Part shown: positions 1-64,000 of the stretch, one piece after another
How positions within the stretch are numbered: position 1 is the stretch's first letter
How the letters are laid out: each line of letters opens with the position of its first letter
NCBI GenBank assembly: GCA_910585165.1
Contig: CAJUBX010000001.1
Location: 6,247 to 70,246 of the forward strand
Source: an uncultured Oscillibacter sp.
Lineage (GTDB): Bacteria > Bacillota > Clostridia > Oscillospirales > Oscillospiraceae
Reading direction: 5' to 3'
DNA: 64,000 bases
Made by a program: the position numbers and the translations under genes
The notes under the pieces: model-generated
The model's database searches: none
Told to the model about the DNA's origin: nothing
Seen by the model: the letters and a program-made list of their open reading frames with translations, nothing else

Positions 1-11
1 TTCCTGGAAAA

Positions 12-94
12 TTTCGTCACCTTGACGAAAACGGACCCGATGTTGTCAAAGATTTAACGAAATTGTAAAACCTGACGAAAGCCCATTGACGAAA
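12..94. promoter_or_regulatory. Repeated TGACGAAA motif upstream of the thiolase gene (candidate operator set)
   Basis: Perfect inverted repeat TTTCGTCA-cct-TGACGAAA at 12-30, plus direct copies of TGACGAAA at 73-80 and 87-94. The last copy overlaps the -35 box. Confidence 0.35.
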
Positions 95-114
95 TGGGAA
101 GGAGTCTCTATAAT
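86..114 (+). promoter_or_regulatory. Sigma-A type promoter for the thiolase gene
   Basis: TTGACG (86-91), 17-nt spacer, TATAAT (109-114), about 120 nt upstream of the ATG at 236. Confidence 0.45.
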
Positions 115-235
115 GATATGAAGAGAGAGGCGGTCAACGGCTTGTCAAAAAATTGGCAATCCAAACCCCTGTCTCGCCCGTTGAGACTCCGGCGGCCCGC
201 CGAGCCGCCAAAATATTACAAAACGGAGGAACATC

Positions 236-1492
236 ATGAAAGATCTTTATGTCGTGAACTGCTGCCGTACCGCCATCGGCTCCTTTGGCGGCAGTCTGAA
301 GAACACTCCCGCCGCGGAGCTGGGCGCGATCGTGGTGAAGGAGGCCCTGAACCGCGCCGGCGTCGCGCCGGAGAACGTGGATGAGGTCATGTTCGGCTGC
401 ATCCTTACCGCCGCTCAGGGCCAGAACGTGGCCCGCCAGGTCTCCATCAAGGCCGGCATCCCCTATTCTGTTCCCGCTTACACGGTGGGCATGGTCTGCG
501 GCTCCGGCATGAAGTCTCTCATCGAGGGCGCCCGTTCCATTCTGGCCGGGGATGCGGACGTGGTCGTCTGCGGCGGCACCGAGAATATGAGCGCCGCGCC
601 GTTTGCCTCCATGGACGCCCGCTGGGGCGCCCGCATGGGCGACAAGAAGCTGGTGGACACCATGATCAAGGACGGCCTGTGGGATGCGTACAACAACTAC
701 CACATGGGCACCACCGCTGAAAACATCAATGACATCTGGGGCATCAGCCGCCAGGAGCAGGACGAGTTCGCCGCCGCCTCCCAGCAGAAGACCGAGGCCG
801 CCCAGGCCGCAGGCAAGTTCGAGGCCGAAATCGTTCCCGTTCCCGTGAAGGTGAAAAAGCAGGTGGTGGACTTCAAGGTTGACGAGTTCCCCAAGGCCGG
901 CGTGACCGCCGAGGGCATCGCCAAGCTGCGCGGCGCGTTCCCTGTGGGCCCCGAGTCCCCCAATCCCGAAGTGGTCCACACCTTCGAGGTCACCGGCAAG
1001 AAGGAGACCGAGGATAAGGGCCAGCAGCGTGTCACCGCCGCCAACGCCTCCGGCATCAACGACGGCGCGGCCGCCATCATTCTGGCTTCCGGCGAGGCTG
1101 TAGAGAAGTACGGCCTGAAGCCCATGGCCAAGCTCATCGGCTGGGGCCAGGGCGGCGTGGATCCCAAGATCATGGGCGTGGGCCCCGTGCCCGCCTCCCG
1201 TCAGGCCATGGCGAAAGCCGGCGTGACCATCGACGACATCGACCTCATCGAGGCCAACGAGGCCTTTGCCGCCCAGTCCATCGCCGTGGGCCGGGAGCTG
1301 GGCTTCGACCCCGCCAAACTGAATGTCAACGGCGGTGCCATCGCTCTGGGCCACCCTGTGGGCGCTTCCGGCGCGCGGATCATCGTCACTCTGCTCCACG
1401 AGATGCAGAAGCGTCCCGAGGCCAAGAAGGGTCTGGCCACCCTCTGCATCGGCGGCGGCATGGGCGTCGCTACCGTCTTCGAGAAGTGCTGA
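236..1492 (+). CDS. thlA: Acetyl-CoA C-acetyltransferase (thiolase II), 418 aa with an extra internal segment
   Basis: Thiolase motifs: VCGSGMKS (active-site Cys), NASGINDGAAA, NVNGGAIALGHPVGASG, CIGGGMG. RBS GGAGGA lies before the ATG. Confidence 0.95.
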   Translation: MKDLYVVNCCRTAIGSFGGSLKNTPAAELGAIVVKEALNRAGVAPENVDEVMFGCILTAAQGQNVARQVSIKAGIPYSVPAYTVGMVCGSGMKSLIEGARSILAGDADVVVCGGTENMSAAPFASMDARWGARMGDKKLVDTMIKDGLWDAYNNYHMGTTAENINDIWGISRQEQDEFAAASQQKTEAAQAAGKFEAEIVPVPVKVKKQVVDFKVDEFPKAGVTAEGIAKLRGAFPVGPESPNPEVVHTFEVTGKKETEDKGQQRVTAANASGINDGAAAIILASGEAVEKYGLKPMAKLIGWGQGGVDPKIMGVGPVPASRQAMAKAGVTIDDIDLIEANEAFAAQSIAVGRELGFDPAKLNVNGGAIALGHPVGASGARIIVTLLHEMQKRPEAKKGLATLCIGGGMGVATVFEKC

Positions 1493-1616
1493 GCTGATTT
1501 GATTTTGCGGGGCAGAATCCAACCGGCATAAGTCCCCAAAAGGGAAAAGCAGTCAAAGGCCATTCGCCCGCTCTGGTGTTTGGCCGGGCTGAAATCGGCA
1601 CAGAATTTCAAATTTT

Positions 1617-1642
1617 AAAGAGGGACCTTTGGGTCCCTCTTT
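1617..1642 (+). terminator. Stem-loop after the thiolase gene
   Basis: aaagagggacc-ttt-gggtccctcttt. The trailing T-tract is weak. Confidence 0.45.
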
Positions 1643-1660
1643 GGTTATCGGAGAGACAAG

Positions 1661-2059
1661 ATGAATGAACATTTTTTAGGCTTGGGCCATGTGGCCGTTT
1701 ACACCCGGGATATCGGGGAGAGCATCGCCTTCTATGAGAAGCTGGGCGGCGCGGTGACGGGGCGGGGCGGCGTGCCCACGCTGGAGGGGGAGAAAAAGCT
1801 GGCGCTGGTGCGCTTTGGCGGTATCACGCTGGAGCTGATTCAAAGCCCCGCCGCTATGCCCATGGGGGAGGGGAACGTCCCCCACTTCGCCCTCCTGGTG
1901 GACGATCTGGACGCCGCCGCCGAGGCGGTGCGGGCGGCTGGGATAAATACCTTTCTGACGCCGGGAAAAAAGGTCCTGCCGGCTCTCTTCGGCGGCTTGC
2001 AGAACTGGTTCTTTACCGGCCCGTCAGGAGAGCAGATTGAGCTGCTGCAAATGCTGTAA
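1661..2059 (+). CDS. VOC (glyoxalase/bleomycin-resistance/dioxygenase) family protein
   Basis: 132 aa. Starts LGLGHVAVYTRDIGESIAFYEKLG and ends FFTGPSGEQIELLQ, the typical VOC fold signature. Confidence 0.8.
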   Translation: MNEHFLGLGHVAVYTRDIGESIAFYEKLGGAVTGRGGVPTLEGEKKLALVRFGGITLELIQSPAAMPMGEGNVPHFALLVDDLDAAAEAVRAAGINTFLTPGKKVLPALFGGLQNWFFTGPSGEQIELLQML

Positions 2060-2064
2060 AGGGA

Positions 2065-2290
2065 AAGGGCTTTCGCCAATAGGCGAAAGCCCTTCAGGCT
2101 GTTGAGAAACCTGTAAGAGTTGTTCAACAGGAAGGAAGGGTGTAGGGCGGGAAACCCAGGAAGGGTTTCCTGCACTATTGAAATCCTAAATTTTCAGAAC
2201 TTTTTGAAGTTCTGAAAATTTGTAGCAGCTTGTTGAAAAGACTTTTTCGACAAGCTGAGGGCTTTCACCAATTGGTGAAAGCCCTTTCTT
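2065..2290. terminator. Cluster of four consecutive hairpins between convergent genes
   Basis: gggctttcgcc-aatag-gcgaaagccc (2067-2092), ggaaaccc-agga-agggtttcc, an AT-rich palindrome around 2185-2222 plus cagcttgt..acaagctg, and gggctttcacca-at-tggtgaaagccc (2258-2285). The first and last hairpins are near-copies of each other. Confidence 0.4.
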
Positions 2291-2303
2291 TGCTAGAAGC
2301 GGT

Positions 2304-2543
2304 TCAGCGGAACAATTTCCGCGCCACCCAGATAAACAAACACGCGCCCGCCACGTCTACAATCAGGTTGGCGAACCAGCCATAGGCATAGAAACCGAAC
2401 AGGCCGAAGACCGTGCTGCCCACGGCAGACCCGACAATGCCGATGATGATATTTCGAAGAAATCCGCCGTCGGCGTCCATCAGCTTCCCGGCAATCCAGC
2501 CTACCAGTGCGCCCATAATCAGGGAACCAAGCAGATGAAACAT
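2304..2543 (-). CDS. GlsB/YeaQ/YmgE family small membrane protein
   Basis: 79 aa. Gly-rich TM segments LIMGALVGWIAGKLM...IIIGIVGSAVG are typical of transglycosylase-associated proteins. Confidence 0.8.
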   Translation of the reverse strand: MFHLLGSLIMGALVGWIAGKLMDADGGFLRNIIIGIVGSAVGSTVFGLFGFYAYGWFANLIVDVAGACLFIWVARKLFR

Positions 2544-2561
2544 TGCAAAGACCTTCCTTCC

Positions 2562-3185
2562 TCAATCTTTAATATATTCCCGAACCCGGTAAACCGCGCC
2601 AATCTCCTCCTCGCAGATTTTGCGGCAGCTTTCAATCTCCTCCTTGGGGATCGTGTCCACCACCGTCATCATCACCGTGGGAACGTATCGCCGCAGTTCC
2701 TTGGCAAAGGCTTTCATCGCCTCATAGGCCCCGCTTTGCACCGGGTGGCAGAGGGCGTTGTATTTCTCCGCCGTGTCGGTATTCAGGGAGATGGACACCA
2801 TGTCGAAGCGCCCGGCAAAGTCCGGGCAGATGTCCCGGCCGTGGATGAGATTTCCGGTGCCGTTGGTGTCCATGCGGACGAAGGGCTTTTTGCCCTTGGC
2901 CTTCAGTTGATCGATGACCCAGCAGATGTCGCCGATCCGGTAGCTGGGTTCGCCGAAGCCGCAGAAGACCAGCTGTTTGTATTGGGAGAGGTCCCGGCGC
3001 TCGATGTCCGCCAGGATTTCCTCTTTTGTGGGCTCCCGCTTGAGCCAGAGATTGTCGTTGTAGATGCTGCCGTTGCTGGCCCCGTTGTGCCGGAGGCAGA
3101 ACTCACAGTTGAAGTTGCAGCGGTTCGTAGTGTTGACATACAGGTTTTCCCCGTATTCGTAGGTAATGGTGAATCCTTTTTCCAT
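2562..3185 (-). CDS. Radical SAM protein (TatD-associated type)
   Basis: 207 aa. CNFNCEFC (CxxxCxxC) cluster near the N-terminus. The family is usually adjacent to tatD; tatD is 2.5 kb away on the same strand. Confidence 0.8.
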   Translation of the reverse strand: MEKGFTITYEYGENLYVNTTNRCNFNCEFCLRHNGASNGSIYNDNLWLKREPTKEEILADIERRDLSQYKQLVFCGFGEPSYRIGDICWVIDQLKAKGKKPFVRMDTNGTGNLIHGRDICPDFAGRFDMVSISLNTDTAEKYNALCHPVQSGAYEAMKAFAKELRRYVPTVMMTVVDTIPKEEIESCRKICEEEIGAVYRVREYIKD

Positions 3186-3197
3186 AGCGGTACTCCT

Positions 3198-4073
3198 TTA
3201 TTGCTCGTCACTGTAAAGGTGAATATCTTGCAGGGTAAATACGCCGCCCCCGTAGCGGACTTTGGCGGAGGTTTCCGCCACGTAGTGGGGAATTGAGCTG
3301 TCCTCGCGGCACAGGGCGAAGGCCCCCCAGAAGGAAAGGGACTCTCCGTCCAAGGAAAAATTTGCGATTAAGCCGGAGGAGGGGGCTGCTTCCAGGTCCA
3401 GGCCCTCGCCGTCGATTTCAACCAGCTCATGGCCCAAAACGGCAAAGGTCCGCCCATTGACCTGCGCCATGTCGAACAGCCCGGGGAGTTGTTCCCGCCA
3501 GAGGCTTTCCGGGAAGGTGTACACCGTCAGAGCCCCGTCCAGGCTTTTTTCCAGAATATGCAGTTCGTCCAGAGAAACCCCGGTGCCGCCGCCCACATGG
3601 CAGATCACGACCAGCTCGTCCTCCTGATCGCCGTCAATATCAATGCAGTCTATCCAGGGCAGGACGATGTTGGGACCGGGAGAAAATATCCAGTCAAATT
3701 CTGCCAGGCAGTCTCCCCAGCGAATCAGGACCTTTTCCACGCCCTCCTCCTCCCAGGGCAGGCCGTAAAAAGCGGCATCCTCCTCAGGAACCTCCGCCAG
3801 CAGGCTGAACATTCCCTCGTAGGCCCATTTCTGCATGTTTCCCCAATAATCCGGATGTTCCTGAGAAGGCGGCAGCTTGTAATTCTCCGCCGGAGCCCGG
3901 CCCTCCGTCACAATGGCGGGGGCGGAAATGGGCTTCAGCGGGCGGGTCTCCGGCAGGGTGAAGCTCGCCTCCGCGGGAGGCACCTCCGGCAAGACCTCCG
4001 GCTCCTCTGGGGCGGGCGCGCCGCAGCCTGTCAGGATCAGCAGAAGAAGCGGGAAAAAGAAACGCTTTTTCAT
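3198..4073 (-). CDS. Lipoprotein, paralog A
   Basis: Signal peptide with lipobox MKKRFFFPLLLLILTGC. Shares N- and C-terminal blocks with the next gene. Confidence 0.75.
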   Translation of the reverse strand: MKKRFFFPLLLLILTGCGAPAPEEPEVLPEVPPAEASFTLPETRPLKPISAPAIVTEGRAPAENYKLPPSQEHPDYWGNMQKWAYEGMFSLLAEVPEEDAAFYGLPWEEEGVEKVLIRWGDCLAEFDWIFSPGPNIVLPWIDCIDIDGDQEDELVVICHVGGGTGVSLDELHILEKSLDGALTVYTFPESLWREQLPGLFDMAQVNGRTFAVLGHELVEIDGEGLDLEAAPSSGLIANFSLDGESLSFWGAFALCREDSSIPHYVAETSAKVRYGGGVFTLQDIHLYSDEQ

Positions 4074-4085
4074 ATGGATATCTCC

Positions 4086-4952
4086 CTATTGGTCGTAACT
4101 GTAAAGGTGAAAGTCCCGCAGGGTAAATATGCCGTCCTGATAGAGGACTTTGGCGGAGGTCCAGGCAGCACGAAGGGGAATCGGGTAGGATTGATAGGTT
4201 AAACAGAATGCGCCCTCGAATCGAAGACCGTCCCATTGCTCCTTGCAGAATGAAGCGAACAGGCCGGAGGAGGGGGCTTCTTCCAGGTCCAGGTCCTCGC
4301 CGTCGATTTCAACCAGCTCATGTCCCAGAACGGCAAAGGTCCGTCCGCTGACTTGCGCCGTGTCGAACAGCCTGGGGAGCTGTTCCCGCCAGAGGCTTTC
4401 CGGGAAGGCGTACGCCGTCAGGGTTCCGTCCGGGTTTTTCTCCAGAATGTGCAGCTCATAAAAAGAAGTGTTTGTCCCGCTGCCAACGTAGCACACAATG
4501 ATGAGCTCGTTTTCCCCGTCGCCGTCCGCATCGAAGCAGTCCATCCAGGGGGGAATCCGCCGGGGCGTAAGGTAGAGCCAATCGAATTCCGCCATACAGT
4601 TGTCCCAGGAAACCAAGACGGTTTCGCCGCCTTCCAGAGCATAAAACGCCGCATTTGCCGGCGGCAGCTCCGCCAGCAGGGCCGGAGACGGGCCAAAGTC
4701 CAAACCAAAATCAAGTTCAGGGTTGTCCAAGTCATACAGTGTTTGGGGAAGCTCATATTTTTCTGCCGGAACCCGGCCCTGCGTCACGATGGCGGGGGCG
4801 GAGATGGGCTCCAGGGGACGGGTCTCCGGCAGAGCTGCGCTCTCCGCCGCGGGAGGCTCCTCCGGCAAGACCTCCGGCTCCTCTGGGGCAGGCGCGCCGC
4901 AGCCGCTCAAAAGTGACAGGGCCAGAAGCAGGGAAAGCGTTCTTTTTTTCAT
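4086..4952 (-). CDS. Lipoprotein, paralog B
   Basis: Start taken at MKKRTLSLLLALSLLSGC (lipobox), with RBS GAGAGG upstream. Paralogous to 3198-4073. Confidence 0.75.
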   Translation of the reverse strand: MKKRTLSLLLALSLLSGCGAPAPEEPEVLPEEPPAAESAALPETRPLEPISAPAIVTQGRVPAEKYELPQTLYDLDNPELDFGLDFGPSPALLAELPPANAAFYALEGGETVLVSWDNCMAEFDWLYLTPRRIPPWMDCFDADGDGENELIIVCYVGSGTNTSFYELHILEKNPDGTLTAYAFPESLWREQLPRLFDTAQVSGRTFAVLGHELVEIDGEDLDLEEAPSSGLFASFCKEQWDGLRFEGAFCLTYQSYPIPLRAAWTSAKVLYQDGIFTLRDFHLYSYDQ

Positions 4953-4960
4953 ACGGCCTC

Positions 4961-5743
4961 TCAGTCCCACCAGAAATACCACTTGTCAGACTTTGCCAGG
5001 GTGTCCGCCAGATATCCCACGGTTCCGCAGCCCTGGTCCACGATGTCCGGGCAGAAGGCGTATTGTTCCAGAGCCAGGGCCATGGCCTCCTCCCGCCGCA
5101 CCGGGGCGGGGAGATCGTATTCCAATACGTCCCGGGTAATCACCGCCGGGACGGCCCCATACTTCTCATACCAATATTTTGCGGCCGCCATTTGCTCCTC
5201 GTTGCAGGGGCACTCGTTCCAGCCTCCGAAGGGGACGTAAGCGAAGACCTCCCAGGGGTTCTTCACCGGGATTTCCGCCAGCGCCAGGGGAATGGTCTTC
5301 CCATGAAAATCGGAGATGCCCAGGAAGCGGTCCACGGTCTCGCCGCCCGCCATTTCGCCGAGGACCTCCTGGTCGGGCCAGTTGAAGCCGTCCTCTGCGT
5401 AGTCCTCCTTACGCTGGTCGGCCATGCGGCGAAGGAGAGCGCCGCCGTCCTCCACCGCCAGGGAGAGAAGCCTTTGCCGGAACGCCTCCGGCGTTTCGCT
5501 CCCCGGCCATTCGAACCCTTCCAGAGGGGAATCCTCTCCAACGGCGACGAGGACGGGGACAAAGTCCGCCGGGGATGCCTGGGTTTTCGCGAAAAGCCGC
5601 CGGAGGATTCCCGTCTGCGGGGAGGTATTTCGCCCCGCCCGCCTCCGGGCTTCCCGGTAGGCGGTGAGGATAGGGGAGGGGTTTTCCATAGGCGGAAATT
5701 CCTTACAGGGGCAGTTCAAAACAGCCGTTTGTTTCTCATACAT
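4961..5743 (-). CDS. DUF4253 domain protein
   Basis: 260 aa. The C-terminal part FAYVPFGGWNECP...YFWWD is typical of DUF4253. Confidence 0.7.
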   Translation of the reverse strand: MYEKQTAVLNCPCKEFPPMENPSPILTAYREARRRAGRNTSPQTGILRRLFAKTQASPADFVPVLVAVGEDSPLEGFEWPGSETPEAFRQRLLSLAVEDGGALLRRMADQRKEDYAEDGFNWPDQEVLGEMAGGETVDRFLGISDFHGKTIPLALAEIPVKNPWEVFAYVPFGGWNECPCNEEQMAAAKYWYEKYGAVPAVITRDVLEYDLPAPVRREEAMALALEQYAFCPDIVDQGCGTVGYLADTLAKSDKWYFWWD

Positions 5744-6533
5744 GGTTTGGAGCCTCCGTTTCCAGCGAGATTTTCGAAAACAGCCGCAGACCGTTTTCCC
5801 AGGTAATCCGGGTCATTTCCTCCGGCGTGACGTTTTTCCACGCCGCCAATTTTTCAATGATATAGGGCAGATTCCGGCTGTCGTTCCGTTTTCCCCGCAG
5901 GGGAACCGGGGAGAGGAAGGGGGAGTCCGTCTCCACGACCATCCGGTCCAGGGGCGTAACGGCAGCGACCTCGGGGGCCTTCTGGGCATTTTTATAGGTG
6001 ATGGGTCCGTCAAAGCCCAGATACCAGCCCCGCTTTAAAAGCGTCTCCGCCATCTCGGGACTGCCGGAGAAGCAGTGGAACACGCCCCGGACGGCGGGAT
6101 ACTCCAGCACAATGGACAAAGAATCCCTGTGGGCCTCCCGGTCGTGGACGATGACGGGCAGGTCCAGCTCAATGGCCAGTTCAATCTGCCGCCGGAAGAC
6201 CATCTGCTGGAACTCCCTGGGAGGGTTGTCCTTCCAATAGTAGTCCAGGCCGATTTCCCCTATTGCCGCCACCTTCTTGTGGCCGCACAGCGTCCGGAGG
6301 GCGGCAAAGTCTGCCTCCCCTGTTCCGGCGCAGTCGGAGGGGTGGATGCCCGCGGCGGCATAGACAAAGGGATACCGCTCCGCCAGGGCTGCGGCGGCCC
6401 GGGAGCTCTCCAAGTCGCAGCCGGGGTCCACCACCAGCCCCACCCCGGCGGCGGGAAGAGCGGAGAGGATCTTGTCCCGGTCAGCGGAGAAGCCGTTTGA
6501 GTCGTAATGGGCATGGGTATCGAAAATGGGCAT
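5736..6533 (-). CDS. tatD: TatD family metal-dependent hydrolase
   Basis: Start set at MPIFDTHAHYD, with AGGAGG 7 nt upstream. Motifs GEIGLDYY, VIVHDREAH and VETDSPFL are present. Confidence 0.9.
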   Translation of the reverse strand: MPIFDTHAHYDSNGFSADRDKILSALPAAGVGLVVDPGCDLESSRAAAALAERYPFVYAAAGIHPSDCAGTGEADFAALRTLCGHKKVAAIGEIGLDYYWKDNPPREFQQMVFRRQIELAIELDLPVIVHDREAHRDSLSIVLEYPAVRGVFHCFSGSPEMAETLLKRGWYLGFDGPITYKNAQKAPEVAAVTPLDRMVVETDSPFLSPVPLRGKRNDSRNLPYIIEKLAAWKNVTPEEMTRITWENGLRLFSKISLETEAPNHV

Positions 6534-6648
6534 GGCGAAACCTCCTGGTAAAACAAAAAGGACATCCGGACGGATGCCCTTTTGGCCTGACGGCCTCCGG
6601 GCATTCACACGGAAGCGTCATTCCCCCGGGAACGGGGATATGGTTGGA

Positions 6649-6912
6649 TCAACCGATCCGATTGAGCTTCAGGGTCATGGCGCTCTTTTTGTGAGCGGCC
6701 GCGTTCTTGTGGAGAACACCCTTCGCCACAGCCTGATCGACCTTCTTCACCGCAACCTTGTAAGCGCCATCGGCATCGGTGCGATTGCCCTCCGCCGCGG
6801 CGGCCTCGAACTTTTTGATCGCGGTCTTGAGATCGGACTTCGTGGCCTTGTTGCGGGCGTTCCTCGCCTTCCCGATGAGGACGCGCTTCTTGGCAGACTT
6901 GATATTCGGCAA
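6649..6912 (-). CDS. rpsT: 30S ribosomal protein S20
   Basis: (L)PNIKSAKKRV N-terminus. TTG start 7 nt after AAGGAGG; the GTG of the track ORF abuts the RBS. Confidence 0.9.
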   Translation of the reverse strand: MPNIKSAKKRVLIGKARNARNKATKSDLKTAIKKFEAAAAEGNRTDADGAYKVAVKKVDQAVAKGVLHKNAAAHKKSAMTLKLNRIG

Positions 6913-7161
6913 ACCAAACACCTCCTTTGGCCGTTGAGTTCATGCGGGCAGGACAAGTCCTACCGTACAGACCTATATTCTAGCAGGGAAAGCTCCAAAA
7001 AGCAAGGTTTTTTTTTCATATTTTCATAAGATTCTAAAAAGCGGAGCAGAGAGGCGTTTCCCGGGGCGCATCCCTGGAGACCTTCCGGCATTTTTCCGGA
7101 ACCGGGCTCATAAACTACAAAGAAACAAGCTGTTAAAAGACTCCAGAAGGAGGAGATGGGC

Positions 7162-8151
7162 ATGACTTCAAGGCAGGCGGGGCGGCGGCTGATGAAGGCG
7201 CGGGCGCGGCGGAGCGTTCGGAGCGCCCGCGGCAGAACCCGGAAAAGCGAGCCCTTGGCGGCAAAGGATTTGCGGCTGATGCTGCGGCTGGTGGCCTGCG
7301 GCGGCATTTTCGTGGCGCTGGTGGCGGCGAAGCTGCTGCTCCCGGCGAAAATGGCGGGCTTCAATGAAAAGCTCTCCGCCGCTATGGAGCGGAATATGGA
7401 TGTTCAGGCGGTATTTTCCGCTGTGGGCCGGGCCTTCTCCGGGGAGCAGGGAGTGGCGGAGGTCTACCAGGCGGTTTTCCAGCCCCAGACGGAAGCCGTT
7501 CAAACCGGAACCGCCGCCTTCCCGGGAGGAGAAGCCCCTTCCGCCTCCGAACAGGAAAATTCCCTGAAAAACGGGACCGTCCGAAGGCCGAAAATCCAGG
7601 ACGGCGCGGCGCTGGAGACCCTGCGCGGTTACCGGGCGGAATCCGGCGCCTCGAAAGAGCCTGAAGCGCCAGAGACCCGGCCGGCTTCCAATTTGGCCTA
7701 TGTCCTCTACTCCCAGGAGAATCTTCCCGAAGGGGTCAGCATGGAGCAGGCCATGTTGGGCTTTGACTACTGCGCCCCGGTGCCCGGGACGGTCAGCTCC
7801 GACTTTGGATACCGGGAACACCCAACGGAGGGGGAGGAGCGGTTTCACTACGGCGTGGACCTGGCGGCGGACACAGGGACGGAGGTGCGCTGTTTTGCCG
7901 ACGGCACCGTTACCGCCGTAGGGGACAGCAGCAGCTACGGCCGCTACTGCATTGTAGCCCACGAGGGAGGCTATTCCACACTCTATGCCCATTGCAGCCG
8001 GATCACGGCTTCTTCCGGCGAGGCGGTAAATCGGGGACAGAAAATCGCCGAGGTGGGGGAGACGGGGATGGCCACCGGGCCCCACCTCCACTTTGAGCTC
8101 CAGAGGGACGGAACCTACCTGAACCCCATTTATTATGTTTCCGCCCTGTAA
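7162..8151 (+). CDS. M23 family metallopeptidase with an N-terminal TM anchor (SpoIVFA-position gene)
   Basis: C-terminal LytM domain with intact HYGVD (HxxxD) and GPHLHFE (HxH). The second ATG has better spacing to GGAGGAG. Confidence 0.85.
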   Translation: MTSRQAGRRLMKARARRSVRSARGRTRKSEPLAAKDLRLMLRLVACGGIFVALVAAKLLLPAKMAGFNEKLSAAMERNMDVQAVFSAVGRAFSGEQGVAEVYQAVFQPQTEAVQTGTAAFPGGEAPSASEQENSLKNGTVRRPKIQDGAALETLRGYRAESGASKEPEAPETRPASNLAYVLYSQENLPEGVSMEQAMLGFDYCAPVPGTVSSDFGYREHPTEGEERFHYGVDLAADTGTEVRCFADGTVTAVGDSSSYGRYCIVAHEGGYSTLYAHCSRITASSGEAVNRGQKIAEVGETGMATGPHLHFELQRDGTYLNPIYYVSAL

Positions 8152-8728
8152 AATCCATGTTAGCGGAGGTTTTGCCGTTCTTGCCCTTTGGTTCGCTCTG
8201 GTCAACGGATGGGAACCCCTGGCCACGGTGCTGGGGGCCGCCGCCGTCCACGAGCTGGGACACTGGGCTTTGCTCCGGGGACAGGGGGCGAAGGTGAGGA
8301 GCGTTCGACTTGGCGTTCTGGGTGCGGTGATGGAAGCGGACAGCGGGCGGCTGACCTATGGCGGGGAACTGGCGGCAGCGCTGGCGGGCCCCGCCGCCAA
8401 CCTTCTGGCGGCGCTGGCTTTGACGGCCCTGGGCGGAAGCCGCTGGCCCGCCGCCGTGGGGGCGAACCTGGTTTTGTGCATATTCAACCTCCTGCCCATC
8501 CGGCCCCTGGACGGAGGCCGGGCCCTGTATCTGCTGGCCTCCTGGGCGAGAGGACCCGGGGCGGGGGAGGCGGCGGCACGCTGGGCGGGAACTGCGGCGG
8601 CTCTGGCTCTGGCGGCGGCGCTGGGGGGTGTAATGTGGGGGACGGGAGGAAGCCTGTGGCTGCTGCCCGCGCTGCTGGCCAGCGTCTATTGGGGCCTCTT
8701 GCCCTGGTTTCCCGGTTCATGCGAATAA
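8135..8728 (+). CDS. M50 family site-2 protease (short SpoIVFB-like, no CBS domain)
   Basis: HELGHW zinc motif and NLLPIRPLDGG motif, multi-TM. Overlaps the M23 gene by 17 nt. Confidence 0.8.
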   Translation: MFPPCKIHVSGGFAVLALWFALVNGWEPLATVLGAAAVHELGHWALLRGQGAKVRSVRLGVLGAVMEADSGRLTYGGELAAALAGPAANLLAALALTALGGSRWPAAVGANLVLCIFNLLPIRPLDGGRALYLLASWARGPGAGEAAARWAGTAAALALAAALGGVMWGTGGSLWLLPALLASVYWGLLPWFPGSCE

Positions 8729-8729
8729 G

Positions 8730-8763
8730 GAAAGGCCCCCGTGTCTGCACGCGGGGGCCTTTC
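8730..8763. terminator. Bidirectional stem-loop
   Basis: aaaggcccccg-(loop)-cgggggccttt between convergent genes. Confidence 0.6.
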
Positions 8764-8764
8764 A

Positions 8765-9208
8765 TCAGCCGGCCAGACGCTGGGACAGCTGTTCCAAAAT
8801 ATAGTCTCCCAGGTCCTTCCGCTCGGACTCCGCGTCCGCCTGGGCGGCCTGCAGGCTGGCATAGGCGCGGGCGGTCTTTTCCACGTCGGCCTCCTCCCGC
8901 AGGGATTCGATCCAGGCGTCCAGAGCCTTCATTATGCGGTCCCAGTCCTCCTGTTCCTCCTTTTTCTCCTTGCTCAGCTTCATCCGATCCAGCATGGTGC
9001 GCTGAACTCCGGACAAGGCGGTGAGAAGGCTGTCCTTCATAAAGGCTTCCCGGCCGGGAGAAGCGGCTGCCTTTTGGGCGCTTTGGGCCTTGGCGGCGCT
9101 TTGGACAAGCTGCTCCTGGAAGGAGGAACCGGCGGGTTCGCCCCGCCGGGCTGCGGGGCGGCGGTTTTCCGTGGGGGCCTGGGCGTTTGTCAGGGATGAA
9201 ATGCTCAT
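8765..9208 (-). CDS. Hypothetical coiled-coil protein
   Basis: Start moved to MSISSLTN so the gene does not overlap rny. No family recognised. Confidence 0.5.
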   Translation of the reverse strand: MSISSLTNAQAPTENRRPAARRGEPAGSSFQEQLVQSAAKAQSAQKAAASPGREAFMKDSLLTALSGVQRTMLDRMKLSKEKKEEQEDWDRIMKALDAWIESLREEADVEKTARAYASLQAAQADAESERKDLGDYILEQLSQRLAG

Positions 9209-9329
9209 TTTGCGGCGCTTCCTTTCGTTTTCATATGATAGGTAAAAAGCAGAAAGCGGCTGTGAAGGTGTATCACGGCCGCTTTCTGTTCCCTGCGTTG
9301 TGTCCCTCCGCAGTCCGTTGCGGAGGAGA

Positions 9330-10895
9330 TTATTTTGCGTATTCGACGACTTTGGTTTCCCGGAGGACATGGACCTTGATTTGACCGGGGTACTCCATTT
9401 CCTCCTCAATCTTCTTGGCAAGATCCCGGGCCAGAATGACCATCTGATCCTCAGATACCTGCTCGGGCTTCACCATGACGCGGACCTCCCGGCCCGCCTG
9501 AATGGCGAAGGCCTTGTCCACGCCGGGATAGGAGCCGGTGATGGTCTCCAGCTGCTCCAGGCGCTTAATGTAGTTCTCCAGGTTTTCACGGCGGGCGCCG
9601 GGCCGGGCGGCGGAAATGGCGTCTGCGGCCTGAACCAGGCAGGCGACGATGGTCCTGGGCTCCACATCGTTGTGGTGGGCCTCGATGGCGTGAATAATGT
9701 CCTCTTTCTCCTTGTACTTCCGGGCAAACTCCACGCCCAGGGCCACATGGGTGCCCTCCATCTCGTGGTCCACGGACTTGCCGAGGTCGTGGAGCAGGCC
9801 CGCCCGTTTGGCGGCCTGAACGTCCACACCCAGCTCCGCCGCCATCATGCCGGCGATGTGGCTGACTTCCACGGAGTGCTGGAGAACGTTCTGGCCGTAA
9901 CTGGTGCGGTAATGGAGGCGGCCCAGCATCTTCACCAACTCCGGGTGGAGGCTGCGGATGCCGCACTCGAAGGTGACCCGCTCGCCCTCAGCTTTGATGG
10001 TGGCGTCCACCTCCCGGCGGGCCTTTTCCACCATTTCCTCAATATGGGTGGGGTGGATGCGCCCGTCGGAAATCAGCTTTTCCAGGGCCAGTCGGGCAAT
10101 TTCCCGGCGCACCGGCTCAAAGCAGGAGACGGTGATGGCCTCCGGCGTATCGTCGATGATAAGGTCCACGCCTGTCAGGGTTTCGATGGTGCGGATGTTC
10201 CGGCCTTCCCGGCCGATGATACGGCCCTTCATCTCGTCATTGGGCAGGGGAACCACACTGACGGTCATATCGGCCACCTGATCGGCGGCACAGCGCTGGA
10301 TAGCCTGGGCTACGATCTCCCGGGCCCGGGCGTCGCACTCCTCCTTCATCCGGGACTCCACCTCTTTGATTTTCAAGGCGGTCTCGTGGGTGACTTCCGC
10401 TTCCACCTGGTCGATGAGGTACTGCTTCGCCTCCTCGGTAGTGAAGCCGGAGATGCGCTCCAGCATTTCGGTCTGGCCGCGCTTAACAAGTTTGATTTCC
10501 TCGGTTTCCTTGTCGATGGCGGCGTGCTTTTGAGTCAGGGACTCCTCTTTTTTCTCCACGGCCTCGATCTTGCGGTCGAGGTTTTCCTCCTTTTGCTGCA
10601 GGCGGTTTTCCTGCCGCTGAAGGTCGGCGCGGCGTTCCTTGACTTCCTTTTCGTACTCGCTGCGGTTTTTTAAGATCTCCTCTTTGGCTTCCAGCAGGGC
10701 CTCGCGCTTTTTGGATTCGGCGCTTTTGATGGCCTCGTTGACGATGCGCGTTCCCTCTTGCTCGGCGCTGGAGATTTCTTTTTCAGAGACGTTCTTCCGG
10801 TAGCGAATACCAAGCGGGAAGCAAATCACGCCGCCGGCCACCAACCCGATTAAGAGGGTGATGATGATCTGAATCACGGCTGCTGATTCCTCCAT
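9330..10895 (-). CDS. rny: Ribonuclease Y
   Basis: 521 aa. N-terminal TM, coiled coil, KH domain ([12 protein letters not shown]), HD domain (HDLGK...HH). Confidence 0.95.
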
Positions 10896-11411
10896 TCAAT
10901 TTTGGTATTGCCGCGGGAAGCCCGCTTCAAAAACCGTCAACACGCCCGTACGGCGGAGAGGCGCGTTTCCCCTCCAAGGGCATGAATGTCCCCGGGGCGG
11001 TATGGCCGCCGGCGGCTGTCGGACATGGGTTTCCTTGTCTTCCGCCCGCGTCCCGAATGGGGGACGCCTGTCTTTCCAAGGCGGAATGTCTTTCGCTGTT
11101 GGGCGCATTGCCGGTTTCCAAAACAAGACCCGCGGACAGGAGCGTTTTAGAAAACGACCGGAGGGCACCCCTTTGCCCTCCGACGGCAATCTGCCTTTAG
11201 TTTAAACTTTTACTGGACCGCTGTCAAGCAAAATCCTCAAACCGGAGGCGAAATCACAAGAAAATTTTGGCAGGAACGGAAATGCCCGCCAAACCCGGCG
11301 CAAAAGCAACAGCCGCGTGGTCAAAATACTTGGAGGAAGCGTATGGCCGCGCACGCCGTTCTCCGCCCTGCTCCCGTCCTCTCCCATTTCTAATGATTCT
11401 TCCGAACGGCT

Positions 11412-12152
11412 CTAAGTATCAATATACGCGGCGGCGGCGTAGCCCACATGTCCTTGGTGGTGGACGACGTACCAGCCCTGCCACTCGCCGTATATGGTTA
11501 CCGGCGCGCCGTCCGGGAGGTTTGCCAGGATGGTTCCGGTGGGGGCGGGATAGCTCCGCAGGTTCAGCGTTCCCCAGCTGACGGCGACGGCGCCTTGGAC
11601 AGGGTCCATGGGGTAGATAAAAGGAAGGCCGAAGAACTCCGTAAGGGCCCGGGCCAGCTGCTGGGCGATGGCGTCCATGTGTCCCTCCACCCAGACGGCG
11701 TCAGACCAGTTGTCGTGGTAGCCGATTTCCACCAGGACCGCCGGGGCGTTGGACTGGGAAACCTCTCCCAGGGTGGTGGTGGAGCGGGTGGTGACTTTTC
11801 CGGGGAGGGGGTAAATTTTCCGCAGCTCCTGGGCAATGAGCTCCGCCGCCCGCTGGCCCTGGCGGCTGCCGGGATAGTAGAAGGCGATGATCCCCCGCTC
11901 CTCGCCGTAGCGCCCCTCCGGCGCGCCGTTGGAATGCAGGGCCAGGTAGAGGTCGTAGGTTCCCCGGTTGGCCTCCCGGATGGAGGACCCGGCGGTCATC
12001 TCGGGCTTGTTGCGCTTGTATTGAATGCCGTTGGAGAGGAGATAGGGGACCAGGGCGTCCGCCAGCAGGTTCATATTGTATTCCTCCGAACCGCTGCCGG
12101 TAACGTAGCTGTTCCACTCCTGTGTCGATGGGCTTAAATAAATCGTGGGCAT
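11412..12152 (-). CDS. N-acetylmuramoyl-L-alanine amidase (Amidase_3) with C-terminal SH3b domain
   Basis: IYLSPSTQ..., LALHSNG and VLVEIGYHDN motifs. C-terminal NLRSYP...GWYVV is an SH3-like domain. Confidence 0.85.
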   Translation of the reverse strand: MPTIYLSPSTQEWNSYVTGSGSEEYNMNLLADALVPYLLSNGIQYKRNKPEMTAGSSIREANRGTYDLYLALHSNGAPEGRYGEERGIIAFYYPGSRQGQRAAELIAQELRKIYPLPGKVTTRSTTTLGEVSQSNAPAVLVEIGYHDNWSDAVWVEGHMDAIAQQLARALTEFFGLPFIYPMDPVQGAVAVSWGTLNLRSYPAPTGTILANLPDGAPVTIYGEWQGWYVVHHQGHVGYAAAAYIDT

Positions 12153-12241
12153 GGCAATTCCTCCTTCTCTATGAATCCTATGGAAATCCGGAAGGAAGTG
12201 TGCTATATTAGGAGAGAAAAAATGCCGGGAGGGCTTGACCT

Positions 12242-13471
12242 ATGAAAGCAGAGCGCGCATACCCCAGCGCCGCCGTCACACCCAAGGCCGAAGCGGCCAT
12301 TCTCCGGGGACACCCTTGGGTTTACGGCGCGGAAATTTTGCCTGTGGAGAGCACGCCGGAAAACGGCGGCTTGGTGGACGTGCGAAGCCGGAAGGGCGCG
12401 TACCTGGGCACCGGATTTTGGTCGGAGCGGTCAAAAATCCGGGTCCGCCTGATTTCCCGAAACGCCAACGACCGCTTTGACGCCGCATTTTGGGAGCGGA
12501 AGCTCCGCTGGGCCTGGGAGTACCGGAAGACCGTCATGGCCCCGGAGGACCTGGACGCCTGCCGCGTTGTGTTCGGAGAGGCGGACATGTTTCCCGGATT
12601 GACGGTGGACAAGTTCCATGACCTCCTCAGCGTCCAGGTGCTGTCGGCAGGCATGGAGAGGATTAAGGACCGGGTGCTTCCCGCGCTGGTCTGCGTCCTT
12701 CGGGAGGACGGGCAGGCTGTCCGGGGCGTTTTTGAGCGGAACGATGTTCCTCTCCGGGAGAAGGAGGGCCTTGCGCAGTACAAGGGCTGGTTCCCCCTGC
12801 CGGGAGAGGCCGTACCGGAGTCCCCGGTGACGGAGATTGTGGAAAACGGCGTGAAATACCTGGTAGATGTAGAGAACGGCCAGAAAACCGGGTTTTTCCT
12901 GGATCAAAAGTATAACCGCTTGGCAGTCAGGCGGCTGGCGGAGGGAAAAACGGTGCTGGACTGCTTCACCCACACCGGCTCCTTTGCGCTGAACGCCGCC
13001 TTGGGCGGAGCGAAGCATGTCACCGCCGTGGACGTGTCGGCCTCCGCAGTGGAGATGGCCCGGGCCAACGCGGAGCGGAACGGCCTGGGCGGCGTGGTGG
13101 ACTGCGTGGCGGCCAATGTCTTCGAGCTGCTCCCGGCCCTGGAAAAGGAGGCGGCGAAATACGACTTCATCATCCTGGACCCGCCGGCCTTCACAAAATC
13201 CCGGAAGACGGCGGCCAGCGCTATGACGGGGTATAAGGAAATCAACTACCGGGCCATGAAGCTTCTTCCCCGGGGCGGCTACCTGGCCACCTGCTCCTGT
13301 TCCCACTTCGCGGAGGAGGAGAAATTCACGGCCATGCTCCGCTCCGCCGCCCATGACGCCGGGGTTCGCCTCCGGCAGATCGAGGCGCGGCAGCAAAGCT
13401 GCGACCACCCGGTTTTGTGGGGGGTGGAGGAGACAAATTATTTGAAGTTTTACCTGTTTCAAGTGGTTTGA
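12242..13471 (+). CDS. Class I SAM-dependent rRNA methyltransferase (RlmI-like, PUA + MTase)
   Basis: 409 aa. N-terminal HPWVY PUA-like region, QKTGFFLDQ, LDCFTHTGSFAL, DPPAF. Confidence 0.85.
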   Translation: MKAERAYPSAAVTPKAEAAILRGHPWVYGAEILPVESTPENGGLVDVRSRKGAYLGTGFWSERSKIRVRLISRNANDRFDAAFWERKLRWAWEYRKTVMAPEDLDACRVVFGEADMFPGLTVDKFHDLLSVQVLSAGMERIKDRVLPALVCVLREDGQAVRGVFERNDVPLREKEGLAQYKGWFPLPGEAVPESPVTEIVENGVKYLVDVENGQKTGFFLDQKYNRLAVRRLAEGKTVLDCFTHTGSFALNAALGGAKHVTAVDVSASAVEMARANAERNGLGGVVDCVAANVFELLPALEKEAAKYDFIILDPPAFTKSRKTAASAMTGYKEINYRAMKLLPRGGYLATCSCSHFAEEEKFTAMLRSAAHDAGVRLRQIEARQQSCDHPVLWGVEETNYLKFYLFQVV

Positions 13472-13998
13472 GCCGTGGAAAATGCGGCCCGCATCCCCCT
13501 CAGGTCCCCCGTGGTCCGAAGAAACCAAAAGGAGCACGCCAAATCCCCGGCAAAGACCAGCAGACAGGCGTACGTCACCGCCGGAGGAACCGCTGCCGCC
13601 AGCGTCTGCATGCCCGGCTGGATGAAGCGCACCGCCGCCCACACCAGCATGCCCCAGGCCAGCGTAAAGGGCGGGCAGACCCGTCCCTGCAGGTTTCCCG
13701 GAACCTGGGAATAATCCCAGAACCGTACGCCCAGGAACCGTTCGCCGGCCCAGTGGAAGGCATATTCCACCGCCGTGGCCGCCAGCCCGCCGAAGACGAT
13801 GAGCTCCGGCCCACCCATAGGCGGCAGGGCCAGCACCGCCAGCATCCCCAGGCCGTACACCGGGCACAGGGGCAGCACCAAAAGGCAGCGCCTCCGCCGG
13901 TCCTCCGACCGGGAGACAGCGGCAAAGGCCAGTTCCACCAGCCAGCCAAGAAAGCTGTAAATCCAAACGTACCAGAGCCAAGGGCCCATCATAATCAC
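13459..13998 (-). CDS. Multi-pass membrane protein (DUF1113 / putative ABC-transporter type IV family)
   Basis: 179 aa. YSFLGWLVE motif near the N-terminus, 4-5 TM segments. Confidence 0.6.
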   Translation of the reverse strand: MIMMGPWLWYVWIYSFLGWLVELAFAAVSRSEDRRRRCLLVLPLCPVYGLGMLAVLALPPMGGPELIVFGGLAATAVEYAFHWAGERFLGVRFWDYSQVPGNLQGRVCPPFTLAWGMLVWAAVRFIQPGMQTLAAAVPPAVTYACLLVFAGDLACSFWFLRTTGDLRGMRAAFSTAQTT

Positions 13999-14107
13999 CC
14001 CGGGGTTCAGTATCTCCCGGAGGTGGGATGGTATCCGCCTCTTGCGCAGGCAGTTTTTTCATGGTACAATGGTCGAAAAAGAGCGGAAAAGACAGGAGGA
14101 GAACAGA

Positions 14108-14677
14108 ATGGATACATGGGAAAGCCTGCGGAGCGAGTGCCTGGAGTGTAAAGGGTGTTCCCTTGCCGATACCCGCCACAACGTGGTTTTCGGGGACGGC
14201 GCGGAGGACGCGGAGATTTTGTTTATCGGAGAAGGCCCCGGACAGCACGAGGACGAGCAGGGAAAGCCCTTCGTGGGCCGGGCCGGGAAACTGCTGGATG
14301 AGATGCTGGAGATGGTAAACCTGGACCGGAGCAAGGTCTACATCGCAAATATCGTCAAATGCCGCCCGCCCCAGAACCGGGACCCTCTGGGGGTGGAACA
14401 GGACGCGTGCATCGGCTGGCTGCGCCGCCAGACGGCGCTGCTGCGGCCCAAGATCATTGTCTGCCTGGGCCGCATTGCCGCCAAGGTCATTATCAAAGAC
14501 GATTTCCGCATTACCCAGGAGCATGGGCAGTGGTTTGAGCGAAACGGCGTGTGGATGACCGCCCTCTACCACCCGGCGGCCCTGCTGCGGGACGTTCGCA
14601 AGCGCCCCGACACCTTTGAGGATTTGAAGGCCATCCAGGCCAAGGCCAGGGAACTGTGCGGCCATACGGAGCTTTGA
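14108..14677 (+). CDS. Uracil-DNA glycosylase, family 4
   Basis: Start at MDTWESL after GGAGGAG. CxxC..., GEGPG, FVGRAG and KCRPP motifs. Confidence 0.9.
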   Translation: MDTWESLRSECLECKGCSLADTRHNVVFGDGAEDAEILFIGEGPGQHEDEQGKPFVGRAGKLLDEMLEMVNLDRSKVYIANIVKCRPPQNRDPLGVEQDACIGWLRRQTALLRPKIIVCLGRIAAKVIIKDDFRITQEHGQWFERNGVWMTALYHPAALLRDVRKRPDTFEDLKAIQAKARELCGHTEL

Positions 14678-14725
14678 GCATTCGGCTGGGGGAGGGCCGT
14701 CCTTCCCCCCAGTTTTTTGCCAAAA

Positions 14726-14754
14726 TGTAAACCTTATAAAAAAATAAGTTGACA
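14726..14754. promoter_or_regulatory. BirA-type operator
   Basis: TGTAAAC-N15-GTTGACA inverted repeat directly upstream of bioY. The right half overlaps the -35 box. Confidence 0.6.
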
Positions 14755-14777
14755 ATTGGGCGGACTTGCGCTATTCT
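14749..14777 (+). promoter_or_regulatory. bioY promoter
   Basis: TTGACA-17 nt-TATTCT. Confidence 0.5.
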
Positions 14778-14809
14778 CAAGGGCAGGAAATAAAAGGAGG
14801 AACCAAGCT

Positions 14810-15370
14810 ATGCCAGAGAAAACCCTGTCCCGCCTGCGGACGAAAGACCTGACCCTCATCGCCCTGTTTACCGTCCTGACGGCGGTCTGCGCCTGGATTT
14901 CCGTGCCCGTCCCCGCGCCGTTGATCCAGTTTACCATGCAGACCTTCGCCATTTTTGCCGCCCTGATGACTCTGGGAGGTAGGCGGGGAACCTACGCCGT
15001 TACCGCCTACCTTCTGTTGGGGGCTGTGGGCGCGCCGGTTTTCAGCGGCTTTAGAGGGGGCCCCGGCGTACTGCTGGGGGCCACCGGCGGTTACATTCTG
15101 GGATTTTTATTCACCGCCCTGCTCTACTGGGGCATGACAGCGAAGCTGGGGGAGTCCCTTCCGGTAAAGCTGGCTGCCGGGACGCTGGGCATGGCGGCAT
15201 ATTACGCCTTTGGAACCGCCTGGTATCTGGCGCTTTACGCGCATATGGGGAAGCCCATGGGGCTTTTGTCCGCCTTGGGCTACTGCGTATTTCCGTTCAT
15301 ACTTCCGGACCTGATCAAGTTGGCTCTGGCGGCGCTGCTGGCCCAGCGGGTGGGAAACTATGTGCGGTGA
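14810..15370 (+). CDS. bioY: Biotin transporter BioY (ECF S component)
   Basis: Start at MPEKTL after AAAGGAGG. PITLQTFAV-like segment (IQFTMQTFAIF), GGYILGF, 6 TM. Confidence 0.9.
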   Translation: MPEKTLSRLRTKDLTLIALFTVLTAVCAWISVPVPAPLIQFTMQTFAIFAALMTLGGRRGTYAVTAYLLLGAVGAPVFSGFRGGPGVLLGATGGYILGFLFTALLYWGMTAKLGESLPVKLAAGTLGMAAYYAFGTAWYLALYAHMGKPMGLLSALGYCVFPFILPDLIKLALAALLAQRVGNYVR

Positions 15371-15393
15371 TTTTGCCCTCTCTTTCTTGTAAA

Positions 15394-15428
15394 AAACCTG
15401 GCCGGCGCAACATGCGCCGGCCAGGTTT
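15394..15428. terminator. Bidirectional rho-independent terminator
   Basis: aaacctggccggcgc-aacat-gcgccggccaggttt with a flanking A-run and T-run. Confidence 0.75.
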
Positions 15429-15429
15429 C

Positions 15430-15882
15430 TCATTCCGCGGTTTCCGCAGGGTCCTGCAGATACTGGTATTCCAGCAGCAGCCGCCCGGTGCCGCTGGACA
15501 TATTTCCAAAATGATAGGGCTGGTCCGCCCGGAACCGGAGGGCGTCCCGTTCCAGAAGCTGAAAGTCCTGGCCCTCCGCCGTCAGGCTGACGGTGCCGGA
15601 AATCACCGTAGCATGGCAGATACAGCCGGGCAGGGAAGGAGCGGGAGCGTATTTTGCGCCAATGTACAGATCCAGAAAACAGCTCATCATGCGGGTTTTG
15701 CCGTCGTAAGGGAGGCTTGGCCGCAGAACGGTTCTGCCGCCGTCCAGATACCGGGGCCGGGAATCCTGAACCCGGGCCAGAATAGGGCCGTCCTTTGGCG
15801 GCTCCGGTTTTGACGCTCCTGTCTCCGGCTTGTGGGGCATAAGGCGCTCGCCGGGGATAGGCTTGAACAGATCGTCCTCCAT
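15430..15882 (-). CDS. Cupin domain protein (start uncertain: 15882, 15912 or 15957)
   Basis: C-terminal beta-barrel-like region GCICHATVISGTVSL...LERDALRF. GGAGGA lies upstream of the 15882 ATG. Confidence 0.55.
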   Translation of the reverse strand: MEDDLFKPIPGERLMPHKPETGASKPEPPKDGPILARVQDSRPRYLDGGRTVLRPSLPYDGKTRMMSCFLDLYIGAKYAPAPSLPGCICHATVISGTVSLTAEGQDFQLLERDALRFRADQPYHFGNMSSGTGRLLLEYQYLQDPAETAE

Positions 15883-16015
15883 ATGCGCACGCTCCTCCGT
15901 TCTCTCTCTCATCGGAATAACCTGCTTTATACTACCCGTTTTGTCGAAATTTGTCAAGGCGCATGTGGAGGCTCGGGAAGCTGGCCGCCCGCTGCGGAAT
16001 ATCCCGGCGGCGGTC

Positions 16016-16044
16016 TTGACGGCGGCGGCATTGTCCTGTAAAAT
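16016..16044 (+). promoter_or_regulatory. tgt promoter
   Basis: TTGACG-17 nt-TAAAAT. Confidence 0.4.
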
Positions 16045-16148
16045 GGAAGCGGCAAAACACCAAGCCCGGCATACGGAAGAAAGCGGTCCCGCCGGGGGAA
16101 ACAGCGCTGCGGGTCTTTTGCAACGCTTATAAGAAATAGGAGAGACGG

Positions 16149-17282
16149 ATGTTTAAACTGCTGAAAACAGAGGGCCGCGCCCGGCGCGGCGAGTTTTCCT
16201 GCGCCCACGGCGGCGCGGTTCAGACCCCGGTGTTCATGAATGTAGGCACCCAGGCCGCTATCAAAGGCGGCGTGGACGCGTTTGATCTTCGGGAGGTGGG
16301 ATGTCAAATTGAACTGAGCAACACCTACCACCTGCACCTCCGGCCCGGGGACGGGCTGATCCGGCGGCTGGGCGGGCTTCACAAATTCATGAATTGGGAC
16401 GGGCCTATACTTACGGATTCCGGCGGATTTCAGGTTTTTTCCCTGGCCTCCCTCCGCCGGATTAAGGAGGAGGGGGTTTATTTCTCCTCCCACATCGACG
16501 GGCAAAAGATATTCATGGGCCCGGAAGAGTCCATGCGCATCCAGTCCAACCTGGGCAGCGATGTGGCCATGGCCTTTGACGAGTGCGTGGAGAATCCGGC
16601 GGCGTATGAGTACGCCAAAGCCTCCTGCCAGCGGACCCTCCGGTGGCTGGAGCGCTGCAAGCGGGAGCATGACCGCCTGAACGCCCTGCCGGATACCGTT
16701 AATCCGGGCCAGCTTCTCTTCGGCATCAACCAGGGAGCCACATTCCCGGACCTCCGCGTCTGGCACATGGAGGAGATCGCCAAGCTGGACTGCGACGGCT
16801 ACGCCATCGGGGGCCTGGCGGTGGGGGAGCCCACTCAGGTAATGTACGACATCATTGACGCGGTGGAGCCCCACATGCCCCGGGAAAAGCCCCGGTATCT
16901 TATGGGCGTGGGTACGCCGAGCAACATAATCGAGGGGGTGGCCCGGGGAATAGACTTCTTTGACTGCGTCATGCCCTCCCGGAACGGGCGGCACGGGAAG
17001 CTCTTTACTTGGGAGGGGACCGTCAATATTCTCAACGCCAAGCACGCCACAGACGACAGGCCCGTCAGCGAACGCTGCGGCTGCCCGGTGTGCAGGCGGT
17101 TCTCCCGGGCCTATCTCCGGCATCTTTTCAAGGCGGAGGAAACCCTGGGCCTGCGGCTGGCGGTGCTGCACAACCTGTATTTTTACAACGAGCTTACCGC
17201 CAAAATCCGGGAGGCGCTGGACGAGGGGCGCTTCGCGGACTTTCGGGCGGAGTACAGCGAGAAACTGGCGGCGCGGGTTTGA
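16149..17282 (+). CDS. tgt: tRNA-guanine transglycosylase (queuine tRNA-ribosyltransferase)
   Basis: TPVFMNVGT, LTDSGGFQV and GLAVGE motifs, C-terminal zinc site CGCPVC...H. Confidence 0.95.
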   Translation: MFKLLKTEGRARRGEFSCAHGGAVQTPVFMNVGTQAAIKGGVDAFDLREVGCQIELSNTYHLHLRPGDGLIRRLGGLHKFMNWDGPILTDSGGFQVFSLASLRRIKEEGVYFSSHIDGQKIFMGPEESMRIQSNLGSDVAMAFDECVENPAAYEYAKASCQRTLRWLERCKREHDRLNALPDTVNPGQLLFGINQGATFPDLRVWHMEEIAKLDCDGYAIGGLAVGEPTQVMYDIIDAVEPHMPREKPRYLMGVGTPSNIIEGVARGIDFFDCVMPSRNGRHGKLFTWEGTVNILNAKHATDDRPVSERCGCPVCRRFSRAYLRHLFKAEETLGLRLAVLHNLYFYNELTAKIREALDEGRFADFRAEYSEKLAARV

Positions 17283-17302
17283 AAATGCGGAGATAAGGAC
17301 GA

Positions 17303-17929
17303 ATGAAAAATCCTTGGGAATCGGTTCCGCTGGGGGATTATGAAAACCACATGAAGCTGGGCTCCGTTATGCAGCTCCAGGCGCTCAGCGAGATGATGAA
17401 GGACCAGTTCAGCGCCTGCCCGGCCGCCAGGGTCCTGATATTGGGCATTGCGGGCGGAAACGGCCTGGAACATGTCCGGCCCGGACAATTTGAAACGGTG
17501 TATGGCGTTGACGTCAACGCCTCTTACCTGGAAGCGGCGTCGGCCCGGTATCCTGGTTTAGAGGGCGTGCTGGAATGCCTGCGGGCGGATTTAAGGGAGG
17601 ATTCCTGCCGTCTGCCGGAGGCGGATTTGGTCATTGCGAACCTGATTATCGAATATATAGGATATAGGTGCTTTGAAAAAGCCATCCGGCAAACAGGTCC
17701 AAGGGCCGTCTCGTGCGTCATTCAGATCAACCGTGAAGAAGGCGGCTGGGTATCGGATTCTCCCTATCTGCACGCGTTCGACGGTCTGGAACGGGTGCAT
17801 TGCCGCATAGATGCGGCGGAATTGGAACAGGTGATGAGGAAAGCCGGATACCGCAAAGGCAAAACGCTGGAGCGGGCGCTCCCCAATGGAAAGGCGCTCC
17901 TTCGGATGGATTTTTTAAGGAACCGGTGA
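17303..17929 (+). CDS. Class I SAM-dependent methyltransferase
   Basis: VLILGIAGGNG (motif I), DLVIANLIIEY. Confidence 0.75.
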   Translation: MKNPWESVPLGDYENHMKLGSVMQLQALSEMMKDQFSACPAARVLILGIAGGNGLEHVRPGQFETVYGVDVNASYLEAASARYPGLEGVLECLRADLREDSCRLPEADLVIANLIIEYIGYRCFEKAIRQTGPRAVSCVIQINREEGGWVSDSPYLHAFDGLERVHCRIDAAELEQVMRKAGYRKGKTLERALPNGKALLRMDFLRNR

Positions 17930-17977
17930 TGAAAGCCCCGCGCACATAAGGCGGGCCGTTTTGCCCGCCGGCCGGAC

Positions 17978-18012
17978 AAAAAAGCTCCCGGACAAAAGTC
18001 CGGGAGCTTTTC
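17978..18012. terminator. Bidirectional rho-independent terminator
   Basis: aaaagctcccggac-aaaa-gtccgggagctttt between convergent genes. Confidence 0.75.
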
Positions 18013-18021
18013 TCGTTCTCG

Positions 18022-18210
18022 TTAAACCGCTCTGGTAACCTTGCCGGAGCGCATGCACCGGGTGCAGACATACACGTGGCGGGGGGAACCGTCCACGATT
18101 GCCTTGACACGTTTCACGTTGGGCTTCCAGGGACGGTTGGAACGCCGGTGAGAGTGAGAGACTTGAATACCAAAGGTCACGCCTTTGCCGCAATACTCGC
18201 ACTTAGCCAT
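18022..18210 (-). CDS. rpmB: 50S ribosomal protein L28
   Basis: MAKCEYCGKG...VSHSHRRSNR... Confidence 0.9.
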   Translation of the reverse strand: MAKCEYCGKGVTFGIQVSHSHRRSNRPWKPNVKRVKAIVDGSPRHVYVCTRCMRSGKVTRAV

Positions 18211-18266
18211 CCATTGCACCTCCCCGCTGTCGCATAGTCGTGCGTATTTTCATAAGCACGAGTGTT

Positions 18267-18295
18267 ATAATAACAGAATCTATCGAAAAATGCAA
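18267..18295 (-). promoter_or_regulatory. rpmB promoter
   Basis: Minus strand TTGCAT-17 nt-TATTAT. Confidence 0.4.
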
Positions 18296-18361
18296 GAAGA
18301 ATTTTCAAAAAAGCAGAAGTTTTTTTGCGGGGTTTCTCTCCCATCTTCTGCGCGGAAGGTG

Positions 18362-18390
18362 TTGCGGAATTGTAAGACTTCATATATAAT
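18362..18390 (+). promoter_or_regulatory. hprK operon promoter
   Basis: TTGCGG-17 nt-TATAAT. Confidence 0.45.
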
Positions 18391-18459
18391 GGAAGCAAGC
18401 GCGTCGCGGACGCGTAAACCAAGGACGCCCGGCCTCTTGCCGGGAAAAGGAGTAAGGCC

Positions 18460-19389
18460 ATGCGTGAACACGGTTTGAAGGTGAAGGATTTTGTATCCCT
18501 CTTTAGTTTGGAGGTCTTAAACTGCGGCAGCGACTTTGAAAGCGCCCTGCTGACCGTCCCGGACCTGAACCGGCCGGGCCTCCAGTTCCACAGCTTTTAC
18601 GACTATTTTGATCCCTGCCGCCTCCAGGTCATCGGCAAGGCGGAGGTCACTTACCTCCGGGGACTCTCCGACGCCCAGCGCCGCAAATGCTTCGACGACC
18701 TGTTCCTATACGATATCCCCGCCCTGGTCATAGCCCGGGGCCTGGACTGCTTCCCCGAATGCATTGAGAGCGCCGTGGAGCATCAGAAAACGCTGCTGCG
18801 GACCAATGAGGTGACGGTGGCTTTTACCAGCCGGACCATTGAATATCTGAACCGGGTGCTGGCTCCCTGCGTCACCCGCCACGGCGTGCTGCTGGACATC
18901 TACGGCGAGGGCGTCATGATTACCGGCGATTCCGGCGTGGGCAAGAGCGAGGCGGCAATCGAGCTGATTATGCGGGGCCACCGCCTGGTAGCCGACGACG
19001 CGGTGGAGCTCCGGCGGGTCTCCGGCCGCCTGACGGGTTCCGCTCCGGAGGTCATCCGCAACTACATTGAGTTGCGGGGCATCGGCGTCATCAATGTGCA
19101 GCAGCTTTTTGGGGTGCGGGCTGTTAAAAATGAGGCCCAGCTGGATCTGGTAGTGAATTTTGAGCCTTGGGACAGCGAAAAGTTCTATGACCGTCTGGGC
19201 ATTGAGGATCATTACATTGACATTCTGGACATCCAGGTTCCCACTTTGACCATTCCGGTGCGCCCCGGGCGGAATCTGGCCAGCATTGTGGAGGTGGCGG
19301 CGATGAACAACCGGCACCGGAAATTGGGATACAATGCGGCCCAGGAGCTGGCTCAAAAAGTGGACGCCCGGGCGGATGGAAAGCTGTAA
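18460..19389 (+). CDS. hprK: HPr kinase/phosphorylase
   Basis: GDSGVGKSE Walker A, LVADD, IELRGIGVINV. Confidence 0.95.
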   Translation: MREHGLKVKDFVSLFSLEVLNCGSDFESALLTVPDLNRPGLQFHSFYDYFDPCRLQVIGKAEVTYLRGLSDAQRRKCFDDLFLYDIPALVIARGLDCFPECIESAVEHQKTLLRTNEVTVAFTSRTIEYLNRVLAPCVTRHGVLLDIYGEGVMITGDSGVGKSEAAIELIMRGHRLVADDAVELRRVSGRLTGSAPEVIRNYIELRGIGVINVQQLFGVRAVKNEAQLDLVVNFEPWDSEKFYDRLGIEDHYIDILDIQVPTLTIPVRPGRNLASIVEVAAMNNRHRKLGYNAAQELAQKVDARADGKL

Positions 19390-19401
19390 GGAGGCATAAA
19401 C

Positions 19402-20316
19402 ATGTATATCGGCATTGATGTAGGAGGCACCAACCTGAAGGCAGGCCTTGTGGACGAGACGGGCCGGATTGTAAAGGTTGAGCGGGTTCCCCTGGATTTT
19501 CAGGGGCCGGAGCGCTTTGCCGAGACGCTGGCGGAGCTGTCCAAAAAGGTTATGCAGGAAAAGGTTCGCTGGGTGGGCGTGGGCCTGCCTGGGGCGGTGG
19601 ACGGCGGCGACGTGCTCTTTACCACCAACATTCCCATGGAGAATGTCCCGCTGGAGCGGCTGTTCCGCCGGCATTTGGACCTTCCCCTGCTGCTGGGCAA
19701 CGACGCGGACTGCGCCGCCGTGGGCGAGTTTTTCGGCGGAGCGGGGAAGGGGACCCGGGATTTTGCCGTGGTGACGCTGGGCACCGGCGTGGGCGCGGGC
19801 CTCATCGTGAACGGAAAGCTTCGGGGAGGGCTTGCCTCCAGCGAGGCGGGCCATATGGTCATCTGCCGGGATGGCGAGCCCTGCAACTGCGGCCGCAAGG
19901 GCTGCTGGGAGCGCTATGCCTCCGCCACGGGACTGATTCAGCAGACAAAACGGGCCATGGAGGCCCACCCGGAGAGCGCGCTTCACCGGTTTGCCGCAGA
20001 GCGGGGCGTGGAGGGCCGGACGGCCTTTCAGGCGGCGGAGGCCGGGGACGAGACGGCCCTTGTCGTCTGCCGGGCGTATGTGGATTATTTGGCCTGCGGC
20101 CTGGCCAGCCTGGTCAACGTCCTGCGCCCTGAGGCGGTGGCCATCGGCGGCGGCGTGGCCGCCGCGCCGGAGCATCTTCTGCTGGAGCCTCTGCGGGAGG
20201 CTGTGGCGAGGGAGAGCTTCTCCCGCCACGGGGGCCGGGTCACGAGGATTCTTCCGGCAGAGCTGGGCAACGACGCGGGCATCATCGGCGCGGCGATGCT
20301 GGGCCGGGCGATGTAA
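19402..20316 (+). CDS. glcK: ROK family glucokinase
   Basis: IGIDVGGTN, GNDADCAAVGE, and a CNCGRKGCWE zinc motif. Confidence 0.9.
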   Translation: MYIGIDVGGTNLKAGLVDETGRIVKVERVPLDFQGPERFAETLAELSKKVMQEKVRWVGVGLPGAVDGGDVLFTTNIPMENVPLERLFRRHLDLPLLLGNDADCAAVGEFFGGAGKGTRDFAVVTLGTGVGAGLIVNGKLRGGLASSEAGHMVICRDGEPCNCGRKGCWERYASATGLIQQTKRAMEAHPESALHRFAAERGVEGRTAFQAAEAGDETALVVCRAYVDYLACGLASLVNVLRPEAVAIGGGVAAAPEHLLLEPLREAVARESFSRHGGRVTRILPAELGNDAGIIGAAMLGRAM

Positions 20317-20338
20317 GTTGAAAACAGGGAGGCCTTCC

Positions 20339-21256
20339 ATGGATTGGGTAACGGGGCTTGACAAACAGGTGAAGGACTATCTGCCGGACCTGCGGGTGCT
20401 AAGCGGGGAGCCTATGGCGAAGCACACCTCTTTCCGGGTGGGCGGCCCGGCCAGGCGGATGGCTTTTCCGGAGACGGGGGAGCAGCTGGTGCTGCTGCTG
20501 TCCATAGCCCGGGAGTGGGGGGCCCGTCCCCTGGTGATTGGAAACGGAACGAATCTGCTGGTCCCGGACGGGGGGCTGGACCGGCTGGTAATTGAGACCT
20601 CCGGCCTCTGCCGCCTGGAGGCGGGGAAGGAGCCGGGCAGCCTTGTGGCGGAATCCGGCGTTTCCCTGGCAAGAGTGGCGGATTTCGCCTGCAAACAAGG
20701 GCTTGCGGGGCTGGAATTTGCCCACGGCATCCCCGGCACGGTGGGCGGCGGCGTGTGTATGAACGCCGGGGCCTACGGCGGAGAGCTGAAACAGGTGGTT
20801 GCAAATGTGACGGCGCTGTTCCCGGAGGAGGGGATAAAGACTCTTGCCGGGGAGGATTTGGCCTTCGGCTACCGCAGGAGCTTTCTTGCGGACCACCCGG
20901 AGGCCGTGGTGCTGTCCGCCGTTTTCCATCTTGCTTCCGGCGACCCGGAGGTTATCCGGGAAACCATGCGGGACCTGATGGCCCGCCGGAAGGCCAGCCA
21001 GCCCCTGGAGCTTCCCAGCGCGGGGAGCACTTTTAAGCGGCCGGAGGGTTATTTTGCCGGAACCCTCATCGACCAATGCGGATTGAAGGGCCGGACGGTG
21101 GGCGGCGCGCAGGTCAGCGAGAAGCACGCGGGCTTCATCGTCAACCGGGGCGGAGCCACCTGTGCCGAGATTCAGGAGCTGATATGGCAGGTGCGGGAGG
21201 CCGTCTTTGAAAAGACCGGCGTCCAGCTGGAGCCGGAGGTCCGGTTTGTGGAGTAA
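20339..21256 (+). CDS. murB: UDP-N-acetylenolpyruvoylglucosamine reductase
   Basis: Start at MDWVTG after GGGAGG. HTSFRVGGPA, GNGTNLLV, GSTFKRP. Confidence 0.9.
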   Translation: MDWVTGLDKQVKDYLPDLRVLSGEPMAKHTSFRVGGPARRMAFPETGEQLVLLLSIAREWGARPLVIGNGTNLLVPDGGLDRLVIETSGLCRLEAGKEPGSLVAESGVSLARVADFACKQGLAGLEFAHGIPGTVGGGVCMNAGAYGGELKQVVANVTALFPEEGIKTLAGEDLAFGYRRSFLADHPEAVVLSAVFHLASGDPEVIRETMRDLMARRKASQPLELPSAGSTFKRPEGYFAGTLIDQCGLKGRTVGGAQVSEKHAGFIVNRGGATCAEIQELIWQVREAVFEKTGVQLEPEVRFVE

Positions 21257-21272
21257 AGGGGGAAGGGGTCCC

Positions 21273-22136
21273 ATGGAAATTCTGATTATCTCCGGCCTGT
21301 CCGGCGGGGGAAAGAGCAAGGCGGCGTCCTTTTTGGAGGACAGCGGCTTCTATATTGTGGACAATATGCCCGCCGCCATGATACTGAAATTCGCGGAGTT
21401 CTGCGCCGGAGGCGGCGGGCGGTACGCCCGGGCCGCCCTGGTGTACGACGTGCGGACGGCGGAATCCTTCAACGAGCTGTTTGACGTGCTGGACAAATTG
21501 AAGGGTATGGGCGGCGTCTGCCGGATGCTGTTTCTGGAGGCGTCTCCGGCCGCCATCATCAAGCGCTATAAGGAGACCCGGCGGCGGCATCCCCTGGAGA
21601 AGGAGGCCGACTCCCTGGAGGAGGCCGTGGAGAAGGAGCGGGAGCTGATGCTCCCGGTGAAGGAGCGGGCGGATTTTGTCATTGACACCACCCGGCTTTC
21701 CACCGCCAGACTGCGGCGGGAACTGATGAGTCTCTTTAACAGCGGAGAAGAACAGGCGGGCATGACGGTGAACGTCACCTCCTTTGGCTTCAAGTACGGA
21801 CTTCCCCTGGAGGCCGATTTGGTGCTGGACGTGCGGTTCATGCCGAATCCCTTTTACATAGAGGAGCTGCGGCATCAGACGGGCCTGGACGAGGCGGTGG
21901 CGGACTATGTGTTCGGCTTCCAGCAGACCCAGGATTTCCTCCGCAAGGTGGAGGACCTGCTGGGCTTTACCCTGCCGCTGTACGCAGAGGAGGGGAAGAC
22001 GGGACTGGTCATTGCCGTGGGCTGTACCGGCGGGCACCACCGCTCCGTGGCCATCGCCCATGCGCTGACGGAGTTTATCCGCAGGCAGGGCTACCAGACG
22101 GCGGAGCACCACCGGGATATGGAACGGGCCGTTTGA
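21273..22136 (+). CDS. rapZ: RNase adapter protein RapZ (YvcJ)
   Basis: MEILIISGLSGGGKS Walker A, FGFKYG, CTGGHHRSV. Confidence 0.9.
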   Translation: MEILIISGLSGGGKSKAASFLEDSGFYIVDNMPAAMILKFAEFCAGGGGRYARAALVYDVRTAESFNELFDVLDKLKGMGGVCRMLFLEASPAAIIKRYKETRRRHPLEKEADSLEEAVEKERELMLPVKERADFVIDTTRLSTARLRRELMSLFNSGEEQAGMTVNVTSFGFKYGLPLEADLVLDVRFMPNPFYIEELRHQTGLDEAVADYVFGFQQTQDFLRKVEDLLGFTLPLYAEEGKTGLVIAVGCTGGHHRSVAIAHALTEFIRRQGYQTAEHHRDMERAV

Positions 22137-22152
22137 GCCGGAAAGGAAACCT

Positions 22153-23181
22153 ATGGATTACCAGCCTTACCGCGTGCCCCGGAAGCAAGGTCCCCGGATT
22201 GCCGTCATCGGCGGCGGGCACGGCCTGTCCAACATGCTGCGGGGCTTGAAGGAGTACACGGAAAATCTTTCCGCCATTGTCACGGTGGCGGACGACGGCG
22301 GCGGCTCCGGCGCGCTGCGCCAGGACCTGAGGATGCCCCCTCCGGGGGACATTCGCAACTGCCTGGTAGCCCTGGCCAACACGGAGCCGCTGATGAAGCA
22401 GATGATGGACTACCGTTTCCAGGAAGGAACCCTGGCGGGACAGAGCTTCGGCAACCTCTTTTTGGCGGCGCTGAACGGCATTTCCCCCAGCTTCGACGCG
22501 GCGGTCCGCCGGATGAGCGAGGTGCTGGCCATCACCGGCCGGGTGCTGCCGGTTACCACCGCCGACGTGCAGCTGGAGGCGGAATTTGAGAACGGGGCCA
22601 GCGTCATTGGTGAGTCCAAGATTTTTCACTGCAAAAAGAAGGAGAACTGCCGGATTACCAAGGTGCGGCTGCTGCCGGAGCGCCCGAAAGCCCTGCCGGA
22701 AGCCCTGGCCGCCATCCATGAGGCGGACATGATCGTCCTGGGGCCGGGGAGCCTCTATACCAGCATCATTCCAAACCTGCTGGTGGACGGCATCGTGGAC
22801 GCCATCCGGGAATCCTCCGCTTTGAAAATTTACGTCTGCAATGTCATGACCCAGGAGGGGGAGACGGAGGGCTATACCGCTTCGGACCACATTGCGGCAT
22901 TGTTTCAGCACTCGGTACAGGGCCTGTTCCGGCTGTGCCTGGTAAACTCCTCGCCCATTCCCCAGGAGGCGGCGGAGCGCTACGCCCGGGAGGGAGCGGA
23001 GCTTCTGCGTTACGACACAAGGCGCTGCTCCGCCCTGGGGGTGGAACTGGTCAGCCGGCCCATCGCCATGATGCAGGACGGCTTTGTCCGCCATCATCCC
23101 GACAGGCTGGCCCAGGAATTGATTTTGCTTCACGCCGAGCGGAACGTCCGCATTGCCGGGGGACGCTACCGGATTGAGTGA
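22153..23181 (+). CDS. yvcK: YvcK/CofD-like gluconeogenesis (morphogenesis) factor
   Basis: IAVIGGGHGLS, TVADDGGGSG, GPGSLYTSI. Confidence 0.9.
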   Translation: MDYQPYRVPRKQGPRIAVIGGGHGLSNMLRGLKEYTENLSAIVTVADDGGGSGALRQDLRMPPPGDIRNCLVALANTEPLMKQMMDYRFQEGTLAGQSFGNLFLAALNGISPSFDAAVRRMSEVLAITGRVLPVTTADVQLEAEFENGASVIGESKIFHCKKKENCRITKVRLLPERPKALPEALAAIHEADMIVLGPGSLYTSIIPNLLVDGIVDAIRESSALKIYVCNVMTQEGETEGYTASDHIAALFQHSVQGLFRLCLVNSSPIPQEAAERYAREGAELLRYDTRRCSALGVELVSRPIAMMQDGFVRHHPDRLAQELILLHAERNVRIAGGRYRIE

Positions 23182-23226
23182 TGTGAAAATACTTTACAGA
23201 TATTGCGGGTTAGGAGGTTTTTGCGG

Positions 23227-24126
23227 GTGTCCTTTTCCTTTGACACGAAAAATGAGCTTTGCAGGCTTCCGGTTCAGCGGCGGTGCTGCGCCCAGGCGGA
23301 GGCTTATGGAATTCTGCTCTACTGCCACACCTTCAGCTCCTCCGAGGTCCGCATCATTACGGAAAACCCCAATTTCGCGGCCCGCCTCCCACGGCTGTTC
23401 CAAAGGGCCTTCGATCTCAGCTTCGACCGCCGGCCGGACCAGGACCAGAGCGGAAAGATGGTATTCCAAATCCGGTCGCGGGAAAAGCTGGACCACATTA
23501 TTGACCAGCTGGGTTATGACCCCCGGCAGAGCCTGGCCCTCCACATCAACTTTGCCATGGTGGAGGAGGAGTGCTGCCGGGCGGCGTTTCTCCGGGGGTG
23601 CTTTTTCGCCGGGGGAAGCATCACGGACCCATTCAAGCGGTATCATCTGGAGCTGACCGGCTCTCACCTCCAGGCCAGTCGGGAATTGGAGGTCCTGCTC
23701 CGTGAGAGCGGCTATCCTCCAAAGAGCGTGGCCCGGAACGGCAGCTCCGTTACCTACTTCAAGCAAAGCCGCCAGATCGAGGACTTTCTGACCCTCATCG
23801 GCGCCCCGGCGGCGGCCATGCGGATTATGTCCGCCAAGGTGGAAAAGGACATCCGCAACAGCGTGAACCGGCGGCTGAACTGCGACAGCGCCAACCTGGA
23901 CAAGGCGGTGGAGGCTGCCCAGAACCAGGGGGCCTGCATCCGTAAGCTGGAGGCGGCTGGGCGGCTTCAAGAGCTGCCGGACAAGCTCCAGGAGACGGCA
24001 GCCCTGCGGCTGGCCCACCCGGAGCTGAGCCTCAGCGAGCTGGCGGAGCTGTTTGACCCGCCGGTGACGAAATCCTGTTTGAACCACCGCCTGCGGAAGC
24101 TGGCGGAGCTGGCGGAGGGACTGTAG
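23227..24126 (+). CDS. whiA: DNA-binding protein WhiA
   Basis: GTG start 8 nt after GGAGG gives (V)SFSFDTKNEL. C-terminal HTH with LSLSELAE. Confidence 0.9.
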   Translation: MSFSFDTKNELCRLPVQRRCCAQAEAYGILLYCHTFSSSEVRIITENPNFAARLPRLFQRAFDLSFDRRPDQDQSGKMVFQIRSREKLDHIIDQLGYDPRQSLALHINFAMVEEECCRAAFLRGCFFAGGSITDPFKRYHLELTGSHLQASRELEVLLRESGYPPKSVARNGSSVTYFKQSRQIEDFLTLIGAPAAAMRIMSAKVEKDIRNSVNRRLNCDSANLDKAVEAAQNQGACIRKLEAAGRLQELPDKLQETAALRLAHPELSLSELAELFDPPVTKSCLNHRLRKLAELAEGL

Positions 24127-24151
24127 GCGGTGGGATAGGACGGGGAGTAGA

Positions 24152-25231
24152 GTGATGCGGCATCAATTTCACAGTGAGCTGGCCTGCGACGAGGTTTGGT
24201 ACCGGCTGAATATTCTGCTGCAAAACTTTGCCGTCTGTGGGCCGAAGCGGTGTGAGGTCCGGGGCGAGCTGGCGGCGTGGGGCTGTTATCTCTGGCTGAG
24301 AAGACCGGGCGGATACGGCGGAACGCCCGTTCCGCTCCGGTTGTGGACGGAGGAGGGTGAAACGCCGGGTTGTGAGATCGTCTGTACCTTTTTGCCGTCG
24401 GGGCGAGAATGGCGATGGCTGCTGATTATCGGCGGCGGCCTTTGGCTGGAAGCGTTTTTTGCCGGACTTGCAGGCGGTGTCCCCTTTTTTCGGGCGCTGC
24501 TGGCCGGACTTGTGGTTGGAAGCATCGCTTCCGCCGTGCTTAGTTTCCTAATTTTCGGTCTTGCGCGCCTCCTCTCCCTGAGGCGTGAACGGGAACTACT
24601 CCAATGGATTCAGGCATATCTGCTTCTCCAAGAGCCGGAGGGCATTCTGCTGCCGGATTTGGAAACGCAGAAGGCCGTATGGGCGGGTTTCCTGCCGGAG
24701 GCGGAACCAGTCGAAAAGCGTCGCTTCGTGTTTCACAGCCCGCTGCCGCCGGAGAAGCTGCCTGCTGCGCTGGAAGCATGGGCCTCTCCGCAGAATCTGC
24801 GGCATGCAGGCCGTGAGGTCAAATGGTCCGTCGAGAGCCGGAGAAACCGTGTGAAGATTTCCCGGGTGGAAATAGAATGGGGGCAGGAGGAGGGGAGGCA
24901 AAGAGGCCCGGGCTTTTTTGCGGTCTCCTCCGCTCGGTTCAAATCCTGGCAATACGCGAATCCCTTCTGGGGAGCTGTCGAACCGGATGGACGGGGAGGA
25001 AGCGTTTTGCCGGGGGCGTTTCTGCCGCACCGCCTTTTCACGGCTCTGCGGCTGCTGGCTGCTCTGGCGGTCTGCCTTGCCCTCTGCCTGAATTTACCGC
25101 TTCGCCTGGCGCTGCCGCTGTCCCTTGCCGCGGCGGGACTCTTTGTGATTCCAGTCTGGAAAAGCCCTTTGAAGAACCCCGGTTCGCTCGAGATTTTGAG
25201 GTTCCTGCAAACATATTTGGAGGAGATGTAA
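24152..25231 (+). CDS. Hypothetical membrane protein
   Basis: 359 aa. Several hydrophobic segments, no family recognised. Fills the gap between whiA and dnaE with a 1-nt spacer. Confidence 0.55.
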   Translation: MMRHQFHSELACDEVWYRLNILLQNFAVCGPKRCEVRGELAAWGCYLWLRRPGGYGGTPVPLRLWTEEGETPGCEIVCTFLPSGREWRWLLIIGGGLWLEAFFAGLAGGVPFFRALLAGLVVGSIASAVLSFLIFGLARLLSLRRERELLQWIQAYLLLQEPEGILLPDLETQKAVWAGFLPEAEPVEKRRFVFHSPLPPEKLPAALEAWASPQNLRHAGREVKWSVESRRNRVKISRVEIEWGQEEGRQRGPGFFAVSSARFKSWQYANPFWGAVEPDGRGGSVLPGAFLPHRLFTALRLLAALAVCLALCLNLPLRLALPLSLAAAGLFVIPVWKSPLKNPGSLEILRFLQTYLEEM

Positions 25232-25232
25232 T

Positions 25233-28200
25233 ATGTCCTTTGTCCACCTGCATGTTCATACGGAATACAGCCTTCTGGACGGCGCGTGCCGCATCCGGGA
25301 TCTGCCGAAAACCGTAAAGGAGCTGGGGCAGACCGCCTGCGCCGTCACGGATCACGGGGTTATGTACGGCGCGGTGGATTTTTACCGGGCCTGCAAGGCG
25401 GAGGGCGTAAAGCCCATCATCGGCTGTGAGGTCTATGTCACGGCCCAGGGCCGCCGCCTCACCGACAAGGTCCATGAGTTCGACTCCGAAAGCCGCCACC
25501 TGGTTCTCCTCTGCGAAAACGAGGAGGGTTACCGGAACCTCTCCTACATGGTTTCCATGGCCTGGACCGAGGGCTTTTACATCAAGCCCCGGATTGATTT
25601 GGAGCTTCTCCGGGAGCACAGCCGGGGACTGGTGGCCCTCTCTGCTTGCCTGGCGGGAGAGATTCCCAGGCGGCTTCGAAACGGGGAGTACGAAGCCGCC
25701 AAGCGCTACGCCCTGGAGCTGGCGGAAATTTTCGGGCCGGACCGCTTCTACCTGGAGCTCCAGGACCATGGCATCCGGGACCAGGCGGTGGTAAACCGGG
25801 GAATTCTCCGCATTCATGAGGAGACGGGGCTGCCCATGGTCTGCACCAACGACGCACACTACCTTCGGAAGGAGGATGCCGAGGCCCACGACGTGCTTTT
25901 GTGCATCCAGACGGGGAAGACCCTGGACGACGAGAACCGGATGCGCTACGAGCCCCGGAATTTCTACCTCCGCAGCGAGGCGGAGATGGCGGAGCTGTTT
26001 TCCGGATACGAGGGGGCCCTGGAGAACACGGCAAAGGTGGCAGAGCTCTGCAACATGGACTTCACCTTCGGCAAGTACCACCTGCCGGAGTTCCGGCTGC
26101 CTACTGGCTATGACAGCTTCTCCTATTTAAAAAAGCTCTGTGACGAGGGTTACCGAGCCCGCTATGGAGAGGATGAGGCCCACCGGGAGCAGCTCCAATA
26201 TGAGCAGGACATGATTGAGAAGATGGGGTTCACGGATTACTTCCTCATTGTCTCCGACTTTGTCCGTTATGCCCGGAGCGTGGGCATCCCTGTGGGACCC
26301 GGCCGGGGCAGCGCGGCGGGGTCCATGGTCAGCTACTGTCTCTATATCACGGACATTGACCCGGTGAAATACGGCCTCTACTTTGAGCGCTTCCTGAACC
26401 CGGAGCGGGTGAGCATGCCGGATATCGACATGGACTTCGGCGACACCCGCCGGGGGGAGGTTATCGAGTATGTCCGCCGGAAGTACGGAGACGAGCATGT
26501 GGCCCAAATCGTGACGTTTGGCACCATGGCCGCCCGTGGCGTGGTCCGGGACGTGGGACGGGTCATGAATCTGCCTTATGCCGAGGTGGACCAGATTGCC
26601 AAGCAGATTCCCAATCCCCCTGGGGCTCATATTACCCTGGCGGACGCGCTGCGGCTGACAAAGTCCCTCAGTGACCTTTATAACAGCGACGAGACGGTAA
26701 AGCGCCTCATTGACACCGCCCAAATGCTGGAGGGTATGCCCCGGAACGCCTCCACCCACGCTGCTGGAGTGGTGATCACGAAGCGGCCCGTTTACGAGTA
26801 TGTCCCCCTGGCGAAGAATGACGACATCGTGGTCTGCCAGTACGGTATGGTAACGCTGGAGGAGCTGGGGCTTTTAAAAATGGACTTCCTGGCTCTGCGG
26901 AACCTGACGGTGCTGGAGGACGCGGTACAGCTTTTGAAGCAGCGTCAGCCGGATTTCCGACTGGCGGATATCCCGGAGGAGGACCCGGAAACCTACGAGA
27001 TGCTGGCGACGGGGAAGACCTCCGGCGTGTTCCAGATGGAGTCCACCGGCATGACCGGCGTGTGCGTGGGGCTGAAGCCCCAGAACATTGAGGATATCAC
27101 CGCCATCATCGCCCTCTACCGCCCCGGCCCTATGGATTCCATTCCCCGCTTCATCGCCTGCAAGCAGGACCCCAAGCTCATCAAGTATCGCCATCCCTCC
27201 CTGGAGCCCATTTTGTCCGTTACCTACGGCTGCATCGTCTACCAGGAGCAGGTGATCAAGATTTTCCAGGACCTGGCCGGGTATTCTCTGGGTCAGGCGG
27301 ACATGGTCCGCCGGGCCATGAGCAAGAAGAAGGCCAAGGACATCGAGAAGGAGAGGGAGGCGTTTCTCCACGGAGACCCGGGGCGGAACATCTCCGGCTG
27401 TGTGGCGAACGGCATCCCTGAGTCCACGGCAGAGGCCATTTACCAGGAAATTTACGATTTCGCCAACTACGCGTTCAACAAGGCCCACGCGGTCAGCTAT
27501 GCGGTGGTGGCCTATCAGACGGCGTATTTCAAGTGCCACTACACTCGGGAGTACATGGCGGCGCTGCTGACCTCCGTGCTGGACAATTCCGACAAAGTGG
27601 CGGGCTATATCAACGAGTGCTGGGACTGCGGCATTGCCCTGCTGCCGCCGGATATCAGCTGTTCCATGGACCGCTTTACCGTGGAGGAGGGGGGTATCCG
27701 CTTCGGTCTGGTAGCCATCAAAAACATCGGCCGGGGGTTTATCCAGGCCGTGATGAAGGAACGGGAGGAAGCGGGGTCCTTTGCCTCCCTCCACGACTTC
27801 TGCCGCCGCATGGCGGGCAGCGACATGAACAAGCGGGCTTTGGAGAATCTGATCCGGGCCGGAGCGTTTGACTCCACCGGAGCCCGGCGGTCCCAGCTGA
27901 TCCGGGTCTATGAAAAAGTGCTGGACGCCGCCTCCGCCCGCCAGCGGCAGAACCTGGAGGGACAGCTGGACTTTTTCGGCATGTCCGCCGGAAGCTCCTC
28001 CCGGACGGCGGAGGAAATTCACCTGCCGGACGTTCCGGAGTTCACCGCCCAGGAACGGATGACCATGGAGAAGGAGACCACCGGCCTTTACCTCTCCGGC
28101 CACCCGATGGACGCGTACCGGGATATTGTACAGCGGCTGCGGGCGCCCTCAATAGGCAGCGTTCTGGCGGACTTTTCCCAGGAAAACGGCCCCACCCGGT

Positions 28201-28721
28201 TTGCCGACGGGCAGTATCTGACCCTGGCGGGGGTCATTACCTCCAGCAAGACCAAGACCACCAAGAACAACAGCCTCATGGCCTATGTGGTGTTAGAGGA
28301 CGAGACCGGAAGCATAGAAATGCTGTGCTTCAGCCGGACGCTGGACAGCTGCGGGCCCTACCTCCGGGAAAACCAGGCCGTGGTGGTGAAGGGGAAGCTG
28401 TCCGTCCGGGACGAGAAGTCCCCCCAGCTGATGTGCGATTCCGCCTATCCCCTGGAGACGGCGGGGGAAGGGGCTCCGATCCCCGCCGCAAAGGACGGAA
28501 AGATTGTGGAGGGGGAGACGCTGTATCTGAAGTTTCCCTCTTTGGACCACCCGTCCCTGCGGCATATGAAGCTGGTGTTCACCATGTTCCCCGGCGACGC
28601 CCAGGTAAAAATGGTCATGGCGGATACCCGGAAGATTTACGGGACCCGGGCGCTGCTCCACAAGGCCCTGCTTGAGGAGGCCAGGGAGGTCCTGGGAGAG
28701 GAAAACGTGGCCGTCAAATAA
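25233..28721 (+). CDS. dnaE: DNA polymerase III alpha subunit (DnaE type)
   Basis: 1162 aa. PHP domain FVHLHVHTEYSLLDG, catalytic PDIDMDF, OB-fold C-terminus. Confidence 0.97.
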   Translation: MSFVHLHVHTEYSLLDGACRIRDLPKTVKELGQTACAVTDHGVMYGAVDFYRACKAEGVKPIIGCEVYVTAQGRRLTDKVHEFDSESRHLVLLCENEEGYRNLSYMVSMAWTEGFYIKPRIDLELLREHSRGLVALSACLAGEIPRRLRNGEYEAAKRYALELAEIFGPDRFYLELQDHGIRDQAVVNRGILRIHEETGLPMVCTNDAHYLRKEDAEAHDVLLCIQTGKTLDDENRMRYEPRNFYLRSEAEMAELFSGYEGALENTAKVAELCNMDFTFGKYHLPEFRLPTGYDSFSYLKKLCDEGYRARYGEDEAHREQLQYEQDMIEKMGFTDYFLIVSDFVRYARSVGIPVGPGRGSAAGSMVSYCLYITDIDPVKYGLYFERFLNPERVSMPDIDMDFGDTRRGEVIEYVRRKYGDEHVAQIVTFGTMAARGVVRDVGRVMNLPYAEVDQIAKQIPNPPGAHITLADALRLTKSLSDLYNSDETVKRLIDTAQMLEGMPRNASTHAAGVVITKRPVYEYVPLAKNDDIVVCQYGMVTLEELGLLKMDFLALRNLTVLEDAVQLLKQRQPDFRLADIPEEDPETYEMLATGKTSGVFQMESTGMTGVCVGLKPQNIEDITAIIALYRPGPMDSIPRFIACKQDPKLIKYRHPSLEPILSVTYGCIVYQEQVIKIFQDLAGYSLGQADMVRRAMSKKKAKDIEKEREAFLHGDPGRNISGCVANGIPESTAEAIYQEIYDFANYAFNKAHAVSYAVVAYQTAYFKCHYTREYMAALLTSVLDNSDKVAGYINECWDCGIALLPPDISCSMDRFTVEEGGIRFGLVAIKNIGRGFIQAVMKEREEAGSFASLHDFCRRMAGSDMNKRALENLIRAGAFDSTGARRSQLIRVYEKVLDAASARQRQNLEGQLDFFGMSAGSSSRTAEEIHLPDVPEFTAQERMTMEKETTGLYLSGHPMDAYRDIVQRLRAPSIGSVLADFSQENGPTRFADGQYLTLAGVITSSKTKTTKNNSLMAYVVLEDETGSIEMLCFSRTLDSCGPYLRENQAVVVKGKLSVRDEKSPQLMCDSAYPLETAGEGAPIPAAKDGKIVEGETLYLKFPSLDHPSLRHMKLVFTMFPGDAQVKMVMADTRKIYGTRALLHKALLEEAREVLGEENVAVK

Positions 28722-28762
28722 AAAAGGAAGCGGGTACGGAGGTTCGTACCCGCTTCCTTTTT
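28720..28762. terminator. Bidirectional rho-independent terminator
   Basis: A-run, ggaagcgggtacg-(loop)-cgtacccgcttcc, T-run. Confidence 0.8.
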
Positions 28763-29285
28763 ATGAATTTTCCGCTAAAAACAGCTGGACAATCTGAGTG
28801 TACAGCGCTTCCGGCTGTTCCTGAAACCGTTTTGCCGCCGCCTTGGCCTGGGCCTGATCCACCATCATCAGCTTGAGGTCCATGATCCCGCCCTTGTCGT
28901 CGGTCAGCTGGAAGCGCGCCGTATAGGTGCCGTTGGGCCGCCGCTCTATGGAGGACTTCACCTGCCGGCGGCGGCGGAGCTTCCGGTTCCACTCCTCCAG
29001 ATTTTTGTCACAGCGCTGCCGGACGGAGTAGGGGAGGCTGGACTCGCAGGCGGCGCCGTTCCGGCGGCCTTTGTCCGTAAGGGCATAGAGGCCGTTTTGG
29101 TCCAAGGTCAAATGCTCCGTGCGTACCAGGTCGGCAAGGCAGTCGGAGAAATCGAAATAGTCGATGGCGTCGTCGCAGAGGGTCAGGTCCAAAATAGTGT
29201 CAAAGGGGACCGGTTCCTCCACCCTGGCGGCGATGTAGAGGATGAGAAATTTGATTTCCAGCTTGTCCTGGATAAAACCGGGCAT
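28761..29285 (-). CDS. DUF4364 family protein
   Basis: 174 aa. IKFLILYIA...DYFDFSDCLADLV is typical of DUF4364. Confidence 0.7.
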   Translation of the reverse strand: MPGFIQDKLEIKFLILYIAARVEEPVPFDTILDLTLCDDAIDYFDFSDCLADLVRTEHLTLDQNGLYALTDKGRRNGAACESSLPYSVRQRCDKNLEEWNRKLRRRRQVKSSIERRPNGTYTARFQLTDDKGGIMDLKLMMVDQAQAKAAAKRFQEQPEALYTQIVQLFLAENS

Positions 29286-29473
29286 AGGCCGCCTCCTCTC
29301 CGGCGTTCATCCGCCGCGATTTTTCTTTATTATACTCCGCCAGGGCCGAAAACACAAGCCCGGCGGGAAGGGCCTTTTGGGAAATTTGTCGGAATTTGGG
29401 GAAAAGCACCTTGACGGCTCCCTTAGACATTGGTATCATAGGAACAGTTTAAAACAGGAAAGGCGGCGGCGAG

Positions 29474-30559
29474 ATGAAAAAAAGAACGCTGGCGATCTTA
29501 TTGGCGGCGTGGATGCTGTTGGCCCTGGCGGGCTGCGGCGGAAAGACGGACCCGGAGGAGAACCCGCCTCCCGCGCCTGCGGAAAACCAGCAGCCGGAAC
29601 AGCCTCCCGAACCGGACCCGGAGCCTGCCGGACCGGCGGGAGTGAATCCGCTGACGGGCCTGCCCATGGAGCCGGAGTATGAGAACCTGCGGCCCATGGC
29701 CGTCATGCTGAACAACCTGAAGGCGGCGCAGCCCCAGCTTGGAATCTCCCAGGCGGATGTCATCTACGAAATCCCCGTGGAGGGGGGCATTACCCGGATG
29801 CTGTGCCTCTACCAGACGGTGGATGGCATTGAGACCCTGGGCAGCGTCCGCTCCGCCCGGCCCTATTTCATTGAGCTGGCTCTGGGACACGACGCGGTCT
29901 ATATCCACGCCGGAGGAAGCCAGGAGGCATATTCCGACCTCCAAAGCTGGAAAGTGGACCACATGGACGGCGTACGGGGCGGGGACGACGCGCAGATTTT
30001 CTGGCGGGACCCGGACCGGAAGCGGGACAACGGCTATGAGCACAGCCTGGTCACCTCCGGGGAGAAGATTCTGGCTTATCTGGAGAAGGGGAAGATAGAG
30101 ACGGAGCATGCCGCCGGATGGACCTATCTCCAGGCATTTGCCGAGGACGGAACCCCGGCGGACGGGGAGACGGCGGAGCAGGTGAAGGTCCGCTTCTCCG
30201 GATACAAAACCGGCGTTTTTGACTATGACGCTGCCGCAGGGAAATATTTTGTCAGCCAGTACGGCAAGGAGCATGTCGACGGCAGCACCGGGGAGCAGGT
30301 CAGCGCCACAAACGTGCTGGTGCTGAAAACCTCCACCGCCGTTTTGGACGATGTGGGCCGCCTCCGGGTGGATACGACCGGGGAGGGAGAGGGATACTTC
30401 TTCTGCGGCGGAAAGGGGATTCCCATCCGCTGGAGCCGGAAGAACCGGGAGAGCGCTTTCACCTATACGCTGGAGGACGGCCGCACCTTGGCCCTGGGGC
30501 AGGGGAACAGCTACATCTGTATCATCAGTCCCAAAACCAGCACGGTGGAGTATACATAA
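29474..30559 (+). CDS. DUF3048 family lipoprotein
   Basis: Lipobox LALAGC. NPLTGLP..., RPMAVMLNN and IYEIPVEGGITRML. Confidence 0.8.
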   Translation: MKKRTLAILLAAWMLLALAGCGGKTDPEENPPPAPAENQQPEQPPEPDPEPAGPAGVNPLTGLPMEPEYENLRPMAVMLNNLKAAQPQLGISQADVIYEIPVEGGITRMLCLYQTVDGIETLGSVRSARPYFIELALGHDAVYIHAGGSQEAYSDLQSWKVDHMDGVRGGDDAQIFWRDPDRKRDNGYEHSLVTSGEKILAYLEKGKIETEHAAGWTYLQAFAEDGTPADGETAEQVKVRFSGYKTGVFDYDAAAGKYFVSQYGKEHVDGSTGEQVSATNVLVLKTSTAVLDDVGRLRVDTTGEGEGYFFCGGKGIPIRWSRKNRESAFTYTLEDGRTLALGQGNSYICIISPKTSTVEYT

Positions 30560-30565
30560 GGAAAG

Positions 30566-30592
30566 AGGACCGTCCCGATTCCGGGACGGTCC
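30566..30592. terminator. Bidirectional stem-loop
   Basis: aggaccgtcccg-att-ccgggacggtcct followed by tttg. Confidence 0.65.
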
Positions 30593-30598
30593 TTTTGT

Positions 30599-31432
30599 TC
30601 ACTTGCGGCAGGCGCAGCAGCATTCCTCGTAGTTCTCAGGCATCCGCACGGTGTTGGGCGGGAAAAACTCGCCCACCGGGAAGGAGATGTTGCGGAAGAT
30701 ACCGCAGGGGTCTTCGGTCCCGCTGCCGCAGGAGCACTCCTTGTCGGGCATGCAGTAGTCGTACACAGGCACCAGGAGCTGGGAATCCCGCTCCAGCCGG
30801 ACGATGGAAAACTGGCCCAGAGTGACGTAAATGCGGCGGCTGTCGTCGCCGCTGGAGAGCTCCCCGTCAAAGCAGCTGTTGACGAAGGAGGGCACCTCGC
30901 AAAGCTCACAGTCGCAGTCCCGCTTGCCGCAGCAGTCCATAATCCGGGCGTCCAGGACGATGGGGTCCACCGCCTCCACCACGGCCACGGGGAGGTTGGA
31001 GCGGCTGGTGAGCTGGAGGTCCGGTTCGCCGGTCCGAAGCTCAGAGGAGAAAATCTTGGCGTTGCCCTCGCTGCCAAAGAGGATGGCCCGCTTGTCAAAG
31101 ACGCACAGGCCCTCCACTGTGACGGGAGCCGGGCAGCTCAGGTAAGCCTGAAGGGTGACGGAGTAGAAAAAGCGCATGTCGACGGTATAGAAGCCCCGGT
31201 TGAAGCTGACAGGCTCCACATCCACATAGACATAGAGGAGCTTGGCGCTGCCGCCTTTGACGGACAGGGCGCGGTTGATAACGTCCACATACTGGAGCTT
31301 GGGATAGAAGCGGAGATCTTCGATACAATCTTTATCCCGGCAGGAATCATACACCTTTCGCGTATGAATGCAAACTGCCTCTCGGATGCCGCTGAGGTCC
31401 TCCACGGGACCGGGCATGACTTTCTCGGGCAT
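30599..31432 (-). CDS. Cysteine-rich hypothetical protein (277 aa)
   Basis: Start at MPEKVM after AGGAGG. About 20 Cys, including DSCRDKDC, CCGKRDCDCELC and a terminal CCCAC. No family recognised. Confidence 0.6.
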   Translation of the reverse strand: MPEKVMPGPVEDLSGIREAVCIHTRKVYDSCRDKDCIEDLRFYPKLQYVDVINRALSVKGGSAKLLYVYVDVEPVSFNRGFYTVDMRFFYSVTLQAYLSCPAPVTVEGLCVFDKRAILFGSEGNAKIFSSELRTGEPDLQLTSRSNLPVAVVEAVDPIVLDARIMDCCGKRDCDCELCEVPSFVNSCFDGELSSGDDSRRIYVTLGQFSIVRLERDSQLLVPVYDYCMPDKECSCGSGTEDPCGIFRNISFPVGEFFPPNTVRMPENYEECCCACRK

Positions 31433-31522
31433 TGCAATACCTCCTAATAAGTAGCTGGCGAAAGAACAAAGTCCTTTCAATCCAGTGTATGCGCCGCCGC
31501 CCGGGAGGTGAGAGGGAGGCGT

Positions 31523-32041
31523 TTATTCCAGCTCCTCCCGCAAAAGGGCATACATGCAATAGGAGTGAACTCGGCCGTTTTTATAGACGCCGTTCCGCAT
31601 GACGCCCTCGCAGGTAAAGCCCGCCTTTTCCAGCACCCGCCGGGAACCGGGGTTATCCGCGAAGGGCTCCGCAAAGATGCGGAGGATGTCAAAGCGTTCG
31701 AACGCCTCCCGGCAGATTCGGCGCACCGCCTCCGTCATAACGCCTTTTCCCCAATGCGCCTCCGCCAGCCAATAGCCAAGCTCGGCGGATTTTTCGTACA
31801 CGTCGTCCCCCAGGGAAACACTGACGCTGCCGGCGGCCTTGCCGCCGATAACCACGGCCCGCATAATCTGCCGTGCTTCGCCCTTTGCGATGCAGTCTCC
31901 CACAAACCACTCTCCGTCCGCCAAGGTGTACGGGGAGGGGAAGACGTTCCGCAGATTCGCCGCGATCTTCGGATTATTGGCGGCCGCGGCGATGGGCTCC
32001 GCGTCCGGCAGCTGCCAGGGTCTCAGAACAAAGGGGATCAT
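31523..32041 (-). CDS. GNAT family N-acetyltransferase (RimJ/RimL-like)
   Basis: Start at MIPFVLRPW after GGAGGTG. LGYWLAEAHWGKG, NPGSRRVLEKAGF. Confidence 0.85.
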   Translation of the reverse strand: MIPFVLRPWQLPDAEPIAAAANNPKIAANLRNVFPSPYTLADGEWFVGDCIAKGEARQIMRAVVIGGKAAGSVSVSLGDDVYEKSAELGYWLAEAHWGKGVMTEAVRRICREAFERFDILRIFAEPFADNPGSRRVLEKAGFTCEGVMRNGVYKNGRVHSYCMYALLREELE

Positions 32042-32219
32042 ACAGCACCTCCAAATACCGATTTTGAAGCTCATTATAGCAAAGGAGCGGGGCCTTGTCC
32101 ACCGTTACTGTGGACAAAAGTGGAAAGAAAAGGAAACTTCGGGAAGAAAAGGCTTGCAAAACTTTCAGTATCTGATATAATGAGTACATTCTGATTACAC
32201 AAAAGGAAGGAAGCTCTTA

Positions 32220-32582
32220 ATGGATTACACGATTCTCATGTTGATCGTCATGGTGGCGGTCATGTATTTCCTGATGATCCGCCCGGAGAACAAGCGGAAG
32301 AAAAAGGCTCAGGAGATGCGGGACAGCCTGAAAAAGGGCGATATCATCACCTCCATCGGCGGTATCATCGGCAAGATCGTTTTTGTCGGCAAGGATACCA
32401 TCGTCATTGAAACCAGTGACGACCGGGTCCGCATGGAGCTGGCCAAGTGGGCCGTCAGCTCCGTGGGCGTCCAGAGCGGCGAACAGCCCGAGGAGAAGAA
32501 GGAAGAAAAAAAGCCCGCCAAGAAGGACGAGGAAAAGAAGGAATCCGACAGCGGCAAGGACAGCTGGAACCCGGAGGTCTGA
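32220..32582 (+). CDS. yajC: Preprotein translocase subunit YajC with a long acidic/lysine-rich tail
   Basis: FLMIRPENKRKKK, LKKGDIITSIGGIIGKI. Confidence 0.9.
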   Translation: MDYTILMLIVMVAVMYFLMIRPENKRKKKAQEMRDSLKKGDIITSIGGIIGKIVFVGKDTIVIETSDDRVRMELAKWAVSSVGVQSGEQPEEKKEEKKPAKKDEEKKESDSGKDSWNPEV

Positions 32583-32683
32583 GCCCGCCGCAAGCCTCCC
32601 GGTTTTGTCCTGTTCCAAACGCATAAAAGACCCCTCCTGAAGAATATGCTTTTTTAGAGCATGTTTTGAGGGAGGAGTTTTTT

Positions 32684-33073
32684 ATGGCAAAGGGACGAAA
32701 AAAAACGGCGGTGTGGCAGGGTTTTCTGGCGGGGGGGCTGCTGACGCTGGGCATATACCTGCTGGGCCTTCTGTTTTTGACGCTGTTGCTGGTAAAAGGC
32801 GCGCTGTCGGAGGGGGGAAGCTTCCCCATGGTGGCGGCTCTGTGTGCGCTGGCCTCTCTGGCAGGGGGGCTGCTGACGGTGCGCCTGACCCATTGGCGGG
32901 CCGGGGGCGCGCTGACGGCGGGGGCTTTTCTGTTTGTGCTGCTTCTGGCGGGGCTGGGCTTTGGAGGAGAAATTACCTGGGCAGGCCGGGGCGGCGTACT
33001 GCTGCTGTGCGGTTTAGCGGGGGGGCTGCTGTCCGGAGCGGCGGGGCCCCGAAAACGGCGCCGCCGGAAATAA
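32684..33073 (+). CDS. TIGR04086-like membrane protein
   Basis: Start at MAKGRKK after GGGAGG. 4 TM, Gly/Leu-rich. Confidence 0.6.
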   Translation: MAKGRKKTAVWQGFLAGGLLTLGIYLLGLLFLTLLLVKGALSEGGSFPMVAALCALASLAGGLLTVRLTHWRAGGALTAGAFLFVLLLAGLGFGGEITWAGRGGVLLLCGLAGGLLSGAAGPRKRRRRK

Positions 33074-33513
33074 GTGGACTCTTTGGTGGATTGCACAAAA
33101 GCGACGCATTTCCCTAATATCTCCCTCCGGCGGCGCGGAGGCGCCGCCGCCGGAGAAGGAAGGGGAGAAGGCGGCAGATATGGGATGCGGAAGTCGGAGC
33201 GCCCCCCAGATGTGGACGGCGGCGGTGGATGCATGGCGGCTTATCCGGCCAGGTTTTGAAGTTTACATAACAAAGTTTACATAATATTTTGTCATAAATC
33301 CCAAAAAGTTCTTTTTTGCGGAATCATCTTGCGGAAAGAGGAAAATTGCGCTATATTATGGATACAAACATATGTTACGCGGTTACACACCTTCTCCCTT
33401 GCCCGCGCCGGGCAGGAGGGTGTTTTCTTATCTGTCTGCCGAATCCTCCGGTTTTTCCCAAAACGTGTATAAGCGAATGCCGCCTTTCATAGGATGAGAT
33501 GAGGTGAGGCGGT

Positions 33514-34143
33514 TTGAAGTGGAAAAGGCGGGAGGCGACGGAGTGGAGGCGGCAGCTGTCCCGCCTGCTTCTTTTGGCGCTGTTTTTTTTCTCCGGCGTC
33601 ATTTTGGGACAGGTTTTTTCAAGCCGGGTCCCAGACGCTACGGGCGGTGAGTTGACCCGTTACCTGACGGATTTTTTGAGGGTGGAAAACGGGACAGCGC
33701 CTCCCCAGGCGGCGATGTCGGCGGCGGTACTCTATTTTCGTTACCCGCTGGCGGCCTTTTTGATGGGCTTTGCTTCCATTGGTGTGCTGCTGCTTCCGCT
33801 GATGACCGGGGCTTTCGGCTTCTTTCTGTCTTTTTCCGTCTGCTGCTTTACGGCGGCCTTCGGCTCTGACGGGGTGCTGCTGGCGCTGGCTGTGTTCGGC
33901 CTCCGGTGCGCGGTGACGCTGCCCTGCTATTTTCTGCTGGCCGTTCCGGCTTTGGAGCGCTCTGCGGCGCTGGCCTGCCTGTCTTTGGGCGGCGGGCGGC
34001 GGACCGCCCCGGTGGACTATGGCCGGAAATGGTGGATCCGCCTGGCGGTGGTCTCCGGGGTGCTGCTGGCGGGAATGTGCGCCGATTTGATGCTGGCCCC
34101 CTGGGCCCTGCGGCAGCTTTTAGAGCGGATTCTGACCGGATAA
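33514..34143 (+). CDS. spoIIM: Stage II sporulation protein M-like membrane protein
   Basis: TTG start after GAGGTGAGG. 5-6 TM protein with the SpoIIM-type layout, placed next to xerD as in Bacillus. Confidence 0.65.
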   Translation: MKWKRREATEWRRQLSRLLLLALFFFSGVILGQVFSSRVPDATGGELTRYLTDFLRVENGTAPPQAAMSAAVLYFRYPLAAFLMGFASIGVLLLPLMTGAFGFFLSFSVCCFTAAFGSDGVLLALAVFGLRCAVTLPCYFLLAVPALERSAALACLSLGGGRRTAPVDYGRKWWIRLAVVSGVLLAGMCADLMLAPWALRQLLERILTG

Positions 34144-34181
34144 GAAACAGGCTTTATGGGAAACCGGCAAAGAGAGAAGGG

Positions 34182-35066
34182 ATTGTTACGGACGAGATCA
34201 CGCGTTATGGGGAATATCTGATACGGGAGAAGCACGCCTCCCAGAACACCGTATCCTCTTATCTGCGGGACGTGACCCAGTTTTCAGATTACTTAAAGGT
34301 CCGGGGGCCGGGACTGCTGGAGGCCACCGCCGAAACCGTCCAGTCCTACATGGACTGGATGCTGAGCCGGGGCAAGTCCGCCGCCTCCGTCACCCGCTTT
34401 CTGGCCTCGGTAAAATCCTTTTACAACTTCCAGCTGTTCAGCGGCAAGATGAAAGCCAATCCTGCCAGGGGCGTGACCGCCGCCAAGGTGGAGCGGAAAT
34501 ATCCTGAGATTCTGACCTCTAAAGAGGTTGATTTATTTCTGGAACAGCCCCAGTGTGTGGACGCCAAGGGGTTCCGGGACCATGCCATGCTGGAGCTCTT
34601 GTACGCCACGGGCATCCGGGTCAGCGAGCTCATTGCCCTGAACTTAGACGATCTGAACCTGGCCGCCGGTTTTATCCATTGCTCCAGCAAGGGCAGGGAT
34701 CGGATCATCCCCCTCTACCGGACGGCGGTGAAGGCTTTGCAGGACTACGCCTGGAAAATCCGGCCCCAGCTGGTATCCGGCGAGGAGGAGACCGCCCTTT
34801 TTGTCAATATGAACGGGGAGCGGATGAGCCGCCAGGGCTTCTGGAAGATTATCAAGCACTACCAGGAGAAGGCGGGCATTGAGAAGGAGATCACCCCCCA
34901 CACCCTTCGCCATTCCTTCGCGGTTCATCTGCTGGAAAACGGCGCGGACCTGCGGTCTATTCAGGAGATGCTGGGCCACGCGGACATCTCCTCTACGCAG
35001 ATTTATACCCACGTGGTGAAGGGAAATTTGAAAGACGTGTATCAAAAGGCCCACCCGCGGGCTTAG
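34182..35066 (+). CDS. xerD: Tyrosine recombinase XerD/XerC-type (start uncertain)
   Basis: YLIREKHASQNTVSSYLRD core-binding domain. Catalytic ATGIRVSEL, HTLRHSFAVHLL, LGHADISSTQIYTHV. No ATG/GTG/TTG lies near the expected N-terminus. Confidence 0.85.
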   Translation: MVTDEITRYGEYLIREKHASQNTVSSYLRDVTQFSDYLKVRGPGLLEATAETVQSYMDWMLSRGKSAASVTRFLASVKSFYNFQLFSGKMKANPARGVTAAKVERKYPEILTSKEVDLFLEQPQCVDAKGFRDHAMLELLYATGIRVSELIALNLDDLNLAAGFIHCSSKGRDRIIPLYRTAVKALQDYAWKIRPQLVSGEEETALFVNMNGERMSRQGFWKIIKHYQEKAGIEKEITPHTLRHSFAVHLLENGADLRSIQEMLGHADISSTQIYTHVVKGNLKDVYQKAHPRA

Positions 35067-35076
35067 CATATAGGAT

Positions 35077-35105
35077 AAGCGCCGCCGGCCGGGCGGCGCT
35101 TTTTT
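35077..35105 (+). terminator. Rho-independent terminator after xerD
   Basis: aagcgccgcc-ggcc-gggcggcgctt followed by ttttt. Confidence 0.8.
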
Positions 35106-35202
35106 CGACGAGGGCTTTTTGAAATTCGGATTGTTTTTGCTGTTGCGCTTCCCGGGCAAATTTGCTATACTTACTAAGAATGCAGGCCGAAAGGGGCGGA
35201 GT

Positions 35203-35709
35203 ATGCGGATATTAGGCATCGACCCAGGTTTCGCCACTATTGGCTTCGGCCTTGTGGCGGCGGACCGGGGGCAGACGCGGATGGCGGCTTATGGGGCCAT
35301 CACAACCCCGGCGGGGCTGCCGCTGAGCCGGAGGCTGTATCAAATCGGCACGGACATGGAGGACCTGATCGGCCGGCTGAAGCCGGACGTTATTTCCATC
35401 GAGGAGCTGTTCTTCAACACCAATATTACAACCGGCATTGCCGTGGCCCACGGCAGGGGGGTTTTGCTCTATGCCGCCGAGAAATGCGGCATACCGCTGT
35501 ACGAATACACGCCCTCCCAGGTAAAACTGGCGGTAACAGGCTACGGCAAAGCCGAGAAACGACAGGTGATGGATATGACCCGGCGGCTTTTAAAGCTGGA
35601 AAAGGTCCCCCGGCCTGACGACGCCGCCGACGCCCTGGCTCTGGCCCTGTGCCACGCCCGAAGCGTTACCTCCCGGCTGCCGCAAAAGGACGTGCCGGAA
35701 ACCATTTGA
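35203..35709 (+). CDS. ruvC: Crossover junction endodeoxyribonuclease RuvC
   Basis: MRILGIDPGFATIGFG, EELFFN, DAADALALAL. Confidence 0.95.
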   Translation: MRILGIDPGFATIGFGLVAADRGQTRMAAYGAITTPAGLPLSRRLYQIGTDMEDLIGRLKPDVISIEELFFNTNITTGIAVAHGRGVLLYAAEKCGIPLYEYTPSQVKLAVTGYGKAEKRQVMDMTRRLLKLEKVPRPDDAADALALALCHARSVTSRLPQKDVPETI

Positions 35710-35726
35710 CAAAGACGGAGGCGGCT

Positions 35727-36332
35727 ATGTTTTACTATTTGGACGGCACCGTGGCGGAAATTCTGCCCTATCTGGCGGTCATCGACTGCGGGGGTGTGGG
35801 GTATGCCTGCAAAACCACCAACAACACCCTGTCCGCATTGAAGAAGGGGCAGCGGAAGAAGCTCTATACTCACCTGAATGTTGCGGAAAACGTGTTCGAG
35901 CTGTACGGCTTTGCCACCCAGAGCGAATTGAACAGCTTCCGGCTGCTGATCGGCGTCTCCGGCGTGGGGCCCAAGGCGGCGCTGGCCATTTTATCCTCCG
36001 GCACGCCGGAGACTCTGGCCATGGCGATTGTCACCGGGGACGAGAAATCCCTGACCGCCGCGCCGGGGATAGGCAAGAAGATTGCCCAGCGCATTATTTT
36101 GGAATTAAAGGACAAGATGGCGAAGGAGACCGCTGGGGGCCTGGATTTCTCCGGAGGAAAGGGTACGCCCGCTCCGGCGGTATTTGGAAACAAAGCGGCG
36201 GAGGCCGCCCAGGCTCTGGCGGTGCTGGGCTATTCCAGTCAGGAGGTCTCTGTGGCGCTGAAGGGCTTGGACATGGACCAGCCCCTGGAGGAAATCGTCC
36301 GGCAGGGGCTGAAGCGAATGGCAAAGCTTTAA
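35727..36332 (+). CDS. ruvA: Holliday junction branch migration protein RuvA
   Basis: MFYYLDGTV, LIGVSGVGPKAALAIL, PGIGKKIAQRI. Confidence 0.95.
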   Translation: MFYYLDGTVAEILPYLAVIDCGGVGYACKTTNNTLSALKKGQRKKLYTHLNVAENVFELYGFATQSELNSFRLLIGVSGVGPKAALAILSSGTPETLAMAIVTGDEKSLTAAPGIGKKIAQRIILELKDKMAKETAGGLDFSGGKGTPAPAVFGNKAAEAAQALAVLGYSSQEVSVALKGLDMDQPLEEIVRQGLKRMAKL

Positions 36333-36505
36333 ACAGTTTGTCCCACAGCATTTGTACAGTTATATAACTTTACGGCTCTAACGGGCTTTTCGAAAGAGCG
36401 GCTGTAACGGGTATGAAACATGATTTGAAAAGCACGAACACTTCACCCTAGTTTCACCGCCTTTCGCGCAGTGAAACCGACAGGGAAGCGGCTGCGGCTA
36501 TTTTT

Positions 36506-36742
36506 ATGCGAAGGGAAGAGGCGCCTGTCGTGATTTTATCCAGGCTGATTGGCATCGGGTTTTTGGGGAGCATGTTCGCTATGTTCCGGTTTTCCAAATA
36601 CTGCCGCCTATTGAACTGCCGGGATTTGGAGCAGGAGGAAGCAAAACGCTATCAGGCCCGGGCCCAGCGGTGGCTGGCGGCTGCGGGATGCCTGCTGGCT
36701 GTGGCGGTGCTGTCTGTCATTGCGGGCTTCGTCATACAGTGA
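36506..36742 (+). CDS. Small two-TM hypothetical protein inserted between ruvA and ruvB
   Basis: 78 aa with two hydrophobic helices. No strong RBS seen. Confidence 0.4.
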   Translation: MRREEAPVVILSRLIGIGFLGSMFAMFRFSKYCRLLNCRDLEQEEAKRYQARAQRWLAAAGCLLAVAVLSVIAGFVIQ

Positions 36743-36769
36743 AATTTCCCGGGAAAAGGATGTGAGCGT

Positions 36770-37840
36770 TTGAGCATCGACTTTGGAAGCGATATCTATG
36801 AGGAGCCCATTGTAGCGAAGACCTTCCTTCAGGAGGATATCCAGGAGGGTTCTCTGCGGCCGAAAAGTCTGCGGGAGTACATTGGCCAGGAGAAGGCCAA
36901 GGAAAACCTCTCCATCTTCATTGAGGCCGCCCGAAAGCGGGAGGAGTCCCTGGACCACGTTCTGCTCCATGGCCCCCCAGGCTTGGGCAAGACCACTCTT
37001 GCGGGCATCATTGCTCAGGAGATGGGGGTCAATATCCGCATTACCTCCGGCCCCGCCATTGAAAAGCCGGGGGACCTGGCGGCGCTGCTGACCAATCTGA
37101 ACGAGGGAGACATCCTTTTTGTAGACGAGATTCACCGGCTGAACCGCTCTGTGGAGGAGATTTTGTACCCCGCCATGGAGGACTACGTGCTGGATATCAT
37201 CGTGGGCAAGGGCCCCTCCGCCAACTCCATCCGCCTGGACCTGCCCAAGTTCACCCTCATCGGGGCCACCACCCGGGCGGGACAGCTCTCCGCCCCCCTG
37301 CGAGACCGCTTTGGCGTGACGCTGCGCCTGGAGCTTTACACGCCGGAGGAGCTGGCGAAAATTGTCTCTCGATCCTCCGGGATTTTAAATGTGGATATCG
37401 TACCGGAGGGCGCCTACGAAATTGCCCGGCGGTCCCGGGGTACGCCCCGCATTGCCAACCGGATGCTCCGCCGGGTCCGGGATTTCGCCCAGGTCCGGGC
37501 GGACGGGGTTATTACCAAAGACGTGGCGGATAAAGCCCTCTGCGCCCTGGAAATCGACCATCTGGGCCTGGACCCGATAGACCGCCGGATGATGGAAGCT
37601 GTCATTGACAACTACGGCGGCGGCCCCGTGGGCCTGGAAACTTTGGCGGCTACCATCGGGGAGGAATCCGTCACGCTGGAGGACGTTTACGAGCCCTATT
37701 TGATGCAGCTGGGCTTCCTGACCCGGACCCCCCGGGGGCGGTGCGTGACGCAGAAAGCGTACCAGCATTTAAACAGGCCCATCCCCGGAGGCGCGTCGCC
37801 GGAGGACATAATGGAACAGATGACGCTGGAGGACAGCTGA
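36770..37840 (+). CDS. ruvB: Holliday junction DNA helicase RuvB
   Basis: [12 protein letters not shown] Walker A, DEIHRL, GATTRAG. Confidence 0.95.
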
Positions 37841-37854
37841 GCCCTGTAAGGAGG

Positions 37855-38361
37855 ATGGCTGTGAAAAAGGAATTCCAGATGACTCTGCTTTTCTGTTTGC
37901 TGCTGGGTGTGGGTTTCTTCTTGAAGCCGGAGGACCCGGCGGCCAGCGGAAAGCTGGAAGTGGATTATCCGCACGAGACCGTGGACGCGTGGGAATACCC
38001 TGTCCGTCCCGGAACTGGGGAGTGGATCGCCTTGGGGAGCACGGAGAAGCGCCGGGAAGCCTGCCGGATTCCGCAAGAGACGTTGGACGCCATGAATGCA
38101 GAGACTCTGCTGGAAACCGCGCTGGACTATCCCTTTTGCACGGATATGTGGGCCTTTGACAGCTTGGAGGACGGTTACCGCTCTCAGCTCACGCACAACA
38201 GCGCCCTGGCAAGCTTGGCGGTCAGAGACGACGGACGCGAGGCGGTGCAGGCCCGGCTGGAGGACATGGAGGCATGGCTGGATGAGGTGGGCAGGACCCG
38301 CAGCGCCGAATCGGAGCATCAATATAGCTGCCTGCTGATTTTCGCGGAGTACATGGAGTGA
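37855..38361 (+). CDS. Secreted or membrane-anchored hypothetical protein
   Basis: Start at MAVKKEF after TAAGGAGG. N-terminal signal/anchor LLFCLLLGVGFF. Confidence 0.6.
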   Translation: MAVKKEFQMTLLFCLLLGVGFFLKPEDPAASGKLEVDYPHETVDAWEYPVRPGTGEWIALGSTEKRREACRIPQETLDAMNAETLLETALDYPFCTDMWAFDSLEDGYRSQLTHNSALASLAVRDDGREAVQARLEDMEAWLDEVGRTRSAESEHQYSCLLIFAEYME

Positions 38362-38365
38362 GGCT

Positions 38366-39115
38366 ATGCCGGTTTATCTGAACTCTGTCCGCCTCCGGCG
38401 GGAGCTGCCGGACGGGAGTTATCTTCGGCGTCTGGGACCCATACGATATTTGATGGAAGGAAACGTGCTGGCGTTTGACCGCCCCGTCACCTTCCTGGTA
38501 GGGGAGAACGGGACGGGGAAGTCCACGCTGCTGGAGGGAATTGCCGTGGCCTGCGGGTTTAACCCGGAGGGCGGCTCCCGGAATTTCAATTTCTCCACCC
38601 GGGCCACCCATTCCGCCCTGGGGGAGTACCTGACCCCGGCCCGAAAGCGGTATCCCAGGGATGGCTTTTTCCTCCGGGCGGAGAGCTTTTACAATGTGGC
38701 GACCAATATTGATCAGATGGACGAGGAACCCGGCCTGGGGGGCAGGCTCATCGACAGCTATGGCGGCGTGTCCCTCCACAGCCAATCCCACGGGGAGAGC
38801 TTCCTGGCCCTGGTTCAAAACCGCTTCGGCGGGGAGGGACTGTACCTGCTGGACGAGCCGGAGGCGGCGCTGTCTCCCTCGCGCCTGCTGACGCTGATGG
38901 GGGAGATGAACCAGCTGGTAAAAGCGGATTCTCAGTTCATCATCGCCACTCATTCGCCCATTTTGATGGCGTTTCCCGGGGCCAGGATTTACGAGCTGAG
39001 CGAGTCGGGAGTCCGTACGGCGAAGTACCGGGAGACGGAACACTACCAATTGACAAAACGCTTTTTGGACGACCCGGAGCGGATGCTGCGGTATCTTCTG
39101 GGGGAGGAAGGATGA
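38366..39115 (+). CDS. AAA/ABC-like ATPase (COG3910-type predicted ATPase)
   Basis: GENGTGKST Walker A, SHGES signature-like motif, LYLLDEPE Walker B, ATHSP. Confidence 0.8.
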   Translation: MPVYLNSVRLRRELPDGSYLRRLGPIRYLMEGNVLAFDRPVTFLVGENGTGKSTLLEGIAVACGFNPEGGSRNFNFSTRATHSALGEYLTPARKRYPRDGFFLRAESFYNVATNIDQMDEEPGLGGRLIDSYGGVSLHSQSHGESFLALVQNRFGGEGLYLLDEPEAALSPSRLLTLMGEMNQLVKADSQFIIATHSPILMAFPGARIYELSESGVRTAKYRETEHYQLTKRFLDDPERMLRYLLGEEG

Positions 39116-39283
39116 CCGGAGTTTCTGCTTCGGGCCGTGGAGGGAGGCCAAGGCGGCCGATATTGCATAAAATGCGGCCGATATTCTGGTTAGTCTCATG
39201 AAATCACTAAAATTTTAAGGAAAATTTCCGTTTATTTTGATAAATTGCTTGACATTTTCCACGGCAGATGGGTATAATACAGC

Positions 39284-39925
39284 ATGTGCAATACTTACGA
39301 GAACGATGTGCCGGAACTGGCGCGTCAGCCGGATGAAGCCTTGTGCCTCCTGGCTGCGGCAGGAAGCCGCTTGGCGGAGGAAACCTTGGTCGCCCGGTAT
39401 ACCCGCCTGGTCCGCACCTGTGCCCGCCCCTTCTTTCTGGCTGGCGGCGACAGCGAGGATCTCACGCAGGAAGGTATGGTGGGCCTTATCACGGCCGTCC
39501 GGGAATACGACGCCGGGAAAGAGGCGTCTTTCCGCACGTTCGCTGAAATCTGTATTCGAAGCCGCCTCTATACTGTGCTCCGCGCCTCGGCGCGGGATAA
39601 GCAGCAGCCGCTCAATCAATCGTTATCCCTAGACGACTCCCATTTTGAAAGCAATCCCCTCACCTCTGGGACCAGTAATTTGGCGCAGCGTAATCCCGAA
39701 GATTTCCTGATCGACAGGGAACACACGGCAGCCCTCTTATCCGGTGTCCGGAAACAGTTGTCCGAATTTGAAGCAAAGATTTTGGGGTTCTATTTGGACG
39801 GTCTTTCTTGCAGGGAAATTGCAAAAGCGGTGAACAAGCCCCCAAAATCCGTGGACAACGCCGTGCAGCGCATTCGACGCAAGGTGGCGCGGCAATTACT
39901 TTCCGGCGATCTCAGCAAACGCTGA
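39284..39925 (+). CDS. sigH: RNA polymerase sporulation sigma factor SigH
   Basis: DLTQEGMVGLITAVREYD, SFRTFAEICIRSRL, YLDGLSCREIA...KSVDNAVQRIRRKV. These line up closely with B. subtilis SigH. Confidence 0.85.
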   Translation: MCNTYENDVPELARQPDEALCLLAAAGSRLAEETLVARYTRLVRTCARPFFLAGGDSEDLTQEGMVGLITAVREYDAGKEASFRTFAEICIRSRLYTVLRASARDKQQPLNQSLSLDDSHFESNPLTSGTSNLAQRNPEDFLIDREHTAALLSGVRKQLSEFEAKILGFYLDGLSCREIAKAVNKPPKSVDNAVQRIRRKVARQLLSGDLSKR

Positions 39926-39963
39926 ACGCAATATAATTTTCTTTTCAAAGAGAGGGTAAAATC

Positions 39964-40245
39964 ATGTACGAAGACAAGACCTTAGTGTGCAAAGAGTGTG
40001 GTCAGGAGTTCGTGTTCACCGCCGGTGAGCAGGAGTTCTATGCCGAGCGCGGCTTCCAGAACGAGCCCCAGCGCTGCAAGGCCTGCCGCGACGCCCGCAA
40101 GAACGCCGCCCGCGGTCCCCGGGAGTATTTCACCGCTGTCTGCGCCGCCTGCGGCGGCGAGGCCCGTGTGCCCTTCGAGCCCCGCTCTGACCGTCCGGTC
40201 TATTGCAGCGAGTGCTTCGCAAAGATGCGCGAGGAGCAGAGATAA
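39964..40245 (+). CDS. Zinc-ribbon domain protein (CxxC pairs)
   Basis: CKECG...RCKACR...CAACG...CSECF. Confidence 0.75.
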   Translation: MYEDKTLVCKECGQEFVFTAGEQEFYAERGFQNEPQRCKACRDARKNAARGPREYFTAVCAACGGEARVPFEPRSDRPVYCSECFAKMREEQR

Positions 40246-40284
40246 ATCGCTTTTTGATATTTGTCTCTTGCGGTTTCGTCATTG

Positions 40285-40320
40285 AAAACAGCCCCATGCT
40301 CCGGCGTGGGGCTGTTTTTT
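40285..40320 (+). terminator. Rho-independent terminator
   Basis: aaaacagcccca-(loop)-tggggctgtttttt. Confidence 0.8.
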
Positions 40321-40449
40321 GCTCTAACGGAAGCAAAGGCGATCCCCTTTTAGCTGGGGGATAAAAACAGAGTACAGCGGGGTATAAAAAGAAGCCGCAC
40401 TCTTTTTCTTCGGCCCGCATAGGCTGATGGGGAAGGGAAGGGGATCGGT

Positions 40450-40953
40450 ATGCTGCTGCTGCATCCATATGACCGGGAGGCCGCCGTCCTGTACGCCCAC
40501 CAGTGGGCCTATGGCCGGAACCCGCTTTTTTACGACTATGAGCATCTGGGAGGGGACTGCACTAACTTTGCATCCCAGTGTATTTACGCCGGAAGCGGCG
40601 TAATGAACTTTACGCCGACTTACGGCTGGTATTACATCAATGCAAACCGGAAGTCCCCGGCCTGGACAGGTGTTCCATACCTCTACAATTTTTTGACCAG
40701 AGACACTCTTTCTGTTGGGCCGCTGGCAGAACCCTGCGAACTGGCGGATTTGCTTCCGGGGGACCTGATCCAGTTGTCTTTCAAGGGGGAGGAGTATCAG
40801 CATTCGCCCATTGTGGTATCCGTGGGAAATCCGGCGACGCCGGAAAACGTCCTGATCGCCGCCCACAGCTACGACGCGGATTACCGGCCTTTATCTACCT
40901 ACGAATACCGTAAAATTCGCTTTCTGCACATCACAGGCGTTATGCGGCCATAA
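40450..40953 (+). CDS. Putative amidase-domain protein (Amidase_6-like, papain-fold)
   Basis: AVLYAHQWA...GGDCTNFASQCIYAG...HS. Confidence 0.7.
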   Translation: MLLLHPYDREAAVLYAHQWAYGRNPLFYDYEHLGGDCTNFASQCIYAGSGVMNFTPTYGWYYINANRKSPAWTGVPYLYNFLTRDTLSVGPLAEPCELADLLPGDLIQLSFKGEEYQHSPIVVSVGNPATPENVLIAAHSYDADYRPLSTYEYRKIRFLHITGVMRP

Positions 40954-41004
40954 AAATTTTGTTCAAAAACTTTTGTGGAAACAGTAGGCCGCTTTTTGTG
41001 CAGG

Positions 41005-41040
41005 AAAAATGCCCGTCTTATAAAAAGGCGGGCATTTTTT
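41005..41040. terminator. Bidirectional terminator
   Basis: aaaaatgcccg-(loop)-cgggcatttttt between convergent genes. Confidence 0.75.
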
Positions 41041-42058
41041 ATTTGGAATCCTGCCGTTTCTTTGTGTTTTTCATGTGTGACAAGGGATTGGCCTTTGCAG
41101 CAACCCGCAGGGATTCGTTGTCAATGTGAGTATAAATCTGTGTGGTGTTCAGATGGTCGTGACCCAAAACCTCCTGGACCGCCCGGACATCCACTCCGTT
41201 TTGGAGCATCAGTGTGGCGGCGGTGTGGCGGAGCTTATGAGAGGAGTATTCTTTCTCGTCAAGTCCAGCGGCAGAAAGCCGCTTTTTTACCATGGCATGG
41301 ACCGTAGAGCGGCTGATCCGTTCATTCCGGGAGGAGAGAAACAACGCGTTGGCGTCCCGCCCGGCGATGGGACGGCGGACCGCCAGATAACGCTGCAATG
41401 CGTCCTGGCAGGCGTCATTTAAATAAAGGATGCGAACCTTATTGCCTTTGCCCAGGACCCGAATGGATTCACCCTGAATATCCCGAAGGTTCAACCCGAC
41501 TAACTCTGAAATCCGAAGCCCGCAGTTGAGGAACAGCGTCAGGATGCAATAATCCCGCTCCTGGTTTTTGCCATCCACTGAATCCAACAGCTCCACGCTC
41601 TGGTCCAGCGTCAGATACTTAGGCAGCGACTTTTTCAGCTTCGGCGAGTCAATGTCTTTGACCGGATTTTCTCGGATGAGATGAACCTTATTGGTCAGGT
41701 AATTGTAAAATGACCGGATGGTCGCCAGTTTCCGGGCCCGGGACGCGGCGTTCAGGCCATAATCCGAGGTCTGGCTGTTCTGGTGCTGAACCCGGTCCCG
41801 GCTCAGATAGGTCATATAGCCGTAGATGTCTGTCAGGGTCACGGCAGCGACGAAGTCCAAATCTACGTCAGAAATGTCGATTTCGTCCAGCGCCAGCCCG
41901 GATAAACCGGAGTTCCGGGTCTGCTTGAGATAGCGGAAGAAATTCCGCAAGTCCAAAAAGTATTCGTCTACGGTCTGCTTTGAATGGGCTTTGACGGTTT
42001 CGTGGTAAGCCAGGAAATCCCGAAGGACCGGCGGGGCTTCGGTACGGTAATCAGTCAT
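41039..42058 (-). CDS. Tyrosine-type site-specific recombinase (second Xer/integrase-like gene)
   Basis: 339 aa. SAM-like N-domain, then catalytic NCGLRISEL, HKLRHTAATLM, LGHDHLNTTQIYTHI. Confidence 0.85.
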   Translation of the reverse strand: MTDYRTEAPPVLRDFLAYHETVKAHSKQTVDEYFLDLRNFFRYLKQTRNSGLSGLALDEIDISDVDLDFVAAVTLTDIYGYMTYLSRDRVQHQNSQTSDYGLNAASRARKLATIRSFYNYLTNKVHLIRENPVKDIDSPKLKKSLPKYLTLDQSVELLDSVDGKNQERDYCILTLFLNCGLRISELVGLNLRDIQGESIRVLGKGNKVRILYLNDACQDALQRYLAVRRPIAGRDANALFLSSRNERISRSTVHAMVKKRLSAAGLDEKEYSSHKLRHTAATLMLQNGVDVRAVQEVLGHDHLNTTQIYTHIDNESLRVAAKANPLSHMKNTKKRQDSK

Positions 42059-42110
42059 AGGCTTTCTTTTTGAGGCGATTTAAGCTTGCTGGGTTATTTC
42101 AGCTCCCCCA

Positions 42111-42140
42111 AATTGAACAAAATTTTCATTTTGTTCAATT
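42111..42140. promoter_or_regulatory. Perfect 13-4-13 palindrome upstream of the recombinase gene
   Basis: AATTGAACAAAAT-tttc-ATTTTGTTCAATT, 53 bp upstream of the recombinase ATG. Confidence 0.5.
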
Positions 42141-42286
42141 GCCCTTGCCTCCTCTTTTTCCTCCTCCCAAGCGTATTCTTTCTATTCCGGCCCGATGCCG
42201 GATGCTTCTCTATCTCGGCGCCAGCCTCATAAAATCCGCCGTTCCGGTCAAACTAACCCCATCATCAAACGGAACGGAGGATCGCC

Positions 42287-42502
42287 TTGATTCCATGCAC
42301 CAGTGAATGCGTCTATCAGTCCGACGGCCTCTGCACATTGGAAAGCGCCGCCGCCGCCGGCGTACCTGCCTTGGGCGGCGCCTGCGTCCACTTTATCCCC
42401 GCAAAGCGGCTCGAATCGCCTCACCGATATTCCGAACGGGCAGCAGCTGCAAATCCGGAACGCTCTCCAGCCCCCGGTGAGCCGGGACCATACAGCGTTT
42501 GA
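42287..42502 (+). CDS. Small Cys-rich protein (conserved-looking core about 40 aa)
   Basis: TTG start 6 nt after GGAGG. The core (L)IPCTSECVYQSDGLCTLE...ACVHFIP has four Cys. The tail of the ORF overlaps the radA 3' end. Confidence 0.4.
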   Translation: MIPCTSECVYQSDGLCTLESAAAAGVPALGGACVHFIPAKRLESPHRYSERAAAANPERSPAPGEPGPYSV

Positions 42503-43757
42503 ACCCCAGCCGCCGGACCTCGGCCACCCGCTGAGCCAGCTGGCTGACGCTCCGCAGCTCCCCGGTAAGCCCCACCTCCCCGATGGCCGCCAGGTCTCCG
42601 GGGACGGGCTTGTCCAGGTAGCTGGAGGCCAGCGCCACCACGGCGGCCAGGTCTGCGGCGGGCTCGTCCAGTTGCAGGCCGCCAATAATATTGAGATAAG
42701 CGTCACAGACCGACAGCTTCAGCCCGCCCCGCTTTTCCAGCACCGCCAGCAGCATAGCCGCCCGGTTGTAGTCAAAGCCATTGCTGGTTCGCCGTGGATT
42801 TCCGCCCGCCGTGCCGACTACCAGCGCCTGAACCTCCGCCAGCACCGGCCGGGCTCCCTCCATCACACAGGTGACACAGGTTCCCGGCGACTCCTCCGGC
42901 CGGCCGGACAGCAGCATCCGGGAGGGATTTTCCACTTCCGTCAGCCCACTGTCCCCCATCTCAAAAACGCCAATCTCATTGGTCGCTCCAAAACGGTTCT
43001 TTGCCGCCCGGAGAATGCGGCAGAAGGTGTGCCGGTCTCCCTCAAAGTACAGCACGCAGTCCACCATGTGTTCCAGGACCTTGGGCCCGGCAATGGACCC
43101 CTCTTTGTTTACATGTCCGATAACAAATACGGTGATACTGCTTCCCTTGGCAAGCTGCATCAGCGCCATGGTACAGTCCTTCACCTGGCTGACGCTGCCT
43201 GCCGGAGAGTCCAACGCGCCGTTATAAAGCGTCTGGATGGAGTCCACAATCAGCACATCCGGCTGTTCCTGCTCTACCGCCTCCAGCATCTCCCCCAGGC
43301 CGGTCTCCGACAGGACCAGGAGGTTTCCGCTTTCCACATGAAGCCGCTGGGCCCGGAGCTTCAGCTGGTGCTGGGACTCCTCCCCGGATACATACAGCAC
43401 CTTGGCAAACCCGCACAGTTTCCCGCAGATTTGCAGCATCAGCGTAGACTTTCCAATGCCGGGCGCACCGCCTACCAGTACCAGGGAACCCTTGACGGCA
43501 CCGCCCCCCAAAACCCGGTCCAGCTCTCCCATGCCGGTTGAAAACCGGATTTCCGCGCTGTCCCCAAGCTCCGTTACCGGGAGGGCCTTCCGGAGAACTG
43601 CGGTCCGGGAGGAAGAAGCCCTTCCCTTCCCTTTTACCGCAGGCTCCGGCCGCTCTACAACCGTATTCCAAGCGCCGCAGGCGGGACAGCGTCCCGCCCA
43701 CTTCGGCGTTTCATTTCCGCACTCCGTGCAGTAAAAAAGCGTTTTTGGCTGTTTCAT
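42393..43757 (-). CDS. radA: DNA repair protein RadA
   Basis: N-terminal zinc finger CTECG...CPACG, GGAPGIGKST Walker A, KNRFG, Lon-like C-terminus. Confidence 0.95.
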   Translation of the reverse strand: MKQPKTLFYCTECGNETPKWAGRCPACGAWNTVVERPEPAVKGKGRASSSRTAVLRKALPVTELGDSAEIRFSTGMGELDRVLGGGAVKGSLVLVGGAPGIGKSTLMLQICGKLCGFAKVLYVSGEESQHQLKLRAQRLHVESGNLLVLSETGLGEMLEAVEQEQPDVLIVDSIQTLYNGALDSPAGSVSQVKDCTMALMQLAKGSSITVFVIGHVNKEGSIAGPKVLEHMVDCVLYFEGDRHTFCRILRAAKNRFGATNEIGVFEMGDSGLTEVENPSRMLLSGRPEESPGTCVTCVMEGARPVLAEVQALVVGTAGGNPRRTSNGFDYNRAAMLLAVLEKRGGLKLSVCDAYLNIIGGLQLDEPAADLAAVVALASSYLDKPVPGDLAAIGEVGLTGELRSVSQLAQRVAEVRRLGFKRCMVPAHRGLESVPDLQLLPVRNIGEAIRAALRG

Positions 43758-44497
43758 TCCGGTTCTCCAAGTTCATTTCCCGCACTTGCGGCATTCAGAT
43801 ACCCCGCCGCAACGGCGGCCGCCAGCCGCAGCTGATAAGCCGGGTCCTGCAAGCGTTCTGTTTCCGGCCCGTTGGACAAAAAGCCGCACTCCACCAGAAC
43901 CCCCGGTGCGGTGATATTCTTCATCAGGTAGATGCTGTCTGGAATCTGCCGGGGATGCTTGCCGTTTCCCGCGTTGACGGCGGCGTTCAGCGCATCCTGA
44001 ATACTGGCCGCCAGCTCCTCCGCCCCCTCCCGGCGGTTCCAGAACACCTGGGCCCCGTGGGTTACCGGAGACGAGGGCAGGCTGTTCTGGTGGATGCTCA
44101 GCAAAACGGCGTTCTCCGTTTCCTCCACCAGCTTTACCCGGTTTTTAAGGTCCGAGGTCTTCCGCTGGCGCATAGTCTCCAATCCCTCGTCGCAGATGGT
44201 CACATCCTCGCTCCTGGTCAGCCGGGTCCTTTGCCCGGCAAAGCGCAGCAAATCGCTGACCCGCAGGGACACCGCCAAGTTGATCTGGCTTTCCGCCACG
44301 CCGCCGGGGGACACTGCTCCCCCGTCCTCCCCGCCGTGACCGGGATCGATGACCACCGTGACGGGGAACTCTTCCCGGACATGGAAGGCCGGAACGGCGC
44401 TCCCCTTCCACAAAACCGCCGCCAGGCCAAAGAAAAAGCAGCCGAACAGGCAGGAGAGCAGCAAATCGCGTTTTCGCAGCAGAATGACCACGGACAA
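43754..44497 (-). CDS. cwlD: N-acetylmuramoyl-L-alanine amidase, CwlD-like (germination-specific)
   Basis: N-terminal TM, VVIDPGHGGEDGGAV, LLSIHQNS, VLVECGFLSN. Confidence 0.8.
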   Translation of the reverse strand: MSVVILLRKRDLLLSCLFGCFFFGLAAVLWKGSAVPAFHVREEFPVTVVIDPGHGGEDGGAVSPGGVAESQINLAVSLRVSDLLRFAGQRTRLTRSEDVTICDEGLETMRQRKTSDLKNRVKLVEETENAVLLSIHQNSLPSSPVTHGAQVFWNRREGAEELAASIQDALNAAVNAGNGKHPRQIPDSIYLMKNITAPGVLVECGFLSNGPETERLQDPAYQLRLAAAVAAGYLNAASAGNELGEPE

Positions 44498-44731
44498 CGC
44501 CTCCTTCGCAAATCTTCGTGCTAAGAGGATATGTCCGGCGGCTTATCCCATATGCGGTCTTTTCTGTGGAACTTGGCGTGCTTTCTATTATAACAAGTCC
44601 CGCTCCAAAAAGCAAGCCGCAGCCCGAACAATTGTCCCACTGTCCTCTGGTGGCCCCTTTGCCTCTGTCCGCATACAATGGACTGAGCGCGGGACTCCCC
44701 GCGCCATCCTTACCCAAGGAGGAAAGCGAGT

Positions 44732-45187
44732 ATGGAAAGACCCAATCATACGCCGGCCGGTCCCTGCGGCCCAGGAATGGGCACGCTCCCCGCGTGCGCG
44801 CCGCTGGCGTTTCCCTATATTCCCATGCAGGAACAGAACCCGCCCCGTTTCAGCCGGGCGGAGGCTTTACAGGCTGGCACCCTGTTCCCCGGCCTGGACC
44901 TGCCCTTCAAGGCGGCCATTCAGGCGAAGACCAAGCTCTCCAACACCGCCATGGTGGAGCTGATGGCCCTGGATTTCGCCATCAAGGAGCTGAACCTGTA
45001 TTTGGACACCCATGCGGACGACCAGGAGGTCCTCCAGCTCTACTGGTCCTATATTAAGCTGGCCAAGGAAGGGCGGGAAAAGTACGAGAAAATGTACGGT
45101 CCCCTGACAAGCACCGATTTGACTCCGGAGGACGGCTACGCCTGGCTGAAAGACCCGTGGCCCTGGGACGTAGGAGGGAATGACTGA
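44732..45187 (+). CDS. Spore coat proteins CotJA and CotJB fused in one ORF
   Basis: The N-part LAFPYIPMQ...LFPGLDLPF is CotJA-like. The C-part LMALDFAIKELNLYLDTH...PWPWD is CotJB-like. Confidence 0.75.
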   Translation: MERPNHTPAGPCGPGMGTLPACAPLAFPYIPMQEQNPPRFSRAEALQAGTLFPGLDLPFKAAIQAKTKLSNTAMVELMALDFAIKELNLYLDTHADDQEVLQLYWSYIKLAKEGREKYEKMYGPLTSTDLTPEDGYAWLKDPWPWDVGGND

Positions 45188-45378
45188 TGTTTGTTTATGA
45201 GAAAAAGCTTCAATACCCGGTGAAGGTCAAGAACGCCAACCCCAAACTGGCGGCGGCCATCATCTCCCAGTACGGAGGACCTTACTCCATCAGACTACGA
45301 AAAGCCGGAGCAAGTCGCTCCGGCTTAGACTTGTTTATTCAGAAAATACTTTGCTCAACTCCACGAAACAACCACTGA
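45187..45378 (+). pseudogene. cotJC: 5' fragment of cotJC (Mn-catalase-like spore coat protein), interrupted after codon 32
   Basis: MFVYEKKLQYPVKVKNANPKLAAAIISQYGGP matches the conserved CotJC N-terminus. From about 45283 the frame reads unrelated sequence to a stop at 45378. Confidence 0.8.
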
Positions 45379-45910
45379 GTACATTGACCTTTGCTACGTC
45401 TTCCCGTCCATAGTCTTCATGGATTTTGAGGGAACCGCCGCCGTCCTGTAAAAACACCTGTACGGCCTTATTTTCCGGGTCTACAATCCAATATTCCCGG
45501 ACCCCGGCCCGCTGATACAAGCCTAGCTTGATAAGCCGATCATGCCGGCGGGTAGAAGGTGAGAGAATTTCAATCACCAAATCAGGGGCGCCCTTGCACC
45601 CGTGTTTGTCTAGCTTGTTGCTATCGCATACAACGGACAAATCCGGCTCGACCATCGTGTCAACATCTTCCGGAGCCTCCCCGTCCCGCTCGAAAAGCCG
45701 GACGGCAAACGGGGCCGCATATACTCGACATTTCTTTCCATCTAGGAAGTTGTAAAGCTGGGCAAACAGTGCTCCGCTAATCTCCTGGTGAGTTCTGGAC
45801 GGCGGGGCCATCATAACGGCCTCTCCGTTGATAATTTCAATACGCTCGTTCTCTTCCCATGAGAGGCAATCTGCGAAGGTATACCGGGCCTTTTCCGCTG
45901 GTAGTGCCAT
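45335..45910 (-). CDS. Uma2 (DUF820) family restriction-endonuclease-fold protein
   Basis: YELINGE-like IEIINGEAVMMAPP, PDLSVV, APDLVIEILSPST, REYWIVDP. Confidence 0.85.
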   Translation of the reverse strand: MALPAEKARYTFADCLSWEENERIEIINGEAVMMAPPSRTHQEISGALFAQLYNFLDGKKCRVYAAPFAVRLFERDGEAPEDVDTMVEPDLSVVCDSNKLDKHGCKGAPDLVIEILSPSTRRHDRLIKLGLYQRAGVREYWIVDPENKAVQVFLQDGGGSLKIHEDYGREDVAKVNVLSGCFVELSKVFSE

Positions 45911-45989
45911 CTAAACCACACCTTTCATTTTGCTTTTAGTATTCGTTCTATGCACTTATAATATCACAAAAGCGAAAAAAAGTAAAGTA

Positions 45990-46016
45990 AATGCCGCCAG
46001 ATATTCCGGCGGCATT
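45990..46016 (-). terminator. Rho-independent terminator ending the P2 small-ORF array
   Basis: aatgccgcc-(loop)-ggcggcatt with a T-rich tail on the minus strand. Confidence 0.7.
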
Positions 46017-46025
46017 CTTGTAATT

Positions 46026-46223
46026 CTAGTTCTGAGAACTTGTATCCCTTGCTTTACTGCACTCAAAAAACTCAGCTTTTCCCCGGAAAAGAGCGTTCAG
46101 ATATGTTGTTTTCAGCCATGTTGCCAGTCTGCGTCGCTGCTCATCATCCAGGTCGTCGGTGTTTACCAGCTCATCCCCGATATGTACGAAGGATACCGTC
46201 TTTATCTCCTGCTTCTTAGCCAC
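46026..46223 (-). CDS. Hypothetical small protein
   Basis: The second GTG has good spacing to GAAGGGGAG. No family recognised. Confidence 0.45.
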   Translation of the reverse strand: MAKKQEIKTVSFVHIGDELVNTDDLDDEQRRRLATWLKTTYLNALFRGKAEFFECSKARDTSSQN

Positions 46224-46260
46224 ATGGCCCACCTCCCCTTCTCAGAGTATTCTCATGGGG

Positions 46261-46617
46261 CTATGGCTTATGACCGTAACGGATTTCCGGCAGCCAGTCA
46301 TACCGCTTTTCAAATGGAACGAAGTCGCCAGTCTCTCCGCAAATACGTTTCAGGGCCTCATCCATTTTCGCTCTGGCATAGTCGGCCTCCGGGTTCTTCG
46401 TCAGTGCATCAAAGAACTGGTCATAATACCGCCCCCAGGCGTCCAGCACCTTCTTCAGCCGAGCATATCCGAACACGTCCTTACCCATGACCTCCGGGTC
46501 ATTCAGTGTGAAGATGAGGGTATCCGTCATGTACTGCACGAAGGTCTGTCTGGTGGCATCCTGGAGCGTTCGCTTCTTTTCCTCTTGGCGGGCCAGGTAG
46601 TCGTTTTTCTTTCCCAT
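46261..46617 (-). CDS. Hypothetical protein (118 aa)
   Basis: ATG after GAGGTG. Abuts its neighbours. Confidence 0.55.
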   Translation of the reverse strand: MGKKNDYLARQEEKKRTLQDATRQTFVQYMTDTLIFTLNDPEVMGKDVFGYARLKKVLDAWGRYYDQFFDALTKNPEADYARAKMDEALKRICGETGDFVPFEKRYDWLPEIRYGHKP

Positions 46618-46625
46618 GGCACACC

Positions 46626-46880
46626 TCACACCAGATACCGGCACATGAAGTTGCCGAAGCTGTCGAAGTCGGACCAGTCGGCTGTATCCTCCTCGTCCGC
46701 GGCCACGGCCTTCCACAGCTCCCGGATGTAGCTGTCATAGCTGGCGGTATCTACGTCGAGGTCGTAGTGGAGGCAGTACGCTGTCCACAGCATCCTGAAG
46801 CGGTCGCGGCAGATGTCCTCGTCGAAGCAGCTCTGCGTGGCGAAGGATACTATGAACTTAAACTCAGCATTTCTATCCAT
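46626..46880 (-). CDS. Hypothetical acidic protein (84 aa)
   Basis: ATG after GAGGAGG. Confidence 0.55.
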   Translation of the reverse strand: MDRNAEFKFIVSFATQSCFDEDICRDRFRMLWTAYCLHYDLDVDTASYDSYIRELWKAVAADEEDTADWSDFDSFGNFMCRYLV

Positions 46881-46891
46881 CGTTTTCCTCC

Positions 46892-47425
46892 TCAGCTTCC
46901 GGTGTTGAAGCTCACCCCGGCGAAGTCTTCGGCGCTCAGGACATACTCCCCAGCCTTCCACGCCTGCTCCACCTTTGACTTGGCCTCCTCCCAGCTCGCG
47001 GCCTCCACATGGACCACGCGCTTCAGGTGCTCCAGGATAACGATTTTGTACCGGCGGATCACTGGCGGTATCACCGCAGTAGCTCTCTCCACGAGCCCGC
47101 TCAGGATGAGGTCATCTTTCCGAAGGTCAAGGATATGGCTCTTGTCGCAGGGTTCCTCGCTGGAAGCATCCCTCAGCAGCTCCTCATTCATCTCCTGGCA
47201 GAACTCGACCACCTCCCGGATAGTGTAGGGCTGGTCCGTGCTGTATCCGTACTGCTCCTCCTCTTCGGTATCGTGCAGAGCCATCTGGAACTTCTCATCG
47301 GACATCAGGGCAAAGCCATGTCCCTCTATGTAGCCCAGCACGATGTCAGCTTCCACCAGATTCATCTGGAGGCCCTGGCGGACCGAGACGGCCACCAGGT
47401 TCTCAGCTTTCTTTATTTCAGTCAT
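46892..47425 (-). CDS. Hypothetical protein with a C-terminal DpnD/PcfM-like module
   Basis: The C-terminus YKIVILEHLKRVVHVEAASWEEAKSKVEQAWKAGEYVLSAEDF resembles DpnD/PcfM. Confidence 0.55.
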   Translation of the reverse strand: MTEIKKAENLVAVSVRQGLQMNLVEADIVLGYIEGHGFALMSDEKFQMALHDTEEEEQYGYSTDQPYTIREVVEFCQEMNEELLRDASSEEPCDKSHILDLRKDDLILSGLVERATAVIPPVIRRYKIVILEHLKRVVHVEAASWEEAKSKVEQAWKAGEYVLSAEDFAGVSFNTGS

Positions 47426-47861
47426 CGCCTTCACCTCCGGTCAGGAAAAAACCCACATTGTCCTCAAAGTTGTCTACGGCCTCCGGCAGATACCGGCGGT
47501 AGGCCGGTCCGTTGCTCTTAAACCAGACGTGCGTGGCAAGGAAGTTGAAGTCTCCCTCAATGTCATCGTCCGGGTGCAGGTCACGCAGGGCTTCCAGCTC
47601 TTCAGCCTCCTCTGGCTCCAGTTTCTCATGGATACCTTGAGTCGCTTCCAGCAGGAACGTCCTTTCGCTGATAGCCTCTTTTATGTTGATGATGCCGACG
47701 CTGACGGCCGCTCTCAAAACATCGTTGAAGTCGAGGCCCTCACGGGGCCAATCCATCTGGTCAAGAATCTCATCCCACCCGTAACCGATACGGTCGAGAA
47801 TCTCCAGGTCTGCGCTGCCGCAGGACAGCATCTCGCAGAGGAGACTTTGCGCACCAGTCAT
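47418..47861 (-). CDS. Hypothetical acidic protein (147 aa)
   Basis: ATG after GGAGGG. 8-nt overlap with the next gene. Confidence 0.55.
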   Translation of the reverse strand: MTGAQSLLCEMLSCGSADLEILDRIGYGWDEILDQMDWPREGLDFNDVLRAAVSVGIINIKEAISERTFLLEATQGIHEKLEPEEAEELEALRDLHPDDDIEGDFNFLATHVWFKSNGPAYRRYLPEAVDNFEDNVGFFLTGGEGDD

Positions 47862-48019
47862 CTGTTTCCCTCCAATCTTATACTTTGTTAAATATTTCTC
47901 TGGACCCTGCATAGGGACCGCCTGAGAGCCTCTTGGAGCGTCCTTTTCTGTCCGCGAATGGTGTAAGTAGTCTGCGGGCGGGCCCGTCTTGTAGAGGCTT
48001 AGACGGGCTTATTTCAACA

Positions 48020-48208
48020 TCACTTGTAGCTCCAGCGGCCGACCTTGTTGCCGTTCACATCCATGACGGGACCGTCGGTACGCCCAGCCTCCAGCTCACA
48101 GATGACATCCAACAGAATACGGCGCACCTCCGTGGTGTAGGGGTCCAGGCCCTCTCCATTATCATCCCGGAACACCGCTCCGACGGTCTTGATTTCCAGC
48201 TTGAACAT
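48020..48208 (-). CDS. Hypothetical small protein (62 aa)
   Basis: ATG after GAGAGGTGA. Confidence 0.5.
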   Translation of the reverse strand: MFKLEIKTVGAVFRDDNGEGLDPYTTEVRRILLDVICELEAGRTDGPVMDVNGNKVGRWSYK

Positions 48209-48212
48209 CAGA

Positions 48213-48371
48213 TCACCTCTCATCTACGTTCCATTCCTCGAAAGTGGCGTTCAGACCACGGCACTTTCGGTTCTCAGCCGTACAGCGGTCTTCTGCCAGC
48301 TCTGGGGTTTTGCATACAGCGATGATGTGGTGGTCGTCACGGCAACCGCCGGTTACGATATACACTTTCAT
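48213..48371 (-). CDS. Hypothetical small protein (52 aa; below the ORF-track cutoff)
   Basis: ATG 7 nt after GAGGAGG. Hand-translated as MKVYIVTGGCRDDHHIIAVCKTPELAEDRCTAENRKCRGLNATFEEWNVDER. It fills the gap exactly. Confidence 0.45.
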   Translation of the reverse strand: MKVYIVTGGCRDDHHIIAVCKTPELAEDRCTAENRKCRGLNATFEEWNVDER

Positions 48372-48385
48372 ATCAGCTTACCTCC

Positions 48386-49150
48386 TCAGTATCCGTACTT
48401 TCCGAGGTGAGCTTCCTGCATCGTTTCCAGGCAGTCCTCCAGGGTATCTCCGGCATCCGTCCTGATGGTCCAGTGTTTGTTGTAGCCTCTGAAGTGGCGG
48501 AGCAGATGCAGGAGGCCAGGGTCGTTACGGTCTACCCACAGGGAGAAGTTCGGGAAGTCGGCCCCGGACGGGGAATGGACGAACCTCTTCTCTCCATTGG
48601 CTCGGTCCTCCTTCAGCTCTCTGGCCTCCAGGTCATAGACCCATTTGTAGACAGCCTCACGGCGGGCGGTCATCTCGGAATCAAACTGAAACTCGTCGCC
48701 ATAGTTGTAGCCATCTGGTCCGTCGCAGGAATGGTCTTCCGGGAACACACGGTAGCCGCCGAGGTCTGGAACCACCTTCACGGCGTCGAAGCTGGCTCCA
48801 AGACTATTCACGAGACGCAGGATTTCCGCCTCTGTGTACTCGAAACGTGCGTTTTTCTCGACCGTGCCGCGTTTTGAGCCACGTTTCTTAGGCAGCATGA
48901 CATGGTGCTTGTTGCAATCGTCGTTCGGCTTGTCATCCGTAATATAGTGGCAGTAATCCACAAAGCCGGTGTACTGCCACTGGAAAATCTGAGGGCTGCT
49001 ATGCTTTGTCCGCTCTGTTCCGGTGATTTCCAGGTACACCGCCCTTCCATCATCGAGATGGAAGGCGGTACGGATACGGCAGTTGCCGACGGTGGACTTG
49101 CTGATGTCCGCACCGCTCCAGCCGGCACCCTCGAAGTACAGGGTTTTCAT
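48386..49150 (-). CDS. Hypothetical protein (254 aa)
   Basis: ATG after GAGGAGGTG. ATGA overlap with the upstream gene. Confidence 0.6.
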   Translation of the reverse strand: MKTLYFEGAGWSGADISKSTVGNCRIRTAFHLDDGRAVYLEITGTERTKHSSPQIFQWQYTGFVDYCHYITDDKPNDDCNKHHVMLPKKRGSKRGTVEKNARFEYTEAEILRLVNSLGASFDAVKVVPDLGGYRVFPEDHSCDGPDGYNYGDEFQFDSEMTARREAVYKWVYDLEARELKEDRANGEKRFVHSPSGADFPNFSLWVDRNDPGLLHLLRHFRGYNKHWTIRTDAGDTLEDCLETMQEAHLGKYGY

Positions 49151-49527
49151 GCGGGCACCTCCTCTCTCTCAGCGAGCCGTCTGGCCGCTTCCTTCAGGAT
49201 GCTGACACCCTCGGAGTTGCTCGCAGAGGTGATGCCGTGCTTCCGGTACAGCATCCAAAGCCCCTGGCCGGTGGGCCGACAGTCGATTCCGTCGCACACA
49301 AAGCCGGAGGCCCAATCCCAGCGGCTCATGTCCGTGTTGTTCAGGTGCGGATCGCTCTTCAACTTCTCCCGGATGGTCTCCATCGGGAATGGGATGAAGC
49401 GGGCCACCTCGTCCAGCCCGCCGAGGAACTCAATGGCCCTCCCGTAGATGTCGGAGTGGCTCAGCCGCTCCCCAGTCTTTGCGTCGATGTAGCAACACTT
49501 GACGCCGATAGCTTCGTGAATAGTCAT
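49147..49527 (-). CDS. Hypothetical protein (126 aa)
   Basis: ATG after GGAAGGGGAG. Coupled to its neighbours. Confidence 0.55.
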   Translation of the reverse strand: MTIHEAIGVKCCYIDAKTGERLSHSDIYGRAIEFLGGLDEVARFIPFPMETIREKLKSDPHLNNTDMSRWDWASGFVCDGIDCRPTGQGLWMLYRKHGITSASNSEGVSILKEAARRLAEREEVPA

Positions 49528-49763
49528 TACTCTCTCCCCTTCCTGGCTTCCGCCATGATAGCATCCATGTTCTTCTCCAGCAGGAACATCATGTCCTGCT
49601 TCCGGCTCTCCAGCATCCCCCTCAACTCAGCCTGGACCGCCTCCGGGGTGATGCTGCGGCAGTTACAGTGAACCGCCAGAATCAGGTCATCGAAGGTCAG
49701 ACCGTCCAGCAGACTGTCGCTGGTCACAAGGTCCTCACCCAGCTTCCATTCTCTCTCAGGCAT
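49527..49763 (-). CDS. Hypothetical protein (78 aa)
   Basis: ATG after GGAGGTG. Confidence 0.5.
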   Translation of the reverse strand: MPEREWKLGEDLVTSDSLLDGLTFDDLILAVHCNCRSITPEAVQAELRGMLESRKQDMMFLLEKNMDAIMAEARKGRE

Positions 49764-49911
49764 CTTTGCCCACCTCCAAAATCTCGCCGGTCTTCTCATC
49801 GGCATCATATTCCCAGGCTTTCTCGCAAGCCTTGTCGATGGCCTCATCCTCCGACTCAGCCTCGACGGTCAGCGTCGTGATGGACGTGACCTTCACGGTG
49901 AACTCCTTCAT
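49756..49911 (-). CDS. Small DpnD/PcfM-like protein (51 aa)
   Basis: MKEFTVKVTSITTLTVEAESEDEAIDKA. ATG after AAGGAGG. Confidence 0.5.
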   Translation of the reverse strand: MKEFTVKVTSITTLTVEAESEDEAIDKACEKAWEYDADEKTGEILEVGKDA

Positions 49912-50600
49912 CAGATTGCCTCCTTGCGGCCCTGGGCGTGGGCGGCGGCCTGCACAGCCGCCACCCTGCCCAACAGGTTCCGACAATACTCGGCGGTTCT
50001 GGAGTGGTCCCTGTGCTGCTTAACTGCGTTCTGGAACTCCTTCCCGGTCGGATCGTCAGCATACTTCACGATTTCAGCGGCAGCCTTCCCAGCCAGCTCA
50101 TCCGCTTCGGTGGCCCGGTCACTTGCGAGCTGGCGGAGGTCTTCCAGGTCATCGGGACTCAGGACCATGGCTTCCAGCTTCTTGATGAACTCCTGTGCCT
50201 CATCCCTTGCCCGCTGCCTCTCGGCGATTTCCTGTCGGAGTTTTTCTTGCAGCTCCTTGACCTGGGATTCCAGGCTCTCGGCCCTGCCCTTCATGCTGTC
50301 CCCGAAGTCATTCTCGATGTTCTGCTCAGCATCCTCGAAGCACCCCTGGAAGGCGGTGGCGAGGTAGCTCTGCGGGCCCAACTCCTCGACCATCTTCCTG
50401 ATGGCCGCCAGCGTGTCCCGTTCCTGCTGCTTGGTGGCGCAGGTGTTCTCATGGTGAAGCTCAATGTTGGTGACCGTGAAGCCGAGACCCTTGTTCATGG
50501 AGGTGAAAAACTTGCGAGCAGCGGCCTCGGTGCGCTCTGTAATGATGGAATCGAAGCTGTCCCCGGCCTCGGTGGTGTAGGTGATTCTGTAATCGTTCAT
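49911..50600 (-). CDS. Hypothetical coiled-coil protein (229 aa), first gene of the P2 array
   Basis: ATG after GAAGGAGGA, 50 nt downstream of the P2 -10 box. Confidence 0.6.
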   Translation of the reverse strand: MNDYRITYTTEAGDSFDSIITERTEAAARKFFTSMNKGLGFTVTNIELHHENTCATKQQERDTLAAIRKMVEELGPQSYLATAFQGCFEDAEQNIENDFGDSMKGRAESLESQVKELQEKLRQEIAERQRARDEAQEFIKKLEAMVLSPDDLEDLRQLASDRATEADELAGKAAAEIVKYADDPTGKEFQNAVKQHRDHSRTAEYCRNLLGRVAAVQAAAHAQGRKEAI

Positions 50601-50655
50601 GGTGCATCCTCCTTCAAAAACTGACCGTCTTGGATAAGTTATTTATCATGCTCAC

Positions 50656-50684
50656 ATTCTAACTTACCGACACGGTAATGTCAA
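50656..50684 (-). promoter_or_regulatory. Promoter P2 with embedded palindromic operator
   Basis: Minus strand TTGACA-17 nt-TAGAAT. The spacer contains the palindrome TTACCGtgtCGGTAA (50664-50678). 39 nt (50655-50693) are identical to 57233-57271. Confidence 0.7.
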
Positions 50685-50794
50685 GTCAAAAATGAAAAAT
50701 AGCAAAATATTTTTTGCTATCCTCAAAACGCTTGATTTCCAGCACTTTTGAAGGAGCTGCGTGGCTTTTTCAGAAAATACGCACAGCTTCGCAA

Positions 50795-50809
50795 AACTTA
50801 CCGACACGG
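50795..50809. promoter_or_regulatory. Third (imperfect) copy of the operator
   Basis: aacTTACCGACACGG matches the operator plus 3 flanking nt. It lies about 130 bp upstream of the P2 operator, just after the stop of the HTH gene. Confidence 0.45.
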
Positions 50810-50819
50810 AAAGCTCCGA

Positions 50820-51293
50820 CTACTTCATCTCGCTCTCCGGGAGGCCGCTGTAACGCGCCCAGAACCGCTTAGACGCGTCCTTGCTCATGGGGGATATGTG
50901 ATTATAGCCGCCCTCCCAAACCTGGTAGTAGGCCACGAAATAGGCCCCTGACGGGTCTTTGAAGAGCTCCATGTAAAACTCGTCGCTGTGCTCCGCCTTG
51001 CTGGTGCAGAGAGACTCGGATTTGCTGGTGTCATAGGTCACACCCTCTACCATCTGAACCACCCGCGGGCTGCTGCTGTTCCCCAACAGGGGGAGCTCCG
51101 TTCCGGCGGCGCTGACCATCTTCACGGTGTATCCGGTCATACTCAGGGCTTTGGTCAGCTCATCGAAGGTCAGGGTGTCATTCTTCAGCCGGCCGCTGAG
51201 GTTCTGCGGGCTCCAGCCCATGAACTCGGCCAGCTCTCGCCGGGTCTTGCCTGCGCTCGCCAGGGCGGAGCGCACCATATCAGACGCCTTCAT
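50820..51293 (-). CDS. HTH (XRE/Cro-like) DNA-binding protein, last gene of the P1 array
   Basis: N-terminal KTRRELAEFMGWSPQNLSGRLKN helix-turn-helix, followed by a C-terminal domain of unknown function. Confidence 0.65.
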   Translation of the reverse strand: MKASDMVRSALASAGKTRRELAEFMGWSPQNLSGRLKNDTLTFDELTKALSMTGYTVKMVSAAGTELPLLGNSSSPRVVQMVEGVTYDTSKSESLCTSKAEHSDEFYMELFKDPSGAYFVAYYQVWEGGYNHISPMSKDASKRFWARYSGLPESEMK

Positions 51294-51735
51294 CTTCCTC
51301 TCCTCTCTCATCCAGCAGCCACTTCAGGCACTCGCGCTTGGTGTCGAAGTCCTCCGTCCAGGCATCGCCATCTCTGTTGTCTATGCCGGTAACTTTTGAG
51401 CCTACCACGAAGAACAGGCCACGGGGTCTCCGAGTGTCGATAACTTGGCATCCCTGAATCTCGCTGATCTCCATAGGCTTCGCGGCCATCTTCCGGGGGC
51501 ACCACCTGGGAACCGTCTTGATGTCGGGCTTATCGCTTGACCCTTTGGTGTATCCGATGAAGCAGGCCATGCGGTGGCTGCTGGGGCAAATCAGCTCAAA
51601 GGCAGAATGGGCATCCGGGTGATTGCAGAAGCAGTCACCTCTGGGCTTTGCCATGTGGCTATTGTTTCCGGTGTACCTTGCGCGGCCGCTCATTTTCATC
51701 ATGGGGCAGGTCGCACAGCGGATGTCATCTTTCAT
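51280..51735 (-). CDS. Cys-rich hypothetical protein
   Basis: ATG 6 nt after GAGGTG. CATCP...CFCNHP...CP...RWCP. Confidence 0.55.
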   Translation of the reverse strand: MKDDIRCATCPMMKMSGRARYTGNNSHMAKPRGDCFCNHPDAHSAFELICPSSHRMACFIGYTKGSSDKPDIKTVPRWCPRKMAAKPMEISEIQGCQVIDTRRPRGLFFVVGSKVTGIDNRDGDAWTEDFDTKRECLKWLLDERGEEDEGV

Positions 51736-51745
51736 TTCGTTCACC

Positions 51746-52075
51746 TCAATTCTTACTAATCAGGCCATAGAGCTGCCCAACGGAGACAATATCACGGATA
51801 AGTGCCTCTGTGAGCTCGGCTTTTTCTTCCTCGGTTGTGTAGAGCATAACCCTCCGTGCTCTGCTCGCAAAATTGGACATCTCCATCTTCAGGTTAATAT
51901 ACGCATTGTGCTCGTCCGCAGCTTCCGCCGCCGCTCTGAGGGCGGCAGCGATGTCCTCATTTCTGCGGAACGCACTATCATACCGGCTTGCCCCGGTCTC
52001 CTGGTAGTTCTGGAAAGCTGTGTCGGCCTTCTTCTGGAAGCTATCGGCCAGCTTCATCAGCTCTTTTTTGCTCAT
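51746..52075 (-). CDS. Hypothetical helical protein (109 aa)
   Basis: ATG after AGGAGGGAG. Confidence 0.55.
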   Translation of the reverse strand: MSKKELMKLADSFQKKADTAFQNYQETGASRYDSAFRRNEDIAAALRAAAEAADEHNAYINLKMEMSNFASRARRVMLYTTEEEKAELTEALIRDIVSVGQLYGLISKN

Positions 52076-52563
52076 AAATCTCCCTCCTGATAGTCGTAGT
52101 CGATGCAACCATCATCATCGGTGATGCGGGCCTCACGTTCATGCACCATGGCAAACCGGCACTCGCCTCCGTGATTGTACCGGCAGGTCTGGGACTCGCA
52201 CTCAATGCAGAGCTGCTTCAGGTAGACCAGTTTTGCAAACTGGTCCGTTCTGTCGATGCCGTCGCCGTACAGCAGGTAAGCCACGCCCTTGCTGTGCCGC
52301 CGGTCGAACCAGTGCCAGATTTCTTCCCGGCTCACACCCGGTCCCCAGCCCATGAACGCCTCCTCGATGCACTCAGTCTCCGGGTTCATCGGAACATCGG
52401 CGAACTGACGCCACATCTCCTCCAGGGCCGTGTCGCGGTCCCGCAGGGTTTCGATTTCCTCCAGGCCCTCGCGGATGGTTTCGTAGTCGGAGCTGCTGAT
52501 GGCGTCCCTGTTATACAGCCCGTAGGCAGTATCAAACGCCTTACCTTTCAGCGCAGTTGTCAT
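52072..52563 (-). CDS. Hypothetical protein with a C-terminal Cys cluster
   Basis: ATG after GAAGGTGG. EEIWHWFD motif; CIECESQTCRYNHGGEC. Confidence 0.55.
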   Translation of the reverse strand: MTTALKGKAFDTAYGLYNRDAISSSDYETIREGLEEIETLRDRDTALEEMWRQFADVPMNPETECIEEAFMGWGPGVSREEIWHWFDRRHSKGVAYLLYGDGIDRTDQFAKLVYLKQLCIECESQTCRYNHGGECRFAMVHEREARITDDDGCIDYDYQEGDL

Positions 52564-52937
52564 CCGAACACCACCTTCTCGAACAGGGCAAACTGGACAA
52601 TACAATCGGCATCGTTGGCGTCGATGTCGCCGGCGTCGATGGAGTTGTCCTCAACCTGCACATGGCAGCCCTGCTCAAAGTACAGCTTCACGCCGTTCAG
52701 GAACTTCTCCAGAGTCAGCTCCCACTTGTCGCTGCTCTCCGCATCATACAGGGTGAGCGAACCGCCGCGGCTGATCTGCTCGCTGGCGTACTCGCCCAGG
52801 TACTCACCGACAACCTTAGCCTTCCGGCACCAGTAGTTGATGCCGCCCTCCAGGGCGGCCACCATGATGTCATCGATGTCCTGCTGGGTCAGGCTGACCT
52901 CAATCTGAGGCCGGACAGTGAATTTTTTCTCACTCAT
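52560..52937 (-). CDS. Hypothetical protein (125 aa)
   Basis: ATG after GAGGAGG. Confidence 0.55.
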   Translation of the reverse strand: MSEKKFTVRPQIEVSLTQQDIDDIMVAALEGGINYWCRKAKVVGEYLGEYASEQISRGGSLTLYDAESSDKWELTLEKFLNGVKLYFEQGCHVQVEDNSIDAGDIDANDADCIVQFALFEKVVFG

Positions 52938-52941
52938 TTAC

Positions 52942-53601
52942 TTAAACCTCCTCAACACGAAAGTATTCCTCAATGCCCTGGTGGACAATGCGGTCGGTGC
53001 AGTTCTCGTCTTCTCCGTTGCTCCAGACTCGGGTGATGATGTTCGGCTGGCCTTCCGGCAGATCGGTGTCATCGTCGGAGAACTCGATAAGCGCCAGCGG
53101 CATATCATCGTCTGCATCCGGTCGGCGCAGGTCAACCCACACACCGGGGTGTTCCGAGTCGAAGCAGGATCGCACAATGACGGCTCCCAGCGGAGTATCC
53201 ACCCGCAACGTCGGCGGGATTTCCGGCGGCGCAGGTTTGGGCGGATTGCGCCAGCATCCATCTCCATTCACCCCGTAATCGCAGGGAGAGGGTTCCTCAG
53301 TGTGCCGACACTCATCGCAGAGCATGAGCCGTTCGCCACAGACCGGGCAGAACGCCTTGAAGCCCATCGTGTCGGTGTTCCACCGCATCTCGACCTCGCT
53401 TTCACAGTGGGGGCACATCTCGGTGACAATGTACGTCCGCTCCCGTTCATCGCTGATAGGCTCCACCGTCATGTCAGTCAGCTCGGAATCGAACCAGTCG
53501 ATTTCTTTTCCGGTGGCGATGGTCTTGGCCTGTTCCTCGTCATCGGCCTCAACTACTACATCCCCATATCGGAGCTCACTGACACGTACACGATACTTCA
53601 C
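52942..53601 (-). CDS. Hypothetical protein: DpnD/PcfM-like N-module plus zinc ribbon
   Basis: GTG 6 nt after GGAGGTG. YRVRVSELRYGDVVVEADDEEQAK; CPHC...CPVC...CDEC. Confidence 0.55.
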   Translation of the reverse strand: MKYRVRVSELRYGDVVVEADDEEQAKTIATGKEIDWFDSELTDMTVEPISDERERTYIVTEMCPHCESEVEMRWNTDTMGFKAFCPVCGERLMLCDECRHTEEPSPCDYGVNGDGCWRNPPKPAPPEIPPTLRVDTPLGAVIVRSCFDSEHPGVWVDLRRPDADDDMPLALIEFSDDDTDLPEGQPNIITRVWSNGEDENCTDRIVHQGIEEYFRVEEV

Positions 53602-54147
53602 TTAAATCACCTCCTCTCTGGTGATTGTGCCGGACATCCATGCTCCGGCGTAGGTCCCGATGCTGGGGAGGCGCTCCAGGAGACACCTCTTCATACCGTC
53701 CAGGTACTTCAGGTAGTGGCGGCCCTGGAGCCCGCTGAGGTGATCGTCGTAGGGGTCTTCTTTCTGGAGCAGCTCCACAGCCAGCGACCACTCATTGTCC
53801 TCGACGGCGATGTAGAACAGCTTGCTTTCCAGGATGACCCGGCGGGACCGTCCACCAAATCCAGGCTCGGTAAGCCATTTATCGAGCATCGGCCGCTCAA
53901 AGCTGGGGAACATCCTGACGAAGCTACTGATGAAGCACTCCAGGATGTCGTCCTCTTCCTCGGCGGTTCCCCACTCGTCGTAGAGCCACTCAATTCCGGT
54001 CAGCTCATCATAGCTGAGGTCGCCCATGAGCTGGGTTTCGGGATACTCGACTCCCGGTTCGTCCCGGCGGTACACATGGAAATGGTCGTTGTCAATGTAG
54101 TACAGGCCCTCATATTTGCCTGTCACGCAGACATTACCGCGTCCCAT
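53602..54147 (-). CDS. Hypothetical protein (181 aa)
   Basis: ATG after GAGGAGGG. Confidence 0.55.
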   Translation of the reverse strand: MGRGNVCVTGKYEGLYYIDNDHFHVYRRDEPGVEYPETQLMGDLSYDELTGIEWLYDEWGTAEEEDDILECFISSFVRMFPSFERPMLDKWLTEPGFGGRSRRVILESKLFYIAVEDNEWSLAVELLQKEDPYDDHLSGLQGRHYLKYLDGMKRCLLERLPSIGTYAGAWMSGTITREEVI

Positions 54148-54149
54148 AC

Positions 54150-54416
54150 TCAGCCCTCCTCGCTATCGAAACCGCGGACCATGCCCCACTCATTCAAAGG
54201 CAGAGGGGCCTCACCAGCCATGTCAAGCATAGCCTCATCCATGCCGCAGACGTTGCAGATGTGAACATCGACCCTCCGGCTAAGCGAGTTCTCCACCAGC
54301 CTGCCCCTCATGCGCGGATGCCCGCAACGAGGGCACGGAAGGCCGACCGCCAGCCCTTTCTCCTGCATCCTCCCCACGCCTTCCAGCATCTGTCTGGCCT
54401 GTTCAATCGTTCGCAT
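54150..54416 (-). CDS. Small zinc-ribbon protein (88 aa)
   Basis: CPRCGHP...CNVCG. Confidence 0.5.
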   Translation of the reverse strand: MRTIEQARQMLEGVGRMQEKGLAVGLPCPRCGHPRMRGRLVENSLSRRVDVHICNVCGMDEAMLDMAGEAPLPLNEWGMVRGFDSEEG

Positions 54417-54429
54417 ACGTTGCTCCTTT

Positions 54430-54819
54430 CTACGCATTACGGGCATTCTCGGCCCACTCATCCGCTTCCTCGCGGGTCTCGAAGTAGTCGTTGTACTCAT
54501 CGAAGTTCTTTCCCTCGACCGACGTGCTCTCAGGCTTCTCGGCAGCCTTCACGGCGTAGACGCTCACGGCCACCCTGCCGTCATCAAAGTATTTCTGGCA
54601 GACCCGCCAGAAGGTCCTCTCCTCTCCATCCTCGCGGACCAGCAGGTCGTGGATGAGGTACTTCCGGCCCTCTCCGTCCTGGTAGAACATCTCCCGGACC
54701 TTCTCCGGGCAGGGTTTCCGGCTCTCAATAAACCGCTGGGCCGCCTCCAGGCTGCCGTACGCCTCCTGAGACAGCTTCTCGATGCCGCCGGTTCGGACGG
54801 CTACCGCATACACTCTCAT
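54430..54819 (-). CDS. Hypothetical protein (129 aa)
   Basis: ATG after TAAGGAGGA. Confidence 0.55.
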   Translation of the reverse strand: MRVYAVAVRTGGIEKLSQEAYGSLEAAQRFIESRKPCPEKVREMFYQDGEGRKYLIHDLLVREDGEERTFWRVCQKYFDDGRVAVSVYAVKAAEKPESTSVEGKNFDEYNDYFETREEADEWAENARNA

Positions 54820-54832
54820 GGCTCGTTCCTCC

Positions 54833-55129
54833 TTACTTCATTTTGTGGATGGTGTACACCTGCTGATTCTTCAGCGGAACCACCCTTTCCTCGAACTCCT
54901 CGTCGCTCATCGGAATCAGATAGAACCGGAGCTCATCCAGCTCCCCGTCATCGTTGTAGAGCTTCCGGCCATACAGCACATGGTCAGCCCCGGTTTCAGC
55001 CAGCAGCTTCCGGGCTTCGACCTCGAACCGTTGGAGGTTCTCCTGCATCTTCTTCCGGGGCATCCGGCCAGATTCGACAGGCCCCACCTTGGGCCAGTAG
55101 GACCAGCGGACCCATCCAGGTTCACTCAT
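54833..55129 (-). CDS. Hypothetical protein (98 aa)
   Basis: ATG 7 nt after AAGGAGGTG. Confidence 0.5.
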   Translation of the reverse strand: MSEPGWVRWSYWPKVGPVESGRMPRKKMQENLQRFEVEARKLLAETGADHVLYGRKLYNDDGELDELRFYLIPMSDEEFEERVVPLKNQQVYTIHKMK

Positions 55130-55400
55130 CGCCCTGCACCTCCTTCTTTGGCCACACGGTAGAATCGCCGAACTGACACAGACAGCCGAGCCAGTAGGAC
55201 GGCCCAGGGGCGACACGGTGGTAGCTTTCGTACTCAATGTACTTCTTGACCTCCTCCATCTTGGCGGCGAACTCGTCGTAGCTGGATTTCTGGGCCAACT
55301 TGTAGCAGTCCTTACGGCCCTGCGAGAACGCATCGTAATCGAAGGTGTCGCCCATAATTGATTGCAGGGAATTCACGTCCATCGTCACCTTGATACTCAT
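55122..55400 (-). CDS. Hypothetical protein (92 aa)
   Basis: ATG after AAAGGAGA. Confidence 0.5.
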   Translation of the reverse strand: MSIKVTMDVNSLQSIMGDTFDYDAFSQGRKDCYKLAQKSSYDEFAAKMEEVKKYIEYESYHRVAPGPSYWLGCLCQFGDSTVWPKKEVQGDE

Positions 55401-55413
55401 GGTCTTTCTCCTT

Positions 55414-55596
55414 TCAGTTTTCTAAGTTGTCGCAGTCCTCGTCTTCCCAATCGGGGAGACTGTCCAGGAACCGCTGGATAAACGGGATATGCGGAAACAC
55501 ATAGTCGGCAATCAGGCAGCCGATAAACAAGATGAGCAGGTAGCCCGTCAGGATGGCAAGGGCCACCACCGCTTCATCCAACAGCTCAGGTGTCAA
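55414..55596 (-). CDS. Small single-TM protein (60 aa)
   Basis: TTG start after GAAGGGGA. Hydrophobic core ALAILTGYLLILFIGCLI. Confidence 0.45.
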   Translation of the reverse strand: MTPELLDEAVVALAILTGYLLILFIGCLIADYVFPHIPFIQRFLDSLPDWEDEDCDNLEN

Positions 55597-55848
55597 TCAG
55601 CTCATCCCCTTCTCGCCGTTCTTCAGGATATACTCCAGCAAGGCGATCTGGTCGCGGAGGCTCCTGATTTCCTCGACCGCCCGTCCGATGCTGTTGATGT
55701 CGCTCTCCAGACACCCGCGAGCGATTTCTTCGGCGGTGCGCTTGCTGACGTTCTTAGCGAGGCACAGGCGGAGCCCCTCGCATTCCTTCTCCTTCCACTC
55801 CAGGGCTTTTCGCAGGTTCTCAATCCTGCTCTCAATGTAGCTCTTCAT
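55597..55848 (-). CDS. Hypothetical coiled-coil protein (83 aa)
   Basis: ATG after GAGGAG. Confidence 0.5.
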   Translation of the reverse strand: MKSYIESRIENLRKALEWKEKECEGLRLCLAKNVSKRTAEEIARGCLESDINSIGRAVEEIRSLRDQIALLEYILKNGEKGMS

Positions 55849-55862
55849 CTCGTTCTCCTCTT

Positions 55863-56495
55863 TCAAGCCACCAACTGCTTCCAGCCAGGGGTTTTGCCGA
55901 CGAACTCGGCCCAATCCCAATCCCGCCGGCTGAACAGATGTCGGAAATGGCGCGGCATGGAGTTTACGGCAAAGTTGCGGATGGCCTGCTTCCGCTCCCG
56001 GCCGGTCACAAGCCTTGCCTCCCAGCCGATGACCTCGACATATTCGGCGTTCAGGAAGACCCGCTCTCCGGCCACCTCGATGCCCACACGCTCCTCATCC
56101 ATCCGGCTGTACTGGTTATACCGGGTCCCGACCCAGAACACCACGCCCTCGGTCCCCTTTGGCACCTTTCGGCCTCGGATCACCCTCACTGTGTCGCCCT
56201 TCTGGACCTTCTTGGCGTTGGAGGGATTGGTGCGGAGGTCGAAGTGCTCTCTCCCCAGACGCTTGTACCAGCGGTACACCTCCCGCAGCACTTCCGGGGT
56301 GGCGTCAATCTCAGCGCGACCGCCGCCGCCGGCTCTGGTGGTGTCGTACTCGACCTCAACCAGTTTCTGCTTCTCCCTGTCCCAGCAAATGGCGTACCAG
56401 TCAGAGTCGTTCAGCCCGTTGCGCTCATATGTGCTGAGGACACAGCCCACATACTCAGGCTCGGTCTTGCCATAGATACCAGCGATAACTGCCAT
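55863..56495 (-). CDS. Hypothetical protein (210 aa) with a KOW/SH3-like segment
   Basis: ATG after GGAAGGGGGG. KGDTVRVIRGRKVPKGTEGVV. Confidence 0.55.
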   Translation of the reverse strand: MAVIAGIYGKTEPEYVGCVLSTYERNGLNDSDWYAICWDREKQKLVEVEYDTTRAGGGGRAEIDATPEVLREVYRWYKRLGREHFDLRTNPSNAKKVQKGDTVRVIRGRKVPKGTEGVVFWVGTRYNQYSRMDEERVGIEVAGERVFLNAEYVEVIGWEARLVTGRERKQAIRNFAVNSMPRHFRHLFSRRDWDWAEFVGKTPGWKQLVA

Positions 56496-56511
56496 TTCAA
56501 GCCCCCCTTCC

Positions 56512-56829
56512 CTACACCAGATACGGCAGTTCATACTTCACGAAGTCGGCCGCCAGCCTCGCGGCCTCAGCCTCCAGGTCCACCACCCAACCGTGCAGGT
56601 AGCCGTCGCGGGCTTCGCGGTTCTCCCAGTTCTCCCGGCTCAGGCCGATGCTGTCGATGACCATGTAGCCGTCGTGGTCGATACCGAACAGCGGCTCGCC
56701 ATACTTCTGCATCCACTCGGCCTCGTCCTTCAGCTCTTCATCACCGGCCTTGGCGACGTACTCGACCGTGCAGCGGTCGAAGTTGTAGCGGAACAGCTTG
56801 CCGTCCAGCTTGTAAACCTTGCTCTTCAT
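56512..56829 (-). CDS. Hypothetical protein (105 aa)
   Basis: ATG after GGGAGG. Confidence 0.5.
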   Translation of the reverse strand: MKSKVYKLDGKLFRYNFDRCTVEYVAKAGDEELKDEAEWMQKYGEPLFGIDHDGYMVIDSIGLSRENWENREARDGYLHGWVVDLEAEAARLAADFVKYELPYLV

Positions 56830-56961
56830 ATCATTACCTCCCGGCCTCTCGGCCTGTTTCATTCGTTTTCGGGGACTGACTTCCCACGACTGCGGGCCTT
56901 CGGCTTGCTCCCGGTATTCCGGGAGCTCCGCAGTTTCGGCCGGTTGTCATCCGGCTCTCAT

Positions 56962-57171
56962 TCAGGCGGGCAATTCAGATGCTGTGGTGGGATTTCCGTA
57001 TTTTTCTTTCACCCACGCATCCGTCACGGCCTCCAGCTTCTTCAGGAGTTCCTTACTGTCAACCTTGTAATCTTGGCAAATTTTTTTCGTCAGCCCCTCC
57101 AGCCCAATGAAAATGCCCTCCAGCGCATAGATTTCGTCAATCGTCAAGGTGTCGATTGTCATAACTTTCAT
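56962..57171 (-). CDS. Hypothetical small protein (69 aa), first gene of the P1 array
   Basis: First ORF downstream of P1. Confidence 0.5.
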   Translation of the reverse strand: MKVMTIDTLTIDEIYALEGIFIGLEGLTKKICQDYKVDSKELLKKLEAVTDAWVKEKYGNPTTASELPA

Positions 57172-57203
57172 CCTTTCTGGCCTTTCAGCCCTCTGCTCAA
57201 ATT

Positions 57204-57220
57204 CTTACCGTCTTGGTAAG
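57204..57220. promoter_or_regulatory. Second palindrome in the P1 leader
   Basis: CTTACC-gtctt-GGTAAG between the P1 -10 box and the first ATG. A degenerate copy, ctgaccgtcttggataag, lies at 50621-50638. Confidence 0.4.
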
Positions 57221-57233
57221 TTTCAGTGTCATC

Positions 57234-57262
57234 ATTCTAACTTACCGACACGGTAATGTCAA
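57234..57262 (-). promoter_or_regulatory. Promoter P1 with embedded palindromic operator
   Basis: Minus strand TTGACA-17 nt-TAGAAT, with TTACCGtgtCGGTAA (57242-57256) in the spacer. Identical to P2. Confidence 0.7.
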
Positions 57263-57351
57263 GTCAAAAATTGATTTTTTTCAAAATATTTTTCTCAATC
57301 AACTTATGGCTTTATTTCCACTATTTCTAATGTATATTGCCAATTTTGAGC

Positions 57352-57417
57352 AAAAAAAGAACGCCCTCTCACCAGATGCAGGAGACTCTTGCCTGCTCCG
57401 TTCTGGTAAGAGGGCGT
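57352..57417 (-). terminator. Long-stem rho-independent terminator inside the non-coding region
   Basis: acgccctctcaccaga-(25 nt)-tctggtaagagggcgt. On the minus strand it is followed by TCTTTTTTT. Confidence 0.6.
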
Positions 57418-57831
57418 ATTTCACACTGTGGTTCGTTTTAAGGGCGCTTTCCATATTGGTAAGTATTTTTATGGGTGAACAGCTTAGGACGCTGTTACGG
57501 GGTCTTATTTCGATTGTAGAGGGCATTTGTGCTTTCCGTGTTGGTGCGGATGCAATCCGCACCGGAAACATCCCTGAAGCGGTGTCTGTGGGTGACGGAT
57601 TTTGGTGCAAAATCGTCTTCCAAGGAAAACAGGTCTTAGACGGGCTTAGAATGGGCTTAGACGCGTCCTTTCTTGGGGTGGTATAAGTATATTCTGAACA
57701 AATCAACTTCGATTTACCATTTTTTCCCGTTCCGAAAATCTCAAAAAATCAATAAAAATCAACATTTTCTGGTCTTAAAAGTTGAAATATGGTAAAACGC
57801 ACAATTTTGGCAACTAAATCCGTGCAAAAAC
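57418..57831. other. AT-rich non-coding region with short phased repeats (possible ncRNA, origin or regulatory region)
   Basis: No ORF with an RBS. CTTAGA repeats at 57635, 57645 and 57656; AAATCAA repeats at about 57697-57760; hairpin ggtgcggat-gca-atccgcacc. Confidence 0.35.
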
Positions 57832-57872
57832 AACAAAAAAGCCCCTACCCCGGCCGGGGCCGAGATAGGGGC
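57832..57872 (-). terminator. Terminator of the late/lysis operon
   Basis: gcccctaccccggccggggccgagataggggc stem. On the minus strand it is followed by TTTTTTGTTGTTTTT. Confidence 0.7.
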
Positions 57873-57952
57873 TGTGGTGGCTCCCAGACCTCCTATTGCT
57901 GCGTAGGGACGCGGCCGTCAACGGAAGGACCAGGAGCCGGGGAACGCTGTCA

Positions 57953-58285
57953 TTATCTGTTGCGCTTGATGCTGTTAATCTGCTCCATGGTCTGTTTCAG
58001 CTTGTCGAAGCCGTACATAGCAGCGAAGCAGACGAAGAATCCCAGGACGATAGCGCCGACCACCATGTACCAGGTGACGGGGACGCCGGCGATCTGGCAC
58101 ATGGCGAAGAAAGCCAGCAGCGTGACGGCCATGGCGATGATGAAGGCCAGCAGGTTGGTCGGCAGCTTACCCCAGGTCAGGCCCTTCAGGACCTCGACGA
58201 TGATGTTCGTCACGACCATGAGCACCAGCACCAGGGGCAGGATGACAGAGATGACCGCGGGGATGTTCTGAATAATGGCTTCCAT
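57953..58285 (-). CDS. Putative holin
   Basis: 110 aa, three TM segments, basic C-tail. Directly downstream of the endolysin gene. Confidence 0.65.
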   Translation of the reverse strand: MEAIIQNIPAVISVILPLVLVLMVVTNIIVEVLKGLTWGKLPTNLLAFIIAMAVTLLAFFAMCQIAGVPVTWYMVVGAIVLGFFVCFAAMYGFDKLKQTMEQINSIKRNR

Positions 58286-58297
58286 GATTTTTCCTCC

Positions 58298-59638
58298 TCA
58301 AATCTTCTTACAGTAGTCCAGGGACACCCAGCCAACACCAGACTTCAGCTTGCCCCAGAGGGTAGCGCCCTCGCCGGTGGCCTCGCTGACGATGGTGTAG
58401 GCACCGGGCTTAATGACGCTGACGATTGCGTTGTTGGTGCCGGGACCTTTGCGGATACGCAGGTCGGTGGCGGTGATGCGGACCTTGTACGGGACCTTGC
58501 TTACCGGAGCAGCGGGGGCCGGAGACGTAGCAGAGGCCCCCAGCTTGACGTTCACCTTTGTGGCGATGTCGCCGAGCCGCTGGTAGATGTAGTCCCCAGG
58601 ACAGGCTTTGTTGGCGAACCAGCGGTGGACGGTGAGGTTTTGCTGGTCCACCTTGCCCACCAGATTCTTGTCCCCCTTCCACAGCAGCTTCTTGATGCCG
58701 TTCCGCCGGCAGATGTCGGCACACAGCTCAATCAGGGCGGCCATAGCCTTGTCGGTGATGGCGTAGGGGTGCGTGGTGTCGCTGGCAACCTCGATGGTCA
58801 CGGCCTGGTAGTCATTGGACTTGCCGGAGATGCCATTGACGCGGATGGGGGTCTTTACTCCGTTCACAGTCTTGTAACCACCGGTACACCAGGAGCGGTC
58901 CTTCTCCTCGACACACAGGCCGATGGAGCCGTCATAGCCCACAACGTAGTTGCAGGACGCTCCCTTGCTGCTGGGCTGGAACACCTCGCACCCACGCTTG
59001 GCCGTAACCTGACCGACGAAACAGTGGATGGTAATGGTATCGATGGCGTGGTTACGATTGGCTGTTCTGTTCGGAGAAATCATCCGCACAGTTGCCAAGG
59101 GGCTGTTGGAAAATGCCATACTGCTGTCACTTCCTTTCTTCGCATACTTGTCGAAATACTTCTGGCCGTAGCTGGCCCGCCGGGTCTTGGCAGCCACACT
59201 CTGGTCCGCCGGACGCTCAAACTGGAGAAATACCGCGTCAGAGGCGGTCTGGACGCTGGAGGTGGTCTTCAGGACGTTCAGCACCGCCTTATAGCCGGTA
59301 AACAGCTCCTGCATCAAGAATCCGAGCTGAATCTCCAGGTCCCCGATGCTCTTCCCAGCGGCCTTGGCATAGGCCAGCAGAGCCGCCTTCCGGCTCCAGT
59401 ACGTCCACTGGCACAGGCCATATCCGGCCTTGTCGTGGATGAAATTACCATAGGTCCCGTGGTCCACCATCTCGGTGTACTCAGCGTCAGCCATGCCCAG
59501 CTTGCCTTCGTAGCTATTCTGGAGGTTGTCCGGGCGCAGGCCGCTCTCGGCATACAGGTTCCCCATCAGGCCGGCGGCACCAGCATCAGTGAGGCCCTGG
59601 GCCTTCAGATAGCTCCAGATTTTTTCCTCTGTATTCAA
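58298..59638 (-). CDS. Endolysin: phage tail-lysozyme-like N-domain + Amidase_2 (PGRP) + SH3
   Basis: TTG start after GAAGGAGGAG. GLMGNLYAESGL...GLCQWTY; TIHCFVGQ... amidase region; C-terminal YKVRITATDLRIRKGPG SH3-like. Confidence 0.85.
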   Translation of the reverse strand: MNTEEKIWSYLKAQGLTDAGAAGLMGNLYAESGLRPDNLQNSYEGKLGMADAEYTEMVDHGTYGNFIHDKAGYGLCQWTYWSRKAALLAYAKAAGKSIGDLEIQLGFLMQELFTGYKAVLNVLKTTSSVQTASDAVFLQFERPADQSVAAKTRRASYGQKYFDKYAKKGSDSSMAFSNSPLATVRMISPNRTANRNHAIDTITIHCFVGQVTAKRGCEVFQPSSKGASCNYVVGYDGSIGLCVEEKDRSWCTGGYKTVNGVKTPIRVNGISGKSNDYQAVTIEVASDTTHPYAITDKAMAALIELCADICRRNGIKKLLWKGDKNLVGKVDQQNLTVHRWFANKACPGDYIYQRLGDIATKVNVKLGASATSPAPAAPVSKVPYKVRITATDLRIRKGPGTNNAIVSVIKPGAYTIVSEATGEGATLWGKLKSGVGWVSLDYCKKI

Positions 59639-60052
59639 TTATCCTACTCCTCCTTCTTCCCCGCCCTCATCGGGCGAATCATCTTCAGTCCGGCTTTGGC
59701 CGAACACCACGCCTTCGTTATGCTCGAAGATATTCTCAACCACCTTCAGGCCGCTCATGCCCAGGAGCGTGATGATGGCCTGGCGGCTCAGCTCCTCAAC
59801 CGGGAACGGCTGCTCCAGCACGATGGTAGAGTAGGTGGCGATGCCATAGGACCACGACACCCAGAGGATTGCGAACGTCTGTGCGGTGACGAACAGGAAT
59901 CTCGTAATCGACTGGATGATATTAGGGTGCTCCCGGCCAGACCGCAGCTCCTTCAGCCGCTTCCGCAGGTGGCGGATGGTGGCCTCGCAGTACAGGATGC
60001 CCAGGGCAATACCGACCACCAGAGCGCCGGCAGCGATCAGGGCTGTCTTCAT
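59639..60052 (-). CDS. Phage membrane protein (137 aa)
   Basis: N-terminal TM plus two further TM segments and an acidic tail. ATGA coupling. Confidence 0.55.
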   Translation of the reverse strand: MKTALIAAGALVVGIALGILYCEATIRHLRKRLKELRSGREHPNIIQSITRFLFVTAQTFAILWVSWSYGIATYSTIVLEQPFPVEELSRQAIITLLGMSGLKVVENIFEHNEGVVFGQSRTEDDSPDEGGEEGGVG

Positions 60053-60486
60053 GGCATCTGCTCCTTTCGGGGGGCCGAGCTGACCTGGAGGAAGTCATGT
60101 TTCTTCAGGCGTTCCTTGTAGACCTCCTGGATGTTTTCGATTGCTAGGACAGCCCGGTTGTTCGGATACTCAGGGTGCTCCCGGCAATAATCTTCATAGG
60201 CATCTATCTCGGCCAGCACCTCAAAAAACTCCTCCTGCGTGTGGCCGATGTCCCGCAACAACTCATTGTTGAAATGCAAGATGCGGGCTCGGTGTCCATC
60301 AGCGGTGCGCCGGTCATCCATGGTGATGTGGTCATCCAGCTTCTTGATGACCTCAGCGTTGACAGCCCGGCCGATGGCTCTCGCCAGCCAAGACCAGGGG
60401 TTAATCTTGACGGGGGCAATCTGCATAAGGGTCATCAGAACCAGAAGCAGACCGCCCCCGCCAGCTAAAAGCTCTTGGACGTTCAC
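60049..60486 (-). CDS. Phage membrane-anchored protein (145 aa)
   Basis: GTG after AGGAGGAAG. One N-terminal TM segment. Confidence 0.55.
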   Translation of the reverse strand: MNVQELLAGGGGLLLVLMTLMQIAPVKINPWSWLARAIGRAVNAEVIKKLDDHITMDDRRTADGHRARILHFNNELLRDIGHTQEEFFEVLAEIDAYEDYCREHPEYPNNRAVLAIENIQEVYKERLKKHDFLQVSSAPRKEQMP

Positions 60487-60582
60487 TACTACACTTCCTC
60501 CTGTTTCAATAACGATTTCACGCAGTTTAGCAACATAGGAGGCCGCCCCCGATAACGGGAGCGGCCTCTTTGCGCCGGTCTA

Positions 60583-60699
60583 TCAGACCTTGACCTCCAG
60601 GGCCTCCAGGATGTCCTCCACCTCTTCACGGAGCTTGGGGGGCACCTGCTCCAGGGTCTTCTTACCCTTGACAATCAGGGTTGCGTACACAACGGCCAT
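60583..60699 (-). CDS. 38-aa phage peptide, paralog 1
   Basis: MAVVYATLIVKGKKTLEQVPPKLREEVEDILEALEVKV. ATG after GGAAGGAGGTG. Below the ORF-track cutoff. Confidence 0.5.
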   Translation of the reverse strand: MAVVYATLIVKGKKTLEQVPPKLREEVEDILEALEVKV

Positions 60700-60748
60700 G
60701 GTCTGCACCTCCTTCCTGAGCAAGACTTTCAGCAGCCACTCCCGGAGC

Positions 60749-60862
60749 CTACTCATGGTCGGTCTCCTTCAGCAGCGCCTCGACATCGGCCCGAAGCCGG
60801 GCCGGAACGTCTTCCAGCTTCTTCAGCCCCTTGCGGATCAGGTCAGCGTACACCTTTGCCAT
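60749..60862 (-). CDS. 37-aa phage peptide, paralog 2
   Basis: MAKVYADLIRKGLKKLEDVPARLRADVEALLKETDHE. TAATG overlap with the upstream gene. Confidence 0.5.
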   Translation of the reverse strand: MAKVYADLIRKGLKKLEDVPARLRADVEALLKETDHE

Positions 60863-61044
60863 TACCCCTCACCGCCTTCCAGCAACTCGTACACATCGCA
60901 GAGAGCCATCTGCGTGTCGGTGAGCTGCCCCTCCAGGCTCTCGACCTTGGCCCGGAGCTGCTCGTTCTCCTCCTGGAGCTGCTTCCGGGTCTTTTCCTTC
61001 TGCTTCTCTTTCACAGAATCCTTCCTGATTACATTCAGTCCCAT
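60862..61044 (-). CDS. Small coiled-coil protein (60 aa)
   Basis: ATG after AGGGAGG, overlapping the stop of the fibre gene. Confidence 0.5.
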   Translation of the reverse strand: MGLNVIRKDSVKEKQKEKTRKQLQEENEQLRAKVESLEGQLTDTQMALCDVYELLEGGEG

Positions 61045-62915
61045 TACTGGAAACCTCCCTGCACAGAATTGATGTAGCCGCCCTCACCGCTGGCCCCGCG
61101 CTCTGCCGTCACTCGGAAGTTGAACGCAAAGCCGTTGGCGGCGGTCTTGTTCTCAAAGATGTGGTTCGCACCGCTCTTCACCTCAGCGGTACAGTCCTCC
61201 CATACCGGGGCGTCATCCTTGGCGTTGTTCGTGACCTCCACCGTATAGCGGGCATCCGCCGGGATGAAGCCGGCCACGGACAGGACGCAGATGGTGATGA
61301 GTGCGTCCGCCTCCATCGGGGCCTCCAGCGTAACAGAAGCCCCGGTGACTTCCTTCTTGAAAGTCATGGAGTGAACGGTGCTGGCCTTCCCGTCATTGGC
61401 GGTGATGGTCATGGTATGGTCGCCGTTCAGCAGCTTCATGAAATACTCGCCGTTGACCTTGAAGCTGTTGGAAGTGCCCAGGGCCGCCGTGAAGGTTCGC
61501 TTCGTCACACCGTCGATAGCCTCGGTGACGGAGACCTCATCGCCGTCCACGTCGGACACGGTATAGGACACCGTGAAGCCGGCATCCTTCGTCCCCAGGT
61601 TGCTCCCACTTGGAGAAGTGCAGGCAATCTCCGGGGCCGTGTTGTTGTTCACCGGACGGGACGGCGAGGTCGTATAGCCGCTGTACGCATTGTTGCTGTC
61701 ATAGGCGCGGACCCGATACTTCACGCTGGCCCAGCCCTTCGTGATGGTATCGGTATAGCTCAGGGTGTTGCCGGTGTAGACCACCCCCCACTGGCCGCTG
61801 CCGTCCACCTCCCGTTCCAGGCTGTACCCGGCCAGGTTCCCGTCCACGTCGCTGGCCGCGCCCCAGGTCACGGTAAGCGTCGCGCCGCCCAACACGGTAT
61901 TCGGGACCGTGATACTGGGCGGCGCGGTGGGCGCGTTGTTATTCGTGACCGTTACCTGGTTGCTGGTCTTGTAGGCCGAGGACAGCCCCTCGCTGTCATA
62001 GGCTTTTACCCGGTACATCACGCTGGCGGTGCCAAAAGCCACCGTGTTGGTCGTACTCCGGCTGCTGCCCTGGTACACCTGGGACCAGGATTTTCCGCCG
62101 TCGGTGCTGCGCTCCAGGATGTACCCCTCCAGGTTGCTCTCCTTGTCGGTGCTGGCACCCCAGCTCACGGTGATCGTGCTGCCGCCCTGGATGCTGCTGG
62201 GGACGGAGATGCTGCTGGGCGCTGTCGGAGCCGTGTTCGTGTTTACGGAGCCGTCGTCAGAGACCAAGAGAGAAGAGGGAAGTACCAAAGCCGGGCGAAT
62301 GGCATACCCACCGCCGGAGCAGTAGCTGCTGCTCCAGTCGCCATTCGCGCGGACGCGCAACGCGCGCGTCGCGCCGCCGCCGGAGCTGCAGCACGGAGAA
62401 CGGAGCCACCAGTCGGCGGCCGAACCATTCAGGTTGGCTATACGCTTGCTGTCGGTCGTGGCACAGCCGGAGAAGTAAGCCAGACACGCACCATCATTCG
62501 GGATATAGGAGTGCGTACTCGAAGTCCAGTTCACTTCCGGGCCGGACAGCAGGAACACCTTGGCCGAGAGGCCATTGGCGCCGCTGTTGATGGGCGTGGG
62601 ATTCGCACCGCTGCCGGGGCGGTACGGGAGCTTCACCTGCTTAATCTGATTTCGGATGTTGGCGTCGATCAGGTTCAGGAACGTGTTGTTCAGGTAGCTG
62701 TTGATTTCGCTGTTGGCATAATCGTTGACGTTGCTGCTATGCCACCTTTTGGCCTCATAGCAGTCTTTCATCAACAGCCAGGTTCCATCGCAGCTCGCGT
62801 CATACAGAGCCGAGGGCTTCCCCTGGTGGACCACAATGAAGTCCCGCAGAGTGCCGTTGACCTTCAGCTTCACGATACTGCCGATGGTTTTGTTGCTAAG
62901 GGCAACCGATGCCAT
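61044..62915 (-). CDS. Tail-fibre/receptor-binding-like protein: N-terminal lectin-like (WWLRSP...IRPAL) domain, two FN3 repeats, Ig-like C-terminal region
   Basis: Start at MASVAL after AGGAGG. Two copies of APTAPxSIxVP...WGA(S/A)xD...GY.LER...YRV(K/R)AYD, which are FN3 repeats. Confidence 0.8.
   Translation of the reverse strand: MASVALSNKTIGSIVKLKVNGTLRDFIVVHQGKPSALYDASCDGTWLLMKDCYEAKRWHSSNVNDYANSEINSYLNNTFLNLIDANIRNQIKQVKLPYRPGSGANPTPINSGANGLSAKVFLLSGPEVNWTSSTHSYIPNDGACLAYFSGCATTDSKRIANLNGSAADWWLRSPCCSSGGGATRALRVRANGDWSSSYCSGGGYAIRPALVLPSSLLVSDDGSVNTNTAPTAPSSISVPSSIQGGSTITVSWGASTDKESNLEGYILERSTDGGKSWSQVYQGSSRSTTNTVAFGTASVMYRVKAYDSEGLSSAYKTSNQVTVTNNNAPTAPPSITVPNTVLGGATLTVTWGAASDVDGNLAGYSLEREVDGSGQWGVVYTGNTLSYTDTITKGWASVKYRVRAYDSNNAYSGYTTSPSRPVNNNTAPEIACTSPSGSNLGTKDAGFTVSYTVSDVDGDEVSVTEAIDGVTKRTFTAALGTSNSFKVNGEYFMKLLNGDHTMTITANDGKASTVHSMTFKKEVTGASVTLEAPMEADALITICVLSVAGFIPADARYTVEVTNNAKDDAPVWEDCTAEVKSGANHIFENKTAANGFAFNFRVTAERGASGEGGYINSVQGGFQ
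62286..62411 (-). other. Candidate DGR variable region (VR) inside the fibre gene
   Basis: Codons for WWLRSPCCSSGGGATRALRVRANGDWSSSYCSGGGYAIRPAL. Runs of NNC codons (TGC TGC AGC TCC GGC GGC GGC ... AGC AGC AGC TAC TGC TCC GGC). The segment is adenine-poor. Confidence 0.5.
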
Positions 62916-62937
62916 GATAAAACCTCCTGTTGAAAAT

Positions 62938-64000
62938 CTACATCCACGGCGGTACGTCGTCAGGCAGCGGGACAGAGCGGAGCGGGGCCGCCTGGGGCAG
63001 CTCCTCACCTCTCTTCCTGCGGATACACCGCGCCTGCTTCAACCTCCGCTTTATGCGGACCACATTGGTCGAGTTGATTTTCCGGCGCGGCTTGATTTCC
63101 TCCCCGATAATCTCACTCACCTGGGCAGCGTACTTTTGCCGTAATGCGTATGTGTCACCGTGGGCCGCATGAGCGTCCCACCCGCCGAAGCCTTTGATGA
63201 TGGCTTCTTTCGTCACTTTCCCCGCCGGGTACGCCTCCCTCCAATACTTCACCCTGGCGTTGATGTCCTGGACCTTATCCCGGCGGAGCTTTTGGACCAC
63301 CGCGCCGGTCTCGGTCAGGTAGGAGTGGAAGCCGAGGAAGTCGATACCGTTCCTCAGCGGGAAAATCCCAGTCTTTTCGTTCAGCTCCAGGCGGAGGTCA
63401 TCCATCCACCGCTCCACATCCTGCAGGAGCTCCTGTAGCTCTTTCTTGGTCCGCGCTATGATGTAGAAGTCATCCATGTAGCGGCCATAATAACGAAAGC
63501 CTCGCACTTCCTGGACGTAGTGGTCGAACTCATCCAGGAATAGCAAGGCCAATAACTGGCTGGTCTGATAGCCCAGGGGCAGGCCGTCCGTCTTGTCAAT
63601 GTAGATGCACAGCAGGTCATAGAAGGCCATGTCTACACCGCGCTTCAGGAACAGGGCCCGCAGCTTGGCTTTCAGTATGTTGTGGTCTATCGAAGCAAAG
63701 AACTTTCTTACATCGCATTTCAGGACCCAGCCATCAGCCGATCCTGTCCGGCGATAATACTCGGCCATGTGCTGCTTCAGGCGCATAAGGCCGTCGTGAG
63801 TTCCCTTCCCCTTCTGGCTGGCATGATTGTCCCGGATGAAGCTGTGCGTGATTGCATCGTACAGCACGTTATCCGTGGCAGCATGGAGCACCACCTTGTC
63901 TACAAAAGCTGGTGCTTGAACGAGCCTTTTCTTGGGCTCGTAAACAAAGAAGGTCTCAAAATTACTGGGGGCGTAGGTCCTATTCAGCAGTTTTCTGGAC
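62938..64000 (-). CDS. DGR-type reverse transcriptase (5' end outside the window)
   Basis: The reading frame stays open to position 64000. Motifs FVYEPKKRLVQAPAFVDKVVLHA, LKCDVRKFFASIDH, GLPLGYQTSQLL (SQ in place of QG), YGRYMDDF, GIDFLGF. Confidence 0.85.
   Translation of the reverse strand, partial: SRKLLNRTYAPSNFETFFVYEPKKRLVQAPAFVDKVVLHAATDNVLYDAITHSFIRDNHASQKGKGTHDGLMRLKQHMAEYYRRTGSADGWVLKCDVRKFFASIDHNILKAKLRALFLKRGVDMAFYDLLCIYIDKTDGLPLGYQTSQLLALLFLDEFDHYVQEVRGFRYYGRYMDDFYIIARTKKELQELLQDVERWMDDLRLELNEKTGIFPLRNGIDFLGFHSYLTETGAVVQKLRRDKVQDINARVKYWREAYPAGKVTKEAIIKGFGGWDAHAAHGDTYALRQKYAAQVSEIIGEEIKPRRKINSTNVVRIKRRLKQARCIRRKRGEELPQAAPLRSVPLPDDVPPWM

What the first reader, a model, noticed from the sequence alone, without database searches (positions are those of the whole stretch)
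45187..64000. Prophage-like element splits the spore-coat gene cotJC (possible sporulation-gene intervening element)
**What the sequence shows**
- The cotJA/JB fusion ORF is followed, with a 1-nt TGATG overlap, by an ORF whose first 32 codons (MFVYEKKLQYPVKVKNANPKLAAAIISQYGGP) are the conserved N-terminus of CotJC, normally about 190 aa.
- Similarity stops at about 45283. The frame then runs 31 unrelated codons through a stem-loop (45301-45328) and into the 3' end of an opposite-strand Uma2 gene.
- Everything to the right is minus-strand phage-type DNA.
- Neither the cotJC 3' part nor any recombinase lies in the remaining 18.7 kb, so both must sit beyond 64000.

**Why it matters**
- Established precedents are skin in sigK and SPbeta in spsM. 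Those elements excise in the mother cell and rebuild the gene.
- I am not aware of a characterised cotJC case.
- If excision is developmentally regulated, the phage would couple its lysogeny to spore-coat assembly.
Basis: partly seen in the sequence, partly recalled or inferred. Interest (0 to 1): 0.75.

Follow-up and report, generated by a model that had tools for sequence, protein, structure and literature searches.

The report
Prophage splitting spore-coat gene cotJC
A complete temperate phage sits inside the spore-coat gene cotJC of a mouse-gut Oscillibacter, and about half of the related species carry recombinase-bearing elements at four fixed spots in this gene, so it probably has to be cut out to rebuild the gene when spores form.

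Summary
A cotJA/JB fusion gene is followed by only codons 1-32 of cotJC (normally 198 codons). Phage DNA starts at 45282/45283 and runs past the window end.

The window holds the left 18.7 kb of a prophage of roughly 50-62 kb. The prophage has contractile-tail-type genes and a diversity-generating retroelement (DGR).

I could not reach the right junction in the source assembly. The same phage (98-99.96% identical) in other assemblies ends with a 491-aa large serine recombinase directly upstream of cotJC codons 29-198. The shared core TAYGGNGGNCC allows exact in-frame repair. A conspecific contig has the empty site.

The wider pattern is new:
- 40 of 77 Oscillibacter/Dysosmobacter species genomes have cotJC interrupted, at four sites (aa 32, 62-66, 136, about 176).
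- At least four serine-recombinase lineages, only 23-31% identical to each other, are involved.
- Up to three elements sit in one gene.
- In one species pair, the fragments of a twice-split gene show dN/dS of 0.01-0.03.

Excision during sporulation is the likeliest logic but remains untested. cotJC was listed before as an integration locus but never characterised. Verdict: a new member of the skin/SPbeta class, with an unusual multi-site hot spot.

The parts
44672..44679 (+). CATACAAT, a -10-like element of mother-cell sigma-factor type (sigmaE/sigmaK), 60 nt upstream of the cotJA/JB start
   Evidence: A CATAnnnT motif lies between -110 and -20 of the cotJA/JB ATG in 61 of 79 related loci, at about -60 in nearly all loci printed. 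Its reading as a sigmaE/K -10 rests on B. subtilis consensus knowledge. No -35 element was recognised.
44732..45187 (+). cotJA/cotJB fusion gene (151 aa), host
   Evidence: Pfam CotJA E 2.6e-12 and CotJB E 1e-25. The stop codon overlaps the cotJC ATG by one base.
45187..45282 (+). cotJC 5' fragment, codons 1-32
   Evidence: Pfam Mn_catalase profile positions 1-32 of 284. tblastn against intact 198-aa CotJC: residues 1-32, 94% identity.
45271..45281 (.). attL core TACGGAGGACC (codons Tyr29 to Pro32). The crossover is most parsimoniously at or next to the CC of Pro32.
   Evidence: Comparison of attL in two hosts and attR in four hosts. Host-specific sequence runs up to CC in attL and starts right after CC in attR.
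45283..45378 (+). 31 phage-derived codons plus stop that extend the truncated cotJC frame; not CotJC sequence
   Evidence: No CotJC similarity. This DNA is 99.4-100% identical to the same phage arm in a different host species.
45302..45326 (.). GC-rich hairpin in the phage arm next to attL. Probably the terminator of Uma2 and a block to read-through from the cotJ operon.
   Evidence: Folding energy -20.7 kcal/mol, z -4.0, and 0 of 200 shuffles fold as well. The terminator function is inferred.
45335..45910 (-). Uma2-family gene, the last gene of the prophage
   Evidence: Pfam Uma2 E 5e-37. The exact protein is indexed in 776 blocks of the contig collection. In all 9 places shown it lies beside a cotJC stub, in a second host species.
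46026..57700 (-). Block of about 25 small phage genes of unknown function, including DpnD-PcfM 46892-47425 and DUF7336 48213-48371
   Evidence: Gene calls and precomputed Pfam hits on the source contig. The region is mosaic against the host-B copy of the phage.
57953..60486 (-). Lysis cassette: endolysin 58298-59638 flanked by small ORFs read as possible holins
   Evidence: The endolysin carries Pfam Phage_lysozyme2, Amidase_2 and SH3_3. The holin assignment is inferred from position and hydrophobic sequence.
61044..62915 (-). DUF6273 tail-fibre-like protein (623 aa), the target gene of the diversity-generating retroelement (DGR)
   Evidence: Pfam DUF6273 E 7.5e-31. It contains the variable repeat.
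62286..62423 (-). Variable repeat (VR) of the DGR. The template repeat lies just beyond the window end, upstream of the RT gene.
   Evidence: A 138-nt repeat at 85% identity. 19 of 21 differences fall at template adenines.
62938..64000 (-). Reverse transcriptase gene of the DGR. Its 5' end lies beyond the window; the gene is 396 aa on the contig.
   Evidence: Pfam RVT_1 E 2.9e-19. Full gene call on the source contig.

Best explanation
**What it is.** The window holds the left 18.7 kb of a temperate prophage of roughly 50-62 kb. The phage has contractile-tail-type genes and a diversity-generating retroelement. A phage-encoded large serine recombinase (LSR) integrated it into the host spore-coat gene cotJC at codons 31/32.

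**Shown.**
- The 5' gene fragment, the junction, the phage left arm and the phage body.
- An empty site in the same species.
- In other assemblies of the same phage, the right end reads cI-like repressor, endonuclease-like gene, 491-aa LSR, then cotJC codons 29-198.
- A shared core TAYGGNGGNCC lets attL x attR recombination restore ...QYGGP|DGELG... exactly.

**Inferred.**
- The window's own copy ends the same way.
- Excision needs the LSR plus an unidentified recombination directionality factor (RDF).
- Excision happens on prophage induction and, most likely, in the terminally differentiating mother cell. cotJC would then be rebuilt for coat assembly while the forespore keeps the prophage, as with SPbeta in spsM.

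**Wider context.** cotJC is a recurrent landing pad in this clade. It has four insertion sites in conserved Mn-catalase motifs, at least four unrelated LSR lineages, and frequent double or triple occupancy.

**My confidence by step.** LSR-mediated reversible split with the 3' half at the far end: about 0.9. Sporulation-coupled excision: about 0.5.
For: **Junction and gene fragment.**
- The same junction recurs in independent assemblies.
- Intact CotJC is 198 aa in 37 related species.
- Conspecific contig L006 (99.3% identical over the flank) reads through the site to at least aa 54.

**Phage body on the source contig.** Baseplate and PAAR genes, tape measure protein, tube, sheath-type genes and major capsid protein.

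**Right end.**
- L171/L185 is an 8-kb deletion derivative. Its left arm is 99.96% identical to window 45283-47684. It carries both cotJC halves and the LSR on one contig.
- Contig NODE_239 links structural genes 98-99% identical to ours with the LSR-cotJC 3' junction.
- attR joined to the same phage arm occurs in at least four hosts.
- The LSR carries Resolvase, Recombinase and Zn_ribbon_recom domains. It has distant sequence matches to solved TP901-1, SPbeta SprA (YokA) and A118 integrases.

**Hot spot.**
- Overall survey.
- One LigA-defined species has empty, site-2-occupied and site-3-occupied alleles.
- 27 of 29 IMG/VR viral contigs with a CotJC match hold only a fragment of it.

**Selection.**
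- In L028 versus L030, both with two elements in the gene, cotJC fragments have dN/dS 0.01-0.03 at dS 0.70-0.86. Element genes have dS 0.82-1.06.
- Small non-phage elements of 3.5-8 kb keep an intact LSR.

**Sporulation context.**
- A CATAnnnT motif is conserved upstream of cotJA/JB.
- A CwlD-like amidase lies next door, scoring below the family cut-off.
- YunB and CotH genes are in the neighbourhood in related species.

**Precedent.** LSR elements in mother-cell sporulation genes are reported to excise during sporulation (PMC4191935, PMC5595907, PMC10747680).
Against: - The right junction was not seen in the window's own assembly. Its contig ends about 19 kb before the predicted attR.
- No RDF was recognised (PHROGs).
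- No sigmaE/K-like motif is shared upstream of the LSR genes.
- No attP or excised circle turned up. All five metagenome hits to the phage right arm are attR, and IMG/VR has none.
- LSR trees do not follow host trees in general. Close hosts L019 and L020 carry LSRs only 50% identical. Most insertions are therefore recent, and intact fragments alone do not prove selection after insertion.
- One insertion type has no recombinase at all (L031, L145).
- B. subtilis strains lacking CotJC in the coat show no apparent defect (PMC12122855), so loss of the gene might be tolerated.
- From my own knowledge, Oscillibacter type strains were described as non-spore-forming.
Confidence: 0.6

Rival explanations
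1. Ordinary lysogeny with collateral gene disruption. The phage uses conserved cotJC motifs only as dependable, growth-neutral attachment sites. Lysogens simply lack CotJC, and excision happens only on prophage induction. Spores form without CotJC, or the host does not sporulate.
For: - The insertion sites fall in the most conserved motifs (QYGGPDGE, TDIGTEELGH, AAEQKA, HFQRFGE), which are ideal broad-host attB sequences.
- Elements turn over quickly and are horizontally mobile.
- No sporulation-type promoter or RDF was found.
- A recombinase-less insertion exists.
- CotJC is dispensable for gross spore properties in B. subtilis (PMC12122855).
Against: - Very strong purifying selection acts on a gene split into three pieces in two species whose elements are as diverged as the host genes.
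- None of the interrupted 5' fragments shows a premature stop before its junction, and the listed 3' fragments read through to the native C-terminus.
- Degenerate 3.5-8-kb elements retain the LSR.
- Four unrelated LSR lineages converge on one 198-codon sporulation gene.
- The characterised precedents of this architecture excise during sporulation.
Confidence: 0.3
2. The 32-codon stub is a decayed remnant of cotJC next to an unrelated prophage. The functional copy, if any, lies elsewhere.
For: Only the stub is visible in the window. The rest of the genome could not be searched.
Against: - The break is at exactly the same codon in many hosts.
- It is matched by 3' fragments that begin with the same YGGP core next to an LSR.
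- A conspecific empty allele exists.
- Both halves lie on one contig in L171/L185 and in L092.
Confidence: 0.03
3. Assembly or binning artefact: a chimeric MAG contig joins host and phage DNA.
For: The source is a metagenome-assembled genome.
Against: - The identical junction appears in at least 6 contigs from different samples and assemblers.
- In a second host species it appears in all 9 places shown.
- Interrupted alleles also occur in records titled as isolates (for example L015, L027, L029, L034, L062, L070).
Confidence: 0.01

Closest known systems
SPbeta prophage in spsM of Bacillus subtilis (SprA integrase, SprB directionality factor)
   Same: - An apparently complete, probably active temperate phage sits inside a mother-cell sporulation envelope gene.
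- A large serine recombinase lies at the end next to the 3' gene fragment.
- The att core is short and imperfect, and precise in-frame reconstitution is possible.
- The LSR matches the solved SprA (YokA) structure distantly.
   Different: - The target gene (cotJC), the host class (Clostridia, Oscillospiraceae) and the phage type (contractile-tail-type genes plus a DGR) all differ.
- No SprB-like factor was recognised.
- Sporulation-specific excision has not been shown.
skin element in sigK (B. subtilis, C. difficile), plus vfbin (spoVFB), vrin (spoVR) and yin (yabG)
   Same: - Recombinase-bearing elements interrupt sporulation genes.
- Degenerate, non-infectious derivatives that keep the recombinase exist here too (L171 8 kb, L092 6.9 kb, L029 3.5 kb).
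   Different: - Those elements occupy one site per gene.
- Here one 198-codon gene has four sites used by at least four LSR lineages, with up to three elements at once, in about half of the species of a clade.
gin element in gerE of Bacillus cereus (GirC with the 42-aa factor GirX)
   Same: The small cotJC elements (LSR plus one or two cargo genes, no phage genes) resemble gin: a non-viral intervening element with an LSR.
   Different: - No GirX-like small factor was identified.
- The cargo differs: a transporter, response regulators, a pilin-like protein.
Active-lysogeny phages such as the A118/phi10403S type in Listeria comK
   Same: An LSR prophage splits a host gene, and reversible excision could act as a genetic switch.
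   Different: The trigger there is intracellular growth, not development. Here the target is a spore-coat operon.
Heterocyst DNA elements in cyanobacterial nifD, fdxN and hupL (XisA, XisF, XisC)
   Same: - Multiple elements must be excised in a terminally differentiated cell to rebuild genes.
- XisF is among the best NCBIfam hits of the cotJC LSR, below its cut-off.
   Different: Different phylum, different developmental programme and different target genes.
phi027 prophage beside cotG, a CotJC homologue, in C. difficile R20291
   Same: A prophage is physically associated with a CotJC-family gene (PMC11222575, PMC12122855).
   Different: phi027 lies next to the gene and does not split it.

Membership tests
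Sporulation-gene intervening elements (skin, SPbeta, vfbin, vrin, gin, yin) | The element is inserted inside the coding sequence of a sporulation gene | tested here: met
   cotJC is broken after codon 32 of 198, directly downstream of cotJA/JB.
Sporulation-gene intervening elements (skin, SPbeta, vfbin, vrin, gin, yin) | The target gene is expressed in the mother cell | tested here: inconclusive
   A conserved CATAnnnT -10-like motif lies upstream of cotJA/JB in 61 of 79 loci. From established knowledge, cotJ is sigmaE-dependent in B. subtilis. There are no expression data for Oscillibacter.
Sporulation-gene intervening elements (skin, SPbeta, vfbin, vrin, gin, yin) | The element encodes a site-specific (large serine) recombinase next to a junction | tested here: met
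   It is not in the window. In the same phage elsewhere, a 491-aa LSR ends 45 nt before the called cotJC 3' ORF.
Sporulation-gene intervening elements (skin, SPbeta, vfbin, vrin, gin, yin) | Both gene halves are preserved and a short att core allows precise in-frame reconstitution | tested here: met
   L171/L185 carry both halves. attL is CAGTATGGAGGGCC|TTAC and attR is GTGTATGGGGGACC|AGAT, which joins to ...QYGGPDGE.... For the window's own host this is inferred.
Sporulation-gene intervening elements (skin, SPbeta, vfbin, vrin, gin, yin) | Uninterrupted allele in related strains (attB) | tested here: met
   L006, same species at 99.3% nucleotide identity, is intact through the site. 37 related species are intact.
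Sporulation-gene intervening elements (skin, SPbeta, vfbin, vrin, gin, yin) | A recombination directionality factor under sporulation control | tested here: inconclusive
   PHROGs gave no excisionase or RDF hit among the genes kept in the 8-kb derivative. No shared sigmaE/K-like motif lies upstream of the LSR genes. Known RDFs are small and unrelated to each other, so absence of a hit says little.
Sporulation-gene intervening elements (skin, SPbeta, vfbin, vrin, gin, yin) | Excision during sporulation, confined to the mother cell, with a circular product | not testable with these tools
   This needs DNA from sporulating versus vegetative cells. No attP contig was found in the collections searched.
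Temperate phages that integrate with a large serine recombinase | Integrase with Resolvase catalytic domain, Recombinase domain and zinc ribbon | tested here: met
   Precomputed Pfam hits on the 491-aa protein. PDB sequence matches to TP901-1, SprA and A118 integrases.
Temperate phages that integrate with a large serine recombinase | Complete virion, packaging, lysis and lysogeny modules | tested here: met
   Lysin, baseplate, tape measure, tube, sheath-type genes and capsid are on the source contig. Portal and terminase, and separately RecT, cI and cro, were seen only in near-identical copies in other assemblies.
Diversity-generating retroelement (DGR) | Reverse transcriptase plus a template/variable repeat pair that differs at template adenines | tested here: met
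   RVT_1 gene. A 138-nt TR/VR pair in which 19 of 21 differences fall at template adenines.

The most novel reading that the evidence does not exclude
In Oscillospiraceae, cotJC is a dedicated multi-site landing pad for developmental DNA rearrangement.
- Four attachment sites in one 198-codon gene are used by at least four unrelated serine-recombinase lineages: phages, mobilisable elements and minimal recombinase cassettes.
- Up to three elements must be excised from the same gene in each mother cell to rebuild it.
- Spore-coat assembly would then depend on a combinatorial set of excisions, while every element is passed on intact through the spore.

This would be the first multi-element sporulation gene, a clostridial counterpart of heterocyst nif-gene editing. 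It would also show that such editing is common in gut commensals.
Probability: 0.4. Interest if true: 0.8.

Novelty: new member of a known kind. Interest (0 to 1): 0.66.

Why it matters
Programmed removal of prophage-like elements from sporulation genes is known from a handful of Bacillus and Clostridium cases, each with one element in one site.

This finding adds a spore-coat gene that has only been listed, never studied. It also moves the phenomenon into abundant, poorly cultured gut Oscillospiraceae.

The scale is unusual. About half of the species are affected, at four sites, by four recombinase lineages, with several elements stacked in one gene.

If excision is tied to sporulation, several things follow:
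- These phages link their inheritance to spore transmission between hosts.
- Sporulation-coupled genome editing would be a routine feature of gut spore-formers.
- The recombinases and their short, defined att sites would form a ready-made orthogonal toolbox.

If excision is not tied to sporulation, the data still show that conserved motifs of a growth-dispensable gene act as a shared safe harbour for mobile elements.

Tried and rejected
**Reaching the right junction in the source assembly**
- Walking along contig CAQFIQ010000001.1 with exact-protein look-ups reached position 121,257 of 127,274. The contig ends about 19 kb before the predicted attR.
- A search with full-length CotJC showed only intact genes among the best 120 hits. 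A search with the C-terminal 166 aa exposed many 3' fragments, but none from the window's species.
- Look-ups of P0171 and of the LigA protein P0248 led to other species. They were informative for the hot spot but not for this junction.

**Looking for the phage in reference collections**
- The GenBank phage collection gave no megablast match to 45300-64000.
- The best IMG/VR relative of the Dit protein is 67% identical. Exact att-arm patterns are absent from IMG/VR. The phage is therefore not in reference phage sets.

**Looking for an excised form**
- All five metagenome hits to the right arm are attR.

**Looking for regulation**
- A CATAnnnT scan upstream of 27 LSR genes found nothing shared.
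- PHROGs named no RDF.

**Testing element-host co-divergence**
- Across 13 site-2 elements, synonymous sites are near saturation and LSR divergence does not track host divergence (r 0.36 for pS). Only the L028/L030 pair was usable.

**Rejected alignment**
- An apparent cotJC aa 8-198 match in L092 proved to be a spurious tblastn extension. The real shared core there is the 20-bp CAGTACGGGGGGCCGGACGG.

**Crossover position**
- Crossover at TA or GG within the core was considered. CC needs no extra substitutions between near-identical phage copies, but GG cannot be excluded.

**Literature**
- Abe et al. 2013 could not be read.
Full report
**1. The observation**

ORF 44732-45187 (+) is a CotJA/CotJB fusion (Pfam E 2.6e-12 and 1e-25). 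Its TGA shares one base with the ATG at 45187.

The next ORF, 45187-45378, matches Pfam Mn_catalase only over profile positions 1-32 of 284. It matches residues 1-32 of an intact CotJC at 94% identity. No other CotJC similarity exists in the 64-kb window.

The frame then runs 31 unrelated codons through a strong hairpin at 45302-45326 (-20.7 kcal/mol, z -4.0). It continues into the 3' end of a minus-strand Uma2 gene at 45335-45910.

To the right lie small minus-strand genes, an endolysin (58298-59638), a DUF6273 fibre-like gene (61044-62915) and a reverse transcriptase (62938 onwards). None of the genes called between 45.3 and 64 kb has a recombinase domain.

**2. Source and reproducibility**

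The window matches contig CAQFIQ010000001.1 (127,274 bp) of the mouse-gut MAG GCA_948787235.1. Window position equals contig position minus 38,680. Related genome records are titled Oscillibacter, Dysosmobacter or Oscillospiraceae.

The same cotJC-phage junction occurs at 99.9-100% identity on contigs from other MAGs and from independent ENA and Logan assemblies. It is not a chimera.

**3. What an intact gene looks like, and the empty site**

A scan of one genome per species with the CotJA/JB protein returned 80 loci. Intact CotJC is 198 aa and follows cotJA/JB with the same one-base overlap.

Contig L006 is 99.3% identical to the window over the host flank. It reads through the insertion point to at least residue 54. 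This is an unoccupied attB in the same species.

**4. The element is a full prophage**

Exact-protein look-ups extended the source contig to position 121,257. They showed baseplate and PAAR genes, a sheath initiator, the tape measure protein, tube, sheath-type genes, tail terminator, major capsid and cement proteins.

Near-identical copies on other contigs (98-99.8% over 11.5 kb) continue with a Mu-F-like protein, portal, terminase, ParB and a methylase-like gene.

The phage has no counterpart in the GenBank phage collection or IMG/VR (best 67% on the Dit protein).

**5. The right end**

The window's own contig stops too early, so I looked for the phage elsewhere. The exact Uma2 protein is indexed in 776 blocks of the contig collection. 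In all nine places shown it lies beside a cotJC stub, in a second host species.

One of these places, L171 (also fetched as L185), is an 8-kb deletion derivative. Its left arm is 99.96% identical to window 45283-47684. It carries everything on one contig, in this order:
- cotJA/JB and the 32-codon stub;
- Uma2 and four small genes also seen in the window;
- exonuclease-like and regulator genes, then a cro-like and a cI-like gene;
- an endonuclease-like gene;
- a 491-aa large serine recombinase;
- cotJC codons 29-198.

Full-length copies show the same right end (L182-L186). Contig NODE_239 of ERZ14867580 links it to structural genes 98-99% identical to those of the window's phage (L186 plus L187).

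Adding the distances gives a length estimate. attL to Dit is 27.3 kb on the source contig, and Dit to attR is 35.2 kb on NODE_239. The sum is about 62 kb. A shorter variant has its terminase within 10 kb of attR (L182). The predicted attR of the window's copy therefore lies about 19 kb beyond the end of its contig.

The recombinase carries Resolvase, Recombinase and Zn_ribbon_recom domains. It matches the solved TP901-1, SPbeta SprA (YokA) and A118 integrases at E 1e-7 to 1e-10.

**6. Attachment sites**

attL sequences:
- Window host: CAG TAC GGA GGA CC|T TAC TCC...
- Host B: CAG TAT GGA GGG CC|T TAC TCC...

attR sequences:
- Two hosts: ...GGTG TAT GGG GGA CC| followed by A GAT GGA or G GAC GGC.
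- Two more diverged phage copies carry variants of this.

Host-specific bases run up to the CC in attL and start right after it in attR. The crossover is therefore most simply placed at the CC of Pro32. The neighbouring GG cannot be excluded.

Recombination of attL with attR restores ...QYGGP DGELG... in frame. The imperfect 11-bp core TAYGGNGGNCC, without long direct repeats, is typical of serine integrases.

**7. The wider pattern**

This was not part of the finding, but it changes its meaning.

*Frequency.* Among 77 informative species genomes, 37 have intact cotJC and 40 are interrupted:

| Site | Position | Species genomes |
|---|---|---|
| 1 | aa 32 | 4 |
| 2 | aa 62-66 | 19 |
| 3 | aa 136 | 14 |
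| 4 | about aa 176 | 2 |
| other | aa 150 | 1 |

The site-2 count includes L019 and L032, which I placed there from their junction sequences. Each species is counted at its first break. The sites lie in the most conserved Mn-catalase motifs.

*Multiple occupancy.* Three of these genomes are cut at two sites (L028, L030, L081). Metagenome contigs show site 1 combined with site 2, 3 or 4 in one gene (L176-L179, L192).

*Recombinase lineages.* The LSRs fall into at least four lineages only 23-31% identical to each other. One serves site 1, two serve site 2 with opposite placement, and one serves site 3.

*Element types.*
- Complete phages.
- A relaxase-bearing mobilisable element.
- 3.5-6.9-kb cassettes of an LSR plus one to a few cargo genes.
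- One 2.3-kb insertion with no recombinase.

*Polymorphism.* Contigs that share an identical LigA protein carry empty, site-2-occupied or site-3-occupied cotJC. The elements are therefore polymorphic within a species.

*Independent data sets.* The protein collection holds many fragment products of 70, 128, 140, 163-164 and 172 aa, some on hundreds of contigs. In IMG/VR, 27 of 29 viral contigs with a CotJC match hold only a fragment, often at a contig end.

**8. Does the gene still matter once split?**

L028 and L030 are two species that both carry the same two elements. Their cotJC pieces have dN/dS of 0.01 and 0.03, at dS of 0.70-0.86. The elements' own genes have dS of 0.82-1.06 and dN/dS of 0.12-0.15.

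If the elements were inherited from the common ancestor, as the similar dS values suggest, a gene in three pieces has stayed under strong purifying selection. That implies it is reassembled.

This is one pair only. Across 13 site-2 elements, synonymous sites are near saturation and LSR divergence does not follow host divergence. For example, L019 and L020 have CotJA/JB 98% identical but LSRs 50% identical. Most insertions are therefore recent and horizontally acquired.

Other observations point the same way:
- None of the interrupted 5' fragments has a premature stop before its junction.
- The listed 3' fragments read through to the native C-terminus.
- Most degenerate elements keep an intact LSR.

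**9. Sporulation context and regulation**

A CATAnnnT motif matches the -10 element of mother-cell sigma factors in B. subtilis (my knowledge of the consensus). It lies upstream of the cotJA/JB start in 61 of 79 loci, at about -60 in nearly all loci printed. In the window it is CATACAAT at 44672-44679.

The neighbouring amidase is CwlD-like and a nearby sigma factor is SigH-like. Both score below their curated cut-offs. YunB and CotH genes lie nearby in related species.

I found no shared sporulation-type motif upstream of the LSR genes. I also found no recognisable directionality factor. In SPbeta and the C. difficile skin element, control sits on a small, unconserved RDF, so these negatives are weak evidence.

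No excised attP form was found.

**10. Comparison with what is known**

Characterised intervening elements are skin (sigK), SPbeta (spsM), vfbin (spoVFB), vrin (spoVR), gin (gerE) and yin (yabG). They share these traits: insertion in a sporulation gene, usually a serine recombinase, an RDF where it has been studied, and excision during sporulation or in a growth-phase-dependent way (PMC4191935, PMC5595907, PMC10747680).

[quoted passage not shown] 2013, in bioRxiv 10.1101/2021.11.22.469490. I could not read the original. I found no paper that characterises a cotJC element or mentions the Oscillospiraceae pattern.

In C. difficile, phi027 lies beside a cotJC homologue but not within it.

The window's element meets the structural criteria of the class. 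The defining behaviour, excision in the mother cell, cannot be tested here.

**11. Verdict**

The finding is real.

The element is best described as an SPbeta-like case in a new target gene and a new host group. What lifts it above a routine new member is the clade-wide, four-site, multi-lineage, multi-occupancy use of one small coat gene.

The main open point is whether excision is coupled to sporulation (about 0.5) or whether cotJC is simply a tolerated safe harbour (about 0.3).

Noticed in passing
window 61044-64000 (VR 62286-62423, minus strand); template repeat at L010:8414-8551, just beyond the window end: The prophage carries a diversity-generating retroelement: a reverse transcriptase (396 aa on the contig) and a 138-nt template repeat upstream of it. 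The variable repeat lies inside the DUF6273 domain of the 623-aa fibre-like protein, not at its C-terminus. 19 of 21 differences fall at template adenines.
   Followed up: partly
L012-L091; also L092, L100-L105, L153-L157, L176-L180, L192-L194: cotJC is interrupted in 40 of 77 Oscillibacter/Dysosmobacter species genomes, at four fixed sites (aa 32, 62-66, 136, about 176). At least four serine-recombinase lineages, only 23-31% identical to each other, are involved. Several genes hold two or three elements at once.
   Followed up: yes
L031:6956-9196; L145-L152: One site-3 insertion consists only of a 746-aa PAS/histidine-kinase/response-regulator gene, with no recombinase. Both cotJC pieces flank it and are still readable. 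The exact truncated product is on 23 contigs. This may be a fixed, no longer excisable split, or it may be served in trans.
   Followed up: partly
L022:3557-6866: The cotJC 3' fragment and a site-3-type recombinase lie upstream of cotJA/JB in inverted orientation. Recombination between the two att sites would invert the segment rather than excise it. This could be a real inversion or a MAG misassembly.
   Followed up: no
window 45187-45282 versus L006:799-894: The 96-nt cotJC stub differs from the conspecific empty allele at 9 positions, all but one synonymous. The roughly 790 nt upstream are identical. This local burst of divergence at the junction is unexplained; strain recombination and phage-associated transfer of flanking DNA are possibilities.
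   Followed up: no
window 44672-44679 and the equivalent positions in L012-L091: A CATAnnnT motif upstream of the cotJA/JB start is conserved in 61 of 79 loci despite flank divergence. It lies at about -60 in nearly all loci printed. It looks like the -10 element of a mother-cell sigma-factor promoter.
   Followed up: partly
L181:1-6629; L192:12289-20663: Other mobile elements pile up beside the same phage in some hosts. One is a second LSR (559 aa, with DUF4368) together with a tyrosine integrase and a helicase. Another is a relaxase/NikA mobilisable element with a 587-aa LSR at cotJC site 2, directly after the phage's attR.
   Followed up: no
window 41039-42058 (minus strand) and 38366-39115: In the host flank, the tyrosine recombinase is XerC/XerD-like (below the curated cut-offs). 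A 249-aa AAA ATPase has faint similarity to anti-phage ATPases. Neither belongs to the prophage.
   Followed up: no

What the first reader, a model, noticed from the sequence alone, without database searches (positions are those of the whole stretch)
61044..64000. Diversity-generating retroelement with atypical layout: RT directly upstream of a fibre gene whose candidate VR is internal
**RT evidence**
- The partial RT has the DGR hallmarks: GLPLGYQTSQ with SQ replacing the usual QG, YMDD, and an N-terminal EPKKR...DKVVLHA.

**Candidate VR evidence**
- 22 nt downstream of the RT starts a 623-aa fibre-like gene.
- Its N-terminal lectin-like domain contains a 126-nt, adenine-poor stretch (62286-62411).
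- That stretch is rich in NNC codons encoding C, S, G, A, T, Y and R. This is what adenine mutagenesis of AAC-rich template codons would produce.
- The stretch is framed by the invariant scaffold WWLRSP...IRPAL.

**What is unusual or missing**
- The order is RT then target, rather than target-avd-TR-RT.
- The VR sits about 410 codons from the C-terminus instead of at the extreme C-terminus.
- No template repeat (TR) or Avd-like gene is present in the window. I looked for a VR-like copy in the phage intergenic regions and found none.
Basis: partly seen in the sequence, partly recalled or inferred. Interest (0 to 1): 0.8.

Follow-up and report, generated by a model that had tools for sequence, protein, structure and literature searches.

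The report
Phage DGR diversifying a tentaclin adhesin
This is a genuine, complete diversity-generating retroelement in a gut-bacterial prophage that rewrites the tip of a lectin-like virion adhesin, but this gene layout and target type ("tentaclin") have already been described in Faecalibacterium and other gut phages, so it is a new member of a known kind.

Summary
All genes are on the minus strand.

The window ends inside the RT gene. The same sequence occurs on a 127-kb MAG contig (L001, 100% identical over 12,957 nt), which supplies the missing parts:
- A 138-nt template repeat (TR) lies 365-502 nt beyond the window end.
- An Avd gene sits just upstream of the TR.

The TR differs from the VR (window 62286-62423) at 21 positions. 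Nineteen of these are TR adenines (P = 2e-13).

Thirteen natural variants of the target differ almost only at the adenine-containing codons, so the element is active in nature.

The order avd-TR-RT-target is not new. An internal VR at the C-terminal edge of an N-terminal DUF6273 (lectin-like) domain is not new either. Together they are the published "tentaclin" DGR type:
- FP_Brigit, Cornuault 2018.
- Baykov 2023.
- Faecalibacterium prophages, 2024.
- The Toutatisvirus hotspot.

The same TR-RT-VR order appears in more than 100 related loci.

The TR-flanking RNA has the same duplex architecture as the Bordetella phage DGR RNA, with strong covariation.

Still unresolved: where the protein sits on the virion, and whether there is a second remote target like the one I found in FP_Brigit gp06.

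The parts
62938..64000 (-). DGR reverse transcriptase gene, 3' 1063 nt (codons 44-396 plus stop). The first 43 codons lie beyond the window end, at window-equivalent 64001-64128.
   Evidence: Pfam RVT_1 at E = 5.5e-20. The full 396-aa gene was called on L001 8788-9978. PHROG 1423 'Reverse transcriptase' matches at E = 4e-120. The best PDB relative is 8ub7_A (E = 1e-24), which carries I181/G182/Q187/D215/D216 as named for Bordetella bRT. A group II intron RT scores only 4e-12.
63556..63576 (-). RT motif LGYQTSQ, the DGR-type [LIV]GxxxSQ
   Evidence: Read from the sequence. It aligns with bRT I181-G182-S-L-T-S-Q187.
63469..63480 (-). RT catalytic motif YMDD
   Evidence: Read from the sequence. 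It aligns with bRT Y213-M-D215-D216.
62916..62937 (-). 22-nt RT-target intergenic spacer with ribosome-binding site AGGAGG (62923-62928)
   Evidence: Read from the sequence.
61044..62915 (-). DGR target gene, 623 aa, tentaclin family: N-terminal DUF6273/lectin-like domain, three FN3-like domains and a C-terminal beta domain
   Evidence: Gene call and exact-protein look-up. tblastn gives 66% identity over the full length to FP_Brigit 'Hoc-like head decoration', 42.5% to nd4 target1 and 37.7% to nd12 target1. AF2 model, mean pLDDT 84.
62274..62789 (-). DUF6273 domain (aa 43-214), the variable-ligand-binding scaffold
   Evidence: Pfam PF19789 at E = 6.7e-31. The domain model has pLDDT 86.5 and pTM 0.88. 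Foldseek matches phage DUF6273 proteins (E down to 1.6e-29, TM 0.93) and the DUF6273-bearing IgA peptidase 9qa6 (E = 3.7e-6). C-type lectins match only weakly (E 0.2-1).
62286..62423 (-). Variable repeat (VR), 138 nt, aa 165-210
   Evidence: 85% identical to the TR at L001 8414-8551. There are 21 mismatches; 19 are at TR adenines, of 31 adenines (hypergeometric P = 2.4e-13), and 2 are silent C>T. In 13 natural variants, every column with 3 or more residues is an adenine-containing TR codon.
62286..62290 (-). 3' end of the VR (CTTTG) that differs from the TR (CTCTG) at 62288. This IMH/IMH*-like marker lies in the part of the TR predicted not to be copied.
   Evidence: The same TR GCTCTG / VR GCTTTG difference recurs in most of 100 related loci (89 C>T events) and in both VRs of FP_Brigit. 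The TR copy lies inside the TR:spacer duplex H4.
61353..62234 (-). Three tandem FN3/Ig-like beta-sandwich domains (aa about 228-521)
   Evidence: AF2 secondary structure and pLDDT 80-95. Foldseek top hits are titin and contactin FN3 tandems, E down to 5e-15.
61047..61352 (-). C-terminal beta domain (aa about 522-623), the proposed virion-anchoring domain
   Evidence: Homology to Brigit, nd4 and nd12 tentaclins and to Mushu Hoc-like proteins reaches the last residues. PHROG 10993 covers aa 322-623. Model confidence is low here (pLDDT 40-76). The anchoring role is a hypothesis of PMC10743442, not tested.

Best explanation
**What it is.** The region is the 3' two-thirds of a complete diversity-generating retroelement in a myovirus-like prophage, probably of an Oscillospiraceae gut bacterium.

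**Gene order.** On the coding strand the order is:
- baseplate and tail-fibre genes;
- avd (195 aa);
- TR (138 nt);
- a 236-nt structured spacer;
- RT (396 aa);
- the target gene, with the VR at codons 165-210;
- the lysis genes.

**Proposed mechanism** (steps marked shown or inferred):
1. An RNA running from the end of avd to the RT start folds so that the spacer forms two adjacent duplexes. One is with the 3' end of the TR (CUCUGAU with AUCAAAG). The other is a 12-bp duplex with the segment just upstream of the TR. The pairing is shown by covariation.
2. By analogy with the Bordetella phage RNP, the first duplex is the template:primer duplex and the second is the cis-primed reverse transcription stop (the 'cPRT Stop' of Handa et al.). 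The RT-Avd complex then cis-primes cDNA synthesis at about TR position 133-134 and stops about 4 nt before the upstream duplex. This would copy almost exactly the 138-nt repeat (inferred).
3. The RT misincorporates opposite template adenines. The signature of this is shown.
4. The cDNA replaces the VR in the target gene. The result is shown; the mechanism is unknown.

**What is diversified.**
- Nineteen codons can vary: 11 AAC, 1 AAT and 7 codons with a single A.
- None of them can become a stop codon.
- This allows about 10^18 protein variants.
- The variable residues lie on a beta-hairpin and flanking loops at the C-terminal edge of the N-terminal DUF6273/C-type-lectin-like domain.
- The invariant scaffold residues WWLRSP, C, G, W and IRPAL are encoded by adenine-free codons.

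**The target protein.** It is a tentaclin: a variable lectin head on a stalk of three FN3 domains, probably held on the virion by its C-terminal domain. This would let the phage retune what it sticks to.

**Where it sits.** I favour a baseplate/tail-associated receptor-binding role, about 55%, because the gene lies between the tail-fibre genes and the lysis genes. A capsid-decoration role is the alternative.
For: **Flank recovery**
- The protein is found on L001, which is 100% identical to the window over 12,957 nt.

**TR/VR pair**
- The pair was found by repeat search.
- 19 of 21 mismatches are at TR adenines (P = 2.4e-13). The VR is in frame, and the AAC-rich TR cannot yield stop codons.

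**Avd**
- PHROG 3206 'Avd protein of DGR', E = 3e-29.
- 9 of 21 positional homologues hit NCBIfam DivGenRetAVD, with E down to 4e-12.

**RT**
- It carries the LGYQTSQ and YMDD motifs.
- Its closest solved structure is the Bordetella bRT, 8ub7, E = 1e-24.

**Activity in nature**
- 13 full-length members of the 90%-identity cluster were compared. Mean column entropy is 0.74 inside the VR and 0.036 outside it.
- All 15 columns with 3 or more residues are adenine-containing TR codons. All adenine-free VR codons are invariant.
- In strain L202, 15 of the 17 VR nucleotide differences are at TR-adenine positions.

**Clade-wide pattern**
- Across 100 related loci, 1490 of 1658 TR>VR mismatches are A>N, and the order is always TR-RT-VR.

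**RNA structure**
- The test used 15 diverse loci.
- 96.7% of cells are paired, against 34-47% when partners are slid.
- 30 pairs show compensatory changes.
- 0 of 500 shuffles reach the observed values.
- Helix H1 has compensatory changes at 8 of its 12 pairs.
- The same two adjacent duplexes are seen by cryo-EM in the Bordetella phage RNP (bioRxiv 10.1101/2023.10.23.563531).

**Target fold and family**; PMC10743442.

**Synteny**: FP_Brigit has the same order, Avd gp58 - RT gp59 - Hoc-like gp60 - lysis.
Against: - There are no read-level data for this sample, so current activity in this particular lysogen is not shown.
- Two of the 21 mismatches are not at adenines. One is the conserved 3' marker. 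The other (CGC>CGT, 62400) is a private silent change.
- No hairpin or cruciform follows the VR, unlike in the Bordetella phage (z = +1.7).
- Neither a profile of the Avd family nor the single sequence reaches the solved Avd in PDB. The single protein is below the NCBIfam Avd cut-off.
- The priming nucleotide and the cDNA ends are inferred by analogy, not measured.
- The position of the protein on the virion is unknown.
Confidence: 0.95

Rival explanations
1. The element is a real DGR, but its target is a capsid decoration protein (Hoc-like) rather than a tail or baseplate receptor-binding protein. On this reading the DGR tunes adherence of virions to mucus, host glycans or immunoglobulins (the 'bacteriophage adherence to mucus' idea), not host range.
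For: - PHROG 10993 'Hoc-like head decoration' matches at E = 2.5e-204. The RefSeq annotation of FP_Brigit gp60 says the same.
- The protein has tandem Ig/FN3 domains as in T4 Hoc.
- Cornuault 2018 proposed this for Brigit and Mushu (PMC5883640).
- The only solved DUF6273 domain belongs to a gut-bacterial IgA peptidase.
Against: - The 'Hoc-like' label rests on shared Ig-like repeats only.
- According to PMC10743442, T4 Hoc has no N-terminal lectin domain and a different anchoring domain.
- The gene lies after the baseplate and tail-fibre genes and directly before the lysis cassette. That is the usual place of tail fibres, not of head genes.
- No experiment has localised any tentaclin.
Confidence: 0.35
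2. The cassette is a DGR relic that no longer mutagenises in this lineage. The TR/VR differences would be fossil traces, and the variation among metagenomic relatives would be old.
For: - There are two non-adenine mismatches between the TR and the VR.
- No hairpin follows the VR.
- No read-level evidence is available.
- The bioRxiv hotspot paper notes phages that keep the targets but have lost the DGR.
Against: - The RT, avd, TR and spacer are intact, with catalytic YMDD.
- The spacer RNA helices are maintained by compensatory changes.
- Near-identical phages are 95-98% identical over the protein. They carry 4-8 different residues at each AAC-templated codon, while adenine-free codons are invariant.
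- Both non-adenine mismatches are explained. One lies outside the predicted copied segment and is conserved across the clade. The other is a single silent change.
Confidence: 0.05
3. The RT is not a DGR enzyme but a group II intron, retron or defence RT, sitting next to an unrelated structural gene. The adenine-poor stretch would then be compositional chance.
For: NCBIfam has no DGR RT model. The best NCBIfam hits, all far below their cut-offs, are group II intron RT and Drt3a.
Against: - A TR with adenine-specific mismatches exists (P = 2e-13).
- Avd is present.
- The DGR-type GxxxSQ motif is present, and the best solved relative is the Bordetella DGR RT.
- There is no intron RNA, retron ncRNA or any other Rfam family.
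Confidence: 0.01

Closest known systems
Faecalibacterium phage FP_Brigit DGR (Brigitvirus brigit, NC_047909.1; Cornuault et al. 2018, PMC5883640)
   Same: - The gene order is the same: baseplate/tail fibre - Avd (gp58) - TR - RT (gp59) - 'Hoc-like' DUF6273 target (gp60) - small genes - lysis.
- The RT is 73% identical and the target is 66% identical over its full length.
- The VR sits at the same place in the protein.
- The 3' marker is the same: TR GCTCTG against VR GCTTTG.
   Different: - There is no nucleotide-level match (megablast found none), so this is a different phage species or genus.
- The host is probably Oscillospiraceae (Oscillibacter-like) rather than F. prausnitzii.
- The endolysin is different (amidase_2/SH3 rather than M15).
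- In Brigit I found a second, shorter VR in gp06. No second VR was found within reach for this phage.
Tentaclin-type DGR targets of gut phages nd4 and nd12 (Baykov et al. 2023, PMC10743442)
   Same: - The protein topology is the same: N-terminal DUF6273/C-lec domain carrying the VR on a beta-hairpin, three Ig-like domains and a conserved C-terminal Ig-like domain.
[quoted passage not shown]
- The target lies directly downstream of the RT.
- tblastn gives 42.5% (nd4) and 37.7% (nd12) identity over 82-87% of the protein.
   Different: - nd4 and nd12 are small myoviruses that are only distantly related.
- Their cassettes include a second target (a small DUF6273 protein with a C-terminal VR), which is not seen here within 8.4 kb upstream or 55 kb downstream of the TR.
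Toutatisvirus DGR hotspot and Faecalibacterium prophages Roos, Pioen, Lelie and CP11 (bioRxiv 10.1101/2024.10.15.618418; PMC11792537)
   Same: - The TR lies between Avd and the RT.
[quoted passage not shown] - Activity was shown by adenine-linked variation among cognate genomes and reads.
   Different: - Target identity is lower (about 53% over 69-70% of the protein).
- Those phages have a second VR 17.5 kb upstream of the TR.
Bordetella phage BPP-1 DGR (prototype: mtd-avd-TR-brt)
   Same: - The RT belongs to the same clade (E = 1e-24 to bRT, with the same I/L-G-x-x-x-S-Q and YMDD motifs).
- There is an Avd partner.
- The signature is adenine-specific.
- The spacer RNA forms a TR:spacer duplex directly followed by an upstream-segment:spacer duplex, then a stem-loop, a conserved A-rich single strand and a long stem-loop.
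- The last nucleotides of the TR differ from those of the VR.
   Different: - The gene order is avd-TR-RT-target instead of target-avd-TR-RT.
- The VR is internal (413 codons from the C-terminus), in a DUF6273 domain rather than at the C-terminus of Mtd.
- Avd is 195 aa, with an insertion of about 35 aa.
- The upstream strand of the stop duplex lies in the avd-TR intergenic region rather than in the avd coding sequence.
- No hairpin follows the VR.

Membership tests
Diversity-generating retroelement (DGR) | Reverse transcriptase of the DGR clade, with the [LIV]GxxxSQ motif in place of QGxxxSP and with catalytic YxDD | tested here: met
   LGYQTSQ and YMDD are read in the sequence. The best PDB relative is Bordetella bRT 8ub7 at E = 1e-24, against 4e-12 for a group II intron RT.
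Diversity-generating retroelement (DGR) | A TR/VR repeat pair whose differences fall at adenines of the TR, with the VR inside a protein-coding gene | tested here: met
   The pair is 138 nt long. 19 of 21 mismatches are at TR adenines (P = 2.4e-13), and the VR is in frame in the 623-aa gene. The TR lies outside the window, at window-equivalent 64365-64502.
Diversity-generating retroelement (DGR) | Accessory variability determinant (Avd) gene next to the TR/RT | tested here: met
   PHROG 3206 'Avd protein of DGR' matches at E = 3e-29. Nine of 21 positional homologues hit NCBIfam DivGenRetAVD. The single protein is below the NCBIfam cut-off (E = 0.039). There is no sequence match to the solved Avd.
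Diversity-generating retroelement (DGR) | Cis-acting RNA around the TR: a TR:spacer template-primer duplex adjacent to an upstream-segment:spacer duplex (cPRT Stop) | tested here: met
   Helices H4 (6 bp) and H1 (12 bp; 8 pairs with compensatory changes) are adjacent in the spacer. 0 of 500 shuffles reach the observed values, and 96.7% of cells pair against 34-47% when partners are slid. Their function is inferred from bioRxiv 10.1101/2023.10.23.563531.
Diversity-generating retroelement (DGR) | Ongoing adenine-directed hypervariation of the VR in populations | tested here: met
   In 13 natural variants, variation is confined to adenine-containing TR codons. In strain L202, 15 of 17 VR differences are at TR-adenine positions. 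Within-sample read heterogeneity is not testable with these tools.
Diversity-generating retroelement (DGR) | A target-recognition element at the 3' end of the VR: IMH differing from IMH*, plus a downstream hairpin or cruciform as in BPP-1 | tested here: inconclusive
   A conserved single C/T difference at the 3' end (TR GCTCTG, VR GCTTTG) is present here and across the clade. No stable hairpin lies downstream of the VR.
Diversity-generating retroelement (DGR) | VR displayed on a C-type-lectin-fold (or Ig-fold) scaffold | tested here: inconclusive
Tentaclins (Baykov et al. 2023) | N-terminal C-lec/DUF6273 domain with the VR on a surface beta-hairpin | tested here: met
   DUF6273 covers aa 43-214. 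The variable residues 168-201 span strands 184-188 and 194-198 and the flanking loops of the model.
Tentaclins (Baykov et al. 2023) | One to four Ig-like domains after the lectin domain | tested here: met
   There are three beta-sandwich domains at aa about 228-521. Foldseek hits FN3 tandems.
Tentaclins (Baykov et al. 2023) | C-terminal Ig-like domain with the family's seven-residue consensus (the proposed virion anchor) | tested here: inconclusive
   Homology to nd4, nd12, Brigit and Mushu proteins runs to residues 611-623. The published consensus is given only in a figure and could not be checked. Model confidence is low here.
Tentaclins (Baykov et al. 2023) | Gene is part of a DGR cassette | tested here: met
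   The gene lies directly downstream of the RT and carries the VR.
T4 Hoc-like head decoration proteins (database label) | Capsid-binding C-terminal domain and location on the capsid surface | not testable with these tools
   The label comes from PHROG 10993 and RefSeq. Only the Ig-like repeats are shared. PMC10743442 reports a different anchoring domain and no lectin domain in T4 Hoc.

The most novel reading that the evidence does not exclude
This phage's single TR may also feed a second, remote VR in a small DUF6273-like protein encoded in the early/lysogeny region.

**Basis.** I found exactly this in its closest described relative, FP_Brigit. There, gp06 carries an 80-nt VR with adenine-specific mismatches, and the gp06 family is hypervariable in metagenomes at exactly these codons. 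I found no paper in the library that mentions it.

**What it would mean.** The DGR would diversify a virion adhesin and also a non-structural protein, possibly expressed by the lysogen. That would point to a role beyond host-range switching, for example surface recognition or exclusion by the lysogen.

**Why it is not excluded.** The region where such a gene would lie is more than 8.4 kb upstream of the TR, at the far end of the prophage. The tools could not reach it.
Probability: 0.35. Interest if true: 0.5.

Novelty: new member of a known kind. Interest (0 to 1): 0.25.

Why it matters
- It shows that a tool-free reader can call a DGR correctly from the RT motifs and an adenine-depleted, NNC-rich stretch, even when the TR and Avd lie outside the window.
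- Biologically, it adds one more prophage, probably of Oscillospiraceae, to the large gut-phage clade whose DGRs diversify tentaclins.
- The clade-wide comparison done here gives covariation support for the Bordetella-type DGR RNA architecture in Bacillota phages.
- It also gives a simple explanation for the conserved non-adenine TR/VR mismatch at the 3' end: that position lies in the template:primer duplex and is not copied.
- None of this changes current understanding of DGRs.
- The open questions are what tentaclins bind and where they sit on the virion.

Tried and rejected
1. **Searches inside the window for a TR or a second VR.** I used the repeat finder, a TR pattern with N at the adenines and up to 3 mismatches, and blastn, tblastn of the TR peptide and tblastn of the DUF6273 domain. 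Only the VR itself was found. A 34-nt hit at 48024-48057 (E = 0.01, no ORF) was taken as chance.
2. **Exact A>N pattern scans.** Scans of viral contigs, metagenome contigs and genome contigs each returned 0. The pattern was too strict, or the collections do not hold this lineage. They were replaced by RT-anchored search for related loci.
3. **Megablast of the cassette against GenBank phages** gave no match.
4. **Walking upstream to look for a second VR.**
   - A search with the tape-measure C-terminal fragment returned only 50-63% identical fragments.
   - IMG/VR loci found with the Dit-like protein showed no second VR within -10 kb.
   - A search with Brigit gp06 returned only Brigit-type VR2 sequences, none matching this TR.
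   - The question stays open.
5. **Rfam** on the TR/spacer and on the whole window found nothing. No tRNA was found.
6. **A BPP-1-like hairpin after the VR** was not found.
7. **Avd against PDB**, by sequence and by profile, gave no significant hit.
8. **Foldseek with the full-length model** was dominated by FN3 tandems. A separate model of the N-terminal domain was therefore made.

Full report
**1. What is in the window**

All relevant genes are on the minus strand.
- The ORF at 62938-64000 runs off the window end. It is a reverse transcriptase (Pfam RVT_1, E = 5.5e-20).
- Its stop codon is at 62938-62940.
- Twenty-two nucleotides later, after an AGGAGG site, a 623-aa gene starts at 62915 and ends at 61044.
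- Residues 43-214 of that gene match Pfam DUF6273 (E = 6.7e-31).
- The adenine-poor stretch is real. It has 12 A in 138 nt, against 22.7% in the rest of the gene. It is the lowest-A window of the gene. Only 0.6% of such windows in the 64 kb are as poor.
- No TR-like copy and no Avd gene lie within the window.

**2. The missing parts lie just beyond the window end**

An exact look-up of the 623-aa protein found it on five contigs. Locus L001 comes from MAG GCA_948787235.1, contig CAQFIQ010000001.1 (127 kb). It is identical to the window over the whole 12,957-nt overlap. The mapping is: L001 position = 10001 + (62915 - window position).

On L001 the RT is complete (396 aa, 8788-9978). Upstream of it lies a 420-nt non-coding stretch, and upstream of that a 195-aa gene (7781-8368).

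A repeat search found one strong direct repeat. L001 8414-8551 pairs with 10493-10630 at 85% identity over 138 nt.
- The upstream copy would be at window-equivalent 64365-64502.
- There are 21 mismatches. Nineteen are at adenines of the upstream copy, which has 31 adenines (hypergeometric P = 2.4e-13).
- The other two are silent C>T changes.

The upstream copy is therefore the TR.

**3. Avd and RT class**

Avd:
- The 195-aa protein hits PHROG 3206 'Avd protein of DGR' (E = 3e-29).
- On its own it is only a weak hit to NCBIfam DivGenRetAVD (E = 0.039).
- I aligned it with the proteins at the same position in 20 related loci. Nine of the 21 aligned proteins hit that model, with E down to 4e-12.
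- The long versions differ from the short ones by an insertion of about 35 residues.
- No sequence-level match to the solved Avd was obtained.

RT:
- Its best solved relative is 8ub7_A (E = 1e-24). A group II intron RT scores 4e-12.
- That chain has I181, G182, Q187, D215 and D216. These are the residues Handa et al. name for Bordetella bRT, so I take it to be bRT.
- Our LGYQTSQ aligns with its IGSLTSQ.

**4. The element is active in nature**

The target's 90%-identity cluster has 79 members. I aligned thirteen full-length ones, 93-98% identical to ours.
- Mean column entropy is 0.74 inside the VR and 0.036 outside it.
- All 15 columns with three or more residues lie at aa 168-201. Each corresponds to a TR codon that contains an adenine.
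- Every adenine-free VR codon is invariant.
- AAC-templated positions carry 4-8 different residues.

At the nucleotide level, strain L202 differs from ours at 17 VR positions. Fifteen of these are at TR adenines. One of the other two matches a TR polymorphism seen in a sister contig.

The TR allows about 10^18 protein variants and cannot create a stop codon.

**5. The layout is the rule for this clade and is already published**

Searching genomes and metagenomes with the RT gave 158 loci.
- My blastn scan found the TR 220-380 nt upstream of the RT, and the VR 1.7-2.1 kb downstream of the TR, in more than 100 loci whose RTs are 38% or more identical.
- RTs below about 35% identity show the classical VR-upstream order.
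- Across 100 loci, 1490 of 1658 TR>VR mismatches are A>N.

Hosts named in the records are Oscillospiraceae, Oscillibacter, Faecalibacterium, Acutalibacter, Flavonifractor and others. The closest relatives, with RT 88% identical, are mouse-gut Oscillospiraceae MAGs.

The literature describes this type explicitly:
- Cornuault et al. 2018 reported DGRs with 'Hoc-like' targets in FP_Brigit and FP_Mushu (PMC5883640).
- Baykov et al. 2023 named the target family tentaclins: an N-terminal DUF6273/C-lec domain with the VR on a beta-hairpin, one to four Ig-like domains and a conserved C-terminal Ig-like domain. [quoted passage not shown]
- The 2024 Faecalibacterium prophage study found VRs 'mapping to the C-terminus of DUF6273' and showed activity (PMC11792537).
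- A 2024 preprint describes Avd-TR-RT followed by the Hoc-like DUF6273 target in Toutatisvirus.

By tblastn our protein is 66% identical to FP_Brigit gp60 over its full length, and 42.5% and 37.7% identical to nd4 and nd12 target1. FP_Brigit has the same order: tail fibre - Avd - RT - target - lysis. At the nucleotide level nothing in GenBank phages matches, so this is a distinct phage.

**6. Structure of the target**
- The AF2 model has mean pLDDT 84.
- The N-terminal domain (aa 1-220) has pLDDT mostly above 90. Three beta-sandwich domains follow at aa about 228-521, then a low-confidence C-terminal domain.
- The full model matches FN3 tandems of titin and contactins.
- A separate model of aa 1-225 has pLDDT 86.5 and pTM 0.88.
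- That domain model matches phage DUF6273 proteins (E down to 1.6e-29, TM 0.93).
- It also matches the DUF6273-bearing N-terminal domain of the Thomasclavelia ramosa IgA peptidase, 9qa6 (E = 3.7e-6).
- C-type lectins (CD23, MBP) appear only at E 0.2-1, so I could not confirm the lectin fold independently.
- The variable residues span strands 184-188 and 194-198 and the adjoining loops. This agrees with the published beta-hairpin.

**7. How reverse transcription is probably organised**

The avd-stop to RT-start region folds better than shuffles (z = -2.9). It has no Rfam match. An alignment of 15 diverse loci gave a consensus structure.

Statistical support:
- 96.7% of cells are paired, against 34-47% when partners are slid.
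- 30 pairs show compensatory changes.
- 0 of 500 shuffles reach the observed values.

The elements in L001 coordinates:
- H1: AGGGTGCGACTC (8399-8410, just upstream of the TR) pairs with GAGTCGCATCCT (8613-8624). This helix has 12 bp, and 8 of them show compensatory changes.
- H4: the TR 3' end CTCTGAT (8547-8553) pairs with ATCAAAG (8605-8611), one nucleotide before the H1 strand.
- A hairpin lies between the TR and H4 (H5/H6).
- A stem-loop follows H1 (H7/H8).
- Next comes the conserved single strand GATAAATACATCAT.
- Last is a long stem-loop (H9/H10).

This matches the cryo-EM description of the Bordetella phage RNP. That description has a TR:Sp template:primer duplex, two nucleotides, an avd:Sp 'cPRT Stop' duplex, a stem-loop with adenosines, a single-stranded 'Thumb Ring' and a long bRT-binding stem-loop. 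The authors predicted similar elements in 207 other DGRs.

Inferences by analogy:
- cDNA synthesis starts at about 8546 and ends a few nucleotides before 8410. This fits the repeat boundaries of 8414-8551.
- It also explains one of the two non-adenine mismatches. TR C8549 (VR T, window 62288) lies inside H4, 3' of the predicted start, so it is never copied.
- The same difference, TR GCTCTG against VR GCTTTG, recurs in most related loci and in both VRs of FP_Brigit.
- No hairpin follows the VR.

**8. A second target?**

Several relatives have two VRs.
- In FP_Brigit I found an 80-nt second VR in gp06 (NC_047909.1 4373-4452). Seven of its 9 mismatches are at TR adenines, and it carries the same 3' marker. 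gp06 is a small protein with a weak DUF6273 match (E = 0.064) in the early/lysogeny region.
- Its homologues are hypervariable at exactly those codons.
- For the present phage, no second VR exists from 8.4 kb upstream of the TR to 55 kb downstream.
- The far end of the prophage could not be reached.

**9. Verdict**

It is a further member of a described DGR/target type rather than a new layout. The remaining uncertainties are the ligand of the protein, its place on the virion, and a possible second target.

Noticed in passing
window 50655-50693 and 57233-57271: A 39-nt perfect direct repeat. Read on the minus strand it is TTGACA, a 17-nt spacer and TAGAAT, with the palindrome TTACCGtgtCGGTAA inside the spacer. 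The copies lie 55-70 nt upstream of minus-strand genes that start at 50600 and 57162. They look like two copies of one promoter/operator in the post-lysis part of the prophage.
   Followed up: partly
window 3198-4073 (-) and 4086-4982 (-): Two tandem paralogous lipoprotein genes (291 and 298 aa, signal peptide with a lipobox Cys). The repeat segments found between them are 76-85% identical. They are probably host genes outside the prophage.
   Followed up: partly
FP_Brigit NC_047909.1 4373-4452 (L201), gene gp06 at 3948-4559: A second, shorter VR (80 nt) matching the 3' part of the Brigit TR. Seven of 9 mismatches are at TR adenines, and it has the same GCTCTG/GCTTTG end marker. It lies in a small protein with a weak DUF6273 match (E = 0.064) in the early/lysogeny region. 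gp06 homologues in metagenomes are hypervariable at exactly these codons. I found no paper in the library that mentions it.
   Followed up: partly
L001 7781-8368 (window-equivalent 64548-65135): The Avd of this clade is long (195-232 aa) because of an insertion of about 35 residues relative to the 131-160-aa Avds next to more distant RTs. This may be why Cornuault 2018 found no Avd in Brigit and why the NCBIfam model misses it.
   Followed up: partly
L001 about 8373-8398 (window-equivalent about 64518-64543): A conserved hairpin immediately after the avd stop and upstream of helix H1. Compensatory changes are visible across the 15 aligned loci. It has no named counterpart in the Bordetella phage RNA description and was not quantified.
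   Followed up: no
window 2063-2093 and 2258-2288: A 31-nt inverted repeat, 90% complementary, with arms 164 nt apart, just downstream of a 132-aa ORF. Each arm is itself palindromic (GAAAGGGCTTTC...).
   Followed up: no
protein search: Dozens of single-member clusters sit at 87-88% identity to the target. Hypervariable VRs appear to push otherwise near-identical proteins below the 90% clustering threshold. This inflates apparent family diversity.
   Followed up: no
L034 21131-21207 (Coriobacteriaceae MAG SFGZ01000016.1): This distant relative (RT 39% identical) has a second VR about 11 kb downstream of its RT. All 17 of its mismatches are at TR adenines.
   Followed up: no
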